This document shows, in pieces, positions 1 through 64,000 of a stretch of DNA of 64,000 nt. The DNA lies in NCBI GenBank assembly GCA_963666485.2, contig CAXXUO010000009.1:384001-448000 (forward strand), read 5' to 3'. The stretch comes from Syntrophorhabdaceae bacterium (GTDB lineage Bacteria > Desulfobacterota > Syntrophorhabdia > Syntrophorhabdales > Syntrophorhabdaceae). Position numbers and translations under genes: made by a program. Under the pieces are notes generated by a model, which was given only the letters and a program-made list of their open reading frames with translations, ran no database searches and had not been told where the DNA came from. Numbering within the stretch: position 1 is the first letter of the stretch; each line of letters opens with the position of its first letter.

Positions 1-837
1 GACGCATGCGCATCGCAGTACTTTCATAAGGTCAATCCCCCTGCGCACCGCGCGCTCAACGAGCAGGTTGATATGTCCGCGCACAAGCATGTCGGGATGC
101 GTATCGTCGGTACACAGCATGCATTGCCCGGGATGGTCCGTGATCAGAGTACAGAGCGTATCGAAATTCCTGACTGCCGAGCCTTCCCGGATAAGTATTT
201 TCATGCCGAGAGACAACTTTTCCCGGGCCTCTTCGATCTCGAACGACTCGTGGTCGGTCGATATGCCGGCCTCTACATAAGCCCGGAGAGCTTCGCCGCG
301 AAGTCCCGGTGCGTGGCCATCGACAGGTTTACCCGCTGCCCGTGCGGCTTCCAGCTTCGCGATCACCTCCGGGTCGCCATTGATAACCCCGGGGTAATTC
401 ATCATCTCACCCAGGTACCCGATGTCATCCCTTAGCAGGAGGCGTTCTATTTCGGCGGCCCCAATATGGGAACCGGATGTCTCGAAGGGGCTCGCCGGTA
501 CACATGACGGGGCGCCGAACGAAAAAATAAAGGGCAGTCCCGACCCGCTCTCTATCATATAATCGATCCCCGGCAATCCCATGACATTCGCGATCTCGTG
601 CGGGTCGGATACGCTGGCGACAGTTCCGTGGACGACGGCGATCCGGGCAAAACCGGCCGGGGTCAGCATGGAACTCTCGATGTGAATGTGTGAATCAACA
701 AATCCGGGCAGGATATACCTGTCGGACCAGTACCTTTCCCGCTCGATCCCCGTGATGATGCCGCCCTCCATCCGGACAGTACCGGGAAAGATGGTCTCGT
801 TGTGGATATCGACGATATTACCGGATACGCTGGTCAT
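1..837 (-). CDS. ade: Adenine deaminase (5' part; runs off the window)
   Basis: Manual minus-strand translation from ATG at 837: MTSVSGNIVDIH...YILPGFVDSHIHIESSMLTPAGFARIAVVHGTVASVSDPHEIANVMG, the amidohydrolase HxH motif typical of Ade; not in ORF track because truncated. Confidence 0.9.
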   Translation of the reverse strand, partial: MTSVSGNIVDIHNETIFPGTVRMEGGIITGIERERYWSDRYILPGFVDSHIHIESSMLTPAGFARIAVVHGTVASVSDPHEIANVMGLPGIDYMIESGSGLPFIFSFGAPSCVPASPFETSGSHIGAAEIERLLLRDDIGYLGEMMNYPGVINGDPEVIAKLEAARAAGKPVDGHAPGLRGEALRAYVEAGISTDHESFEIEEAREKLSLGMKILIREGSAVRNFDTLCTLITDHPGQCMLCTDDTHPDMLVRGHINLLVERAVRRGIDLMKVLRCACV

Positions 838-882
838 TCATTCCTTCCCTGGTGCCGCCCCCTTCCGGGGCCGCGTTTCGAT

Positions 883-947
883 AAAAAAATAACCGGCAGC
901 CGCCCAAGGGATCAACATATATCGATCGTTTGGCGGCTGGCGGTTAT
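883..947 (-). terminator. Rho-independent terminator after porG-like gene
   Basis: Stem ATAACCG(C/G)CAGCCGCC with a long loop, followed on the minus strand by a T7 run. Confidence 0.6.
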
Positions 948-972
948 CTCGCAATGCCTCGCGTTACGTCCG

Positions 973-1524
973 CTACTCCGCGGTGATTGTCACTGCCTCG
1001 TTATACGCCCGGGTATACGCATTGATATTCTTCTGCCCGTTGACGCCGAAACGGCTGCGGACAGGCTCTTCGAGGGCGCTGAGGTCGACCACTTTCGTCG
1101 CCAGGACCAGGGCCCCGAGCATCGTCGTGTTCGTGATAGGAACGCCAAGCTCTTCCTTGGCTATCTTCGACGCGTCCACCGCCACGATATTGTGGCCGGG
1201 AAATGCCTTTTTCAGTTCCTCTACCGATTTATTGCTATTGATGATGATATAACCACCCTTCTTCAGTCCTGCGGTCGGGTTCGCGGATTCTATCAGCGTC
1301 GGGTCGAGTATCAGGACGCTGTCGGGTTTGTACACTTTAGACCTTAAGCGGATCGGTTTGTCCGACACGCGTAAAAAAGCCTGTACCGGTGCGCCGCGGC
1401 GCTCCGGCCCGAAGCTCGGGAAAGCCTGCGCTGTCATGCCCTGCTTGATCGCTGCCTGGGCGATGATCTCCGCAGATGTTACGGCCCCCTGTCCGCCCCT
1501 TCCATGAAATCTGACTTCTAGCAT
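973..1524 (-). CDS. porG: Pyruvate/2-oxoacid:ferredoxin oxidoreductase gamma subunit
   Basis: EVRFHGRGGQGAVT, SFGPERRGAPV, NTTMLGAL motifs. Confidence 0.9.
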   Translation of the reverse strand: MLEVRFHGRGGQGAVTSAEIIAQAAIKQGMTAQAFPSFGPERRGAPVQAFLRVSDKPIRLRSKVYKPDSVLILDPTLIESANPTAGLKKGGYIIINSNKSVEELKKAFPGHNIVAVDASKIAKEELGVPITNTTMLGALVLATKVVDLSALEEPVRSRFGVNGQKNINAYTRAYNEAVTITAE

Positions 1525-1537
1525 ATCTCTTCTCCTT

Positions 1538-2983
1538 TTAAGAAACTGAAGTTTTTATACGCCACTGTGTGCCTTGAGGAGTGTCAAGAAGCATGATCCC
1601 TTTTTCGGCCAGCATATTTCTTATCTCGTCCGCTTTCTGGAAATTCTTGGCTTTGCGCGCCTCGATCCGGTCACGAATGGCATTCTCGACGAACGAGGCG
1701 TCGAGGCCCATGCGTGCAAGATGACGCATCTTTGCCTGATTTTCAAAAGATTCGAAACTGTCTTCCAGGAGTCCCAAAGTCCCGGCGAGGGACTCGAACA
1801 TCTGGTTTGCGGATGCTATGAGCGGCAGCGCGCCCGCATCCTTATCATCGAGCATCCGGTTTATCTCTTTTGAAAGCTCGAATATATGGGAGAGTGCCAG
1901 GGCCGTATTGAAATCGTCATCCATGGCCTCAATGAATTTCTTGTTTATCTCTTCTGCCTGTTCGAAACTGCGGGCCTCGAAGCTTTTTCCCTTCTGGGCC
2001 TCGAGCGCCCTGTGCCGGGTGTAATAAAGCCGCTGGAGCGCAGTATTCACGTCATCGATCGATTGGCCGTTATAATCGACGGGGCTGCGATAGTGGTTCG
2101 AGAGATAGAAGAGCCGAAGCGCCTCGGGATGATAGTCTTTCAGGAATTCCTTGATCGACAGCGTGTTGCCTATCGACTTCGACATCTTTTCCCGGTCAAT
2201 GTTGACAAAACCGTTATGCACCCAGTAATTCACAAATTTCTGACCGGTTGCTGCTTCGGTCTGCGCCTTTTCATTCTCATGGTGCGGGAATACAAGGTCT
2301 TTTCCACCGCCGTGGATATCGAAAGGATTGCCGAGGAACAACGTGCTCATGGCGGAACATTCGATATGCCATCCCGGCCGCCCCTTCCCGAACGGGGCAT
2401 CCCATGACGGCTCACCTTCTTTCGATGCCTTCCAGAGGGCGAAATCGAGTGGGTTCCTCTTCTTTTCGTCGACGTCGACCCGGGCGCCGGACATCATTTC
2501 GTCTAGCGGCCGTTTCGAGAGTTGGCCATAGTTCCTGAAACTGTCCACGGAAAAATAGACATCACCGTCGATATTGTAGGCATGGCCCTTTTTTATCAGC
2601 GAATCGACCAGGGTTATCATATCGCCGATATGATCGGTCGCGCGGGGTTCATGGGTAGGCCGCATAATGCCCAAGGCGTCCATGTCCTCGTAAAATGAAG
2701 CGATATATTTCTGGCCGACTTCCTGCCAGGGTATGTTTTCCTCGTGGGACCTGCGGATGATCTTGTCATCGATATCTGTGAAATTCCTGACATAGGTCAC
2801 GTCATAGCCCTTCGACCGCAAATACCGGTACATGGTATCGAAAACTATGGCACTCCGGGCATGGCCTATGTGGCAGTGGTCATACACGGTCACACCACAG
2901 ACGTAGAGTTTTACCGCGCCCTCGGTTATGGGGGTAAAATCTTCTTTTTTTCCGGATATTGTATTGTAAACCTTCAGGGCCAT
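1538..2983 (-). CDS. cysS: Cysteine--tRNA ligase
   Basis: YVCGVTVYDHCHIGH (HIGH), GRPGWHIECSAM, KMSKS; start moved to MALKVYNT by homology. Confidence 0.97.
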   Translation of the reverse strand: MALKVYNTISGKKEDFTPITEGAVKLYVCGVTVYDHCHIGHARSAIVFDTMYRYLRSKGYDVTYVRNFTDIDDKIIRRSHEENIPWQEVGQKYIASFYEDMDALGIMRPTHEPRATDHIGDMITLVDSLIKKGHAYNIDGDVYFSVDSFRNYGQLSKRPLDEMMSGARVDVDEKKRNPLDFALWKASKEGEPSWDAPFGKGRPGWHIECSAMSTLFLGNPFDIHGGGKDLVFPHHENEKAQTEAATGQKFVNYWVHNGFVNIDREKMSKSIGNTLSIKEFLKDYHPEALRLFYLSNHYRSPVDYNGQSIDDVNTALQRLYYTRHRALEAQKGKSFEARSFEQAEEINKKFIEAMDDDFNTALALSHIFELSKEINRMLDDKDAGALPLIASANQMFESLAGTLGLLEDSFESFENQAKMRHLARMGLDASFVENAIRDRIEARKAKNFQKADEIRNMLAEKGIMLLDTPQGTQWRIKTSVS

Positions 2984-3037
2984 AGCGTTGACCGTAATAT
3001 TTACCATAGCTATCGCGGACTTGTCAAAGCAATTGAA

Positions 3038-4393
3038 TCAGGGGCAGCGGCCTTCTTTCAGGTTTTGCGCCCCCGTGCGGAAGTTTTGCACAAGCCCCGC
3101 AAGGAGGTTCCGATAATAGGGAATGGACCCTTCCGCGGCATTGGTTATCATCTCGTTCGCCTTCATCGCATTCACATGGTCACGGATGGTAGGCACGCCA
3201 TTGCCGGACATCGGTCCGGCTTCTCTCGCCCTTAATGCACCTACCTCCCGGGGCAGTTTACTTTCGTATAACATCTGGAAGGCATCTATTGCCGCGAGGT
3301 ATTTATCGACGGCATCGGGAGGAATATCCTTCAGGATACCTTCCTTATTTGCCAGCTGGAGATAGCTGCAGGCCATATCGACAAACCCCGCGAGACCGAT
3401 CATGAAGAAATCGAGTTTATCGAGGGCGGATGCCGGTTCTTTCGCCTTCGCAACGCTCATCATAACGGCTGCAACCTGCCGGACCCGGGACAGAAAGATC
3501 CATTCCCGGGCGCACGCGGCGGCATGCTGCAGGATGTGCCCGACAAGATGAACGATATTACTCTCCGATAATGTTCCGATATCGCATTGCTTCGAAAACA
3601 TCTTCACCGACCGTTCAATGTCGCTTCGTTTCAGAGTATCCAGGATATCCTTGTGGCCCTCCAGAAGATCTTCCCTCAGGGAAGGCGGTATCCTGGACAG
3701 TGCATCGATAATGAAATCCGGAAAAATTTCGTCCAGAAGGTGAATCTGCTCCGATGGCCCGGTCGCTGACTCCCCGGGCACATTGGCAGACCGGGACCTT
3801 TCCCGCATAAATTTTTGAAAGATCGGCTCGATCTTGCCCGACCGGTCCATCTCCTTGACCAGGGGATCATATCGTACCGGGTCTTGCCTGGCGGCCGAGA
3901 CGATCTCCGACGCCTTTCTCAAGGTATTGTAGTGCAGGCCAACGGCCTCGGCCGCATGAGACCTGGCGGACCTGTGACAGCGGTCCTTTTCCGGGCCGCC
4001 CGGTACCGTGCCGACGGGGTTTGATAGCGAGGATACCTTTTCCGGTGCTATCTGGCCTGCAATGCCCATCCGCTTACGTTCTTCCTTGAGCGCCTCGAAA
4101 ATGGCTACCTTCTCCGATATCGTGAAATCCAGCCTGCATGTGTTCTCATCGTGCTCGCCGCGGATGATGCTGTCAATATCAATAAGGTTTACATGAACCC
4201 CCTCGGTCAGTTCCGTAATGCCCAGCTCTTCGAGCGCTTTCAGCCGGCGAAACCCCGCGACAAGTTCGTTCGTCCCTTTTTTGATGACGATCGGTTGAAG
4301 AAGCCCGACATCCGATATCGATCTTTTCAGAGACCCAATATCCCCCACGACCGTTCTATGCCTCTTCCCGATGATGATATCTTTTATTTCCAT
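3038..4393 (-). CDS. ParB/Srx N-terminal domain protein with HTH and an unknown helical C-terminal domain
   Basis: GLLQPIVI...LVAGFRRLKA (ParB box, GxRR), ENxxR motif, HTH-like AAEAVGLHYNTLRKA; GGAGG RBS. Confidence 0.8.
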   Translation of the reverse strand: MEIKDIIIGKRHRTVVGDIGSLKRSISDVGLLQPIVIKKGTNELVAGFRRLKALEELGITELTEGVHVNLIDIDSIIRGEHDENTCRLDFTISEKVAIFEALKEERKRMGIAGQIAPEKVSSLSNPVGTVPGGPEKDRCHRSARSHAAEAVGLHYNTLRKASEIVSAARQDPVRYDPLVKEMDRSGKIEPIFQKFMRERSRSANVPGESATGPSEQIHLLDEIFPDFIIDALSRIPPSLREDLLEGHKDILDTLKRSDIERSVKMFSKQCDIGTLSESNIVHLVGHILQHAAACAREWIFLSRVRQVAAVMMSVAKAKEPASALDKLDFFMIGLAGFVDMACSYLQLANKEGILKDIPPDAVDKYLAAIDAFQMLYESKLPREVGALRAREAGPMSGNGVPTIRDHVNAMKANEMITNAAEGSIPYYRNLLAGLVQNFRTGAQNLKEGRCP

Positions 4394-4425
4394 ATGCCTC
4401 CTTTAATCTCTCAAGGTCCGCAGTG

Positions 4426-4442
4426 CTGTACAATTTGTACAG
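4426..4442. promoter_or_regulatory. Perfect palindrome upstream of parB-like gene (candidate operator)
   Basis: CTGTACAA-T-TTGTACAG, 33 bp upstream of the start codon. Confidence 0.4.
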
Positions 4443-4455
4443 GGGCCTTCCTCTC

Positions 4456-5100
4456 TCACGACGACCCGAAAATTGACAGTATATTACGCTCGCTTCTCCT
4501 CAGGGCGAGCCCGAAAAGATGATTGTGCCCTGCCCCGTCGAACCAGGGCCCTGTTACCGATTCCGACGGCCCGGAATCTAAACATTCTTCATGGACCCCC
4601 GATCCTTCAGGTTCCAGGTGATCGATGTGAACCTCCGGGACTTCATCTATCTCGGCCACATTCTCGAGACCGCCCGACATGTCCGCCAGCGAGAATCGCC
4701 AGCGCTGATCTTTTCGGGCAACCCGCTTCACCCTCTGTTCTATCCAGAGGCAAATATAAGAAGCGATCTCACCCGCCGATTTCGTGAGGTCGAGCCTGCC
4801 CTGCCTCGCGATCTGTATAAGAACAACGGTCGCGTCCTGGACATAATCATTGATCTGATCGTCAATTGTTCTTCCCTTATCGATCCTTCCCAGGACAGCC
4901 CTGACAATACTGCTGACCACCCCGGCCGAGTATAATTCCTCGACCATCTTCTGCTGGCCGTTCACCCGGGCATCCGCGATCAGGCATGTAAAGTCCCCGG
5001 TATTCATGGACCGGAAGAAGGCCCGTACATACGCGGTCATGGCCTGTGCGCGTTCGCTGCCTGTATTCATCCACGCTGTCGCTTCCATGCCTTGTGTCAT
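4456..5100 (-). CDS. Hypothetical protein with a sigma-70 region-2-like segment
   Basis: DYVQDATVVLIQIA...DLTKSAGEIASYICLWIEQRVKR resembles DLxQEG..GL..A...F.TYA.WWIRQ.I; acidic tail; no evident region 4; overlaps the upstream gene (ATGA). Confidence 0.5.
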   Translation of the reverse strand: MTQGMEATAWMNTGSERAQAMTAYVRAFFRSMNTGDFTCLIADARVNGQQKMVEELYSAGVVSSIVRAVLGRIDKGRTIDDQINDYVQDATVVLIQIARQGRLDLTKSAGEIASYICLWIEQRVKRVARKDQRWRFSLADMSGGLENVAEIDEVPEVHIDHLEPEGSGVHEECLDSGPSESVTGPWFDGAGHNHLFGLALRRSERNILSIFGSS

Positions 5101-5801
5101 ATCGTTTTTCCTCTTCCGGGGGCTTCCCCGGCATCTTCCCGGCGGGCGAACCGGACCTTTGCCTTGCCATATTCCAGTATCGCCAGGCGCTCCCCGGATC
5201 CTTCGGGAAACATTCTCGCGGCAATGGAGCAGGGTATGTTCACCTCTTCCCGAGCCATCCTGAATGCGTGCCCGAGATTATCAGCGGTGGGGTATTTTTC
5301 TATAAGTGTTATCATGCCGGGATCAAGGTGGGCGCCGACAACACCGATAAATCCTTCGATCCCCTTTTTCCCCGGAAGACGCGTGTCCTTGCGTGTTCCG
5401 TAAAGCCGTCGCCGTGCTCTCATGACATTGACTGTTATAAGAAGCCCACCGGACCCGAGAAAGACCGCTGCGATGAACCGCGTGCACGCCGTGGTATGCC
5501 CCGAAGAAGATTCGACCGCCTTCTCAAGCACATCTTTCCTGATGCCGGCATAACTGCCCTTCCGTGCGAGTTCGGCGTCGAGCGTATCCCTGACACTCCG
5601 GATCCTGTACAACTCGATCTCGTAATCAGGACAGGAAAATAAGCGGGCGTAAAGGCTTGCTTGAAAATGGAGCGACGGCAGCGTGATCCTGTGCAGGACG
5701 ATCGTGCTTCGCAATGCAAAGAAAGTCAGCAGTGCCAGTATGGCCAGGCCCGCAACGACGTAAGCAACATCATCCGAGCTTTTCTTCTCGATCCTCTCCA
5801 A
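5097..5801 (-). CDS. Two-TM membrane protein, weak DotM/IcmP/TrbA-like resemblance
   Basis: Two hydrophobic helices; C-terminal AFRMAREEVNIPCS...LAILEYGK recalls the DotM C-terminus; by eye only. Confidence 0.45.
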   Translation of the reverse strand: MERIEKKSSDDVAYVVAGLAILALLTFFALRSTIVLHRITLPSLHFQASLYARLFSCPDYEIELYRIRSVRDTLDAELARKGSYAGIRKDVLEKAVESSSGHTTACTRFIAAVFLGSGGLLITVNVMRARRRLYGTRKDTRLPGKKGIEGFIGVVGAHLDPGMITLIEKYPTADNLGHAFRMAREEVNIPCSIAARMFPEGSGERLAILEYGKAKVRFARREDAGEAPGRGKTI

Positions 5802-6069
5802 TACAATCCCCCCGACGTATTGAACGATGCTGGTATTTATCTGGATTTCAAATAATAAGTTACTGCTTTGGAATTTACTGCGGGAAACAACTGGCGATGT
5901 CTATAAAAATATATTTCGAGAAATACTGTCAAGATAAATATAGCGTACGGCACAATCAAAAATTAATAATTGCGGGGAACTGCCGTTTTGATGCGACCGG
6001 GGGCTATATCTCCTTATAAGGGACCGATCTTTTAAAGTGTCCCTGCCAGTTTTACCCGGAGGAGAAAAT

Positions 6070-6693
6070 ATGCGGGTCCTTATAGTTGCGGGCCTCGCCT
6101 GCTTTCTGACGGCCTGTTATATTCCTGCGAGCGGAGCCGTTGAAGCCGATCTTTCAAAGGTCTGTAATGAACTTAATGTGATGAAGAAAGAGGAACCCGA
6201 AAAGTACAGGGATTTCCGCTATGCCCTGCGGCATATACGCAGCGTCAACAGGAAGCAGTCAAACATTACATCTCTCCTTGTGGCAAAAGCGATAGCGGAC
6301 CATGTGCATGAAAAGAGGTTCCGGTATACATCCGAGGAACACAGGCTCAATTTCTTTTCTGTCATTATGGGTATCATTCGGGTCGAAAGCGGCTTTAACC
6401 CGGATGCCGTCAGCGGCAAGGACGCCCGCGGCCTGATGCAGGTCCACTGGCCGACATGGAAGAGATATTTTTCGTCACAGGAAGATATCCACGATATTCA
6501 CAGGAATCTTTCGGTGGGCACGGCAATTCTTACAGGGTACATGGCCGCATCGCGGAACGACCTCCGCGCCGCCTTGCACAAATACCTGGGCGCAAAGGAC
6601 GACGGATACGCGAACAAGGTGATCGCAAGCGCGCTATCTTTCAAGAAGAGCGTCCTGTTGCAGCCCATAAAGGATATGCCGGGTACGCAATAG
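6070..6693 (+). CDS. Lytic transglycosylase (SLT domain), exported
   Basis: IIRVESGFNPDAVS..ARGLMQV (catalytic Glu and GLMQ); N-terminal signal; GGAGGA RBS. Confidence 0.85.
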   Translation: MRVLIVAGLACFLTACYIPASGAVEADLSKVCNELNVMKKEEPEKYRDFRYALRHIRSVNRKQSNITSLLVAKAIADHVHEKRFRYTSEEHRLNFFSVIMGIIRVESGFNPDAVSGKDARGLMQVHWPTWKRYFSSQEDIHDIHRNLSVGTAILTGYMAASRNDLRAALHKYLGAKDDGYANKVIASALSFKKSVLLQPIKDMPGTQ

Positions 6694-6710
6694 CGTCCCC
6701 GGTAAACATT

Positions 6711-7364
6711 TTATTGTACTATCGGAACAAGATCCATCGGGTGTTCGAGCAGGAATTCGGCTCCATTGGAGACGAGTTCCTCTTTCGTCCTGAAACCCCA
6801 CAGGGCGCCGGCGGGGTGCATCCCCGCATTGCGGGCGGTTTGCATATCTACGTCGGAATCCCCGACGTATATCAGGTCCCCGGGTTCGATCCCGAGGCGC
6901 GCGCTTATTGCAAGGACCCCTTTCGGGTCCGGTTTTTCGGGCAGTTCAGGGCCGGACCCGAGAACAACGGCAAAATCGCAACCGGAAAAAAGCTCCGCCA
7001 TGATCTTCTTTGTAAGGTCATCGACCTTGTTTGAAAAAACGGCCCTGGCAATCTTAAGCCGCATGAGCTCCGTAAGCAGGTCAATGATGCCGGCGTACGG
7101 TCGGGTCATGTTGAGGTAATTTGCCCCGTATTCCGCGAGCAGCGCATCGCGGCAAAGCCCGATCTGCGCGGCATCCCGGGCATCCTCCGGCAAAGCCCTG
7201 ATAACGAGGTTCGTCATCCCGCGCCCGACAAACGCCTTGTACGTGTCGGTGCTATGCGTGGGAAAACCGTAGGTCGCCAGGACTTTGTTCATGGAATCCG
7301 CTATATCGTCAAGGGAATTAACAAGCGTCCCGTCAAGATCGAAAATGACACCCTTGTAGCGCAT
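6711..7364 (-). CDS. HAD-family hydrolase (phosphoglycolate phosphatase-like)
   Basis: FDLDGTLVNS, SNK, KPDP, YVGDSDVD motifs. Confidence 0.9.
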   Translation of the reverse strand: MRYKGVIFDLDGTLVNSLDDIADSMNKVLATYGFPTHSTDTYKAFVGRGMTNLVIRALPEDARDAAQIGLCRDALLAEYGANYLNMTRPYAGIIDLLTELMRLKIARAVFSNKVDDLTKKIMAELFSGCDFAVVLGSGPELPEKPDPKGVLAISARLGIEPGDLIYVGDSDVDMQTARNAGMHPAGALWGFRTKEELVSNGAEFLLEHPMDLVPIVQ

Positions 7365-7423
7365 CAATCCTCCGGCAGCGTATTTTTGCATAATAACGTA
7401 AAGCAGATCCGGAGAAACGTCAC

Positions 7424-8116
7424 CTATTTTTTCGTTCCGTCCGGCCAGGTGGCATCCGTAAGGTCTGCTTCTTCGAGGTCGGTAAGTGTCATGTCTGCGC
7501 GCGTGAGGTTTGCCCCGGCGAGATTAGCGTAGGCAAGCCTGGCGCGCGAGATATCAACCCCCGCGAGATTCACCCGGGCCAGATTGGCTCGGGAAAGGTT
7601 GGCATAGGAAAGGTCCGCATACGACAGGTTTGCCCCGGTGAGGTCAGACCCGATGAGCCCGGCGAGGGCAAGGTCCGCGCGTTCGAGGTCGCACCCCGCG
7701 AGATCGGCCCCGTTGAGGTCCGCCCCTGCCAGGTTGGCCCGGCTCAAATTCGCACCGGTCAGGATCGCGTTCGAACAATTTGCGCGGGAAAGGTCCACAC
7801 CCGACAGGTTTGCCCGGATGAGCCGGGCCTCCGAAAGGTCCGCTTCACACAGGGTCGCCCGGTAGAAGTTGGCGCGGGAAAGGTCGGCGTCGACGAGGAT
7901 GCAGCCGGACATGTCCGTCGCGGAAAGATTGGCCCTTACAAGGCTCGCGCCGGAGAGATCGGCACCGGACAAAATGGCCTGCGACAAATTAGCACCGGCC
8001 ATCTGTGCCCCGGATAGATCGAGCCTTGAAAGGTTCGCACACGCACCGCCCCGGTTGCTAAGCCACATCAGATGTTGAGACAGAACTTTCCTGAGATCTT
8101 TATCCGTTATTTCCAT
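7424..8116 (-). CDS. Pentapeptide repeat protein
   Basis: Long A(N/D)LxG/R repeats, ends ATWPDG. Confidence 0.95.
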   Translation of the reverse strand: MEITDKDLRKVLSQHLMWLSNRGGACANLSRLDLSGAQMAGANLSQAILSGADLSGASLVRANLSATDMSGCILVDADLSRANFYRATLCEADLSEARLIRANLSGVDLSRANCSNAILTGANLSRANLAGADLNGADLAGCDLERADLALAGLIGSDLTGANLSYADLSYANLSRANLARVNLAGVDISRARLAYANLAGANLTRADMTLTDLEEADLTDATWPDGTKK

Positions 8117-8134
8117 AATAATATGCCGGGGTGA

Positions 8135-8392
8135 TTACCAGAGCGTAGGCGAACTGGCGGCCCATCCACGGGCCTTCAGGCACGCATCGACCTCGTCGCA
8201 GACCCGTGTACCCTTCTGCGAATAGGTCTGTTCCGCTATTTTGGTGCACGCCGCTTTGTCCCGGTCGAAATCAGCCTGGGTCTTGCCGCGCTGCGAATAA
8301 TTGACGACGCAGCCGGAGAGGACGAGAGGAAGCGCCAGGCATAGCCCCGCAAATAGCCACCCGGGTTTTCCCCTGCGAAGATAGGATATCAT
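8135..8392 (-). CDS. Small lipoprotein
   Basis: Lipobox LSGC; DFDRDKAAC...CLKARGW; RBS AAGGAGG before ATG at 8392. Confidence 0.7.
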   Translation of the reverse strand: MISYLRRGKPGWLFAGLCLALPLVLSGCVVNYSQRGKTQADFDRDKAACTKIAEQTYSQKGTRVCDEVDACLKARGWAASSPTLW

Positions 8393-8563
8393 CGCGCCCT
8401 CCTTCGTGTTTCGCTGGGCAAAATACAGCACGGTCCGAAGAGGATCAGCCCTTTTAAAAGATTTTCCTGCAATGCGTTCCATTTTGCAACAAAGAATTGC
8501 GAAGAATTACATAGGACCGATCATAGGATTATTCTTGCCTTTATCCGCCCCGAAATACTATAA

Positions 8564-9076
8564 ATGAGTAATATGCTGGCATACACAGAGGAGGAACTGG
8601 ACCGGATACGGCAGGAATGCATGAAAATGTCCAACAGGCGCGCCCTGATCTCGGCAGCCGCATCGATAGTGCCGGTCCCGTTCACCGACATTGCAACGGA
8701 TATCATGGTCCTGAAGGACATTATCCCGAAAATAACGCAAAAATTTGGCCTCGCGAAAGAACAGATAAGCGGGTACGATCCGCAGCTGTCCATCATTATC
8801 TACGAAACGGCCAGGGAAATGGGGTCAAAGATCATCGGCAGGTGCCTGACGAAGGACCTCGTCTTCAGCCTCTTGAAAAAGATGGGCGTAAAGAAACTGA
8901 CCACGAAGCAGGTGGCCAGGTATTTGCCGCTCATCGGGCAGGTCATTTCCGCCGGGATGAGCTACGGCGGGATGATGCTCATCATCCGGCACCACATCAA
9001 CGAGTGCCACAAGGTCGCCCGGATCGTTGCCGGCAGGGTGGGCAGCCGCGAAAAGATACACCAGTTGACACGTTAA
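8564..9076 (+). CDS. DUF697/YcjF-like protein
   Basis: AAASIVPVPFTDIATD and YLPLIGQVISAG motifs. Confidence 0.65.
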   Translation: MSNMLAYTEEELDRIRQECMKMSNRRALISAAASIVPVPFTDIATDIMVLKDIIPKITQKFGLAKEQISGYDPQLSIIIYETAREMGSKIIGRCLTKDLVFSLLKKMGVKKLTTKQVARYLPLIGQVISAGMSYGGMMLIIRHHINECHKVARIVAGRVGSREKIHQLTR

Positions 9077-9402
9077 TCTCCGTACGCCCCGCTTTCTATC
9101 CTCTGAAGAAATCCGTTCTCAAACGTAAGGTAATAAATAAATCGGGAAGGGCCGAGGTTATACGTCCATTCCTCGATCTCCACCATCTCGAAATACCCGG
9201 GGGGAAGTCCCCGGGTGACCGTCCTGCGGGAAATATACGTAGGGGTGTCGCACTTAGCCGCGACGATGGAAAGCCTGTCGTGGACCGCTACAATAGTTCC
9301 GTTGGGGCATCGGAACGTGTCCGAGACCGCGGCAAATACAGGGAAGTATAACAGGCACCATGCGGTTACCGCACATAAAATAACTCCTATGGACCGGGTC
9401 AT
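9073..9402 (-). CDS. DUF2845 family exported protein
   Basis: Signal peptide; TFRC.NG..V...KC..P; EEWTYNLGPSRFIYYLTFENG. Confidence 0.8.
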   Translation of the reverse strand: MTRSIGVILCAVTAWCLLYFPVFAAVSDTFRCPNGTIVAVHDRLSIVAAKCDTPTYISRRTVTRGLPPGYFEMVEIEEWTYNLGPSRFIYYLTFENGFLQRIESGAYGD

Positions 9403-9662
9403 ATTTGCCTCCCTTGTATATTTCAATCTTCGCGGAACGGGGCCCTTGTGTCAAGGAATACTATCCCCGGTGTCGTCGTATGACCACGCCTCATGCACCT
9501 GAAGGATCTGAACGGCATAAGCGCCATCCTCAAACTTTTCTAAACATCGTCTAAAAAATCCTGCATTCGTGTACTGAAAACTATACATACCGGTCCGCTA
9601 CCCGCAAGGATGCTCGACAGGATTTCCCTTGAATTCCAAAGAGTTCTTTATACTCGGGCAAA

Positions 9663-9678
9663 CGGTATGCAAATTGCT
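9663..9678 (+). promoter_or_regulatory. Candidate sigma-54 (-24/-12) promoter
   Basis: cGGtatgcaaaTTGCt: GG-N10-GC with TTGCT, upstream of the 9855 ORF. Confidence 0.45.
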
Positions 9679-9854
9679 TTGTAACAGAGATATTGAGATA
9701 TGCGTTTTTCGACGCAGATCTTATTCAGGAAATTAGGTCTTATTTTGGTTGTGGTTTTGTAATATTGGCTTTTCACAATCATTTTAGCAAAATCTTATCG
9801 GTAAGAAAGGTCGGCGTTCTTAGAACGACGCAAACCACAAGGGGGGAAGAAAAA

Positions 9855-10118
9855 ATGACGCGTGATAACATATTGATCAAGACGCGGGACCTGGTTAGCG
9901 GGATCGAATGCGACTACGTTTTCACCCGGGAACAGGCGGAAAAGATAATGAAAGCGGCGATTGATGAGCTTATCTCTCTCGGAAAGGAAGGCGCATGGAT
10001 CTGGGTCAGAAACAGCGAGATCGCCATCACTTTTGGCTACGGGGGAGACAAGGCCTTCCTGGAAAAAAACAGGGTCCTGAGTCAAATAGAGACACAAATG
10101 CTCTGCAGTTGTTTATGA
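9855..10118 (+). CDS. Hypothetical protein (87 aa)
   Basis: G-rich RBS before ATG at 9855; plausible composition. Confidence 0.6.
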   Translation: MTRDNILIKTRDLVSGIECDYVFTREQAEKIMKAAIDELISLGKEGAWIWVRNSEIAITFGYGGDKAFLEKNRVLSQIETQMLCSCL

Positions 10119-10341
10119 AATAGGGATCACAAAAAAATAAACAACTGCCGCGTCGTTTATATTTCATTTGCGTTACCGTTGCCGGACATGTCATCCCGGC
10201 GCTTGACGCCGTTCAACGTTTTGTTTCTTTAGACACTTTTTGAGCCAACCTCACTCATCCACATCATGCTCCCCTTAAAAAATAAAACAATCAGGTTGCA
10301 TCAATGGCCAACAATGTATAAAAAATAGAGAGGTGTATAAC

Positions 10342-10903
10342 ATGAAATCTATCAAGACAAGAATTTTATGTACGGCAATAATGGCAATAACCGCCCTGTT
10401 TCTTACCGGGCTGGATGGGGCGCTTGCGGCAACCGGCGAGGAGATCGAGCGTGATGCCCAAAGAGTGTTGACCCGCCTGTATTCAAAAGTACCTGCCGCG
10501 AAAGCGCTCGGCGAAAAAGCGAAAGCCGTATTGGTGTTCCCTTCCATAAAAAAAGCCGGTCTTATTGTCGGCGGGCAGTATGGGGAGGGGGGTACTTTTC
10601 AAAAAAGGGAAACGCGCCGGCTTTTATAACACATCCGGGGCTTCCTACGGCCTGCAGGCCGGTGCGCAGAAATTCGGCTATGCACTCTTTTTCATGACCG
10701 ACGCCGCTGTGGGCTACCTCGATAAGAGCGAGGGCTGGGAACTCGGTACGGCGCCAAACATCGTTATCCTGGATAAGGGGGCGGCATCAGGGATATCGAC
10801 AACCACCGCCCAGTCGGACATGTACGCGTTCTTCTTCGACCAGAAGGGCCTCATGGCGGGCCTTGGGCTGCAGGGAACCAAGATCACGCGCATCAATAAG
10901 TAA
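10342..10903 (+). CDS. SYLF/YSC84-like lipid-binding exported protein (frameshifted at G6 run 10587-10592)
   Basis: AKAVLVFPSIKKAGLIVGGQYGEG in one frame continues as VLFKKGK...ASYGLQAGAQ...GLMAGLGLQGTKITRI in another; removing one G restores the ORF. Confidence 0.85.
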
Positions 10904-10933
10904 CGAACACGGGAGCCAATCGCTGAATGACCC

Positions 10934-13900
10934 TCATCTCCCGTCTCCAACCAGGACGAAACCGCCCCAGAAAAAAAGGGTGGGCTGTGGATATTTTCAG
11001 CCCTCCTATGTCGATAGATCTCCCTATCATATCGAGTTTTGCATCCCGTAATGCTTGAGCCCTGCCCTTCGACGAGATCATCTGGTGAGCTTTGATCATG
11101 AGGTCCCGCGTCGTCTCGCTTTCAACACTCCAGTGGGTTACCAGAACAGACGGCGTGCCTGCAAACATAAAAGATCTCGTCAGGCCCACAAAACCCTCGC
11201 CTTTATCTGTTCCCCCCTCCGCCGCAGATGTGTTGCACGCTGAAAGCGTGACAAGTTCGGCGTGAATATCGAGACCCAGGACCTCGTCCATTTCGAGCAG
11301 TCCATCATTCTTTCCATCCCCGACAAGGCTTAAGACGAGGGATGGCTGGTTCACCTTGAATTCACCGGCAAGCAGTCCATGTGTCGCAATCGTCACGTAC
11401 CGATACGGCTTGAGGTCTATCGTCTTCAGTACCGTCTCCCGGGCATCCTCCCTCAGGAAGGGTTTCTTCTTTGCTTTCAGGGTCATCGCTATCGCCTTGA
11501 CCTCATCCGCGGTCGCCGACAGGCGGGGCAATACCTTGCAAGGATCGGCATCGGTCAGTGAGCCGGACCCCCTCAAGGCCATCAGCGCCAGGTCCGTCCC
11601 CCTGTTGAGAAAGACATCTTTTCCTCCCTTCTTCAATTCCCGGGGGCAGAAAACGGGGTCTGCAAAGGCGACGAGAGGCTCCGACCATTTACCGTAACCA
11701 TCCTTCAAGAACATCCGGACGGAAGAAAGCACGGACACGGAAGGAAGGTAGGATACTGAATAACTTTTCAACAGGAAGGGGATGCGGCCGTAGTCTGAGG
11801 AACGTATGGCTTTACTCAGGGTGAAACCTTCATATTTCCTGATAAGTTCCTCTGTCTCCGGGCCGTCCTTGACGAGCGTTTCGAAGGGAAGTGTATAGAG
11901 GACATCGTGCGCTGAAATGTAGATGATCTGCGCACCCTGTATATGTTTTTCAACGGATCTGACGAGAACACCGTATAGTTCGTTGGCCGCTTTCACGTTA
12001 TAAGCTGCAAGGTCGTCGGGATTCCCCGTTCTCCCCACTTTTTCCAGTGAATATTTGTAGGACCGTATCTTGCTTCGCAGCTCATTGCTCTTTATATCGG
12101 TAACCGCAATATGGACATCCCCGGCCGTAATAACCCAGGCTATAAGATTTTCCTCGGTAATGAAGTAGGAGATGATAATTTCACCCGGTTTCAGGACATT
12201 CTCCTGCAGCTCCTTTATTGTCTTCGGCCTTGGTTTTTTAAGATCGGCATATTCAGGGAAATTTGATTCAATCTCGCGTTCGAGGACCGCGAGCCGGGTT
12301 TCCGTGGCGATCAAGTCCTTTTCGAAGGTCTTGATCAGGTTCTGGTCCCGCCTGGCCTCCGGCTTATTGAATGCCTCTGTAAGATGGTTCCTGTATTGCG
12401 TTAGATTGTCCACCAGGTCCCGTTCCCTGTTGACGTATTGCCCGATCCGTGGATTGCTTCTTCCGATCACGCGCCGCGCACTCGCCTTTGCCAGCATCTC
12501 CTGGAATGTTCGTGCCTTCGCCTGTTCGGAGACATAAAACGCCTGGATGCCGTCCTCAAGGTGCGACCCTTTTCTGTAACTCCTGATCAAAAGAGATATT
12601 AGTGCTTCATAGGGTTTTGACCGCCGTGCGAAAAACGTCAGTTTATGCTCTTCCGAGGTGAGTTTGCTTCGCATGGATTCCATGGCGTCGATAGAGGCCA
12701 TGTAAGCTTTCTTGGCCTTTTCAATCTCACCCTGCCGTTCATAAATGGTCCCTTTATTCAAATGGATCGCGGCAATATACTCGAGCGCATGGATCCGAGC
12801 GTACACCCTGATAGCCTGATCATAGGAGGCCAGGGCGCCCTCGTAGTCATTGCGCGGCTCGTAGAAAGACAGCGCCATATATTGGTATGTCCTTCCGAGG
12901 GACATAAGGTCGCCGATGGATTCCCATACCTTCACCGTTTCCTGGAATGTCTGCAGACATTCCTTATCCTGGCCAAGGGCTGCCTGCGCACGAAACTTAT
13001 GGTGCAGCGCCAGACCTGTCCACTCTTTCTCTCCCATGGATGAAGAGGCCAGTTCAAGCGCCCTGTCTGCCCACTGCAAGGACAGCTGATAATGAGGCAG
13101 CCTCTCTTCGGCCGGGATGACCGCCCCGAGTTCCTGGTTAAGCTGACTGAGCGCCCTCATGATGTATCCCTGCCGCCATCGGTCATTGACCTGTATGGCG
13201 CATTCAAGGGCCTGGCGCTCGTATTCGATCGCTTCCCTGTACAACTTTGCCTTCGATGCGCTGCCGTTACCCGTTGATGACCAGTCGGCCAGTTTTTCCG
13301 TGCATAGACCGAGGTGGTTAAGCGCCCTGGCCCTGGCTTGCGCCCTCATGCCGGCATCGGCAATAAGGCCGGCGGTCTCCAGCGCTTTCTTGTGATATTC
13401 GATCGCCTTGTCGTAATCACCCAGCTGCCTGTAGAAGAACCCCAGGTAATCATTGAACCTGGCTATATAGACCGGGTCCCGGCCTTTTTCCGCAAGATGA
13501 ACGGCCCGCGTATAAGATTCATGGGCACCTCCGAAATCTGCGGAAGCCACATAAATGTCCCCCAGCTGGCAAAGCGCCCTTCCCATTTCACGCCAGTCCT
13601 CCTCGGGCCTGAAGATCGCCAGCGACTTCTTGTAGAACTCTATTGCCTTCGAGTAGTCCTTTCTCCGTTCGTAAGCATCACCCAGGTCGATAAGCGCCTG
13701 GCCCTGCCCTGCCCTGTCACCCGCATCCCTTGAAAGAAGCAGCGCCTTATTATGGGTCCTTATGGCCTCATCGTAGTTGGCCATTTTTCTTTCCGCCTGG
13801 CCAAGATAGTGCAGGGTTTCCGCTTCCCCTGCGGTATCGGACAACTGGCGATAAAGGCCAATGGCTTTTTTCGCGGGAGCCGGGACACCCCCATAAAGGC

Positions 13901-14363
13901 CCTCGTTAAACGCAGCCGCGGCAACAGATGAAAGACGGTCTGCTTCCGCCTTCGCCGCGCGTTGAGGCGGGGACCACGATTGATACAGTTTTACCCTGCG
14001 GATGAGAAGATCGTCCTTCGAAAGCTCCTGATTGAGTTTTGCAATGGTCAGGGCAAAAGACAGTGATCCTTCTTTTTTGGCGGCTTCCGGCTTTAGATCT
14101 CTAAAATAGTTACGGACCAGTTCATCGGCCAGCGGGCACAAAAGATCGATGTGCGATGCAGACAATTGCCTCATTCTCCTGACGTCCCCGGCCTGATATG
14201 CCCGGGTGACCTGGTCTTTGAACTCGTCAAATGTCAGTTTTGAACCCGGTGCGGGCCCTGACCACGCAACAGGGATATTCATAAGGATGAGGACAACCAG
14301 AATAACGGCAGATTGCGTAAGTGTCTTTATAAGGCTCCGGACCTTATACCCGAACATTTTCAC
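10934..14363 (-). CDS. Signal-peptide TPR + CHAT (caspase-like) protease; terminal frameshift at A7 run 10971-10977
   Basis: Many TPR helices; catalytic IATHG and LSACNT; removing one base gives the canonical HPFFWGGFVLVGDG end with stop at 10934-10936. Confidence 0.9.
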
Positions 14364-14762
14364 GGCCTCTCAAGCTGAAATCAACAACCTCTTCTCTTTT
14401 CTTTTGACATATTTTAAACGGTTTTTGTTCCCCGGCCATGGCATCTTTTCCCGCCTGAGCGTGAATTCCCAAAACATCCTCGTGACCTTTGAAATATTAC
14501 CACGAAGCATACACACATGATGCCGGTTATTTGATCAAAATACCGGGAATATCCGGATCTTTTTCAGCGTCCCCGTGTTTTTCCCGGCATCGGATAAAGA
14601 ATAAAAAGGGGTATAGTAATATTCAACTAACTTTGCTAGAATGAATCCGTACACGTTCACGCTCCTTTTCCGTGTTTCTTTCTCTTTCACGTGCTCGATC
14701 GGGGTTTCGCCACATTTGTCTTAAAATTCGCTGCTATATTAATAAAAAGGGGGAGTACGTAT

Positions 14763-15878
14763 ATGGAGAATGTGAAAAAAGGGAAGCAGGGGACGACCGC
14801 GGCAAACCAGTTTATCGACACCATGACCCTCGTCAATAAGTCGTATGTGTATGAATTCGCCAGCGATGCATATTGCCGGGACCATGGGAGAAAAAGGAAG
14901 GATGTCGTCGGGTATTCCGTCGGGCACGTGTTCGGTGAAGCAAATTTCAACAAATTTATCAAGAAGCACCTGGACCAGTGTTTCGCCGGCCATGTCGTCA
15001 GGTACGAAAACTGGCTGGACATCCCGGGAGAGGAGCCCCGGTTCTACCGCGTCAGCTATTCGCCGTATTTCGATGCCCAGGGAAAGATCACACACGCGGT
15101 CGTATCTTCGGTAGATATCACCAGCAGCAAACGGGAAGAAGAATCACTCGAAAAGAGTCACGCCGCATTTAAAAATATCCTTCAAAATATGCATTATGGG
15201 CTTTTTACTTTCGATACCGAAGGCAAATTCACTTTTATCAACGACATTCTTGTAAAGAGGTCCGGGTATCCCCGGGAGTGGTACATCGGGAAAAGCCTTT
15301 TCGATGTTGTCCGTCCGGAGGAAAAGGAGAGTGTTAGAGAACATTTCCAGGCCACTGTCCGCGGTGAGCAGGTGGAGCCGTACGAATTTGGCTTCAAAAA
15401 AGCTGCCGATGACATCGCGTGGGCCCATATCAGCACCACCGCCATTCGCGATGGTGGTAAAATAGTCGGGGTCCTGGGGGTCGTTCTCGACATCACGAAA
15501 CGCGTACAATCCGATCATGCCCTTGCGATCAGCGAAAAGAAGTACCGGAACCTTTTCGAGGATTCGCTGGACGCCATTTTTATAACGGACGAAAAGGGAC
15601 GGCTGACCGACGTCAACCCGTCTTTTCTCAAGCTTTTCGGGTACACCAAGGAAGAGGCGCAGAAAATGCGCGCGATCGACACATACGTCAATCGTGATGA
15701 GTGCAAGCAGTATGTTAAGGCGATCAACGAGAAGGGATTTGTCGACAAATTTACAGTAAAGCTGAAAAAGAAGAACGGGTCCATCATGACGTGCCTGCTC
15801 AACGGCACGCCCCTGCGCGCCCCGGACGGTAAAATAACGGGCTACCAGGGCGTTGCAAGAGAGATAGACAAGCGTTAA
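14763..15878 (+). CDS. Tandem triple-PAS protein with no output domain
   Basis: Three PAS/PAC units ending ...VDIT, ...LDITKR, ...VAREI; stop right after the last PAC. Confidence 0.85.
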   Translation: MENVKKGKQGTTAANQFIDTMTLVNKSYVYEFASDAYCRDHGRKRKDVVGYSVGHVFGEANFNKFIKKHLDQCFAGHVVRYENWLDIPGEEPRFYRVSYSPYFDAQGKITHAVVSSVDITSSKREEESLEKSHAAFKNILQNMHYGLFTFDTEGKFTFINDILVKRSGYPREWYIGKSLFDVVRPEEKESVREHFQATVRGEQVEPYEFGFKKAADDIAWAHISTTAIRDGGKIVGVLGVVLDITKRVQSDHALAISEKKYRNLFEDSLDAIFITDEKGRLTDVNPSFLKLFGYTKEEAQKMRAIDTYVNRDECKQYVKAINEKGFVDKFTVKLKKKNGSIMTCLLNGTPLRAPDGKITGYQGVAREIDKR

Positions 15879-15901
15879 ACAAGACAGGATGATATCATGG
15901 A

Positions 15902-15961
15902 CGGGCCTTGTGTTCGGTCATTGATCCCGAATGATCGAAATGCAAGGCCCTGTTTGTTTTT
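15902..15961 (+). terminator. Rho-independent terminator
   Basis: GGGCCTTG..TTCGGTCATT / AATGATCGAA..CAAGGCCC stem followed by TGTTTGTTTTT. Confidence 0.7.
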
Positions 15962-16054
15962 CTTATTTCCCGCATCCCTCATATTGATTGTAGGAAGTTT
16001 CTGACGACCATGATATACTGACCGTGTTTCAGGCGTCTTATTTCGTGAACCCAA

Positions 16055-16990
16055 ATGAATATGTTAGTTCGACCGTATAAAGTCATTGCTATTTCAGCGC
16101 TATTTGCGCTTCTTTCGCTCGTTGTTTCAGGCTGTGAAAGCAAATATGAGCATTTGGATCTGGGCGCCTATCAATACCGCGACACAAAAGACCTCGTTAA
16201 GTTCGTGTATGATGCCTCGCTCATTCTGAAAAAAGGCGGTCTGAAAAGCCTGAAGCATTTCCAGGAAAACCGCAGGCTCTATCTTACGCCGGAGCGCTAC
16301 CTTTACATCTACAATACAAATGGGACCAATATTTTCCATGCGGGGATGCCGCACCTCGAAGGTAAAAACCTTCTGGACCTCACTGACAAAAATGGCAAAA
16401 AACCGCTGCGAATGGTGATTGCCGCACTGGATGACCCCGTCAATCCGCACGCCTGGGTCCATTATTCCTGGTGGGAACCCGGTAAATTCTATCCGATCCC
16501 CAAATCATCCTGCCATTTTAAAGTTGTAACACCCGAAGGAGTGGTGTTGTTCGTTGGCGGTGGCCTGGATTATCCCCATGAAGAAAAAGAATTTATCAGG
16601 ATCATCGTTGATGGCGCGGTCCGGTTAATTGAAGAAAAGGGCAGGGCCGCACTTCCCCGGATAGAAGAGCCGGCCTCGCAATACAGTTTTCGCGACGTGA
16701 AAGTGTTTGTTTTTACCCGAACGGGAAAATTGCTGATATCCCCCGTGATGGGTGATAGCCTGGCGGACCTGAAGCTGCTCGACTGCGTGGATGAGATGGG
16801 CCATAAACCGTTCGAGAAAGCGCTCGGTAGATTGCAAAAGGGTAAAGATGCTGTCTGGGAGGTCTTTCTGGCGAAGAACCGGTACGAGCGAATACTTATC
16901 AAGAAGGCCCTGTACCTGCGCAAAACACATATTGCCGGTGAAGAGATCTACGTGGGAGCGATAACCGACCTTCCCCAGCCACCGGGATAA
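16055..16990 (+). CDS. Lipoprotein with two Cache-like domains
   Basis: Lipobox VSGC; YLYIY...H...PHLEGKNLLDLTDKNGK...WVHYSW..PG...PKSS (single Cache type) plus a second repeat (LLDCVDEMGHK). Confidence 0.75.
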   Translation: MNMLVRPYKVIAISALFALLSLVVSGCESKYEHLDLGAYQYRDTKDLVKFVYDASLILKKGGLKSLKHFQENRRLYLTPERYLYIYNTNGTNIFHAGMPHLEGKNLLDLTDKNGKKPLRMVIAALDDPVNPHAWVHYSWWEPGKFYPIPKSSCHFKVVTPEGVVLFVGGGLDYPHEEKEFIRIIVDGAVRLIEEKGRAALPRIEEPASQYSFRDVKVFVFTRTGKLLISPVMGDSLADLKLLDCVDEMGHKPFEKALGRLQKGKDAVWEVFLAKNRYERILIKKALYLRKTHIAGEEIYVGAITDLPQPPG

Positions 16991-17002
16991 CTGAGACGGA
17001 GA

Positions 17003-18361
17003 ATGACAGGCCATAAACATTACGAATATTCGGTAAACGAAGTCCCTCCGCTGGGGCATCTATTGCTGTCGGCATTCCAGCATGTCCTTATCATGATCGT
17101 TGCTATCGGCATACCGGTGATCTTTGCCGGTCAGATCAACGAAACGCCGGAATTTACCGCTACGCTCGTGACTTTTTCGATGCTTGCCTCGGGTATCGGC
17201 TCGATCTTGCAGGCCTTGCGGCTGCCTTTTCTGGGTTCCGGCTATCTATGCCCCAATCTCTGTGGCCCTTCTTTTCTGAGCCTTTCCCTTTCCGCCGCGT
17301 GGGTCGGCGGCCTGCCCCTGATGCGCGGCATTACCGTGGTGGCCGGCCTGGTCGAGGTGCTGCTTGCCCCGGTCATCCAAAAGCTGAAAAGCGTATTCCC
17401 AATCTATATTGTCGGGCTTGTTGTCGCACTGGTCGGGATCAGCATCATTTCGATCTCGATAACATCCTTCTTTGGCCTGAGCCTTCAAAGGGACGCGATA
17501 AACAATGCGGACATCATAATCGGCACCGTTTCATTATTGATAATGATCTTCTGCAATCTATGGGGGAAGGGTTTTATCAGGATCTATTGCCTCATTATCG
17601 GCATGTTCTCGGGGTGGATCCTGGCCCTGATAGTAGTTCCCGAGTACTGGCACAACCTTCAGTTGCTCAAAAACAGCCCGCTTTTCGCCCTGCCCCAATT
17701 CAGTGCGCTCTTCCATCCGATCACGCTGCGCCTTGACCTCATGATCCCTCTGATCGTTATCGCGATAGGCAGCACCCTGAAAACCTTCGGCAATCTCCTG
17801 GCTGCGCAGAAGTTCTCGGAGCCGGAACTCGACAGCGTCAACTATGTTCCGATTCGTAACGGTATTGTGGCGGATGGACTGGCGACCGCCCTGTCAGGAT
17901 TGCTCGGGGCCATGGCAGTCGACACATCGTCCAGCAACATCGGACTGGCGGGAGCCACCCGGGTTCTGAGCAGGTCGATCGGCATCGTAGCAGGTATCAT
18001 TTTTATCGTGCTTGCATTTTTTCCGATGTTGACAAACGCCCTTGCACTTATGCCAAAACCCGTTCTTGGCGCCGCGCTCATTTTCAGCGGTTGTTTCATG
18101 ATCTGCGCGGGGCTGCAGCAGATGCTCGGCGAGAATTGGGATCCACATAAAACCTTCGTGGTTGGCATCGCATTATTTTTTGGCCTGAGCACCGCATTTC
18201 TCCCTTCTCTTTACGCCCGGGCACCACAGATCATACAAACGTTCTTCACCGATCCGCTGCCGACCACAACGATCCTCGCTGTTTTACTTCATCAGGTTTT
18301 TCACCTCGATACAGCGTTCAAGAAAATAAGGAATGCGCTGGCGCGCAAGAAACTTTCATAA
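17003..18361 (+). CDS. NCS2 (xanthine/uracil/ascorbate) family permease
   Basis: QH motif in TM1 (AFQHVLIM), NAT-like motif SSNIGLAGATRVLSR, many TM helices. Confidence 0.85.
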   Translation: MTGHKHYEYSVNEVPPLGHLLLSAFQHVLIMIVAIGIPVIFAGQINETPEFTATLVTFSMLASGIGSILQALRLPFLGSGYLCPNLCGPSFLSLSLSAAWVGGLPLMRGITVVAGLVEVLLAPVIQKLKSVFPIYIVGLVVALVGISIISISITSFFGLSLQRDAINNADIIIGTVSLLIMIFCNLWGKGFIRIYCLIIGMFSGWILALIVVPEYWHNLQLLKNSPLFALPQFSALFHPITLRLDLMIPLIVIAIGSTLKTFGNLLAAQKFSEPELDSVNYVPIRNGIVADGLATALSGLLGAMAVDTSSSNIGLAGATRVLSRSIGIVAGIIFIVLAFFPMLTNALALMPKPVLGAALIFSGCFMICAGLQQMLGENWDPHKTFVVGIALFFGLSTAFLPSLYARAPQIIQTFFTDPLPTTTILAVLLHQVFHLDTAFKKIRNALARKKLS

Positions 18362-18398
18362 CGGAAGCCGAAACTGGGGACCTTCTGACGTTCATGCA

Positions 18399-19136
18399 TC
18401 ACTTATCCTGAAAGGCCGCATTTGCCAACCACACATGGTTCAGTTCAGCATATCGTCTGTCATTTGTGCGCCTTTTCCGTACAGGCTGCGCCGGCGAACC
18501 GCTTACGACCATTCCCGTCTCAACGTCGCGGGCCACGATGGATTTAGCGGAAACGATCGCCCCATCGCCAACAGTGACGCCCGCAAGGATGGTTGAGTCG
18601 GAGTAGATCAGGGCGTAATTGCCTATGGTCACTTTCGCATATGAGCGGGCCTCATGGTTAGATTCGGAATGAGAATGGGTGAATATCTGAACATTTTCAG
18701 CCAACCCCACACCGTCCCCCATTTCAACGCCCCCCTTTGAATCAATATACACTCCACGGTTGAAAAAAACGTCGTTACCAAGTTCGATGCCCTGTCCGAA
18801 ATTGAAGCGACAGTTTTCCTCTGCAATAAAATTTTTTCCGCATTTCTTGAAAAGAGCCCCGGCGATCACCCGCCGGAATGGTATGGCAAAATCTACATTG
18901 AGGCAGATCGGGCTTTTATCAAGGGCATCCCACAGGAAATGAAGATAACGCTGACTATGGGTAAATCCGTACTCAGTGACTTTCGGTAGAACCTCGCTGT
19001 AAAGTCTCAGCTCGCCCAGGGTTTCCAGGGGAAAATTGCGTACACCCATGATCATCAGGATCTCTGCAGTTCCTTTTTCGTCCACACCTGTTTTGATGAT
19101 ATTTTCAACCGTATTGAGACTCTCGCTGATTCCCAT
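18399..19136 (-). CDS. Hexapeptide-repeat (LbH) acyltransferase
   Basis: IELGNDVFFN, VTIGNYALIY..TILAGVTVGDGAIV...VVSGSPA. Confidence 0.85.
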   Translation of the reverse strand: MGISESLNTVENIIKTGVDEKGTAEILMIMGVRNFPLETLGELRLYSEVLPKVTEYGFTHSQRYLHFLWDALDKSPICLNVDFAIPFRRVIAGALFKKCGKNFIAEENCRFNFGQGIELGNDVFFNRGVYIDSKGGVEMGDGVGLAENVQIFTHSHSESNHEARSYAKVTIGNYALIYSDSTILAGVTVGDGAIVSAKSIVARDVETGMVVSGSPAQPVRKRRTNDRRYAELNHVWLANAAFQDK

Positions 19137-19294
19137 AGCCGCTCCTTTAGTACGTCTGCTGTGCCTGCATGTAACAATACTATCACATTACCAAATGGGC
19201 GAACGCAAAATCAGCTCCCCCGGGATCGAGATAGTGCGAACGCAGACGCGAGCATGGGGTCCGACACGCCGCAGGTTTTCATGCCGCGGTTCGG

Positions 19295-22200
19295 TCACAG
19301 ATCCGGGGGATGGAAGTTGTCTGACCCAAAGTTCCCATTGCCGCCATGGTTAACGATGGGGGCCAGCAGACGTTCGGGCATGGTGAACCTGAGCCTGTTC
19401 CGGAGCGTTTGACCATCGGCCCCGACCGGGTTGGCAAAGATGAGACCCATAAACGTTCCAAGATTGGCCGCTCCGGTGGTATTAATCGTATTATGAAGGA
19501 AAAGGGCTTCAGCGTGATCGATCCTTTCCGCAATCTGTTGGGCAGTCTCCAGGTTGTTTACGACCATGTTCAAAGGCACGTACGCAGGCAGGCCCATAGC
19601 GTTGAACTGGAGGGTAACGAGCGTCGCCTGGAAATCCCACAACAAATACTGTAAAAAATTGCCGTTGACCAGGTGTACAAAAGCCTGAAGATTATACCCC
19701 CCTGCAAGCCTTGCCGCCCATCGCCCCATACGGAGTACAAATAAATTTTGGTACGCCTGGGCCCAGATGAGACGAAGATTCCCCTCGTATTGACTGCCCG
19801 GTTCGACATGACCGCCCGTAAACAGGGTAAATATGTGCCTCAGGTGCAATTGCGCTTCGTCGATCTCGTGTTCCCAGACATGGCCTGTCGGGTCGGTGTA
19901 CCGTATCGGGTTGTTCCCCACGTAGCTGTAGGGGTTCAAGGCCTGCGGGTTATGGAGTCCCGGGATGACGGCGTCGGGCGTCAGGAACCGTCCGATCTCC
20001 GGGTCGAAAAGGCGGGACCTGTAATTATAAAGCAGCTCCTCCCGGTCGTATTCCTGTCCCGTATACATGTAATCGGTAGCGGTCAGGGCGGACTTCCCGC
20101 GGCGGAAGGCACCGAACGGAGCATACTCGGTGCTCTCGAGTTTAGCCCCGGCACTGTCGGTCACGAGCGTGGTGCTCCCGAGGTGGTCGTGATGAAACCA
20201 CGCGACATTCCCGTTTTTATCCGTCCTGGCGAACTTGCGGTCGCCGGCGGAGAAGTACGTCACCTTCGAGAACTGATCCACCATGTAGTCCGGGGAAACA
20301 TAATGGTTCCAACCTTTGAGGGCCGCCGATTTAAAATTGTACTTGAACCTGGCCCCCCGGTCGCTGCCCGGCTCGTAGGCGAACTTCACGGTGGCCGCCT
20401 CGATGCCGGCGTAATCGATCTTGTCGATCATTCCGCCTCCCGTGTACGAGGCGAGCCGCCGGGGCGAGAGGTTGAACCACGGTTGCCCGGTAATGTTCCC
20501 CGACGTGTCGCTTGTGACGGCATAGCTGTTGGTCCCCGATGAAACATTCGTGAGCAGGTAGGGACGCTCGGCGCTGTACCTGTAACTGTAACTTTGATAT
20601 TTCTCCTCCCGTCCGGTTATGTTCCCGCCGATGTCGTATGTGTAAGTATAGCTGTCATTGTCTGCGCTGCTCGATTCGTTGAGGAGGCGGTGCACGCTGT
20701 CGTAGGAGTAGGTAAGCGTCTTGCCGTTGACCAGGTCTTTCTTCGTCTTTACGTCCCCCGAGTTGTAATAGGTGTAATCCCAGCCCTGCAGCGGGGTGCC
20801 GCCGGAGGTGGTCGTCGACATGGACTTGAGCCGTGAGCTTTCCGGGTAATAGGAATAGTCGGTCCTCGTGCTGTTCGCATAGGTGATGGACTCCATCCGT
20901 TTCCCGGCTGTATAGGTAAACCCGGCCGTCTGGCCGCGCGGTAGAGTTACGGCGCTGATGAGCTGCGTTCCCGGGACATAGTCGTAATAGACGACGGCGC
21001 CGTCCGGGTGGGTTGTCGAATCGAGCCGGCCCGCCGTGTCATACGCATAGGATGTAGAGTAGTTCATCGGGAAACTGAAGGGGGAGAGCGACATTGTCTT
21101 GTCTTCCCGCGTTACCCTTCCCATCGCGTCGTAATTGCAGGTATACCCGATGCCGTCGCTGTGCCAGGACGTGTAGACGCGCCCCTTCCCGTTCGCCACG
21201 TTGGGGTTGTCCCAGGTGTGATCGATCGTCCTCGTCTGCCCGCCCGCCTTCACGTACTCGATCCTTGTTATACGGTTCATGGCATCGTAGGCGTAGTTCA
21301 CGGTCTCGCCGGACGGGCCGGTCTCCTGTATGAGGTTGCCGTTGTTGTCATAGAGCGGGTATGTCCAGTTGTCGCCGGCCGGCCCTTTCATGGATGTCCT
21401 CATGCCCCTTAAGTCATAGGTGAACGTGGCTTTCGATTTCTCTCCCGGGGGGCCGGTGATGCTTGTCGGATCGCCAGCAGCATTGTAGGTATAATACGTG
21501 GGCGAGCCGTTGCCGTCGGTTTTCTTGATGATCCTGCCGATATCATCCAGAAATTCATGGGTCACATTACCATCCGGGTCGGTAATCTTCACCGTGCGCA
21601 GGTCGGGGTATTCGTATTTGGTATCGGCAGTCTCGATGAGCCAGGGGTATTTCTGGTTGATGCTTTTCCTGGTCGCCGCCAGCCTGCCCTTGTCATCATA
21701 CGTGGTCCATTGGCGAAGGCAGCCCTTGATGCCGAGATCGCAGTAACCGGACAGGTACGGGTTTGCGATGAAAGCAGGGGTGTTTGCCGGGTAGGGCCCG
21801 ATCGAGTAATTTAAGCGTCCTGCATAATCGTAATGCATGTTCGTTATCGAGAAGGAACCGGTCCCGATGGGCCTCGCGGATCCGACCACCTTACCGAAGC
21901 CATCAAAATAATCTTTGGAGACAAACTCCCATATCCCGCCCGCCTTGATCTCCTTGAGCACGGACCGGGGGGTCGCGGCCCCGGTGTAATCGGTATACAC
22001 AAAATGGTCCGCGCCCCCGTCAGGATAATCCGTATAGCTCAACCGGCCAAATTCGTCATACGTGTAAAAGGTCTCATTCCCGTTCACGTCCCTTCTCGTC
22101 TTTATCCGGCCGAACCTGTCGTAATCATATGCCCGTGCAGCGGTGAGTCCATTGGGCGTCGTGATCTTTTTCGGGTAAAGCCGCAGGGAATCATCGTACT

Positions 22201-23932
22201 CATATTTCGTTATGTTCCCGTTGGGGTCCTTCACCTGCAGAGGGTTCCCGTAGACATCGAATTGGGTAGCCTCGATCGCGGCTTTCGTAGTCCCGGTGAC
22301 AGAGATCAGGACCTTGCTTACCCTGCCTTTGTCGTTATACTGGAACTCGCTCTTTCGCTGCAGCTTCTTTGCGTTCCCTACCATTTCGGAGACGGAAAAG
22401 CTCGTCGGCTGGAGCCAGTAGAATTTCGGGTTTTTCTCGATAATGCCGAGGCGGTCTTCCCACGTGTAGTCCAGAATGATCCTGTTGCGCCCCGGGCCGC
22501 TCATGAGGACCTGCTTCAGGTACTGGTACGTATCGTTATGATGGAACTCCGTCACACTTGCGCCCCCCGATATAACCCCGCTAACCGGGCTGTAATACTG
22601 CGTTGTCTTTTTGTCGAGGCGCACAGTGCCGTCGGCCTCACCCCAGGAGTACGTGACCTTCTGGCGGATGGGGCCGCTCTGCTCGTACCATTCCGGGAGT
22701 CCTGCCCCGGCACCGTCGCCCGTCGTGAATTGCGTCGTCACCGTTGTCAGGTCGGGGCGTGTGACGGTGACCTGTTTGAAGATCAGGCTGCCGTAGCTGT
22801 TCAGGGTGCCTCCCGTGTACGCGTAGCCTGTCCGCATTGCGCTGCCCTGTCCGTTGTCGGCCGTCACCTTCGACAGCACGGCGACTTTCTTTCCTGTGGC
22901 GTATGTGTAGGAGTTGTAGTCGTAAGTGGTCAGGCCTCCCTCGCCGTTGTCGATGGTGTGCACGTAGTCGCAGTACGGTGAAATTTCACCGGAGTAGGTC
23001 CAGTCGATCTCGATGGCCGGACGGGATCTGCCAAACGAGGAACGGGTAACCGTTCTCAGGCGGTTGTATCGGGTGTCGGCGCTGCACTCATAGACGAGAT
23101 CGTATCGGGCGATCTCTTTATCGAGGTGATTTGTCTGGATGGATTCCAGGTTCTTCGTCGCGCTGCCGAGGTTGAAGTTTACCGAGTACACGGTGCTGTC
23201 CTTCGTCCCGTAGGCAGCTTTTTCCGGATAGTACACGTACCCATTCCAGTCGTAGTACTTGTTATACGTAATCGAAAGGTAATTGTCGCTGCGGTCCCTC
23301 GTTGAGAGAAGGCCCCACTTTTCCGTGAACGCATCGTCATCGCCGCCCTTGTGGTAGGCGTTGGTCTTCTGGCTGCTGTCGCTTGTGTCGCTCACCCATT
23401 GCCCGAAGGTGTGCTTGAGGCCGTTCAGCGTCCCGTACCAGGTGCTGTAAAGCTTCTCCCCGGCATCCCCTTCCCGGCAGAACTTCCCTGCGGGGCGGTT
23501 GTGCCTGAGTACATAATACTCGTACTTCCACTGCCCGCTGCGGCCGTATTCGGTACTGACCCTGACCAGTTCCTGGATGTTATCGCCCGCCACGTAATAA
23601 TACCTCTCGTATCCGGGTTTACCCCTCTTCTGGATGGAGCCGAGTTCCAGGTCCCACCCCCTGCCCAGCCAGCCGGCGGCCCCGGCACTCGAATAGGTCA
23701 GGTCGAGAGAAGGCGTCAGGCCCTTGCGGAACTGCGGGACCTCTATGGGGATCGTCGCGTTCGCGGTACCGCCCGTCACAGGGCCTGTTATCTTTGCGAC
23801 AGGGCAGATGTTGGCAGCCTCAATGTCAGGCGCCAGCGCCAACAACGTGAGGGCGGCCTGCAAAAGGACGCACATCGACCAAAGCATAATTGGAGAGAGG
23901 AACGGGAAGCGCCGGTCTGCTGCGGTACTCAT
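19295..23932 (-). CDS. Rhs/YD-repeat protein with signal peptide, SpvB/TcdB-like N-terminus and variable C-terminal domain
   Basis: TGG.A...IPIEVP..RKGLTPSLDLTYSS..GWLGRGWDL; YD repeats; Rhs core YTGQEYDREELLYNYRSRLFDPEIGRFLTPD...NPYSYVGNNPIRYTDPTG. Confidence 0.93.
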   Translation of the reverse strand: MSTAADRRFPFLSPIMLWSMCVLLQAALTLLALAPDIEAANICPVAKITGPVTGGTANATIPIEVPQFRKGLTPSLDLTYSSAGAAGWLGRGWDLELGSIQKRGKPGYERYYYVAGDNIQELVRVSTEYGRSGQWKYEYYVLRHNRPAGKFCREGDAGEKLYSTWYGTLNGLKHTFGQWVSDTSDSSQKTNAYHKGGDDDAFTEKWGLLSTRDRSDNYLSITYNKYYDWNGYVYYPEKAAYGTKDSTVYSVNFNLGSATKNLESIQTNHLDKEIARYDLVYECSADTRYNRLRTVTRSSFGRSRPAIEIDWTYSGEISPYCDYVHTIDNGEGGLTTYDYNSYTYATGKKVAVLSKVTADNGQGSAMRTGYAYTGGTLNSYGSLIFKQVTVTRPDLTTVTTQFTTGDGAGAGLPEWYEQSGPIRQKVTYSWGEADGTVRLDKKTTQYYSPVSGVISGGASVTEFHHNDTYQYLKQVLMSGPGRNRIILDYTWEDRLGIIEKNPKFYWLQPTSFSVSEMVGNAKKLQRKSEFQYNDKGRVSKVLISVTGTTKAAIEATQFDVYGNPLQVKDPNGNITKYEYDDSLRLYPKKITTPNGLTAARAYDYDRFGRIKTRRDVNGNETFYTYDEFGRLSYTDYPDGGADHFVYTDYTGAATPRSVLKEIKAGGIWEFVSKDYFDGFGKVVGSARPIGTGSFSITNMHYDYAGRLNYSIGPYPANTPAFIANPYLSGYCDLGIKGCLRQWTTYDDKGRLAATRKSINQKYPWLIETADTKYEYPDLRTVKITDPDGNVTHEFLDDIGRIIKKTDGNGSPTYYTYNAAGDPTSITGPPGEKSKATFTYDLRGMRTSMKGPAGDNWTYPLYDNNGNLIQETGPSGETVNYAYDAMNRITRIEYVKAGGQTRTIDHTWDNPNVANGKGRVYTSWHSDGIGYTCNYDAMGRVTREDKTMSLSPFSFPMNYSTSYAYDTAGRLDSTTHPDGAVVYYDYVPGTQLISAVTLPRGQTAGFTYTAGKRMESITYANSTRTDYSYYPESSRLKSMSTTTSGGTPLQGWDYTYYNSGDVKTKKDLVNGKTLTYSYDSVHRLLNESSSADNDSYTYTYDIGGNITGREEKYQSYSYRYSAERPYLLTNVSSGTNSYAVTSDTSGNITGQPWFNLSPRRLASYTGGGMIDKIDYAGIEAATVKFAYEPGSDRGARFKYNFKSAALKGWNHYVSPDYMVDQFSKVTYFSAGDRKFARTDKNGNVAWFHHDHLGSTTLVTDSAGAKLESTEYAPFGAFRRGKSALTATDYMYTGQEYDREELLYNYRSRLFDPEIGRFLTPDAVIPGLHNPQALNPYSYVGNNPIRYTDPTGHVWEHEIDEAQLHLRHIFTLFTGGHVEPGSQYEGNLRLIWAQAYQNLFVLRMGRWAARLAGGYNLQAFVHLVNGNFLQYLLWDFQATLVTLQFNAMGLPAYVPLNMVVNNLETAQQIAERIDHAEALFLHNTINTTGAANLGTFMGLIFANPVGADGQTLRNRLRFTMPERLLAPIVNHGGNGNFGSDNFHPPDL

Positions 23933-24069
23933 GGATAAGCTCCTTTAATGAACCTTCATCGTCACCAATGTCAGGCAATCGTGGAGAGCAAGATGCTGAA
24001 CGCATAATCAGGGCTGCAAGATATGACGTATCTATCACACCTGACCGGTATTTTTAGTATCTATTTTAT

Positions 24070-24084
24070 TAATGTATTACATTA
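24070..24084. promoter_or_regulatory. Palindrome in the AT-rich divergent rhs/gspE intergenic region
   Basis: TAATGTA-T-TACATTA perfect 7-1-7 inverted repeat. Confidence 0.4.
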
Positions 24085-24153
24085 GTAATTTTCTAATATA
24101 TTGCAGAGGCGTTCAATGCGGTAAAGTAAGGCACTTCGATAATATGAGGACGC

Positions 24154-25626
24154 ATGGAGCCACCTAATTTCCCGTTACTTCAGCCTGAAGAGTTTCCCCG
24201 GGTCCCTTTCGTGTTCGACGGGATATCCAGCCGTTTCATAAAGGAAAATAGAGTGATTCCCCTCGATGTGAGGGAAAACAAGCTATGGGTGGCCATGGCC
24301 AACCCTGAAGACACGCAGGTCATAGATGCCCTGCGTGTGGTCTCGGGAGGGGACGTCGTGGTGTACTTAGGCGAGGGCCGCGCTATCGACGAGTACATCG
24401 CGAAATTCTACGGCCAGGACGCACAGAATATCAACCGCATCATGGAGGACATGAACGGCAGCGGCCTCGAGGCCATTCGCGACGAGGACGACGAAGACGC
24501 CGGGCACCTCAAGGACCTGGCATCTGAGGCTCCCATTATCAAGCTCGTCAATCTTCTTATTACAAGGGCGGTCGAGGCGAGGGCCAGCGACATCCATATC
24601 GAGCCGTTCGAGGACGAAGTGAAGGTGAGGTACAGGATCGACGGCGTGCTCCACGATGTGGAGTCGGCGCCGAAGCGGCTCGAGAAGGCCATGATATCCC
24701 GGCTCAAGATCATGGCGAAGCTCAATATTGCCGAGCGGCGCCTGCCGCAGGACGGGCGCATCCGGCTCAAGGCTACCGGCCGGGAAATAGACCTGCGCGT
24801 CTCCACCATCCCGATCCTCCACGGGGAAAGCGTCGTCATGCGGATCCTCGACACGGGGACGGCCGTGATCGACCTGCCCTCGCTCGGGTTCTTTCCCGAA
24901 ACCCTGCATTCTTTCAACGAGATCATAAAGAAGCCCAACGGCATCCTCCTCGTTACGGGGCCCACCGGCAGCGGCAAAACGACCACGCTCTATGGGGCCC
25001 TCGACAGGATCAATGCGCCCGACAAGAAGATCATCACCGTAGAGGACCCCATAGAATACCAGATCAAGGGGGTCAACCAGATACAGGTAAAGCCGCAGAT
25101 CGGGTTGGACTTCGCCGGCACGCTGCGTCATATCGTACGGCAGGACCCCGATGTGATCATGGTCGGCGAGATCCGCGACCTCGAAACCGCCGGGATAGCC
25201 ATCCGGTCTTCGCTGACGGGACATCTCGTCTTCTCCACCCTTCACACGAACGACGCGGCAAGCGCGATCGCGAGGCTCCTCGACATGGGCGTGGAAGCCT
25301 TCCTCCTTGCATCGACCATCCGCGGCATTCTCGCACAGCGGCTCGTGCGCGTCGTATGCACCGGGTGCAGGCAGCCCGGGCCGGACGGGAGCGTGCGGGG
25401 GACAGGGTGCGGCATGTGCGCCTACACGGGATATCACGGCCGCCTGGGTATATTCGAGCTCCTCGTCATCGATGATGCTATACGCAAACTGATACTCGCG
25501 AGGGCCGATGCGGCGCAGATACGGGATGCGGCGCGGGCGGGCGGGATGGCCACATTGCTCGACGACGGCACACGAAAGGCGGGTGCAGGCGTCACCACCC
25601 TTGCCGAAGTACTTCGGGTGATTTAA
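24154..25626 (+). CDS. gspE: Type II secretion ATPase
   Basis: ASDIHIEP, ERRLPQDGR, GPTGSGKTTT, RQDPDVIMVGEIRD, tetracysteine CTGC..CGMC. Confidence 0.93.
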   Translation: MEPPNFPLLQPEEFPRVPFVFDGISSRFIKENRVIPLDVRENKLWVAMANPEDTQVIDALRVVSGGDVVVYLGEGRAIDEYIAKFYGQDAQNINRIMEDMNGSGLEAIRDEDDEDAGHLKDLASEAPIIKLVNLLITRAVEARASDIHIEPFEDEVKVRYRIDGVLHDVESAPKRLEKAMISRLKIMAKLNIAERRLPQDGRIRLKATGREIDLRVSTIPILHGESVVMRILDTGTAVIDLPSLGFFPETLHSFNEIIKKPNGILLVTGPTGSGKTTTLYGALDRINAPDKKIITVEDPIEYQIKGVNQIQVKPQIGLDFAGTLRHIVRQDPDVIMVGEIRDLETAGIAIRSSLTGHLVFSTLHTNDAASAIARLLDMGVEAFLLASTIRGILAQRLVRVVCTGCRQPGPDGSVRGTGCGMCAYTGYHGRLGIFELLVIDDAIRKLILARADAAQIRDAARAGGMATLLDDGTRKAGAGVTTLAEVLRVI

Positions 25627-25639
25627 AAGGCGGCGGGGT

Positions 25640-26833
25640 GTGACGGTTTTCTCATACAGGGCAACAACAAGGGAAGGTCAGGTGGTAGAAGGGGTGATCG
25701 AAGCGCCGGCCGAAGAGATTGCCATAGACCGGCTGAGAAATGCCGGCGTTATCCCCCTGCGCCTCGCTGCGCCGCGGCAATCCGTTATCAAAAAATTAAG
25801 CCCCAGGTCGCGGAACCGGGACCTCCTAAACTTTACCGCGGAGCTCTCGGAGCTGGTCAATGCCGGGTTGCCCCTCGACAAAAGCCTCACTATCCTCGGT
25901 GAAATATCGGGGGGCACAGAGATCAAACGCCTGATACACGCCATTCTCACGTCCGTCCGTGAGGGCAGCTCTTTCTCCGACGCACTGAAGAAACACCCGC
26001 AGATATTCCCCGTGCTGTACGTGAACATGGTGAGGGCGGGCGAAACGGGAGGCGTCCTCGGCGCGGTGCTCGAAAAACTGAACGAGTTCCTCGAAACCAC
26101 GAACGAACTCAAAAACCACGTGGTGTCGGCAATGATCTATCCGACGATCCTCGGCGTGACCGGCGGCGTTTCGATCATCGTGCTCCTCACTTTTGTGCTT
26201 CCTCGTTTCTCGGTTATCTTTTCCGAGTTCGGTGGTTCACTCCCCTTCACGACCCGGATGCTCCTTGTTCTCAGCAACGGCCTTCGCTCATGGTGGTGGG
26301 TGGGGGCGGCGCTCACAGCCGGGGCGATCGTTCTGTGCGCGTCGTGGATAAGAACGGAAACGGGAAAGACGCACTGGGACCTCCTCACACTGAAAATAAT
26401 GGAGGACGTGGTACGCAAGCTCGAAACGGCCCGGTTCTGCAGGATCTTCGGGACACTGCTGCAAAGCGGCATCTCCGTGCTGCAGGCCCTGAACAACGCC
26501 CGCGGGATAATCGGGAACAGGATCATCGCAGCGGGGATAGAATCGGTGGCACAGGGAGCAAGAGAAGGGCGCGGCATAGCGATACCTCTGGCCGAAGCAC
26601 ATGTCTTCCCGGCGCTCGCGCTCTCCATGATCAAGGTCGGGGAAGAGACGGGGCGGCTCGACAGCATGCTGCTCAAGGTGGCGGGCACGTACGAAAAAGG
26701 TCTGAAAGAGTCCGTCAAAAGGTTCATGGGGCTCATCGAGCCCGCCATGATCCTCGGCATGGGACTCGTGATCGGCTTCATCATCATCTCCATGCTCCTC
26801 GCCATATTCAGCACAATGGACCTGCCGTTTTGA
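25640..26833 (+). CDS. gspF: Type II secretion inner-membrane platform protein
   Basis: YVNMVRAGETGG.L, GEETGRLDSML, IEPAMI. Confidence 0.93.
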   Translation: MTVFSYRATTREGQVVEGVIEAPAEEIAIDRLRNAGVIPLRLAAPRQSVIKKLSPRSRNRDLLNFTAELSELVNAGLPLDKSLTILGEISGGTEIKRLIHAILTSVREGSSFSDALKKHPQIFPVLYVNMVRAGETGGVLGAVLEKLNEFLETTNELKNHVVSAMIYPTILGVTGGVSIIVLLTFVLPRFSVIFSEFGGSLPFTTRMLLVLSNGLRSWWWVGAALTAGAIVLCASWIRTETGKTHWDLLTLKIMEDVVRKLETARFCRIFGTLLQSGISVLQALNNARGIIGNRIIAAGIESVAQGAREGRGIAIPLAEAHVFPALALSMIKVGEETGRLDSMLLKVAGTYEKGLKESVKRFMGLIEPAMILGMGLVIGFIIISMLLAIFSTMDLPF

Positions 26834-27279
26834 AACAAAGGGAGGCGGCATTCACATTGCTCGAACTTATCATCGTCCTTACCCTGATAGGGATCATCTG
26901 CGGTTTTTCGACGCTTTTCTTCGCGCGCGGACTCCCGTCCGCGCGGCTCGATGCCACGGCCCGGGACGTCTCCTCGGTGATAAGGCACGCACGGGCACTG
27001 ACCTTACTTCAGCGTGAAAACCAGACGGTGATCATCGACGGGGAAAACAGGCTGTACGGTATAAAAGGGCACCGGTTGAAGCCGGTATGCGAAGGCATCA
27101 TTATCGGGACCATAGACCCGCAAACCGGGGAGGTCTCCAAAGACGCACGCACGTTCCATTTCTCTGCGTCAGGAGGCCATGAGGCCGGCAGTGTGATCGT
27201 GAGGAACAAAGACAAGGCCCTGCGGATCGACACCGACCCGGTTGCAGGATCGGTAACGGCAAAGGCGGTAGTGCAATGA
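26830..27279 (+). CDS. gspH: Minor pseudopilin
   Basis: TTG start overlapping the gspF stop; AFTLLELIIVL prepilin motif. Confidence 0.75.
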   Translation: MKQREAAFTLLELIIVLTLIGIICGFSTLFFARGLPSARLDATARDVSSVIRHARALTLLQRENQTVIIDGENRLYGIKGHRLKPVCEGIIIGTIDPQTGEVSKDARTFHFSASGGHEAGSVIVRNKDKALRIDTDPVAGSVTAKAVVQ

Positions 27280-27713
27280 AAAGACGAACGGCAGCAATAT
27301 CGGGCACGGGGGGTTTCACACTTCTGGAGATTCTCGTTGCCATTGCGCTCCTCGCCATTGCCCTTACACTGATCTTTCAGCTTTTCTCCGGCAGCCTGAA
27401 TACCATCCGTACATCCGAGGACTACCTGAAGGCGGCATGGGAAGGCGAGGTCAGTTTGAGACGGGTACTCAATGACGACAACCTGCAGACCGGCACATTC
27501 ACAGAAGTGACGGCGAACGGTTACAGGATAGAGGCAACGATCTCGGAAGCGCTCAAGGAAAAGACCGATAGTCTTCCCTGCAGGGTCATGGAGATAGACC
27601 TTGCGGTGAAGTGGAGCAAAGGGACAAAAGAAAAAGTGACGCACCTCAGGACGGTAAAGCTCATCGATAAACTCCCTCAGGGAGGCGCTATTGGCGATAC
27701 AGACGACAGGTGA
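27276..27713 (+). CDS. gspI: Minor pseudopilin
   Basis: GFTLLEILVAIA; operon position. Confidence 0.8.
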   Translation: MKRRTAAISGTGGFTLLEILVAIALLAIALTLIFQLFSGSLNTIRTSEDYLKAAWEGEVSLRRVLNDDNLQTGTFTEVTANGYRIEATISEALKEKTDSLPCRVMEIDLAVKWSKGTKEKVTHLRTVKLIDKLPQGGAIGDTDDR

Positions 27714-28332
27714 CAGGGGGTTCACGCTTCTCGAGCTCATGGTTTCCGTGGTACTGCTTGCGGTGATCGTTACCGTTATATCGGGAGCTCTACGGCTTGC
27801 CCATCGTTCCGCCGACTCCGGCGCAACCAAGATAGAGGGCCTCGAGAGGCTCAGAATGTCCCTCGCCATTATCGACTCGCAGATCCAGTCGGGATTTCCC
27901 CTCACACACGAGGACCAGGGGGAGAAGGTCCTTTATTTCGAGGGAGAGCGTGACACGCTCACGTTCGCGAGCACCTATTCGATATGGGACGGGGAAAAAG
28001 GATTTGTGCAGGTAACGTACAGGGCTGTGCAGAATGAAAAGGGCAAACAGGTCCTCTATGCGAGCGAAAATACGATCGGCATGGAAAAAGAAAGAGAGAC
28101 AAAGCTCCTCGAGGGCTTCGACGAGATCTCTTTCGGATACTTCTTGCGGGACCCGGTGACCCGGGAGGCGACGTGGACGGACCTGTGGACGGATGATAAA
28201 GCCCTGCCGCAGCGGATAGCCGTGAATCTCTCGAGGGGCGGTACGAAACATTCGCTCATCATACCGATGAGAACGGGCGGGAGCGGTCGAACGACGCAGA
28301 TACCGCACAACTTCATGCAGGGGCCCGCATGA
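27691..28332 (+). CDS. gspJ: Minor pseudopilin
   Basis: GFTLLELMVSV; C-terminal W.D.W....LP..I.V. Confidence 0.8.
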   Translation: MAIQTTGDRGFTLLELMVSVVLLAVIVTVISGALRLAHRSADSGATKIEGLERLRMSLAIIDSQIQSGFPLTHEDQGEKVLYFEGERDTLTFASTYSIWDGEKGFVQVTYRAVQNEKGKQVLYASENTIGMEKERETKLLEGFDEISFGYFLRDPVTREATWTDLWTDDKALPQRIAVNLSRGGTKHSLIIPMRTGGSGRTTQIPHNFMQGPA

Positions 28333-29309
28333 CGAACCGACGAGACGTGCTTGAGCAAGAACACGGTTTTGCCCTCATGGCCGTTGTTTGGATCATTACC
28401 CTGCTTTCTGTCGTTGTGCTTTCCTTTGCCGCCATGGCAAAAATAGACACGTATGCGACAATGGGCTTCAAGGAGTCGATGGAGGAGAGATACCTTGCCG
28501 AGGCAGGCATGCAGAAGGCCATTGTCGAGCTCATGCACGCAAGGATATTCAAGACGCAAAACCCGGCCGACACCGCGGCGACGATAAGGACGGACCGGAC
28601 CGCCTACACCGGCAATCTGGGACCGGGAAGCTACACGTTCCGGGTCACCGACGAATCGGGAAAGATCGATATCAATGCGCTCACGGACAAAACCGGCATT
28701 GTGCTCAACAACCTTCTGCTCAATTTCGGCAGCAGCGAGGAAGAAGCAAATACGATCGTCGATTCGATCCTTGACTGGAAAGATACGGACGACGCCCACA
28801 GGCTGTACGGTGCCGAAAACAGCTACTATATGTCCCTTCCCATTCCTTACAGGGCAAAGAACGCCGACTTCGATACACTGGAGGAACTCATCCTGGTAAA
28901 GGGAATGACCCGGGACGTTCTGTACGGTAACGAAAAGCGCAAGGGCATCATTCATTTCGTTACGGCCCATTCGGGTGCGGCCACCATCAATATGAACGCT
29001 GCGCCCAAAGATGTACTCATGGCGATCCCCCACATGACTGAAGGATTGGCGGAAAGAATCCTTGCACTGCACGAGACCAATGCGCCGATAAGCCGGCAGG
29101 ACATGGCAGGCCTGATCGGCTTGCGTTACGGCGAGATGCTGAATTATGCGAGCTTTGGGGGCGGCACCAATACTTTTACCATCGAATCGGTGGGGCACAC
29201 GGCGGGTAAAAAAACAGGCTTCGGGATAAAAGCGGTCATCACACTAGATACAAGCGGCGGTTTCAGGTACCTGTACTACAAGTGCCCGGGCACAGGCAGC
29301 CTGCAGTGA
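28329..29309 (+). CDS. gspK: Minor pseudopilin
   Basis: GFALMAVVW (no Glu5), DESGKIDIN, ILDWKD.D, EELILVKGM, INMNAAP. Confidence 0.9.
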   Translation: MTNRRDVLEQEHGFALMAVVWIITLLSVVVLSFAAMAKIDTYATMGFKESMEERYLAEAGMQKAIVELMHARIFKTQNPADTAATIRTDRTAYTGNLGPGSYTFRVTDESGKIDINALTDKTGIVLNNLLLNFGSSEEEANTIVDSILDWKDTDDAHRLYGAENSYYMSLPIPYRAKNADFDTLEELILVKGMTRDVLYGNEKRKGIIHFVTAHSGAATINMNAAPKDVLMAIPHMTEGLAERILALHETNAPISRQDMAGLIGLRYGEMLNYASFGGGTNTFTIESVGHTAGKKTGFGIKAVITLDTSGGFRYLYYKCPGTGSLQ

Positions 29310-30565
29310 AATTGACCGTCGACATGGCAAGCGTGCGGCGGGCTCTTTTGGCCTCATTCACTACGTGCACGCGTTTCGGAGTGCTCCTCGGCAGCGCTCT
29401 CACCGGCAACTATCTTGAAGGTTTACTGTACCCGAAACGATGCACGTGCGTTTCCGTAGAAAAAAACGGCTTCTGCGTTGTCCGCACTTCACGGTTTCTT
29501 GCAAGAATACGGGTCAAGGTACTCCACGAGTACACGACGGAGAATGACGGACTGCTTGCCGCAGATGCCTTTGCCTCCATGCTCTCGCTGGCACTGGGTG
29601 CGTCGAAACCCCGGATAAGATCGAAGGTCACCCTGGTCATGCCAAAGGATCGGGTCATTGTGAGGACCGCGGAAATGCCCCTTGCGGTTAAGGAGAACCT
29701 GACGAATGTGGTGGCGTATGAACTGGACCGGATCACACCTCTTGCGGCCGATGAAGCATATTACGACTTCCGCATAGTCCGCGAAGACGACCGGAACGTG
29801 CAGCTTTGCGTCCTGGCCTGTCCTGCCGAGCGCCTGGGTTCATATCTTGCAGCGCTCAAAACACATCACATCACTGTCGAGAGGGTGACAACCGAGTTTT
29901 CGTGCCTTGAACTGCTCGATGCAGAGCACGTCAGACGTAAGTGCCGCATTGTTCACGATATGCCGCTCGCAGCGCGCAAAGCGATCGGGGGCGCCATGGA
30001 ATCGATATTGCCGAAAGTCAACAGGGCCGATCTGCTCACAAAAGGCGTGCGGCCGGCGCACAGAACGCCGGTTGCCGTGACTTTTATCCTCGCCGCCGTA
30101 TCTTTAAGCCTCCTCATCCCCTGCATCATTGCCCCCCTTCTTCATGAAAAGAAACAGGTCGAGGAGATCAGGCGGCAGATCGCCATGAGAAAGGAAAGTG
30201 TCCGCAAGGTGGAGGAGCTTAAAAAAGAGATAGACGGCATCACAAAAGACGTTTTAGTAATCGAAAACTTCAAGGAAAAGCGCCCCATGCTGCTCGCCGT
30301 CCTGAAGGAGATCACTGCCATGCTGCCGAAAAATGCCTGGCTGACCCGGGCGCGCATCACCGATACCGGTGTCGAACTGGAAGGATACGCTGCTTCTGCT
30401 TCCCCGCTGCTGTCTATACTGGAACAGTCGAAGCACCTCAGAAAGGTTGAGTTCGCTATGCCCACCACGCGCGACCAGAGGCAAAAAGCCGACAGGTTCG
30501 TATTGAAGATGGAACTGGAAGGTTTCGACGTGCCGAGGCCAAAGAATGATGAAAAGAAGAAGTAA
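29306..30565 (+). CDS. gspL: GspL/PilN-like assembly protein
   Basis: Cytoplasmic actin-like region, TM, coiled coil, PilN-like LPKNAWLT..VELEGYA; start uncertain. Confidence 0.7.
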   Translation: MKLTVDMASVRRALLASFTTCTRFGVLLGSALTGNYLEGLLYPKRCTCVSVEKNGFCVVRTSRFLARIRVKVLHEYTTENDGLLAADAFASMLSLALGASKPRIRSKVTLVMPKDRVIVRTAEMPLAVKENLTNVVAYELDRITPLAADEAYYDFRIVREDDRNVQLCVLACPAERLGSYLAALKTHHITVERVTTEFSCLELLDAEHVRRKCRIVHDMPLAARKAIGGAMESILPKVNRADLLTKGVRPAHRTPVAVTFILAAVSLSLLIPCIIAPLLHEKKQVEEIRRQIAMRKESVRKVEELKKEIDGITKDVLVIENFKEKRPMLLAVLKEITAMLPKNAWLTRARITDTGVELEGYAASASPLLSILEQSKHLRKVEFAMPTTRDQRQKADRFVLKMELEGFDVPRPKNDEKKK

Positions 30566-31103
30566 TTTTATCAGGATCATGATATCTCTGGCGGCGATCC
30601 TGGTTGGGCTCATACTGTACCAGAACGTCTATGTGAGGGTCCAGTCGGATGTGAAAATTGTGAAGGAAGAAAGCGCATTGAGAATGAAAACACTCAAAAA
30701 ACATGCAGCTCTCATAGCCCTGCGGCCCGAGCTTGAAAAAAAACTCGTGCGGCTTGGCGACCGGCGCAAGGCGGCCGACTCGAAGATCCTTACGGGCAAC
30801 AACCCTGCCCTCGCCGGTGCCGCTTTGCAGGAAACCGTGAAGTCAATAATTACGGGACGGGGAGGCGCCATATCAAGCGAAAGGGTCGAGAAGCCGGAGG
30901 ATGCGGGCAATTTCAAGATCATCACGACGAGCTTCGATTGCCTGCTTCCCGATATCAGAAGCCTCAATGATATTCTCTTCTCGATCGAGACCAGGACGCC
31001 GTACCTGGCCGTCCGGGAAGTCGACACGAGGATACGGGATTTCAGGGACCCCAGGGAGCTTATGGTTAAATTAACGGTGTCAGCTTTAATGGCGGGCAAG
31101 TAG
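30546..31103 (+). CDS. gspM: GspM-like assembly protein
   Basis: TM + coiled coil + AGAALQE...IETRTPYL; operon position. Confidence 0.7.
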   Translation: MMKRRSNFIRIMISLAAILVGLILYQNVYVRVQSDVKIVKEESALRMKTLKKHAALIALRPELEKKLVRLGDRRKAADSKILTGNNPALAGAALQETVKSIITGRGGAISSERVEKPEDAGNFKIITTSFDCLLPDIRSLNDILFSIETRTPYLAVREVDTRIRDFRDPRELMVKLTVSALMAGK

Positions 31104-31104
31104 C

Positions 31105-31755
31105 ATGAAAGCCGTGAATTACCTCCTCAAGAACATCACGCTGCTCAACATCATGCTCCTGTCAGGTGCCCTAGCCCTTACCATCACCCTTGTCGGCATG
31201 AGTTCCTACAAGGTCACGATACCGGCTATCACCGCACCGCAGCCAACCGCCGCACACGAAGAATCAGCCTCAGCGGATACAGCAGGGACTTTAACAACCC
31301 GGTCACCTTCCCCGGTTGATTTCATGGCGGTAGCAGAAAATAATCTCTTTCATCCGGATAGGCGTGTTCCTCCCGAAAAGAAGGAAACCGCTGAGCCAAA
31401 ACCAGAACTTATCTTATTCGGCACGCTTATAGACGGGAAGGACAGCCTGGCTTTTATCGAAGACAAGAGATTGCCGAAGACGTCGCCGGGCAGGGGCAAA
31501 CGGCAGGTGACGATCAAGAAAGGTGATACTGTGGGCGGCTTCGTTGTCGTCTCCATCGAGACCGACAGGATCAGGCTGGTACGGGGAGAAGAAATGCTTG
31601 AGTTTCATCTGATGGATGCGGAAAAAAGAAAGGCAGAAGGTGCGACCGGTTCAGGGAGTTACACGTCGGGCCGTCCACCCATTGGTAGTTCGAACCCTTC
31701 TTCACCGCGGCCCGCCACACGAGCAAGGCCTAAGCCACTGCCGCCGGCACCGTAA
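31105..31755 (+). CDS. GspC-like protein
   Basis: TM, NLFHPDR, LILFGT..AFIED..KGDTVGGF.V..IETDRIRL; Pro-rich tail. Confidence 0.6.
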   Translation: MKAVNYLLKNITLLNIMLLSGALALTITLVGMSSYKVTIPAITAPQPTAAHEESASADTAGTLTTRSPSPVDFMAVAENNLFHPDRRVPPEKKETAEPKPELILFGTLIDGKDSLAFIEDKRLPKTSPGRGKRQVTIKKGDTVGGFVVVSIETDRIRLVRGEEMLEFHLMDAEKRKAEGATGSGSYTSGRPPIGSSNPSSPRPATRARPKPLPPAP

Positions 31756-31758
31756 TGG

Positions 31759-32061
31759 CTAATGTCGGACGGCAGTTTTCAGACTAATGCGTACACCCAC
31801 CCTCGTTGCCAGGATTATCAACATTTCGAGACTGAATCTTTCCCATTTCCCCTCGATGAGATCGGATACTCTTGACTGAGTGACTCCCAGTATTTGGGCG
31901 GCATTCGCTTGCGTAAGCTTTTTATTTTCAATGAATTTCCTCAAGACAGACACAAGATCGGCACGCATTTCAAGAATAAGGGCCTCGTCCGGAGAATATC
32001 CGAGGTCGACGAAAACATTTCCCGACGAATTAATAATTTTTTCTCTTTTTCGATATTTCAT
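31759..32061 (-). CDS. XRE-family HTH protein (HigA-type antitoxin-like)
   Basis: SSGNVFVDLG; LTQANAAQILGVTQSRVSDL..GK.ERFSLEML. Confidence 0.85.
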   Translation of the reverse strand: MKYRKREKIINSSGNVFVDLGYSPDEALILEMRADLVSVLRKFIENKKLTQANAAQILGVTQSRVSDLIEGKWERFSLEMLIILATRVGVRISLKTAVRH

Positions 32062-32075
32062 AATTGCTATTTGAT

Positions 32076-34211
32076 TTACTGCTCGATCTCCTTTGATTCG
32101 GTCTCGGGCATTCCGTTCTTCCGCTTTGTACCCATGCTGTTTACGTCGTCTTTTTTGATGCCGTGCTTTCCCGTGGTCGTGAACTTGTCCACGTAATCGC
32201 CCGTCAACTTTTTCGCATCCTGCTGGTTCTTCATGACATGGGGAGTCAGGAGGATGATGATCTCCGTGCGGGAACAGTCATCAGTCGTGTTGCCGAAGAG
32301 ATGGCCCAGGAGCGGTATCTTGCTAAGCCACGGAATGCCTGTGATCGCTTTTGTCGTATCCTCCCTGATCAGGCCCCCGATCACTATGGTCTCCCCGTCC
32401 TGAACGATCAGGTTCGTGGACGCCTCAGTTTTATTGATGATGATGTTCTTCTCATTTGAAAAAAGCTCAATGGTGCTGAAGGTGGATACCTCCTGTGCCA
32501 GGGCAAGAGACACGAGGCCGCTTTCGTTCACCTGCGGTGTCACCTTGAGTATCACACCTATATCCTTGTACTGGATGGTCCTCTGCGGTGCCACGGTCGT
32601 CGATCCGAACGTTTCTGAGGTGGCGACGGGCACCTGCTGACCGACCTGTATCCGCGCCTCGCGGTTATCGGCTACGAGAATATGGGGGGCCGCAAGTACT
32701 TTTGCCCGGGACTTCGTCGCCAGCGCCGAAATCACCGCCCTTATATCGTCGCCCACCTTACCGACAAAGGTAAAACCCGACCCGGGCAGGCTGTTGGGAT
32801 CGAGGCCCGAAGGGTTCAAAGAGAGAGTCCCGTTAACTTTGCTGCCCGAGAAAGTGAAAGTCGTTTTAACGGACGCAGACAGGCCGATGCTCAGGTTGTC
32901 CGTAAGCATCACTTCCGCAATGATCCCCTCGATAACAACCTGCCGCGGCACTATATCGATCTGCCCGATGGTCTCCTTGATGAGAGCATAATCTTCCGGC
33001 GTCGCGAGAACGATGACCGCATTCATGATCTCGTCGTGAAATATTTTGGTGATGTCCGACACAATAGCGTCCTTGCCCCGGGCCGGGACGGACTGGTCAC
33101 TGTGAGCGGCTATGGATGCGGGCTGCGCTGAAGCGGTCCCACCGGCACCCGGTCTCCCGGCCTGGGACATTGCCGTTTGCCCCGGCTGCACTCCAAGGAA
33201 GATCTGCTGGAGCAGCGCCGCCACATTCCTCGCCTTTCCGTTCTGCACGTGATAGACGAAGACCCGGGCCTGCTTCCTTTTCTGCTGCTCGTTATCGAGG
33301 GCATTGACAAGCTGCACCATCCTTTTCACACTCGCATCGGTATCGACCACGATGACCTGGTTCGTCTTCGGTATGTCGACGACAAGTGCATTTGCCGACA
33401 AAAAAGGTGTAATGAGCTTGATCACCTCCGAAGATTGAAGATACAGAATCGGTATCACCTGGACGAGCGATCTCCCTCCCGACGGTATCTTGTCAATGTC
33501 TCGCCCGAACCCAATCTGCGTCGGTTCACGGGCGACCTCGCTGATGGGGACGATCCTGTAGAGGCCCGCGTCCTCGACCACCCCGATGCCGTTCAATCTC
33601 AATATCACCTCCATGACCGCAAGTACCTTGTCCGACGGGACCGGCGCAATAGACCGGAAGGTCACGCGCCCTTTCACCCGCGCATCCACGATGTAATTCG
33701 TCCGCAACACGTCGCCGAAGATCGTCTGGATAACCTGGTACACATCTGCATCGTCAAAATTGAGACTGATGGGACGTCCACCAGGGGAACGGTTCGAAGC
33801 GGGGGCGGAGGGTCGTGCCGGGCGCGGTGGGGCGGGCGGCAGCGGATCGACAGGGGTGGCAGGCGGCTTTTGAGGAGAGGATATCGCGGTTGCCTGTGGC
33901 TGAGGCGGTGGCGAAGAGGCGATATCGGGTGGTTCCGGGGGTAAGGCCGGTCTCGGCTTGTCCTGGGCCGAAGGCTGCATTCCTGCACCGGGTAAGTGCG
34001 GTGGTGCCGTTTCAGGAGGTGCCGCGGCGGGTGCCGGAATTTTTGCAGAAGAACCGGAGGCTCCCATCTCTGTAGGAACCAGGGGCCTGACTTTGACAGT
34101 ACCCTGATCGGCAGTTATCTGTTCATCGGACAACACCTGTCCCGCAACAATTCCTCCAACGAGGACAAAGCCTACGATGACAAGGACGTGCAGCTTTATC
34201 AAGAGACTCAT
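32076..34211 (-). CDS. gspD: Type II secretion secretin
   Basis: Pro-rich N-terminus, SLNFDDAD, QVVIEG.IAEV, DGETIVIGGLI, IPWLSKIPLLGHLF. Confidence 0.93.
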   Translation of the reverse strand: MSLLIKLHVLVIVGFVLVGGIVAGQVLSDEQITADQGTVKVRPLVPTEMGASGSSAKIPAPAAAPPETAPPHLPGAGMQPSAQDKPRPALPPEPPDIASSPPPQPQATAISSPQKPPATPVDPLPPAPPRPARPSAPASNRSPGGRPISLNFDDADVYQVIQTIFGDVLRTNYIVDARVKGRVTFRSIAPVPSDKVLAVMEVILRLNGIGVVEDAGLYRIVPISEVAREPTQIGFGRDIDKIPSGGRSLVQVIPILYLQSSEVIKLITPFLSANALVVDIPKTNQVIVVDTDASVKRMVQLVNALDNEQQKRKQARVFVYHVQNGKARNVAALLQQIFLGVQPGQTAMSQAGRPGAGGTASAQPASIAAHSDQSVPARGKDAIVSDITKIFHDEIMNAVIVLATPEDYALIKETIGQIDIVPRQVVIEGIIAEVMLTDNLSIGLSASVKTTFTFSGSKVNGTLSLNPSGLDPNSLPGSGFTFVGKVGDDIRAVISALATKSRAKVLAAPHILVADNREARIQVGQQVPVATSETFGSTTVAPQRTIQYKDIGVILKVTPQVNESGLVSLALAQEVSTFSTIELFSNEKNIIINKTEASTNLIVQDGETIVIGGLIREDTTKAITGIPWLSKIPLLGHLFGNTTDDCSRTEIIILLTPHVMKNQQDAKKLTGDYVDKFTTTGKHGIKKDDVNSMGTKRKNGMPETESKEIEQ

Positions 34212-34269
34212 TTTGAATTTTAAAAGGAGAAATTTTACTCAATGCGGGCACCGATCGGCCATACCGGCT

Positions 34270-34692
34270 TTATTCCCAATTTGTCACGTCTTTGTCCTCT
34301 CCTTCTCCTCCCTGCATACCATCCCTTCCATATGAATACAGATCATACTCTCCGTGCGTACCGGGACATTGATAGGCATATGGCTTGCCCCACGGGTCGT
34401 TGGGAAGACCTTTTGTAAGGTAAGGCCCGTCCCAGTTCTCCCCGCCTGAAGGTTTCGCAGTCAGCGCACTCAACCCCTCCTGCGTTGTAGGGTACCTTCC
34501 GGAATCAAGCCTCATCTGATCGAGCGCCTGCCCGAGCAGCGCTATCTGCGCCTTAGCGGCCGACTGCCTCCCTTTCCCCAGTTTAGGAAACAACCTAGGA
34601 CCGACAAGAGCCGCAAGAAGGCCGACGATGACCATCACCACCAGCAGTTCAATCAGGGTGAAACCGCGGTGATCTCTATTGCAAAACTTCAT
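34270..34692 (-). CDS. gspG: Major pseudopilin
   Basis: GFTLIELLVV, RYPTTQEGL.AL, WDGPYL..LPNDPWG.PY, S.G.DG..GGEGED.D. Confidence 0.95.
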   Translation of the reverse strand: MKFCNRDHRGFTLIELLVVMVIVGLLAALVGPRLFPKLGKGRQSAAKAQIALLGQALDQMRLDSGRYPTTQEGLSALTAKPSGGENWDGPYLTKGLPNDPWGKPYAYQCPGTHGEYDLYSYGRDGMQGGEGEDKDVTNWE

Positions 34693-34976
34693 CAGTTCGC
34701 TCCTGTTTAAACTTGGGACCCTGTGGTACGACGACCAGTTTTGTTATGCCCTTTTATTGCCCGTCGGTGACTGCATTTCCCCGGTTACAGGTATTCATTA
34801 CAGATCATTACTTCAAGGAAGATTACCAACCGGGCCATCACCGGGCAATATCAATTAAGTATTGGTATAATAGGACGAATGATTTTTATCAGTCTCCTTT
34901 TTCCGGCCTATCATGGTATTCTATCTAAGGTCTGAGACGGAACTAAATTGACTCATGCAATTATTATGGTGAGATA

Positions 34977-35819
34977 GTGTGTGAATTCTGCGTAAAACAC
35001 GGTGAAGGCGAGAAGTGGTATCTCAACGCATCGAATTACTCGGAAGACCTGTTAAGCGACCTCCGCCGCCGCAGGCTTATCGAAGAATTTCTGTCGGACA
35101 CCGACGGGCTCGCGCGCGCAAGTAAATACCTCGAATTTCTCGGAAAGATGCCGCGGCCGGTGAAGGACATGGTGGGCCGCATTGTCACGCGCAAGATGAA
35201 GAAGAATCATTTCGGTCAGGTAGTCCCGATCGAAGATATCGAGAAGATCTTCGGCCTTGTCAATTCTATAGTGCGGGTCTCGTGCGTCTGCCGACATGTC
35301 ACATCAGGGAAAGACCAGCGCTACTGCTACGCCGTCAGCCTCGGCCCCGGCGGCGGAAGGCTCGCCGAGATCATGCGCGGCATCGACGACAGTTATCTGA
35401 GCGGCCCGGATTGCGCCGATAATGAAGTGCTCAAAAAAGATGATGCCATCGCAGCCCTGCGCGAACACGAGCAGGAAGGCCTCTGCCATTCCGTTTGGAC
35501 ATTCAAAACCCCATTTATCGCCGCCATCTGCAATTGCGGCCGCACCGAATGTCTCGCAATGCACACGGTGGCGCACGGCATCCCCCTCATGTTCCGTGCC
35601 GAATACGTCGCCGAGATATATTCCGACACCTGCATAGGTTGCCGCGCATGCCTGTCCGTCTGTCAATTCGGGGCAATAAGCTTCAACGCGAACGCGGGAT
35701 ATGCAGTCATCGACCAGAGGTCATGTTACGGCTGCGGGGTCTGCCGTTCTGTGTGCAGCTCGCAGGCAATAACACTCAAAGAACGCGACACTACACCGGC
35801 TGCCGCGAACCTCTGGTAA
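34977..35819 (+). CDS. 4Fe-4S dicluster protein
   Basis: CVCR, AICNC, two CxxCxxCxxxC motifs. Confidence 0.85.
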   Translation: MCEFCVKHGEGEKWYLNASNYSEDLLSDLRRRRLIEEFLSDTDGLARASKYLEFLGKMPRPVKDMVGRIVTRKMKKNHFGQVVPIEDIEKIFGLVNSIVRVSCVCRHVTSGKDQRYCYAVSLGPGGGRLAEIMRGIDDSYLSGPDCADNEVLKKDDAIAALREHEQEGLCHSVWTFKTPFIAAICNCGRTECLAMHTVAHGIPLMFRAEYVAEIYSDTCIGCRACLSVCQFGAISFNANAGYAVIDQRSCYGCGVCRSVCSSQAITLKERDTTPAAANLW

Positions 35820-35824
35820 CCCGA

Positions 35825-36322
35825 TCAGAGCTCTCCTTTTTCGTTCCAATCGATAATGTATTGTACTTGTTCGGGAGTTTCGGGAGAACTGCGGGAGATT
35901 GCCTTCGGGTTTCTGCGCCATAATTCCTGCAGGCGGTCAAGGGCCAATCGTCCAGGATATCCGTGGCGCGAAAGCCAGCACCCCACAATGGTGCCGGTTC
36001 TGCCCACTCCGCCCCAGCAATGGACATACACGATCCGACCATCCTTGATATGAACATCTATTGTATCGAGGACCTTCCGGGTTAAGGTCGTGGAACCGGG
36101 GACCGACAGGTCTCTTATGGGAAACCGATGATATATGATCCCCTGACCAGGTAAGAGCTGTGCGTACGGTGCCATTCCGTCGTCATCGTGCGTGAGATCT
36201 ATAAATGCGGTAACCCCCAGCGCGATCAATGCATCTATCTTGTCCTGGGAAGACGCGTCATCAGCATTTCTCGGATATTCCCCGGCGAGTAATTTATTCT
36301 CTTCTACCCAGTAATGGTTCAT
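35825..36322 (-). CDS. Cys-based (PTP/dual-specificity-type) phosphatase
   Basis: LLAGEYP, FPIRD, VHCWGGVGRTG (CX5R), SPETPEQ. Confidence 0.9.
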   Translation of the reverse strand: MNHYWVEENKLLAGEYPRNADDASSQDKIDALIALGVTAFIDLTHDDDGMAPYAQLLPGQGIIYHRFPIRDLSVPGSTTLTRKVLDTIDVHIKDGRIVYVHCWGGVGRTGTIVGCWLSRHGYPGRLALDRLQELWRRNPKAISRSSPETPEQVQYIIDWNEKGEL

Positions 36323-36384
36323 AAACTATCTCCTTGACGTTTATCAATTTAAAACCGACTTTCATCTATGATATCACCAATTAT

Positions 36385-36400
36385 TGACAACAGTGCGGCA
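36385..36400 (-). promoter_or_regulatory. WYL-box copy upstream of the phosphatase
   Basis: Minus strand TGCCG-cactgt-TGTCA-N11-TATCAT (TG-extended -10). Confidence 0.65.
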
Positions 36401-36519
36401 TGCTCAATTAAAAACCCGTATTCCAGAATGTTCTCAACCGGCAAACTGGCTTCCGATTATAACGGCTGGTTTATTCCTTTATAAGGTATCTACCCATTCT
36501 TCGTTCACAACAATTTTGT

Positions 36520-36962
36520 CGCAATTACGTGAGGGCATATTGCCGGCTGAGGAAGGAATACCGGACCTTCGCTATTGACCGGATAGCCCTTCTCAAACCC
36601 CTCGACGACTTTTTTATGCCCATCCCGTATCGGCCGATGAGGACATGGCAGGCGCTTTTGGCGCGTACATTGATGGGGAACCTACGGATGTCACACTCGT
36701 TTTTGACGAAGAGATCCGCGCCCAGATCGGCAGGAAAAAATGGCACCCCAGCCAGAAACACAAAACACTCCCCGACGGCAGAATCGAAGTGTCGTTCACC
36801 GTAAACGGTTTTCAAGGCCTCAGGCACTGGATGTACCAGTGGATTCCCTATGTTGAAGTTATCCCCCCGGAGGAACTGAGGGTCATGCTGAAAGAGGACG
36901 CCGCGCGGGTTATTGCGAAAAATACCTCGGAGAACGGGCCAGCGGGACAGGCGGTAAAATAG
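36520..36962 (+). pseudogene. 5'-truncated, frameshifted WYL-WCX regulator paralog
   Basis: YVRAYCRLRKEYRTFAIDRI, then after a 1-nt loss near 36625 SADEDMAGAFG...WHPSQ...WMYQWIPYVEVIPPEELR; collinear with 38665-39591. Confidence 0.85.
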
Positions 36963-37000
36963 AAAACAAATGAGGGTAATGCAAGATTTAAAATCCAGAC

Positions 37001-37016
37001 TGCCATAACCCTGTCA
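37001..37016 (+). promoter_or_regulatory. WYL-box copy upstream of the DUF2779 gene
   Basis: TGCCA-taaccc-TGTCA; -10 at +11 is imperfect (TAATTA). Confidence 0.65.
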
Positions 37017-37070
37017 TGGAAGCGTCGTAATTAATAGTGAACCGGCAAGCCGACGGGTAAAGAGGAGACT

Positions 37071-38570
37071 ATGAGCCAGACAAACAATGATCCAATGTTG
37101 AGCAAGTCGAAATTCGTTCAGGGGCTGCAGTGCCACAAAGCGCTCTATTTGCAGATGCATAGCCCCGAACTTGCCGACCCGGTGCCGGCTTCCCGGGAGT
37201 CGCTTTTTCAGACCGGAAACGAGGTTGGCGCGCTGTCGCAAGGGCTCTTTCCGGGCGGCGTCATCATACCGTATGATGCGAATGATTACGAGGGCCAGAT
37301 TGTCCGGACAAAAGCGGAGATGGATAAAGGAACCGAGGTCCTGTATGAAGCAGCATTCAGTTATGACGGGGTGTTTGTCAAGGTGGACATCCTTCGTCTC
37401 GGCCGGGTCGGTTGGGAATTGTACGAGGTCAAGAGTTCGGCGTCCGTGCAGCCCTATCATGTCCCGGACATCGCCGTGCAGTATTACGTCCTCACCGGTG
37501 CGGGGGTAAATGTGTCGTCTGCACACCTCGTCCACATCAATACCGGGTATGTACGGAACGGCGCGATCGAACCGGAGAAGTTCTTCACCCTTGAGGATAT
37601 GACCGGCAAGGTGCAGGACATGGAGGCTTTCGTCAGGGACGAGATCGGGAAAATGAAAACAATGCTGAAAGGCGATATGCCCGTCATGGATATCGGGACA
37701 TATTGCACAAGTCCCTTTGACTGCAGTTTTTACGGCTATTGCTGGCAGCACATTCCGGAAGACTCCGTTTTCACCCTGCGGGACCGGGGTATCGACAAGT
37801 TCTCCCTGTACCGGAACGGGATCCTCCGGCTGCAGGATGTACCTCTCGATCTGCTCAATGCCCGACAGCGGCAGCAGGCAGAGCTGTTTCTCAGCAAGAA
37901 AGGATTCTTGGATAAAGGGGCCCTCAACGGTTTCCTGGAGACGATCCGGTACCCTATCCATTTCCTGGATTTTGAAACGGTCATGGCCGCCATTCCGCTG
38001 TATGACGGCACGTCCCCGTTTCAGCAGATCCCCTACCAGTACTCGATGCACTACCTGGAGCGTGAAGGGGGAGACCTAGGCCATTATGAATTCCTCGCCG
38101 AACCGAACGTCGATCCCCGCGAAGAGGTTGCGGCGAACCTGTGCAGACAAATCCCGGACAATTCGTGTGTGCTGGCCTATAATTCGCCTTTCGAAATTGG
38201 CATATTACACCGGCTCGGAAACGACTTCCCCCGCTATAAACAGAAGTTGGAGCGAATCATAGGCGGCACCATCGACCTCGCTGCCCCGTTCAGGTCGAGG
38301 CATGTATGCCACTGGAAGATGAACGGTTCATATTCTCAGAAAGTCGTTCTGCCGATCCTGGTACCCGGGCTCAGCTATAAGGGTATGGCTGTTGCCGACG
38401 GATCAATGGCCATGGACGCCTATTTCTCGATGTGCGCCGCCAAGGACCCTCATGAGATCGAGCTGATCCGGGCAAATCTCCTTGAATACTGCGCTCTCGA
38501 TACCCTGGGCATGGTCAGGATTCTGGAACGCCTGAAGACAATAGCCGAGACTGGGAAAATAACGGGATAG
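37071..38570 (+). CDS. DUF2779 protein: Cas4/RecB-like PD-(D/E)XK nuclease + RNase H-fold exonuclease
   Basis: LSKSKF..GLQC.K.LYL, KVDIL..ELYEVKS, C-x5-C-x5-C; FLDFET, AYN..FE, LEYC.LDT. Confidence 0.8.
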   Translation: MSQTNNDPMLSKSKFVQGLQCHKALYLQMHSPELADPVPASRESLFQTGNEVGALSQGLFPGGVIIPYDANDYEGQIVRTKAEMDKGTEVLYEAAFSYDGVFVKVDILRLGRVGWELYEVKSSASVQPYHVPDIAVQYYVLTGAGVNVSSAHLVHINTGYVRNGAIEPEKFFTLEDMTGKVQDMEAFVRDEIGKMKTMLKGDMPVMDIGTYCTSPFDCSFYGYCWQHIPEDSVFTLRDRGIDKFSLYRNGILRLQDVPLDLLNARQRQQAELFLSKKGFLDKGALNGFLETIRYPIHFLDFETVMAAIPLYDGTSPFQQIPYQYSMHYLEREGGDLGHYEFLAEPNVDPREEVAANLCRQIPDNSCVLAYNSPFEIGILHRLGNDFPRYKQKLERIIGGTIDLAAPFRSRHVCHWKMNGSYSQKVVLPILVPGLSYKGMAVADGSMAMDAYFSMCAAKDPHEIELIRANLLEYCALDTLGMVRILERLKTIAETGKITG

Positions 38571-38600
38571 TAAAAGGTCATCGAGGCCCGATAATTCAAA

Positions 38601-38616
38601 TGACATATTCCTGTCA
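38601..38616 (+). promoter_or_regulatory. WYL-box copy upstream of the WYL regulator (autoregulatory site)
   Basis: aaTGACA-tattcc-TGTCAtt, 7-bp perfect arms. Confidence 0.75.
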
Positions 38617-38664
38617 TTATGCCATGATTTATTCTAATCACTCGCAAAAAAAAGGGGGGGCCTT

Positions 38665-39591
38665 ATGTCGTACAAGTTCGATTCACTGATCACCATCCTG
38701 AATAAGATAGACAGCAAAGAAAGAGTGACGGCTGACTCCCTTGCCGATGAGCTGGAGATAAGCAAGAGAACGGTCTACAGGTATATTACTACCTTGACGA
38801 CCGCCGGGTTTCCCATTGACTTTGATAAGACCAATAAGACCTACGTGTTTACCGACAATTATACGTTGAAAAAACCGCATCTGTCGGTGGAAGAGGCACT
38901 GGCGTTCCAGCTTGCGAAGAAATCGCTTTCCAATCTCGGTCCCGGCCTTGAAAAAGGCCTGTGTTGTATCGAAGAAAGGCTGGCCATGGGAAAGAAAACC
39001 GATCTCAGGCACATAATTTTTTCCGGCGAAAAGGTACCGGAGCATGTCGTGGAATATTTCAGGACCATTCACGGCGCCATCGTTGATTACCGGAAGATCA
39101 GGATAACCTATAAAGCCTTTGCCGCCCAAAAGGCTACGACAGGCACGGTTGACCCTTACTACCTGTTCTTCTCGAATGGCCTGTGGTATTTCAGGGGTTT
39201 ACAGCATGCGAACAAGGCGGTCCGTACCTTTGCTCTCGATCGGATAGAATCAATTTCTGTGCTCGATAAACATTTCCTGCCCACCACTCTTGCGCCCGAA
39301 AAGGAATTGTCCGGAGCCTTCGGGCCGTTTGTCGATGGTGCCCCGGTTGACGTGGTCTTGAGATTTGATAAAACGTATACGCCCCTGATCACGCGGAAAA
39401 CCTGGCATGCGAGCCAAAAGGTAGAGGACCTGACTGACGGGGGGATCGAGGTCACATTCACAGTGAAGGGTATACACGGTATACGAAACTGGGTACATCA
39501 GTGGATACCTCACGTGGAGGTCATCGCCCCGCAGGAACTGCGCGATATGTTCCGCAATGACCTGGGCGCCGCGTTGAAACAGAACAGTTGA
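38665..39591 (+). CDS. HTH-WYL-WCX transcriptional regulator (PafBC/DriD/YafY class)
   Basis: wHTH LADELEISKRTVYRYI..L...GFPI; WYL VDPYYLF...LWYF...VRTFALDRI; WCX WHASQ..WIPHVEVIAPQELR. Confidence 0.93.
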   Translation: MSYKFDSLITILNKIDSKERVTADSLADELEISKRTVYRYITTLTTAGFPIDFDKTNKTYVFTDNYTLKKPHLSVEEALAFQLAKKSLSNLGPGLEKGLCCIEERLAMGKKTDLRHIIFSGEKVPEHVVEYFRTIHGAIVDYRKIRITYKAFAAQKATTGTVDPYYLFFSNGLWYFRGLQHANKAVRTFALDRIESISVLDKHFLPTTLAPEKELSGAFGPFVDGAPVDVVLRFDKTYTPLITRKTWHASQKVEDLTDGGIEVTFTVKGIHGIRNWVHQWIPHVEVIAPQELRDMFRNDLGAALKQNS

Positions 39592-39733
39592 GATACAAGA
39601 ACAGAACCACGGACCGCTATTGAGGCCAACTTCCAAGAAAGAGTAGATTTAGCTCGACCCGCATCATCTTTTTCACATGAAACCCGACCGGGGAAATAAT
39701 AATAACCATACCAAATAATTACGTTTATAGCAC

Positions 39734-39766
39734 TGCCATAGTGCTGTCACAACCCGGGTTTATACT
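39734..39766 (+). promoter_or_regulatory. WYL-box + -10 upstream of the Zn-finger/ARPP-1 operon
   Basis: TGCCA-tagtgc-TGTCA-N11-TATACT. Confidence 0.75.
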
Positions 39767-39788
39767 ATTTTCAAAAAGGGGGCTTTCC

Positions 39789-39950
39789 ATGGGGAACAGG
39801 ACGGGAAAAGATCCCGGGGACGGGATTTGCTGTGATTGGTGCAAAATCGCTGAAGCGCTGGGGACATTTTTCGTCCCCGGGAAGGGTATCCTCAACCTCT
39901 GCGGGCGCTGCAGATTGCTGCTCATGGCGGTCCTCATAGATGAGATGTAA
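39789..39950 (+). CDS. Small Cys-rich (CxxC..CxxC) protein, 53 aa
   Basis: CCDWC...CGRC; AAGGGGG RBS; stop abuts the RBS of the next gene. Confidence 0.6.
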   Translation: MGNRTGKDPGDGICCDWCKIAEALGTFFVPGKGILNLCGRCRLLLMAVLIDEM

Positions 39951-39959
39951 GGAGGAATA

Positions 39960-40952
39960 ATGGAAAAGGTGATAGCTGACTTTATCGGTACGATCAATTT
40001 CGGAGAAGCAAAAACGCATCGGAACATGACCGTGATCCCTCTCTTCACGGATTCCAATCACGTGCCGGCTTTCCTGACACTCCGCAGGGCGTTGGAAGCG
40101 GGCCACCTCGTGATCACGGAGATCAGTGCAAGCGGGTCGGTGCCGGAGCTCCTGGCGAAAAATACGGGCGATCTGCCCATCCTGCTTCTTGACGGGGAAG
40201 AGCTTGCCGGCGCAAAGCAGAACAGGGTCCTCAACACGACGATATTGCTTCAGGAGAAGTCGGAAACGGTCATCCCCGTCAGCTGCACGGAGCATGGGCG
40301 GTGGTCGTACAGGGGCGCCCACTTCGATGATTCTGACGTGATAATGGCCAAGAAGGCGCGAGAGAACAAGGCGAGGACCGTGTCGTATTCTCTTCGGGAC
40401 CAGAAGTCGTACCGGTCAGACCAGGGGAAGGTCTGGGAAGACATAGCCGCATTGTCGGTCAAGCACGGCATTCGTTCGGAAACGGGGGCCATGCGGGATG
40501 TCTACGAATCCCGGAAGGTCTCCCTCGATGAATACATCGAGGCATTCCCTGTGCAGGACGGGCAGAAGGGGCTTTTTACCTTAATCGACGGCAAGATCGT
40601 CGGGTTCGACATCATCGCGTCCGCCGCCGGATATGCCGATCTGCATGGCAAACTTATCAAAAGCTACGCCATGGACGAACTGGCGTCCGGCGGGAAAGGG
40701 AACAATGGGGAAGACGCCCGGAAAAAAGCCAGGGAATTCTTCGAGATGCTCCTTTCGTCACGGGAAGAAAAATATAAATCGATAGGGTACGGCATCGATT
40801 ACCGTTTCGAGAATGGAATCGCGGTAGGCTCGGCCCTTGTCAGTTCCGAAAAAGTGATACACATGGCAGTCTTCAGGTCCACCCAGTCGGACAGGACGGG
40901 AAATATGTCGGGACCGGCGCAGAGGCGGGCCAACAGGTCGAGGGCCTTATAA
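39960..40952 (+). CDS. ARPP-1 (DUF6569-like; ARG- and phosphatase-associated) protein
   Basis: LTL..AL..G...ITE....GSVPEL...N..D.PILLLDGEEL.GAKQNRVLN.TIL...IPVSCTEHGRW, SDQG.VW. Confidence 0.8.
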   Translation: MEKVIADFIGTINFGEAKTHRNMTVIPLFTDSNHVPAFLTLRRALEAGHLVITEISASGSVPELLAKNTGDLPILLLDGEELAGAKQNRVLNTTILLQEKSETVIPVSCTEHGRWSYRGAHFDDSDVIMAKKARENKARTVSYSLRDQKSYRSDQGKVWEDIAALSVKHGIRSETGAMRDVYESRKVSLDEYIEAFPVQDGQKGLFTLIDGKIVGFDIIASAAGYADLHGKLIKSYAMDELASGGKGNNGEDARKKAREFFEMLLSSREEKYKSIGYGIDYRFENGIAVGSALVSSEKVIHMAVFRSTQSDRTGNMSGPAQRRANRSRAL

Positions 40953-40958
40953 CACATA

Positions 40959-41008
40959 GTGGGGCGGATACGGGGCAACATGGACGGTTGCTCCCGTATC
41001 CGCCCCAC
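40959..41008. terminator. Strong hairpin between convergent genes
   Basis: GTGGGGCGGATACGGG..CAAC / GTTG..CCCGTATCCGCCCCAC. Confidence 0.7.
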
Positions 41009-41043
41009 AATTTAATAAGACAAGGAGATTATTACTCTAATTC

Positions 41044-43512
41044 TCATCCGGGGACATCTTTCATTTTCGCGATCCGTCCTTCAATTGCTGACGGCTGGCG
41101 CTGAAAGATGACGGATAATGTTTTGATATCGCCGGTCTCTTTATGGAGCCTGAAAAGCAGGTCGTCTTCTTCCCTGCTCCATGGCTCAAATGCCCTTTTA
41201 TATGTCAACCTGATCTTCTGAATCTCCGGGTCAAGCGTGTCATCATTCAGTATTACCATCGGAAGGCTGCTTATCTCATCTATGGCATCCCGCGTTGTTT
41301 CAGGAGACAGGACCCTGTCTATCACCGGCGTATCGGACTCCGTCTCGCTATTCACCATTACTCCGGAACTGTCGCTACTAACCTCAGATCCCTGACCATG
41401 TTCGTATGTTTTCATGGTGACGTGGGCCTTGTAAGCCCAGACGGTAGGCGGAGATACCCCGACTGTTTCAGCGATCTGGCTGGAATTTAATCTACCTTCT
41501 GCCAGCAGTCGCAATATCTCGGACTTCTTATCCTCTTTTGAATTGCAATCCAAATCAGTTCGTGAAGCAAGTACCGCTTTGCCTATGATTAACCCGGCTT
41601 GCCCGCCTGGCACATTCTCTTTCTTTTCGATATTGTGCGTTTTCTTGTACTCTCTTACGATCTCAAGGAACATCTCCCCGTACTGCTCCAGTCTTTTGGC
41701 CCCCACACCATAAATGCCTTGCATCTCATCGATCGAGTCGGGCAGCACGGTCGCCAATTCTTCCAGGGTGCGGTTATGAAAAATGACATAAGCCGGGAGA
41801 GAGTTCTTTTGGGCCAATTCCAGCCTGAATGATTTCAACTGCTCGAGGAGTTCCGCGTGGCACTCTCCCTGTACAAGCCTGGCGCCCGCATCACGATCGG
41901 GAGGTTTTGATTTTGCCATATTCTGCTTCACCGGGATAAGGGGGTCCTTGCGCAGCAGGAATTGTTCATCCCCCGACAGGATCGGTTTACATTTCCCTGT
42001 CAGTTTCAAGCCGCCATGGTTGGCCATATCTACCCTGAGAAACCTGTTGGCAACCAGCTGCCTGAATACCGACTTCCACTCGAATGCCGACAATTCTTTT
42101 CCGGTGCCGTAGACTGTTAGCGTATTGTGCCTGAAGTTCCTGATCCGCTCCGTGTCTTTCCCGAGAAGCACGTCGATAAGGTAGTTGGTGCCGAACATCT
42201 GGCCCGTCCTGTACGCGCATGTCAGCGCTTTCCTCGCGATGGCCGTCCCGTCGACGGTTTCCGTGCCGTTCATGCATATATCGCAATTGCCGCACGGCTC
42301 ATGCAGCGTTTCACCGAAATATGCCAGGAGCACCTCCCTCCTGCAATGGCCGCTTTCGCAATAACCGAGCATGGCTTCCATTTTTCTGTATTGGATCCGT
42401 TTAAACTCCTCGCTTCCCTGGGAGTCATCTATCATTTGCTGGAGCATGACGATATCCGCCATGTCGTATACCATCCACGCGTCGGCAGGCTCACCGTCGC
42501 GCCCGGCCCGGCCCGTCTCCTGGTAATAATTCTCGAGCGTTTTTGGAAGGTTCAGGTGCGCCACGAACCGTATGTCCGGCTTGTTGATCCCCATGCCGAA
42601 GGCTATTGTCGCGACCATGACGATCCCGTCGTTCCGCAGGAAACGCTCCTGGTTCTGCACACGGGCATCCCGCGTCAAACCGGCATGGTACGGGAAGGCG
42701 GTTATATCGTTGTCTCTCAGGAATTCAGCGATCTCCTCCGTCTTCTTACGCGTCATGCAGTACACGATGCCGGACTGCCCGGGATGTTCATTCTTCAGGA
42801 AATTCAACAACTGGACCTTTTCCTTGTTCTTCACCTCCACCCTGTACGTAATGTTCGGGCGGTCCAGCCCTGAAATGAAATGTTTGGCATCTTGAAAATG
42901 GAGTTTTTCAATGATGTCCCGGCGGGTGAATTCATCCGCCGTTGCCGTCAGGGCAATGCGGGGGATGTCCGGAAAAAGTTCGTACAGTTCACCGAGCCGG
43001 AGATATTCCGGCCTGAAGTCGTGGCCCCATTGCGACACGCAGTGGACCTCGTCTATGGCGAAGAGAGATATCTTCATATTTTTCAGTAAATTCAGGAACG
43101 GCCCGGTCATGAGCCTTTCCGGGGCAACATAGAGAAGGTCAAGGTCCCCGTTGATCGCTGCCCGTTGAATAGCATACGCTTCGTTGCCGGCCAGCATTGA
43201 ATTCAGGAAACCCGCCCGTATCCCCAGCTGCGTGACCGCGTCGACCTGGTCCTGCATGAGGGCGATCAACGGCGAGATCACGATGCATGTCCCCGGGGAC
43301 ATCAAGGCCGGGACCTGGTAGCAGATCGATTTGCCGCTTCCCGTGGGCATCAGCGCAAAAACGTCCCGGCCGGACATCAGGGATTGGATTATGTCTTCCT
43401 GGTACGACCGAAAAGCATCGTACCCGAAGTATTTTCTCAAAATAGTGAGGGGCAGAAGATTATCGCTTTGCATATCCATAAAGATCCGGAACCGGCCGTC
43501 CTTTCCCGTCAT
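41044..43512 (-). CDS. recQ: DNA helicase RecQ with HRDC and extra C-terminal HTH modules
   Basis: MPTGSGKS, DEVHCVSQWGHDFRPEY, QETGRAGRDG, CRR..CGNCDIC, HRDC PAYVIFHNRTL. Confidence 0.95.
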   Translation of the reverse strand: MTGKDGRFRIFMDMQSDNLLPLTILRKYFGYDAFRSYQEDIIQSLMSGRDVFALMPTGSGKSICYQVPALMSPGTCIVISPLIALMQDQVDAVTQLGIRAGFLNSMLAGNEAYAIQRAAINGDLDLLYVAPERLMTGPFLNLLKNMKISLFAIDEVHCVSQWGHDFRPEYLRLGELYELFPDIPRIALTATADEFTRRDIIEKLHFQDAKHFISGLDRPNITYRVEVKNKEKVQLLNFLKNEHPGQSGIVYCMTRKKTEEIAEFLRDNDITAFPYHAGLTRDARVQNQERFLRNDGIVMVATIAFGMGINKPDIRFVAHLNLPKTLENYYQETGRAGRDGEPADAWMVYDMADIVMLQQMIDDSQGSEEFKRIQYRKMEAMLGYCESGHCRREVLLAYFGETLHEPCGNCDICMNGTETVDGTAIARKALTCAYRTGQMFGTNYLIDVLLGKDTERIRNFRHNTLTVYGTGKELSAFEWKSVFRQLVANRFLRVDMANHGGLKLTGKCKPILSGDEQFLLRKDPLIPVKQNMAKSKPPDRDAGARLVQGECHAELLEQLKSFRLELAQKNSLPAYVIFHNRTLEELATVLPDSIDEMQGIYGVGAKRLEQYGEMFLEIVREYKKTHNIEKKENVPGGQAGLIIGKAVLASRTDLDCNSKEDKKSEILRLLAEGRLNSSQIAETVGVSPPTVWAYKAHVTMKTYEHGQGSEVSSDSSGVMVNSETESDTPVIDRVLSPETTRDAIDEISSLPMVILNDDTLDPEIQKIRLTYKRAFEPWSREEDDLLFRLHKETGDIKTLSVIFQRQPSAIEGRIAKMKDVPG

Positions 43513-43655
43513 GTACGGTAATTTGTAAGAAAGATGGATTTACTTTTCCTAATCTACGCATAACGACGGAACTTTCGCAAGAAAACTGAATATGAATTTT
43601 GTTCGTTCGCAATGAATTAATTTCGGCCACCCAAGCAGGCGGCGTGGTTTCCCCG

Positions 43656-45503
43656 TTACGTCTTTGATGACTGCAAGGCTTTTGACAGGCTGCGGATCAG
43701 CGGCGTCTCTTTCATGTAGGGAATAAACAGGTTGTACCGCGCCCGGGTGAGGCCGACATATGTCAGGTTCCTGATATGTTCAGCCGCCATTTTTTGTTCG
43801 GTTAATTGATCGAGCCCGACGAGAAATACACAGGCATAGTCGAGGCCTTTCGCGCTGTAGATCGTCGATATGGTCACACTGTTGGTGGTGATGTCATACG
43901 ATCTCTTTGACCTGTAATCTTCAGAGGCCCACTCAGACATTATTCCCCGCATATCGAGCGCGCCGGTCAATTCGTGTACCAGGTTCGTGTCCCGGCCGTC
44001 CAATGTTACATTTTTGGAAACATAGAGAATGGCGATCTCGGAAAATGAAAAGCCCTCCTTCATCGTAAGCGATTCAATTTTATTGGCGATGTAGGTTATT
44101 AAATCGGAAGGGCCTTTGAGCTTTTTTATAACGGGTTTTGGCCCATGGGATTCAAGCAGATCAGGCGCGAAAAGCATTTCCGGGGTATTTTCACAAATCA
44201 CCGGTTCTGCGCAATCCATCATGAACGACCTGACAAATTCGGTGATCTCCTTCGTGTTGCGATATACCGCGGTCAGATTCCTGACTTTGCCCAGCTTGAG
44301 AATGCCGGCGCCCTTGTTCCGGTAGATGATCTGTGACGGGTCTATTGCGATCGTCAGGCTGTCGGTAGCCGGGTTGAGAAGGCCCAGAAGGACCCTGTAC
44401 ATGTCTTCGTTGAAATCCTGACCTTCGTCTACCAGGATCGCATCGTATTTCAGGCTCGTTTCCGGTATCTTGTCAAGCGTCAACTGAACGACCGTATCGT
44501 AATAATCCGACTCCTCTTTTTCATAATGGACCGTTTCTCCGGTTATCCTGGCGCACAATTCAAAGAAGTGGTACACCTCTACGCCCTGAGGGCCCATGGA
44601 GACATGTTTCTCTGCGAGAAGCCTTTTTATGTAATGTGCCAGCGTGATGTTGAAGCAAACAAAAAGGATCGACTTTATGGCCGGGTTATACTTCTTCAGG
44701 AAGACCGCCTTATGGATCAGGACGAGCGTCTTGCCGCTGCCGGACGGGCCGGATATGATGCGGTGTCCCGGGTCAAACTGGCGGGCAAGCGTCTCCTGAC
44801 GGTGGTCCAGCATGGCAACGTATTCGACATGTTTCTGATATTTCTCCGAAGGCCCCCGGAACGGCAGAACGATCTTTACCGATGGGAAAATAAGGTATTT
44901 GAGATGTTCGATATCGGCCGCGGTCAGGGACACGTGAAATATCGGGGTGAACATCCGGGCGATGGCGCTGGTAAATTCAGTGCCCGATGTGTCCTCGCAT
45001 ATCGGGGAATATGTGCTCAGGTCGCCTTCGAAAAATATCTTGTTTGACGATATTACCCCGCGAAGCTTTTCTTCAAAATCATCTCTGAAAATATTCGGAA
45101 AGACGACCCCGCGGTCCAAAGGGATTTTTGGCTTTCCGGAATATTCCGGATCGGCCGATACAAGCCTCCTGTCACCTTTGATCTTATCCATCAAGCTATT
45201 GATGTACCGTTTTGCCTGTTTGTAGGGATTGGTCCTTTTTTCAACGTGGTTGCCATTGACGATGCTGAAATGTTCCGAATCCGCCCCTTCGATCTGGTCT
45301 ATAACCCAGTCTTTCACTTCGAAAATTATCAGACCTACATCCGGGGAAAAAAGGATGAAATCCGGCTCGTTGTCATTTATCTCGGGAGTATACCAAACAA
45401 TGTAGCGACTGTCGGGCTTGGCATATAATCGAAGAAAATTATAGAAAGTCTCTTCGCCCGGCGTGTTGAACTGCTCAATATCGGAGGGGATCATAAGCGC
45501 CAT
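43656..45503 (-). CDS. NERD nuclease + UvrD-like SF1 helicase
   Basis: EPDFILF...IFEVKDW, NPYKQA; GPSGSGKT, VDEGQDF, TIYSAKGLD, YVGLTRAR. Confidence 0.85.
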   Translation of the reverse strand: MALMIPSDIEQFNTPGEETFYNFLRLYAKPDSRYIVWYTPEINDNEPDFILFSPDVGLIIFEVKDWVIDQIEGADSEHFSIVNGNHVEKRTNPYKQAKRYINSLMDKIKGDRRLVSADPEYSGKPKIPLDRGVVFPNIFRDDFEEKLRGVISSNKIFFEGDLSTYSPICEDTSGTEFTSAIARMFTPIFHVSLTAADIEHLKYLIFPSVKIVLPFRGPSEKYQKHVEYVAMLDHRQETLARQFDPGHRIISGPSGSGKTLVLIHKAVFLKKYNPAIKSILFVCFNITLAHYIKRLLAEKHVSMGPQGVEVYHFFELCARITGETVHYEKEESDYYDTVVQLTLDKIPETSLKYDAILVDEGQDFNEDMYRVLLGLLNPATDSLTIAIDPSQIIYRNKGAGILKLGKVRNLTAVYRNTKEITEFVRSFMMDCAEPVICENTPEMLFAPDLLESHGPKPVIKKLKGPSDLITYIANKIESLTMKEGFSFSEIAILYVSKNVTLDGRDTNLVHELTGALDMRGIMSEWASEDYRSKRSYDITTNSVTISTIYSAKGLDYACVFLVGLDQLTEQKMAAEHIRNLTYVGLTRARYNLFIPYMKETPLIRSLSKALQSSKT

Positions 45504-45521
45504 GAAATAGCCTCGCTATTT

Positions 45522-48500
45522 TTATTGTGCCCTGTATATCGTCAAATCACAACTGTTTCCGCCACGCAGGAAATTCAAAGTAATTTCGGTCTTTTCTCCG
45601 CGGCGGGTGCAGAAATCGAGGAGCGCGTGCATGTGTTCCAGGCCTTTCACCGCCTCCGGGTTCTGGAGGACGTCGAATGAAGGTTCGAGAAGGGGGCGGG
45701 GGAGGAAGACGATGCATTTTGACCGGGCGCGGCTCACGGACACGTTGATGCGGTTGAGGCTGTAAATGAACTCCGCCTCGCCCAGCGCCGTCTCGACATC
45801 GCTCACCCCGTAGCTGACAATGACGCAGTAGCTTTGCTGTCCCTGCATCTTATCCACGGTATCGACGAAGGACGGGCTTTCCCATCGCCGGGCCAGGGAG
45901 AGTTCATGCCGGATAGCGCGGATCTGCGCGTGGTGGGGACTGACGATGAAGAGCCCCCTGCGCCAGAATTCGGTGTCGCCGTCCCGGGTATCAGCATAGG
46001 CAGTGCCCGTATCGGGATTTATGAGACGCTCGCGAAGGTATTGAGTTATTTTGGCGACGAGCTCGGCCTCCGCCTGGTTCTCGACCGTCGCCCGGATACC
46101 CTCGAGGATGCACAGTGTCATGGGGTATTCGGGGGCAGTGATCCATTCGCAGAGTTTTTTCTCGTCGGGAGTTAAACCTCGTACGGGTTTATCACGCAAC
46201 GCCGCGCGCTGCACTTTTATGGACCCGGTGGCAGGCTGATACTCCGGGCCGTACAGTGTTTCGGCCGGGAAATCCGAGAGCGTCTGGTTCATGCGCCAGT
46301 TATCGGTCAATTGCTGCGTATACGGCTTCTCCCCGTCGTCGCGCGCGCGAAGATAGGCGAAGATCGAGCTGTCAAGGCCCGGCAGCCCGTCTTCCGGTTC
46401 GGGGTAGACGCCTTTCATGATGGGCGGCAGCTGGAGGTCGTCGCCGGCAAGGACCAGCTTTCCTCGCGGGGCAAGGACCTTCAGTGCCATAGCCAGCTCG
46501 CCGAACTTCATCTGTGATGCCTCGTCGACGACGAGCAGAGGGAAATCCCCCGTGATCTTCGTCTTGAACAGGCTGTATACGGTCCCGCCGATGACGCACA
46601 CATCGCTTGAAATGTCTGCCGCCTGGACCTCGGGAATGGAGTCGATATCTTCAGCCCGTGAGGTCGCGATGTGTTTCAGCTTGAAGATATCCGGGCCGCC
46701 TTCGATACCGAAGAGGGCCGCGTGGTCGCGGATCTCGACAAGCAGGTTCTCGACCGCCGCGTGCGTGAACGCGGTCACCGCTGCCCGAAAGGGCTTCCCG
46801 CTGTCTTGCGCAGCCTTTGCCATGCTGAGGACCGCCTTGGCGAGAAAATGCGTCTTGCCCGTGCCGGGAGGGCCCCAGATAAGTGTAAGCCTGTTCTTCA
46901 GCACATGGTTGAACGCCGATTCCTGGCTCCGGGTGAAGCCGGCGGCGGACCCGGCAACCCTCAGCGAGCGTACGGCATTGTCGCTGAGAAGGGATGTTTC
47001 ATGCGCAAATTGGTGCGGCGTCCTGATGAGCGAAAGGAAATCCCTGTCACCCGAGCGGTCCAATTCGCCGAGGTTGCCGATTATCCTGTCGACATTGGCA
47101 TCCGTGAACCGCGGATGCAGAACGGCCTCGTGGCCGCGCTCAAGCCGGGAATGCCTTTTGGACTCTTTGAGATCGAGGGAAAGATGGGTGACCTTGCCCG
47201 TCTGCGGATCGATCTGACGCCCTGTTATCCGGGCGAGCCGGACATTGTCGTCGGCGGGCGACCAAAAAGCCTTTCTGTGCCTGTAATCGTCGTATCCCAT
47301 CTGGGAGCGTTCCCCATTTCGTCCCGCGGGGACGAGAATGAACGAGAAGAAGTCACCGGCCTCCTCGATAACGCTGGCATCGAGGTCCGACTCCACCTGC
47401 CAGCTGTCAAAACCCTGTTTCTTGAGCGGTATGCTTGTCCCTTCCCTGACCCTTTCCGGCCATGGCAGCCCGCGCTGCTCACGGACATCGAGGGCGCCAA
47501 GGAGTGATTCATACCGCGCTATGAACGCGAGGCGGGACAACTCCGGGTTCACGAAATCAAGCGGGTCGGGGAATTTGAACTTCGTCGGCCACGCCAGCAG
47601 GCAATCCTGCACCTTTTCCCTCAAACCGTCAAGGACGAGCCCCGTTGCGTACAGGCGACGCGAGATCTCGCTCCGTATCCAGTCGAGGGCCTCCAGCCTG
47701 TTCTTCGTCCATGCGAGGAATATCGGGTCGCTCTTGAGGACGTTGCTGAGCTCGAACCAGAACATCTTGTTCGGCTCCAGCGTGTAATCGGACGCCGAAG
47801 GCGGGAGGACCTTGAGGACGTCGGGCAGGCGAAGTGACAGAGGCACGGGAAGCGCCAGAAGCTGGCGGATGACGCTTGTCATCACGATAACGGGGAAAGG
47901 GACATCATCCCTCGGATGCTCGTCGGCCTCCGCAAGTGTGGTGTCCTGAAAATGGAACAGGAGCTGGACAGCTATCTCGGACAGCTCCGGATCGGTTAAC
48001 GATTCCTTCAGCAGCCGGTTGAACAGGCTCAGTTCATAGGTGTCAAAGACATAGCTCTGCATCGACTTCTGCCCGGCCCAATCGTCTTTGCCCTCATTGT
48101 ATGCGTGGAGCACGGAAAGCTCGCGGAAAAGCGCCTTGAGGAAATCTTTACGGACGGAATCGCAATCGTCCGGTCTTTTCGCCAGGAATATCTCCTCATG
48201 CATCCCGTCACCAAAGATGTCCTTGCCCTTCAGCCTCCTGAATGCCGCCGCATAGACCCTTCCGGTGACCGGGTCTTCCTGGATGGTCATAAAGATCGCC
48301 ACATTTTCCATGACGGGCAATGACACGGTAAAACCGCCGTGACACAACACCTCCCCGTTCTTCAGAGCGGAAACGGCGTTCCGCAAGCGGTCCCCTTTCG
48401 ACCTCAACGAGCCGCAGGCATCGAGGCACGCATCGGACGCATCCTCTTTGAGGAAATCCTCGAGATCGTCGAGCGTGTTTATCGGCTCCGTCCCGCCCCA

Positions 48501-49312
48501 GGGCACCTCCCGGAGGTATGTCCTGCCCCCGATCGACAGGTACGGGATGAGCGAGATCGACCCCTTCTCGTCCGCCTCTTTTCTGCAATGCTCATAAAAC
48601 TCACACCACTCACACCGGAAGAAGAGGTGCCAGGACAGCTCATCGATCGGCGCCGTCAGGACCTTTCCGAGCTTTTCCCGGAGGAAATCCTCGATGGTGA
48701 GAAGACTGAACCTGAGGTCAAACCATTCCGGTTCCGGGTCACCATAAAGCCAGACCCCGCCGGTCCCGAGATCGAGGGGCAGATCGAGCCCGTTTGCCCG
48801 GGCAACATCCCGCAGTATGAGCGTGTAGGTGGCGACCTGGATCCGGTGGGATACCTTGAGCTCGGTGCTCGCCTTGATATCGATGACCTTCAGACGTGCA
48901 TCCCCGTTGTCCCCATGCATCTGGACCAGGTCCGGCCGGCAGGGCGGGAACTCGCAGAGATCGGACGCAATGCCGTAGCGTTTCAGAAAGATGTCCGGGA
49001 TCTGGAGGGTCGGCTGGTAAATTGCCTCCCCCGGCCTCAATGCGGGCAGGATGGCGAGAGTCTCGCCGACATCGTGAGCCCTCTCATGGACCTTCCCTTT
49101 TCCCCTCGCGACCCTTACCCGGTCCTTCAGCCTTTTCTCGATTATCTCCCTTTCCCAGGTGAACCCGCCCTCAAGTATCGCGGCCCTGACCGGGCTCGTA
49201 TCCCACGGGATGTCGGGCACCCCGTCCGCTTTCCTGCGGTCCTTCGGGGTGGCGTGATACCGCAAGTACCTTTCGCATTCGTGGTAAAAATACCGGGCTA
49301 TTCTCGACGGGC

Positions 49313-49331
<19 letters not shown>
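45522..49331 (-). CDS. Cas4/RecB-like Fe-S nuclease + degenerate RNase H + DNA2/Upf1-type SF1B helicase
   Basis: ECERYL, RPDLV..VIDIK, Q...Y, CEWCEFYEHC; WGPPGTGKT, VDEASQ, GDDLQLPP, TVDKMQGQ, NRINVSVSRAR. Confidence 0.85.
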
Positions 49332-52063
<2,732 letters not shown>

Positions 52064-52295
52064 GATGACCCTGTTTCACTCATTTAAGTAATGAAGTATT
52101 GCCATCAGGACCTCCCCCGGGTCCCGCTCTAAGGCCAATAATAGCAATAAGTAAAACAAATACTGACAATACATTTTGTATCCCGTTGACACCGAAAGCG
52201 CAAGCAAAAAGACTGTACGCGGACTCCCTCCCCAAGCATCATCCCCAATCCAACCCATGCGAACCTGCTTTTCACGTGGAACGTGGAACGTTCTT

Positions 52296-52763
52296 TTACG
52301 ACACCTGCGCCGTCGGCATCACCTCGACAATGCCGTCTTCCGCGTAAAAATCGAACTCGGAAGACTTCCTCATTTCGTCATGGTCTCTGTGTATGTCGTC
52401 CATGAAGATACCGAAGGCCCTTTTTTCGTAGGAGGCCGCAAATACCGCGCACATGTTCAGGTTCGGCCTTTCCCCGTCGACATTCGTGTAGAAGGCGCTG
52501 ACAAGGGACCTTCTGCTGAAATCGTTGATTATTTTCAGATAATCAGAAGCATAGTTCACAGCATTTTGCCCCATGCAATATGCGATCGAAACGCCGACCC
52601 CGACGAACCTTTTGAAGACCCAGAGTGACGGCCTGTGGTGGTGAGTTGCATAGAGGCCATGTTCGTCATCCTCACTGCCCGTATACCTGACCTCATAGCC
52701 CAGGTATTCGAGGTGCGCCAAAAAATACTGAAATTCGTTCCCCTTCTCGTCCTTTTTCGCCAT
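52296..52763 (-). CDS. Hypothetical protein, possible YbjN / type III chaperone fold
   Basis: 155 aa alpha/beta pattern (LEYLGY, LKIINDF, F..FM.D); G-rich RBS. Confidence 0.55.
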   Translation of the reverse strand: MAKKDEKGNEFQYFLAHLEYLGYEVRYTGSEDDEHGLYATHHHRPSLWVFKRFVGVGVSIAYCMGQNAVNYASDYLKIINDFSRRSLVSAFYTNVDGERPNLNMCAVFAASYEKRAFGIFMDDIHRDHDEMRKSSEFDFYAEDGIVEVMPTAQVS

Positions 52764-52793
52764 CTTCCCCCCCCTTTTTTCTGAGATACCAAT

Positions 52794-52826
52794 ATACTAT
52801 CACCGGCCGATGACAACACCATGTCA
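52794..52826 (-). promoter_or_regulatory. WYL-box + extended -10 upstream of the YbjN-like/helicase run
   Basis: Minus strand TGACA-tggtgt-TGTCA-N11-TAGTAT with TG extension. Confidence 0.75.
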
Positions 52827-53035
52827 CCCCGCAAACCCCTGTATTTTCAGGCGCGGAAGCCGGCCTTTCCCCATCGTTGTCCCGGCGCCGGACCTTCAAT
52901 TCCGCGAAGATAAAAACGCGTCACCGCCGTACAGTAGCCAACCCCGAAAGCCGGGTAGAGATTAGCGGAAGCAAAAAACCGGGAATGTGGTATTCTTTTT
53001 AGAGTAGCTTGTTTAAAAAAGGGGGAGGATGAACA

Positions 53036-54293
53036 ATGAGGAGAAGAATCGTTAGTGTGCTTTTAGTCGTATTCCTTGTCGTCCTGACGGTTGTACTGCT
53101 CAAGGTCCTTCCGCTCGCGGCGCCTGCCGCCCAGGGCGGCAATTATGACCCTGCCGTATGGGGAAAGGAATTCCCCCTCGAGTACAAGAGCTACCTCAAG
53201 AATTTTGAAATGGCACCCTCGCCCACAGGCTTTGGGGGCAATGAGCAAATCCAGAAATCCGTCAAGGAACCGGAGCTGCTCGCCAACTTCAAGGGGATGC
53301 CGTTCAGCATTGACTATGCTTACCGCCGCGGGCACCCGTATGCCCTTACGGACCTCAAGGAATCGAAACGGGTCAATAAACAGACGCTCGGCGGCTGCAT
53401 GACCTGCAAATCGGCAGACCTTATCGATATCTACAAGGACATGGGGGACGGTTACGCAAAGACGCCGCTCACCGAGCTTATGCCGAGGATGAGCCATTCC
53501 ATCACGTGCGCCAACTGCCATGAGGAGAAGACCATGAAGCTGCGCGTGGTCGTTCCCGCGTTCCTGCAGGCGTTGGAAAGGAGAAAGATAGACATCAAGA
53601 AGGCCTCCCGCCAGGACATGCGGGCTTATGTCTGCGGCCAGTGCCATTCAACATACTTTATCGAGCCCCAGGGAAAACGGGTGGTATTCCCGTGGGACAA
53701 AGGGTTATCGCCCGAGGAGATGTATTCCTTTTACCAGACAAAGCCCTTCGGGTTCGAGCAGGATTGGGTGCACCCGGTTTCCAAGGTCAAGGCACTCAAG
53801 GCGCGGCACCCCGATTACGAGACATGGAGCACCGGGGACCCACGGGCTTTCCGGGGTCACCTGCGTCGATTGCCACATGCCCCGTATGAAGGAAGGGGAT
53901 AAGACATACACGTCCCACTGGGTGACGAGCCCCATGAAAAGGATCGAGGATTCGTGCGGCCCCTGCCACAATCAGAGCAGCAAGTGGCTCCTCACCCGGG
54001 TCAAAACGATCCAGGGAAATACTTTCCAGCTTCAGCGGATCGCAGGGCAGACCATCGCGAGGGCGCATGACGTTATAGGAAAGGTCTCCCAGGTCAAAAA
54101 TGTGGATCCGGCGCAACTCGACCAGTCGAGGGAAATGCTCCGGAAGGCCCAGATCTTCTGGGACCTTGTAGCAGCGGAAAACGGGGTCGGCTTTCACAAT
54201 TCGTCCCAGTGCGAGAATACGTTAGGCCAGGCAATCGATCTCGCCCACAGGTCCATCGCCACCGCGAACAGGGCTGCAGGGACAAACTTCTGA
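53036..54293 (+). CDS. nrfA: Pentaheme cytochrome c nitrite reductase (frameshift at G4 run 53834-53837)
   Basis: CMTCK (CxxCK), CANCH, CGQCH, then CVDCH, CGPCH in the shifted frame; RGH, LKARHP, AENGVGFHN. Confidence 0.9.
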
Positions 54294-54561
54294 GCATGTT
54301 TTCCGTGAGGCCGAAAAGGAACCCGTCCAGCTGCCTGCGCATCTGCCGGGTGGTTTCCCTGATCGGCGAATATTCCCGGCCCTGAGGAAGTGACGCGAAC
54401 CCGTACTCCTGAGATCATAGCCTGTCACAGGCACGCCGGCCTACCTCCTGCAAGCCGTCCGCTGTTCCCCATCTTTCCTGTGGCGGATTACCGCAAAAAG
54501 TGTTAGTACATACGAACAGGATGCACATCACTACACTATCCAACAGAAAAGGAGATGCGCT

Positions 54562-55050
54562 ATGAAACTCGTCACGATCCTTGTTTTACTCATCGCCGTG
54601 TTCCTCGTCACACCGGCCTTCGCACAGAATGCCCCCGCCGCGGACAAACCGGCGGACAATATGGAGCTTCTCAAGGCCAAGATCAAAGCAGACAAAAAAT
54701 TTATCGTAGGTCAGAACATGGAGCTCACCGAGGCCGAGGCGAAGAATTTCTGGCCGGTTTACGAAGCATACCAGAAAGACCTGGACGCCCTTGATAAGAG
54801 GGTCGGGGCCATGATCAAATCCTATGCCGACGCCTGGAACGCGAAGACCATGGACAACGTAAAGGCAAAAAAGATGATTGATGAGATGCTGGCCATCAAG
54901 GCAGACGACGTGAAGCTGATGAAATCCTACGTGCCGAAACTCAGCAAGGTATTGCCGGCCCTGAAGGTTGCCCGCTACCTGCAGATCGAGAACAAGATCC
55001 GCGCGATCAGCAATTATGAACTGGCCGGAGCAGTGCCTCTTATCCCCTGA
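54562..55050 (+). CDS. Conserved exported helical protein
   Basis: Signal peptide ..PAFA; LTEAEAKNFWPVYEAYQ, KVARYLQIENK. Confidence 0.75.
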   Translation: MKLVTILVLLIAVFLVTPAFAQNAPAADKPADNMELLKAKIKADKKFIVGQNMELTEAEAKNFWPVYEAYQKDLDALDKRVGAMIKSYADAWNAKTMDNVKAKKMIDEMLAIKADDVKLMKSYVPKLSKVLPALKVARYLQIENKIRAISNYELAGAVPLIP

Positions 55051-55073
55051 TCACCCGAACGTATAGATAAAAC

Positions 55074-55098
55074 GGGCCCTCACATCACATGAGGGCCC
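55074..55098 (+). terminator. Hairpin after the 54562 gene
   Basis: GGGCCCTCA-loop-TGAGGGCCC. Confidence 0.55.
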
Positions 55099-55173
55099 AT
55101 CTACGCTTTTCACTCGCTAGCAGACCCATCCCGCGGGCCCGAACACAATGCTATCGTTCCCATAATACTTCAT

Positions 55174-55202
55174 TTGACAGGTTTATGTATCTAATATAAC
55201 AT
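55174..55202 (+). promoter_or_regulatory. Sigma-70 promoter of the hybrid kinase
   Basis: TTGACA-17-TAACAT. Confidence 0.6.
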
Positions 55203-55251
55203 TGATAATGATCTTATATATCTCTGGCTGAATGGCGCCTTTGGGGGAGAG

Positions 55252-58200
55252 ATGAAAGATCCATCCAACAGATCACACCAGGAACTGATCGAAGAAGTCC
55301 TCGCATTGGAGCGGAGGATTGACGAGCTCGAGCAGGCAGGATCGGGGCTCAGGGCCGCAGAAACAGCATTGCGGGAAAGCGAGGAAAAATACCGCCGCCT
55401 CGTTGAAAACGCCTCCGAAGCCATTTTCGTCGCCCAGGGGGACAGACTGGTTTTTGCGAACAAGGCCACAACACAATTCACGGGATACGCGGCGCCCGAA
55501 CTTATGTCGCGGCCTTTCATTGAATTTATCCACCATGATGACCGCAATATGGTCATGGAACGTTACATTCGCAGGCAAAAAGGTGAAGAAGTTCCCGCGA
55601 CGTACACTTTTCGGGTGGTTCATAAAGACGGTCAGATCGTGTGGGGAGAATTAACCGGCATAGTTATCGACTGGGAAGGCAAGCCGGCGACGCTTAATTT
55701 CATGATGCCGATCAATGAGCGCATGCGCGCCGAAGAGGCGTTGCGGGAAAGCGAGGATGCGCAGCGAACTTTATTGGCCAATCTTCCCGCCGGTGTTGTA
55801 ATTATCGATCCCCTTACCAGAACGATCGAGGAAGTGAACAACGCCGGGGCTGAGATGTTTGGAGCTGAAGCCGGGTTTATCATTGGGCATCGCTGCCACG
55901 CATTCCTTTGCCCGGCAAGCGAGGGCGCTTGCCCGGTCTGTGATCTCGGACAGGAAGTGGACCATTCGGAACGACAGATGATCTGCACCAATGGTGACAG
56001 GCGCCCGGTCCTGAAATCTGTTAAACGGATTATCATAAAGGGGCAGGAAAAACTTCTTGAATGCTTTATAGATATCACGGATCGCGCTAAAGCAGACAGG
56101 GAGCTGAAAAGCGCCCACGCACATCTCGGCCGTATCCTTAAATTCAACGAGGCCCTTCTTTCGGCAATCCCCACCCCGGTATTCTACAAAGACAAGGAGG
56201 GGAAATACCTCGGCTGCAACAGGGCATTTACAGAGATAATGGGGGTCACGTCAGAGCAAATAGCGGGAAAGACGGTCATGGAGCTCTGGCCGAGTGAGCA
56301 TGCGGAGATGTACCACAATAAGGACCTGGAATTGATGGAGAAACCCACGCGCCAGGTCTATGAGTTCAAGGTGCACGATAAAGACGGCAAGGAACGTATG
56401 GTCGTTTTTGCGAAGGATGTTTTTCTCAACGAAGCCGGACAGGCAGCAGGAATTGTCGGCGCTTTTCTTGATATCACCAGCCAGAAACTTGCCGAAAAAA
56501 CCGTACGGCTGAACGAATCCCGCCTGGAGGCCCTGCTCAACCTGAACCAGATGGCAGAAGCAACTCTTGCCGAAATTACCTCTTTCGCGCTCGAAGAAGC
56601 TGTTCGGCTCACGAGGAGCAGCATCGGGTACCTCGCCTTTCTCAATGAGGATGAAAGCATTCTGACAATGCATTCGTGGTCCAAAACCGCCATGAGTGAT
56701 TGCGCAATGGAAGAGAAACCGATCCATTACCCTGTCGCAAAAACAGGCTTATGGGGAGAGGCGGTGCGTCAGCGTAAGCCGGTCATTACGAATGATTATA
56801 ATGCCCCCGGCCCATGGAAAAAGGGGTATCCTGACGGCCACGTTCGGGTTACCCGTCACATGAACGTTCCCATATTCATGGAATCAAGGATCGTACTGGT
56901 TGCAGGGGTGGGCAACAAGGAAGACGAGTACAACACGGCTGACGTGCAGCAGTTGACATTATTGATGGAAGGAATGTGGCGGCTCATCGAACGCAAGCGT
57001 TCCGGTGAGGAAATATTTGCAGAACGGGAAAAACTGAAGACGCTCTCCAATAACGCGCCGTTTGGAATGATCCTTGTCGACAAAGAGGGCCGCTTCACCT
57101 ACATGAACGAAAAATTTACCACTCTTTTCGGCTACACGATATCCGATACCCCGGACGGCAGGGCGTGGTTCAGAAAAGCGTATCCGGATACCGCGTACCG
57201 GCATGCTGCGATCGCCACCTGGCTGGAGGATACGGGAGACGCGAATCCGGGCCAGCAGAAACCGAGGATCTTTACCGTCACCTGTAAGGATGGCGCGCAG
57301 AAAATCATCAATTTCATCCCGTCCACCCTTGTTTCCGGCGATTATCTCATAACCTGCGAAGATATTACCGAACTAAAACATCTCGAGAATCAGCTCAGAC
57401 AGGCACAGAAGATAGAAGCTATCGGCACCCTCGCCGGCGGTATTGCCCATGACTTCAACAACATTCTCACCATAATGACAGGATACACCTCGCTTATACA
57501 AAAGGAACTGGACCCCTCACACCCCTTGCGGCCATATGTGGACCATGTAATCTCTGCTTGCAAGAAGGCAGCCGATCTGACCGGGAGCCTCCTGGCGTTC
57601 AGCAGGAAGCAGCCTATAACCCTCGCCCCCCTTAACCTTAACCGCACGATCAAGGAAACGGAGAAGCTCTTGAGACGGCTTCTTACCGATGACATCGAAC
57701 TGCATACATCCTTTACGCAGGACGATACCTTTGTCATGGCCGACAAATCCCAGATCGACCAGATCCTTTTTAATCTTGCCACTAATGCACGGGATGCCAT
57801 GCCAAAAGGCGGAACGCTCTCCATAAAAACCTCTCTCGCCGTTATAGATGACAGATTCATAGCAACGCACGGATTGGGAGAACGGGGAAGGTACATAGAG
57901 ATAAGCGTCTCCGATACGGGAACGGGTATGGATGCGACAACACGGGAAAATATCTTCGACCCCTTCTTTACCACGAAAGAAGTCGGGAAAGGCACCGGGC
58001 TCGGCCTCGCGACGGTCTATGGCATCGTCAAGCAGCATAACGGGTTTATCACGGTGGACAGCGCGCCGGGTCGAGGCGCCACTTTTAACGTCTATCTCCC
58101 CGTGGTACAGATGGCTGTCGATGACACGCAGGATATGGGACCTCCCCTCCAGAGAGGAAAAGAGACGATCCTTATCGCTGAAGACAATGAAGATGTACGG

Positions 58201-58513
58201 AGCTTAATGCGGGATGTGCTTCAACAATACGGTTACGAAACCCTTGAAGCGGCGGACGGTGAAACTGCCATAGAGACATTCCGGCAGCACCGGGATGTGG
58301 ACCTTATAATCATTGACTCGGTGATGCCCAAAAAGAACGGGCGCGAGGTTTACGAGACGATATGCGGCACAAACCCTCAGATTAAAGTGCTTTTTACAAG
58401 CGGATATAATCCTCGACAAGGGGATCGAAGAAAAAGAATTAGACTTTATTGCTAAACCGCTGTTGCTGGATGTTTTTCTCCGGAAGGTCCGCGAAGTGCT
58501 CGACAGAACATAA
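55252..58513 (+). CDS. Hybrid sensor histidine kinase (PAS x3-GAF-PAS-HisKA-HATPase-REC); frameshift in REC near 58405
   Basis: GIAHDFNNIL, NARDAM, DTGTGM, FTTKEVGKGTGLGL, ILIAED; the REC end IILDKG..DFIAKP..KVREVLD lies in another frame, stop at 58511-58513. Confidence 0.9.
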
Positions 58514-58574
58514 ACAAGTTTCCCATTCCCCTTTTACATTCGCACGGCGTCGATGACAGGTGCGAGGTTTCATA

Positions 58575-58904
58575 CTAAGCTTCCAACAGCCTTCTTTGAA
58601 GCAAAGTCTGCATATCACGTCTGCCGTCAATTACCAAGAGAACATACACTCTCTTTCCCGCAATGCGATAGATCATGCGATATGGTTTAAAAAATATTTC
58701 CCTGTAGTCGCGAATGCCTAAATTCCGCAACTCGTTCGGATAAGAACCACGTTCGGGGGCAGTCGACAGGCTGCCCAGCGCCTTTTCGATCTTACTCAGC
58801 ACATATGCCGCTTTTTCCGGGGAATCATGCTCGCTTATAAAGCCGATGAGCTCTTCGAGATCGGAGACCGCGGAATTGGTCAGGAACACCTCAAATGATC
58901 TCAT
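58575..58904 (-). CDS. RelE/ParE family toxin
   Basis: A..DLEEL..FI..HDSP, PERG.YP.EL...G..DYRE....PYR.IYR, DGRRD. Confidence 0.9.
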   Translation of the reverse strand: MRSFEVFLTNSAVSDLEELIGFISEHDSPEKAAYVLSKIEKALGSLSTAPERGSYPNELRNLGIRDYREIFFKPYRMIYRIAGKRVYVLLVIDGRRDMQTLLQRRLLEA

Positions 58905-59176
58905 GTATTCTTTTGTTTGCCGCGCAGGCGCCTGATAACGTCATCGGCGGCCTCGATCTTCCCGTCGTCAGCCTGTTTATTGCCGAGCGCCAGTATCTTC
59001 AAAAGGGCCATTGTCTCCATTGTCTGCTCATAGCTCTCTATATCTTGTATAATAGCCTTCGCTGTCCCATTTTGAGTGATGATAAGCGGTTCCTTTTGTC
59101 CCCCTATATCCCTGACTATCTCGGATGCATGGGCCTTTAAATAACTGATGGGTTTTATGCGGCTGGACAATTTCAT
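58901..59176 (-). CDS. Phd/YefM family antitoxin
   Basis: IKPISYLKAHASEIV, PLIITQNG.AKA; overlaps the toxin start. Confidence 0.9.
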   Translation of the reverse strand: MKLSSRIKPISYLKAHASEIVRDIGGQKEPLIITQNGTAKAIIQDIESYEQTMETMALLKILALGNKQADDGKIEAADDVIRRLRGKQKNT

Positions 59177-59203
59177 AATCACCTCGATGCACGAATATGA
59201 CCG

Positions 59204-59232
59204 ATTATAGTCCAAATACAGGTCAATGTCAA
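59204..59232 (-). promoter_or_regulatory. Consensus sigma-70 promoter of the TA operon
   Basis: TTGACA-17-TATAAT on the minus strand, overlapped by a TGACC...GGTCA inverted repeat. Confidence 0.85.
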
Positions 59233-59265
59233 TCCAGGCTGCACGGAGAGAGTAAGATAGTGAAA

Positions 59266-59400
59266 GAAAAAGACTTCTCTCGCCCGCTTCGCTTGAGGAC
59301 ACAGAGAACGCGGGGAACAGCGGAGAAGAAAAGACTTGTCGACTGATCGCGGAGCCGACCACGATCAGTCGACACTTCCGTCGGCTTCGCCGAGAAAAGA
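59266..59400. repeat. REP/MITE-like palindromic element
   Basis: Direct repeat GAAAAGACTT twice; hairpin GTCGACTGATCG..CGATCAGTCGAC. Confidence 0.35.
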
Positions 59401-59503
59401 TGAGCGAACTTGGGCCGGTCTTTTGTTGCACTGCATATGCTTATGTCGATACAAAAGGGAACCTGGTATTTTTACCTCAGTAAGATAGCCGGAGAGTGGA
59501 AGG

Positions 59504-59668
59504 ATGAAAAATAGTCCGCTTCTTTATTACAAAACACGGGAGGATATCAATTCCTACCGGAAAAAACCGGTCAAGGCAAAACTCTGTTGGCTTGAAGCAC
59601 AAATGGAATTCTTCCACAAGGCAATGCCGGAAAAAGCAAAAAAGATACGTAAAAAACTGAATGGTTAG
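59504..59668 (+). CDS. Small basic protein (54 aa), not in ORF track
   Basis: MKNSPLLYYKTREDINSYRKKPVKAKLCWLEAQMEFFHKAMPEKAKKIRKKLNG; purine-rich RBS. Confidence 0.6.
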   Translation: MKNSPLLYYKTREDINSYRKKPVKAKLCWLEAQMEFFHKAMPEKAKKIRKKLNG

Positions 59669-59790
59669 TCCCCTCATCATTCCGGAATATGACATTTTGG
59701 GCTCATGTTCTTATCTTTGAATATGAGATGCATCTTCCCGTTCCCGGAAACGTCTTGTTGAAATTTGCGTCAAACTATCCCGCGCCAAGA

Positions 59791-59823
59791 TGACAAGCAT
59801 ATGTCACCTCGCACTGCTAAAAT
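59791..59823 (+). promoter_or_regulatory. WYL-box + extended -10 upstream of the ADP-ribosylglycohydrolase
   Basis: TGACA-agcata-TGTCA-N11-TAAAAT with TG extension. Confidence 0.75.
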
Positions 59824-59879
59824 TATATAACGGTACAATTTACGGTGCAGAATAATAAAATAAACTGGGAGAATTGTGT

Positions 59880-60647
59880 ATGATCGGTGCAATTGCAGGT
59901 GATATCATCGGCTCGGTGTACGAGTGGCATAACCTCAAAACGATCGATTTCCCTCTCTTTGATCCACTCTGCACTTTCACCGACGACACCGTCCTCACCA
60001 TTGCCATCGCCGACGCGATCCTGTCCGGCACTGATTACGGCCCCAGGCTCAAGGAATGGTATCGTCTGTACCCGGACCGGGGTTACGGTTCCGGCTTTCG
60101 CCGCTGGGCCAGAAGTCACAGTCGTCAGGGCGACAGCATGGGCAACGGCTCTGCCATGCGCGTGAGCCCCGTCGGCTTCGCCTTCAACACGCTGGAAGAC
60201 GTGCTGGAAGAAGCTCGAAAAAGCGCCCTCCCGAGCCACAACCACCCCGAGGGCATCAAGGGCGCGCAATCCGTCGCCTCCGCCATCTTCCTCGCCCGCA
60301 CGGGAACCGGCAAGGAAGATATCAAGAAATACATTCAGGAGACATTCGGCTACAACCTTAACCGTACCCTCGAAGACATCCGCCCCCGCTACCGCTTCGA
60401 CGCCACCTGCCCCGGTTCCGTCCCCGAGGCAATAACCGCATTCCTCGAATCAAACGATTTCGAAGACGCTATTCGCAAAGCGATCTCCCTCGGCGGCGAT
60501 TCCGACACGATCGCATGCATTGCCGGCGGCATCGCCGAGGCGTTTTACGGCATTCCCGACTACATTCGTATCCGGACGCTGGAGGAACTTGACGATACGT
60601 TGCTGAGTACCGTGGACTCCTTCACCAAAGAATACTGTTCTGCATAA
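59880..60647 (+). CDS. ADP-ribosylglycohydrolase (ARH/DraG family)
   Basis: GAIAGDIIGS.YE, FTDDT, GNGSAMRVSP, SHNHPEG, GGDSDTIACIAG. Confidence 0.93.
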   Translation: MIGAIAGDIIGSVYEWHNLKTIDFPLFDPLCTFTDDTVLTIAIADAILSGTDYGPRLKEWYRLYPDRGYGSGFRRWARSHSRQGDSMGNGSAMRVSPVGFAFNTLEDVLEEARKSALPSHNHPEGIKGAQSVASAIFLARTGTGKEDIKKYIQETFGYNLNRTLEDIRPRYRFDATCPGSVPEAITAFLESNDFEDAIRKAISLGGDSDTIACIAGGIAEAFYGIPDYIRIRTLEELDDTLLSTVDSFTKEYCSA

Positions 60648-60724
60648 AAAAAATCTTTTGCGGTGATGAAAACGTGTCATCATGGGTCCGGTGGCAAACC
60701 CTGCCTCCAAAGAACTCTTTGATA

Positions 60725-60747
60725 ATGATATCATTTGGTGATACCAT
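60725..60747. promoter_or_regulatory. Inverted repeat upstream of hicB (candidate HicB operator)
   Basis: ATGATATCA-tttgg-TGATACCAT. Confidence 0.55.
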
Positions 60748-60756
60748 GTTCCCATT

Positions 60757-61089
60757 ATGATGACATATAAAGGATATACCGCAAAAGTCGAATTTGACGA
60801 CGAGGACATGATATTTCACGGCGAGGTGATCGGGATCCGGGATGTTGTCACATTTGAAGGCGACAGCGTGAAGGAGATCGAAAAAGCTTTCCGCGACTCC
60901 GTCGACGACTACCTGAACATGTGCAAAGAAAGGAACGAGGCCCCGGACAAGCCCTTTTCCGGTAAATTCGTTGTGAGACTCTCCCCCGAGATCCACCGGA
61001 AAATACATGCATCAGCCAAAAAAGCAGGCCTCAGCGTCAACGCGTGGCTCAATGTGAAATTACGAAATCTGTTGAACGATCGTTGTTAA
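60757..61089 (+). CDS. hicB: HicB family antitoxin
   Basis: YKGYTA.VEFD.ED.IFHG.VIGIRDVVTFEG.SV.E...AF..SVDDYL..C; SGKF.VRL.PE.H RHH domain. Confidence 0.9.
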   Translation: MMTYKGYTAKVEFDDEDMIFHGEVIGIRDVVTFEGDSVKEIEKAFRDSVDDYLNMCKERNEAPDKPFSGKFVVRLSPEIHRKIHASAKKAGLSVNAWLNVKLRNLLNDRC

Positions 61090-61158
61090 TTTCGGCTGAC
61101 CCTCTATCCCCGGAATGCACCATGCGGATCGCTGTCGACTTCTCCTGGATCGTATAGA

Positions 61159-61393
61159 TCAGCATTTTGCTATGAATCTCCGAATGGTCTTTTCTATATA
61201 CTCCGTCGGCAGCTGCGCGTCTTCGATCCCCCTGTTGATCTCCTCCGCATAGCCCGTGCGGGGCACACCCTCACCCTCGACCGGGTCCACATACAAGAGA
61301 CATCTCGCAAGAGAGCCGTTCACCTCCACATCCAAGTGTTTCCTATCGTAGGCACCGGCCTTCACCGAGAATTAGGTGTTTAGCTTTCTTCAT
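61159..61393 (-). pseudogene. Gamma-glutamylcyclotransferase (AIG2-like) remnant with internal deletion
   Basis: AGGAGG RBS + ATG at 61393 joined out of frame to the C-terminal VKAGAYDRK.LDV...LYV...P..GY...I..G...AQLP.EYI. Confidence 0.6.
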
Positions 61394-61598
61394 AACACTG
61401 CCTCCTGAGAATTGGATTGTCATCATCTATGACAGAATTATACCACTTCAGCCGTCAGGAGGATCACCTGATATTTTTTGGACGAGATTTCGGCGGGTGA
61501 ATCGATGGTCTGATGCTGAAGAATCATTCTTTATTTTCTTTCTTACTGGTGATACATTCGTTTTACAAGAAGGACAGTACAGGCAAGGAGAAGAAGTT

Positions 61599-62660
61599 AT
61601 GGTGCACAGGATTGCGGTCATTCCCGGCGATGGTATTGGAAAGGAAGTTGTTCCCGAGGGAATTCGGGTTCTCGACGCCGCGGGAGAACGATTTAATATA
61701 AGGTTTCAATGGGAATTCTTTCCCTGGGGATGCGAATATTATTCATTACACGGGAATATGATGCCGTCCGACGGGCTGGCCACACTGAAAAAATTCGAGG
61801 CGATCTATCTTGGCGCCGTCGGTGCACCCGGGGTGCCGGACCATATCTCGCTGTGGGGTTTACTGATCCCCATACGCACAAACTTCCGGCAGTACGTCAA
61901 TTTAAGGCCGGTGAGGCTGCTTGAGGGTCTGCAAAGTCCTCTCAAAAACAAGAGGCCTGGTGATATCGATCTGTGCATCGTGCGTGAAAATAATGAGGGC
62001 GAATATTCCCGGGTCGGCGGGAGGATGTATGAAGGGGCCGACCGGGAAATGGCTATACAAATTTCGATCTTCACGAGGGAAGGTGTTGAAAGGGTGATAC
62101 GGTTCGCTTTTGAACTCGCGAAGAGAAGACCAAAAAAACATCTCACATCTGCCACGAAATCAAACGGGCTCATTCACACCATGCCTTTCTGGGACGAGAT
62201 ATTCCGGGAAATTTCACAGGATTACCCGGAAGTAAGAGCTGACCAGTTCCACATAGATGCGCTGGCCGCCGCCCTCGTCCTCCGCCCTGAGAATTTCGAC
62301 GTCCTCGTGGGAAGCAACCTTTTCGGAGATATCCTCTCAGACCTTGCTCCGGCCCTTGCAGGGGGCCTCGGTATCGCCCCGTCGGCGAATCTCAATCCCG
62401 AGCATGAATTTCCCTCCATGTTTGAGCCCGTTCATGGCTCCGCACCTGATATCGCCGGAAAAGGCACTGCGAATCCCATTGGGCAGATATGGTCCGGTGC
62501 AATGATGCTCGACCATCTCGGTCATAGCGATGCCGCTCAGGCAATAGAAGAAGCCATAGAAAGAGCACTGTTGGAAGAGAAGACCCGGACACCCGATCTT
62601 AACGGAAGCGCATCCACTCAGGAAGTAGGCATAGCAATCAGGGATTATGTCATGAGATAG
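61599..62660 (+). CDS. Tartrate dehydrogenase / D-malate dehydrogenase (decarboxylating)
   Basis: IPGDGIGKEV, VPDHISLWGLL, RENNEGEYS, SATKSNG, MFEPVHGSAPDIAG. Confidence 0.9.
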   Translation: MVHRIAVIPGDGIGKEVVPEGIRVLDAAGERFNIRFQWEFFPWGCEYYSLHGNMMPSDGLATLKKFEAIYLGAVGAPGVPDHISLWGLLIPIRTNFRQYVNLRPVRLLEGLQSPLKNKRPGDIDLCIVRENNEGEYSRVGGRMYEGADREMAIQISIFTREGVERVIRFAFELAKRRPKKHLTSATKSNGLIHTMPFWDEIFREISQDYPEVRADQFHIDALAAALVLRPENFDVLVGSNLFGDILSDLAPALAGGLGIAPSANLNPEHEFPSMFEPVHGSAPDIAGKGTANPIGQIWSGAMMLDHLGHSDAAQAIEEAIERALLEEKTRTPDLNGSASTQEVGIAIRDYVMR

Positions 62661-62734
62661 ACTGGCTTCTCCCGAAAAAAAACGGGACACATCCGGGCCA
62701 AATTCGATTGGAAGAACGACTGGTTCCCGAGGGA

Positions 62735-63730
62735 TCATTCACCAGTTTTATGGCTGGCGACAACCTTCTTATAAAATCTTTCCGCCTTTGCCGGGTTTAT
62801 TCGTTTTAATTCATGATAGGCATTCATGACTTTTTCTTCCCGGCCGGCTATTTTATATACAACTCCCAGGTCGAACCAGGCATCCGCATAATCCGGATCG
62901 AGTTCGACACATTTTTCGTAGCTTGCGGCGGCTTTATTCGTTTCCTGCAAGGTCATATACGCAAACCCCAGGTTAAACCAGGCCTTTTTATCACCCGGGT
63001 AAAGGTCCAATGATTTCCTCAAATACACGATGCCTTTGCCCGTTTCGCCCGCAATTGCATATATCGTTCCCAGGGAATGCCAGGCAGCGGCATTTTTCGG
63101 TTCCACCATCGTCCAAACCTGGCAATACGCTATTATTCCCTGGATATCATTCTGCGCTTCGAGATTAGCCAATTCTGCCCGCCGATCTTCTGAAATGAAG
63201 GAACCACCCTGTTGTCCTTTCTCCACGGCCCGCTTCCCGCCATCGGATGACGTTCCCTTGGGAATTTCCAGGTCTGCAGGTAAACATACCTCGCTTGCCA
63301 GCCGTTCAATAAATGTGTTCGGAGGAATCGGCCTGAATCCAAATCCACCGCGTTTTTTGTTTTTATCCCCGGTACTAACATCATTAAAATTGGCATCCCG
63401 GAAAACAATTTCGACCTGGTTGTATTCCCATTTCCTGCAGTCGATTTTCTCACGGGATTGATAATGCGTGGCCCGCGGTGATCCGGGAAGGCTTTCGGCC
63501 ATAACTACCATCATTTCCGTGGACAAAATATGGCGGGTTTTAACCGAAATTATTCCCTTCCCTTCGTGCACGACGGAAAGCCTGTCATATACCAGCGTTC
63601 CGGTCCTATTTTCTCCCACCTCGACCCATTCCGGGTTCGGAGCTTCCCGGCAGAAACCGAATACAGCCACACATATGCACAGCACAATAGTTCCCACAAT
63701 GATCGCAATTCCTGGATTGAAGCGACTCAT
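62735..63730 (-). CDS. Membrane-anchored/exported protein with adhesin-E-like N-domain and C-terminal TPRs
   Basis: N-terminal TM; W..V...YD..S...IDC...IPP.T..E.LA..VC; TPRs (AWHSLG, AWFNLG, AWFDLG). Confidence 0.7.
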   Translation of the reverse strand: MSRFNPGIAIIVGTIVLCICVAVFGFCREAPNPEWVEVGENRTGTLVYDRLSVVHEGKGIISVKTRHILSTEMMVVMAESLPGSPRATHYQSREKIDCRKWEYNQVEIVFRDANFNDVSTGDKNKKRGGFGFRPIPPNTFIERLASEVCLPADLEIPKGTSSDGGKRAVEKGQQGGSFISEDRRAELANLEAQNDIQGIIAYCQVWTMVEPKNAAAWHSLGTIYAIAGETGKGIVYLRKSLDLYPGDKKAWFNLGFAYMTLQETNKAAASYEKCVELDPDYADAWFDLGVVYKIAGREEKVMNAYHELKRINPAKAERFYKKVVASHKTGE

Positions 63731-63833
63731 ATCGGTGTCTCCTTTGCTTTTATATACACCCAGTGCACTGACGAATAGAGATTGGCGGCGGTGATGAAGC
63801 GTAATCGCCGGAGGAACCCCGCAATAACGAAAA

Positions 63834-63866
63834 ATTATATCGCACTAAGGTGACATCATCATGGCA
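63834..63866 (-). promoter_or_regulatory. WYL-box + perfect -10 upstream of the TPR gene
   Basis: Minus strand TGCCA-tgatga-TGTCA-N11-TATAAT. Confidence 0.75.
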
Positions 63867-64000
63867 CTCCCTTGCTTCCGGCACCGGCGAATCAGGACAG
63901 AAACGTGGTCTTGAGCCGGGCCATCCGCCTGGGCCGTTTACAAAACTCTATAGGTGTCATAGGTTTGCATTGAATGCCCGATATGGCTTAGCGGACCATC

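Follow-up and report, generated by a model that had tools for sequence, protein, structure and literature searches.

A palindromic box at fixed distance from the -10 as the probable operator of a DriD-like WYL activator in Syntrophorhabdaceae

The palindromic box repeated across the 64-kb stretch of Syntrophorhabdaceae DNA analysed here (the window) is probably the operator of the neighbouring wHTH-3HB-WYL-WCX protein, a putative activator of DriD layout that would act as a homodimer and drive a stress and defence regulon. The activator model of the original prediction is thus likely right, and several of its details were revised.

The original prediction had listed seven 16-mers. All seven were found, at 36385, 37001, 38601, 39734, 52811, 59791, and 63851, each fitting TG(A/C)C(A/G)-N6-TGTCA in the direction of the downstream gene; all are intergenic, and no further match to this pattern occurs in the window. 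The count of seven compares with 0.43 expected per 64 kb (Poisson 4e-7, for a pattern chosen post hoc). First-order Markov simulations of the window (n=100) gave a mean of 0.35 boxes and a maximum of 2, and alternative spacers (N2-N5 and N7-N12) gave 0-3 sites each. Exactly 11 bp past TGTCA, five copies (36385, 39734, 52811, 59791, and 63851; hexamers in Table 1) carry TAnnnT, with a TG extension one base before it in three of these (36385, 52811, and 59791). The two exceptions, 37001 and 38601, have TAATTA and TTTATT at this position and no spaced -10. At all seven sites, the closest -35 candidate 16-18 bp away matched at just 2 or 3 of 6 positions. On all these points, and on the placement of the 38601 copy ahead of the HTH-WYL-WCX gene, the original prediction held. 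The score of the 37001 box (14.3) fell inside the control range; at the corresponding position, a relative (locus L138) has a perfect box accompanied by TAATTG. Rfam gave no match in the window or in four viral loci.

Table 1. Boxes, predicted promoters, and genes of the window
Feature	Position	Strand	Evidence and remarks
Rhodanese-phosphatase (DSP/PTP-like) phosphatase	35825..36322	-	PF22785 E 2.6e-16, PF22784; CX5R motif intact
Predicted WYL-activated phosphatase promoter	36368..36400	-	Box 36385-36400, 11 bp, TATCAT with TG; matrix score 22.6
3' remnant of a second, broken WYL-WCX gene	36520..36962	+	47% identity to residues 204-308; without HTH
Box ahead of DUF2779 gene	37001..37016	+	TAATTA at 11 bp (no -7 T); weakest of the seven; matrix score 14.3
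DUF2779 protein with Cas4-like nuclease domain	37071..38570	+	PF11074 E 3.9e-41, PF01930 E 9e-5
Perfect box ahead of WYL gene	38601..38628	+	TTTATT at 11 bp; overlapped by ATGACA-17 bp-CATGAT with TG, a predicted basal promoter
wHTH-3HB-WYL-WCX transcription factor, predicted box binder	38665..39591	+	PF08279, PF13280, PF25583; structure model; Foldseek best match DriD
Box, 11 bp, TATACT	39734..39766	+	Matrix score 32.7
53-aa CxxC...CxxC predicted zinc finger	39789..39950	+	Kept after boxes in relatives
ARPP-1 protein	39960..40952	+	PF20208 E 1.4e-96
Helicase-nuclease run, regulon membership uncertain	41044..52063	-	4 genes; 233-bp gap to boxed gene
RecQ gene of the run	41044-43512	-	
NERD-UvrD gene of the run	43656-45503	-	
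SF1 helicase gene of the run	45522-49358	-	
UvrD-PDDEXK gene of the run	49313-52063	-	
155-aa protein, likely YbjN/TY-chaperone fold	52296..52763	-	Atlas score 0.92 to clusters in which 21-24% of members carry YbjN (a lead)
Perfect box, 11 bp, TAGTAT with TG	52794..52826	-	Box 52811-52826; matrix score 30.8
Perfect box, 11 bp, TAAAAT with TG	59791..59823	+	Matrix score 24.1
ADP-ribosylglycohydrolase (ARG)	59874..60647	+	PF03747 E 5.1e-39
TPR protein, hydrophobic N-terminus, possibly exported	62735..63730	-	TPR Pfams, weak PF16747
Box, 11 bp, TATAAT	63834..63866	-	Box 63851-63866; matrix score 31.5

In the source genome, the bare box occurs at 32 sites in 3.77 Mb, and when the genome was cut into 54 tiles of 64 kb, each of the remaining 53 held at most 2. 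The bare N6 pattern was not enriched genome-wide (32 sites versus 17-65 for other spacers), so the signal rests on the clustering and on the spacing to the -10; the predicted excess over genome background stood for the former and not for the bare pattern. An eighth box (G000:C9:458686, minus strand) lies about 11 kb past the window end, upstream of another phosphatase-like gene, and at least six further sites are found outside the 27-kb stretch, over which the regulon had originally been defined and to which it is evidently not confined. A matrix scan of the genome also gave high scores (24.1 and 21.1) to two probably unrelated sites. That the boxes match by chance, or are left over from promoter duplication, is hardly credible. 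The missing genome-wide enrichment would suit this reading, as would the evident duplicates C2:650646 with C2:653638 and C3:225475 with the WYL promoter. However, flanks and the 11-bp spacer vary among the seven window boxes while half-sites and spacing are constant, and the box is kept ahead of unrelated genes in 64 of 96 genomes.

Conservation in relatives was examined at loci picked by the WYL protein alone (70 loci, 823 kb, with 4 short fragment loci of 74 omitted). These held 49 N6 sites versus 1-11 each for N3-5 and N7-9, and 37 of the 49 had TAnnnT at 11 bp. Within the genus, the full pattern gave 91 matches versus 10 in the reversed control and was present in 18 of 20 genomes; across the order, TG(A/C)CA-N6-TGTCA-N11-TAnnnT gave 184 matches versus 12 in the control, with matches in 64/96 genomes. 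Of the 52 genomes that have a WYL homologue, 38 held two or more sites, versus 4/43 without one (family only, 36/45 versus 4/23), although these statistics are overstated, because kin are non-independent, own-promoter boxes were counted in the co-occurrence, and some loci are the same DNA as loci of relatives. The motif recurs upstream of orthologues: a box lies within 110 nt ahead of 52 of 85 distinct WYL starts (homologues at 24-100% identity; the other 33 have no box), and ARPP-1 genes behave likewise (below). In a second WYL clade (28-36% identity), the R-[TS]-x-x-R helix is preserved, and the box mostly comes just past the gene. A phylum-wide search with a stricter -10 found the pattern in just 17 of 401 genomes, 8 of them in the order concerned (source genome included) and the rest with scattered single sites; a phylum-wide regulon was therefore rejected for the genomes searched. 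In viral contigs, 32 stretches matched, mostly AT-rich, a number that we estimate to be near chance.

We also considered that the box is read by another protein, either a Crp/Fnr-family member or an alternative sigma factor, with the WYL gene as just one target. Crp-family CooA-type boxes share the pentamers, but with the half-sites in the opposite order (TGTCA-N6-TGACA). A strict site was absent in 4/52 WYL-positive genomes, and at least one was present in 15 of 43 genomes without a detected WYL homologue, as another reader would allow. Multi-site genomes, however, are nearly all WYL-positive, records from Nitrospirota, Geobacter, and Bacillota show the box together with WYL genes, and the conserved arginine pair of the WYL protein (below) suits a GTC readout. 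A different reader is very improbable.

The promoter geometry was examined on a set of 183 sites. The full TATAAT served as -10 in 42/183, a purine followed 7 nt after the -10 in 72%, and a -35 of at least 4/6 was seen in 6/183 versus about 23 expected from flanks. The arrangement is that of PafBC promoters, with GTC at -26, N10 to TAnnnT, and an absent -35. The strong sigma-70 promoter that BrxR- and CapW-type operators cover was not seen at these sites, the WYL gene's own promoter being a possible exception. This bears on whether the same box and protein could form a repressor of that type, in which an extended -10 fires unaided and the dimer blocks it until a ligand such as ADP-ribose arrives. 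A negative role was proposed, without experiments, in section 3.8 of PMC9503650; the box overlaps polymerase territory, 62/183 sites carry a TG extension, and in the WYL promoter of this genome the left half-site also serves as a -35, a repressing layout. Yet a repressor would not need the exact spacing that those 37 of 49 sites show, the TG extension is absent in 88 of 125 target sites and the -35 in nearly all, and the three-helix bundle is of activator type, with DriD and PafBC matching better than CapW and BrxR. We consider repression quite unlikely. Autorepression as a general rule, suggested by this genome's WYL promoter, was dropped, since 40 of 52 homologous WYL promoters show the 11-bp -10. 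Judging by these promoters, the WYL gene would usually have an extra basal element, either a TG extension or another -10 that lies five bases farther upstream.

By Pfam and the structure model, the 38665..39591 product has the domain order wHTH-3HB-WYL-WCX, as in DriD. Foldseek with this model gave DriD as best match (E 1.8e-16), followed by PafBC (9.7e-14), CapW (4.3e-10), and BrxR (2.1e-9). In the profile search, the alignment to DriD spanned positions 73-306, including the three-helix bundle, whereas that to CapW and BrxR covered the WYL domain only. R35 and R39 are kept in 120/120 homologues and, with the register read from the motif, are likely the counterparts of DriD R37/R41 and PafB R46/R50, the pairs by which those proteins read GTC. 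The genome has one intact HTH-WYL-WCX gene; the other WYL matches are two gene remnants plus a helicase-WYL fusion that lacks an HTH, and no PafC-like partner gene was found. With a single intact gene and a palindromic site, a homodimer is the simplest box binder and a likely one. A PafBC-type sigma adaptation, in which reading is limited to the downstream half-site (the -26 element) while the second HTH holds sigma domain 4, appears highly unlikely. It would explain the PafBC-like spacing to the -10, the more variable left half-site (TGACA, TGCCA, CGACA, or TGTCA), and the best E-value of the profile search (8.3e-24, to PafBC, a two-domain fusion); but conservation of the left half-site is restricted to N6, a constraint that reading of one half-site would not impose, the partner gene is absent, and the fold search favours DriD.

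The residues with which DriD contacts ssDNA are kept in part. Y168, Y192, and R204 correspond to Y149, Y175, and R187, and W206 and Y240 to the conservative F189 and F222, but counterparts of R178, R189, R207, and R288 are missing. The position of R207 is Ala in 113 of 120 homologues, and R178 is missing in 41/41 of the closest ones. In work on DriD (PMC13004042, PMC10853764, PMC9186387), R207A was impaired and R176A-R178A dead. The invariant R177 may compensate for the lost contacts, and ssDNA appears a less safe ligand here than for DriD. A related reading, which we hold to be unlikely, is a WYL activator that has lost ssDNA contacts and instead senses a product of infection, such as ADP-ribose or ADP-ribosylated nucleic acid. 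It would control a genome-wide immune regulon, entirely separate from SOS, of ADP-ribose clean-up, CRISPR, R-M, TIR, KptA, and uncharacterised genes (60-aa acidic, secreted beta-flower, ARPP-1, DUF2779), and its own promoter would have two positions, the basal -10 being located five bases upstream of the -10 used on activation.

Regulon membership differed between families. A strict box lay within 1.5 kb upstream in 19 of 23 full-length ARPP-1 family members, compared with 5/27 ARG genes (1 of the 3 in the source genome). Among 193 sites, homologues of the 35825..36322 phosphatase came after the box at 11 and DUF2779 homologues within 1.5 kb downstream at 10. The 155-aa YbjN-like family was the first gene after a box at 5 additional sites; its window member had no match in Pfam, nor had the zinc-finger candidate in Pfam or NCBIfam. 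Of the YbjN-like gene and the helicase-nuclease run, for which co-induction was predicted, the former has the 52811 box. The four helicase genes may be transcribed separately: the gap before them holds a possible promoter of its own, and a helicase comes next in only 2/5 of the YbjN-like orthologues with a box. In relatives, boxes precede some operons of type I CRISPR-Cas and of type I R-M (cas operons, 5/8 testable; hsdM, 3 sites in 2 genomes). The source genome had no Cas3_HD or N6_Mtase match, so the link to these systems rests on relatives. A 60-aa acidic protein is also among the boxed genes; Atlas similarity stayed under 0.9, the best viral Foldseek match had E 0.3 (DpnD/PcfM-like at rank 2), and the best VIA-align Z was 4.0. 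No ADP-ribosyltransferase or sirtuin was found among the 40 window proteins scanned out of 206 ORFs. Replacement of SOS was ruled out, as lexA is present in the source genome and has no box, and recA had a box in 0/17 upstream regions (1.5 kb).

In the preferred activator model, the WYL homodimer would bind TG(A/C)CA-N6-TGTCA over the missing -35, sense a stress signal of nucleic-acid type, likely ssDNA, and recruit RNA polymerase DriD-style to the -10 located 11 bp downstream. The output would be a scattered stress and defence regulon separate from SOS, with ARG-centric ADP-ribose clean-up as its predicted core (ARG, cysteine and calcineurin-like phosphatases, ARPP-1, YbjN-like chaperone, and nucleases); in relatives it would also take in the CRISPR-Cas and R-M operons above. 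Through the basal element at the WYL promoter, expression of the sensor would already be maintained ahead of induction.

For the homodimeric activator, DriD and DdaA are closer precedents than PafBC, on which the original prediction had drawn. Caulobacter crescentus DriD (PMC13004042, PMC10853764, PMC9186387; about 24% identity) shares the domain order and the arginine pair in the recognition helix; it is a homodimer on a palindrome over an absent -35, at a set distance to the -10, with a site at its own gene. Its DNA binding depends on ssDNA, and it activates via the alpha-CTD and beta subunits of RNAP. By our own count, TGTCG in a DriD promoter oligonucleotide lies 11 nt before a hexamer placed at 17 bp by an engineered -35; at recA, the DriD site lies 17 nt above the -35, an example of a WYL activator site placed elsewhere. 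The site here, TGACA-N6-TGTCA versus CGAC-N7-GTCG, has a centre one base longer and not AT-rich, with T for C at the outer position, and an aromatic residue stands in place of DriD Glu40. DriD targets recA, recJ, dnaG, and didA, in contrast to the defence-type genes here. DdaA of Moraxellaceae (PMC12392091, PMC13010146) activates DNA repair, CRISPR-Cas, and R-M genes; its palindrome CGWCA-N5-TGWCG precedes cas and R-M operons, as the box does for some in relatives, and one of its sensing arginines is likewise replaced by Ala. Its centre is one base shorter, its sites are located about 50 bp ahead of the start whereas the boxes end 11 bp before the -10, and it replaces SOS, controlling recA, uvrA, and ssb. 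The 15-bp site of DriD and DdaA (GAC-N7-GTC) was uncommon at the 70 WYL loci, the N5 form giving 6 sites versus the 49 of N6.

Mycobacterial PafBC, with consensus tGTCgg(N10)tA(N3)T (PMC8635444, PMC10693628), and SiwR read a GTC triplet near -26 through two arginines, with a canonical -10 and no -35, as at the present sites. PafBC acts as a heterodimer and its site is not palindromic, unlike the palindrome and single intact gene here, and SiwR controls one operon via a GGA triplet. BrxR (BREX) and CapW (CBASS) also lie beside defence genes, but they repress. The MbpR motif YAATGGTGCCA (PMC11880434) was rejected as the identity of the box, from which it differs.

The regulon had been thought undescribed in its membership, but the gene set is largely that of the ARG-centric counter-ADP-ribosylation systems predicted by Iyer et al. 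2022 (PMC9503650, section 3.8), comprising ARG, rhodanese-phosphatase and calcineurin-like phosphatases, a TY/YbjN-like chaperone, ARPP, helicase-linked nucleases, and a WYL (or Nudix) factor, with a WYL-ARPP pair as here. These systems, which are characterised by the lack of a coupled ADP-ribosyltransferase or sirtuin, were predicted there to remove ADP-ribose made by phages, with a repressor that senses it. ARG, phosphatase, ARPP, nuclease-helicase, and a nearby WYL gene were all found at the locus (the chaperone is a lead). Section 3.8 describes gene neighbourhoods under a repressor and gives no operator, whereas separate units are tied here by one box in activator position, and CRISPR, R-M, and other genes are added. 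An operator or regulon of this kind was not found in the open-access literature.

From the sequence comparisons, the operator for these WYL factors, its likely activating sign, and the wider regulon (ARPP-1, cas, type I R-M, and the 60-aa acidic protein) are likely new. The kind of regulator is not, since DdaA already stands as a WYL protein that activates CRISPR and R-M (PMC12392091, PMC13010146). Now that the WYL factors in the predicted ARG-centric systems have a likely operator, the published repressor proposal becomes directly testable. With its 16-bp site, the lineage studied here is the third to share the DriD-like layout, and the results suggest a defence-only counterpart of DdaA alongside LexA. 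By joining scattered, unannotated genes into one response, the motif provides guilt-by-regulation candidates for anti-phage function, and if the ADP-ribose-sensing immune regulon were true, the box would allow new defence genes to be searched for.

All seven copies of the 16-mer palindrome TG(A/C)C(A/G)-N6-TGTCA (the box) proposed in the original prediction were found, at 36385, 37001, 38601, 39734, 52811, 59791, and 63851, and they were the only matches to the pattern in the window (G000:C9:384001-448000). Genome-wide the pattern occurred at 32 sites; the window held 7 versus 0.43 expected, and besides the window none of 54 tiles of 64 kb exceeded 2. The bare N6 pattern had no genome-wide excess over other spacer lengths. 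The enriched feature was a TAnnnT hexamer 11 bp past the box (15 of 146 oriented sites at one mismatch or fewer, background 0.0085), with a second, smaller peak at 13 bp (10 of 146). The predicted 11-bp spacing held in five window boxes and failed at 37001 and 38601. When a matrix made from 181 sites of other genomes was applied, 6 of the 7 window boxes scored above the best control (16.9), box 37001 reaching 14.3. Further boxes were located elsewhere in the genome (table); two other high-scoring matrix sites appear unrelated. The island runs past the window (G000:C9:448000-497516): an eighth box (C9:458686, also in the table) precedes a phosphatase gene, and macro-domain-like, DUF4007-like, and large ATPase genes follow, all named by reading their translations. 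At C9:489121, a box-like site is spaced by 12 bp.

Features related to the box and the WYL gene (G000, this genome; C1, C2, C3, and C9, its contigs; L046, a DNA record)
Feature	Position	Description
3' WYL-WCX remnant	window 36520-36962	47% identity; broken piece of a further WYL copy
5' HTH stub	G000:C3:225248-225490	90% identity; broken WYL copy retaining the same promoter and box
Further box	G000:C1:539936	before 60-aa acidic protein and secreted beta-flower protein
Further box	G000:C1:1412302	before calcineurin-like phosphoesterase and zinc-finger ERCC4-type nuclease
Further boxes	C2:650646, C9:83722, C9:458686	before three more phosphatase units
Further box	C2:653638	before a disrupted duplicate
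Further box	C3:225475	before 5' stub of second WYL gene
60-aa protein and beta-flower protein locus	G000:C1:539936-540425 (L046:1554-1733 and 1748-1990)	

We found a WYL homologue in 53 of the 96 genomes of the order; the close homologues of the window's WYL protein carry the source names Syntrophorhabdus or Syntrophorhabdaceae. The box with a spaced -10 gave 91 matches versus 10 in the control across 20 genomes of the genus, and a stricter form gave 184 versus 12 across the order; in a phylum sample the pattern was present in 17 of 401 genomes. At 70 loci picked by protein alone, the N6 spacer accounted for 49 sites versus 1-11 for other spacers, and 37 of the 49 had TAnnnT at 11 bp. With lenient matching, a box lay no more than 110 nt ahead of the WYL start in 52 of 85 distinct cases, some of them from Nitrospirota, Geobacter, and Bacillota records. 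At least two strict sites (box, 11 bp, TAnnnT) were present in 38 of 52 genomes with the WYL gene versus 4 of 43 without it, a co-occurrence that is support rather than proof, since own-promoter boxes are counted and relatives are not independent. In 25% GC prophage-like records (L107, L114, L115, L122, L123, L134, and L137), pairs of sites were seen; those of L107 (1501-1533 and 2310-2342, both box-N11-TATAAT) lie 809 bp apart and point into a stretch that lacks long ORFs, beside an integrase. These pairs, which had no Rfam match, may represent either the motif itself or a coincidence in AT-rich sequence.

Across the 183 distinct strict sites, the unconstrained positions of the -10 leaned to TATAAT (complete in 42), a TG extension was present at 62, and the base 7 nt past the hexamer was a purine in 72%. 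A -35 matching at 4/6 or better was found at 6 sites versus about 23 expected. The spacing is identical to that of the PafBC consensus (PMC8635444). DriD sites overlap a missing -35 at a single distance to the -10 (PMC13004042), which by our count on the published oligonucleotides is also 11 nt after TGTCG; in the published material consulted, the sites of DriD and DdaA have one base fewer than the box. The WYL genes' own promoters differed from the targets: of 40 WYL promoters with an 11-bp -10, 24 had another TAnnnT positioned five bases further upstream, which puts it 17 bp from the left half-site when that half-site is taken as a -35, versus 2 of 65 targets, although the WYL promoters are homologous and the contrast does not represent independent events. 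The upstream TA alone was present in 18 of the 40, the TG extension alone in 12, both in 6, and neither in 4; 45 of 125 targets had either. Such a basal element may keep the sensor present. For DriD, negative autoregulation has been suggested (PMC9186387).

The modeled WYL protein (window 38665-39591; pLDDT 79.9) comprised a wHTH, a helical bundle at 75-140, WYL, and WCX. Foldseek ranked DriD first and PafBC next, followed by the repressors CapW and BrxR, while the profile search placed a PafBC fusion on top and aligned DriD across the helical bundle but repressors across WYL only. R35 and R39, spaced as R37/R41 of DriD and R46/R50 of PafB in the published descriptions consulted, were invariant among 120 homologues, and Y149, R187, F189, and an additional R177 were conserved. 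The position of DriD R207 was Ala in 113 of the 120, and that of R178 was Arg in none of the 41 closest, which argues against a plain ssDNA sensor. However, DdaA, too, is missing one of these arginines yet retains its damage response (PMC12392091), so by analogy ssDNA would stay the likeliest ligand, with real doubt. The remaining WYL matches in the genome were the window's 3' remnant and a helicase-WYL fusion that lacks an HTH. The latter, PIF1/RecD-like with a C-terminal WYL domain (G000:C9:14689-16251), has a second ADP-ribosylglycohydrolase (ARG) gene about 3 kb away.

The genes 3' of the window boxes encode a cysteine phosphatase, a DUF2779 nuclease-like protein, the HTH-WYL-WCX factor, a 53-aa zinc finger with ARPP-1, a 155-aa protein whose likeness to YbjN clusters is a lead, ARG, and a TPR protein. 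The boxed ARG gene is flanked by a ParE/Phd toxin-antitoxin pair and a HicB-like gene (58575-61089). Also in the window, a cytochrome c552 (NrfA-like) gene is split between two frames that overlap, owing to either a frameshift or an error in assembly (53036-54293), and a type II secretion cluster adjoins an RHS-repeat protein with an SpvB-like N-terminus (19295-34692). Homologues starting within 1.5 kb downstream of 193 distinct oriented sites were WYL (25), ARPP-1 (25), the 60-aa protein (24, among the commonest first genes), phosphatase (11), DUF2779 (10), ERCC4-type (10), ARG (8), and YbjN-like (5). The 60-aa protein is unannotated, with a net charge of about -4 to -13 across 23 members, and family and fold searches gave no family and no clear fold; its gene often lies directly 3' of a WYL gene and is followed by that of a small secreted beta-flower protein. 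A strict box lay within 1.5 kb upstream of 19 of 23 full-length ARPP-1 genes (3 fragments excluded), 5 of 27 ARG matches (1 fragment excluded), and 0 of 17 recA genes; lexA and recA are both in this genome, neither with a box. Upstream of ARG in three genomes (loci L341, L345, and L347), a direct-repeat variant with a TGTCA left half keeps the 11-bp spacing. Of the cas3-containing operons in the genus, 5 of the 8 that were testable had a strict box, boxes preceded three hsdM genes in two genomes, and a boxed WYL gene was followed by cas6 at three Bacillota loci; Cas3_HD and N6_Mtase had no match in this genome. SNF2 helicases, an Mre11/Rad50-like pair, DUF932 with an HD protein, and SLOG, KptA, TIR, and Fic proteins were also boxed in relatives. 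Some of the sites lie ahead of housekeeping genes or of no clear gene, and these may be chance.

The membership had been thought undescribed, but nearly the same gene cast was predicted by Iyer et al. in ARG-centric systems (PMC9503650, section 3.8); the operator itself did not turn up in searches of the open-access literature (main texts). Iyer et al. proposed a WYL or Nudix repressor freed by ADP-ribose (PMC9503650); the gene set fits the portion of that account consulted, whereas the promoter layout argues against the repressor sign. DdaA, also a WYL protein, activates genes of repair, CRISPR, and R-M (PMC12392091), and as far as the published excerpts go, DriD and DdaA share the mode of working suggested here but differ in site length and core-repair membership. 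From sequence comparison we infer that the box is a real, well-conserved WYL operator, very probably bound by the predicted window protein; given binding, activation is predicted with good confidence. The regulon would thus likely be activator-driven and composed of defence-type genes.
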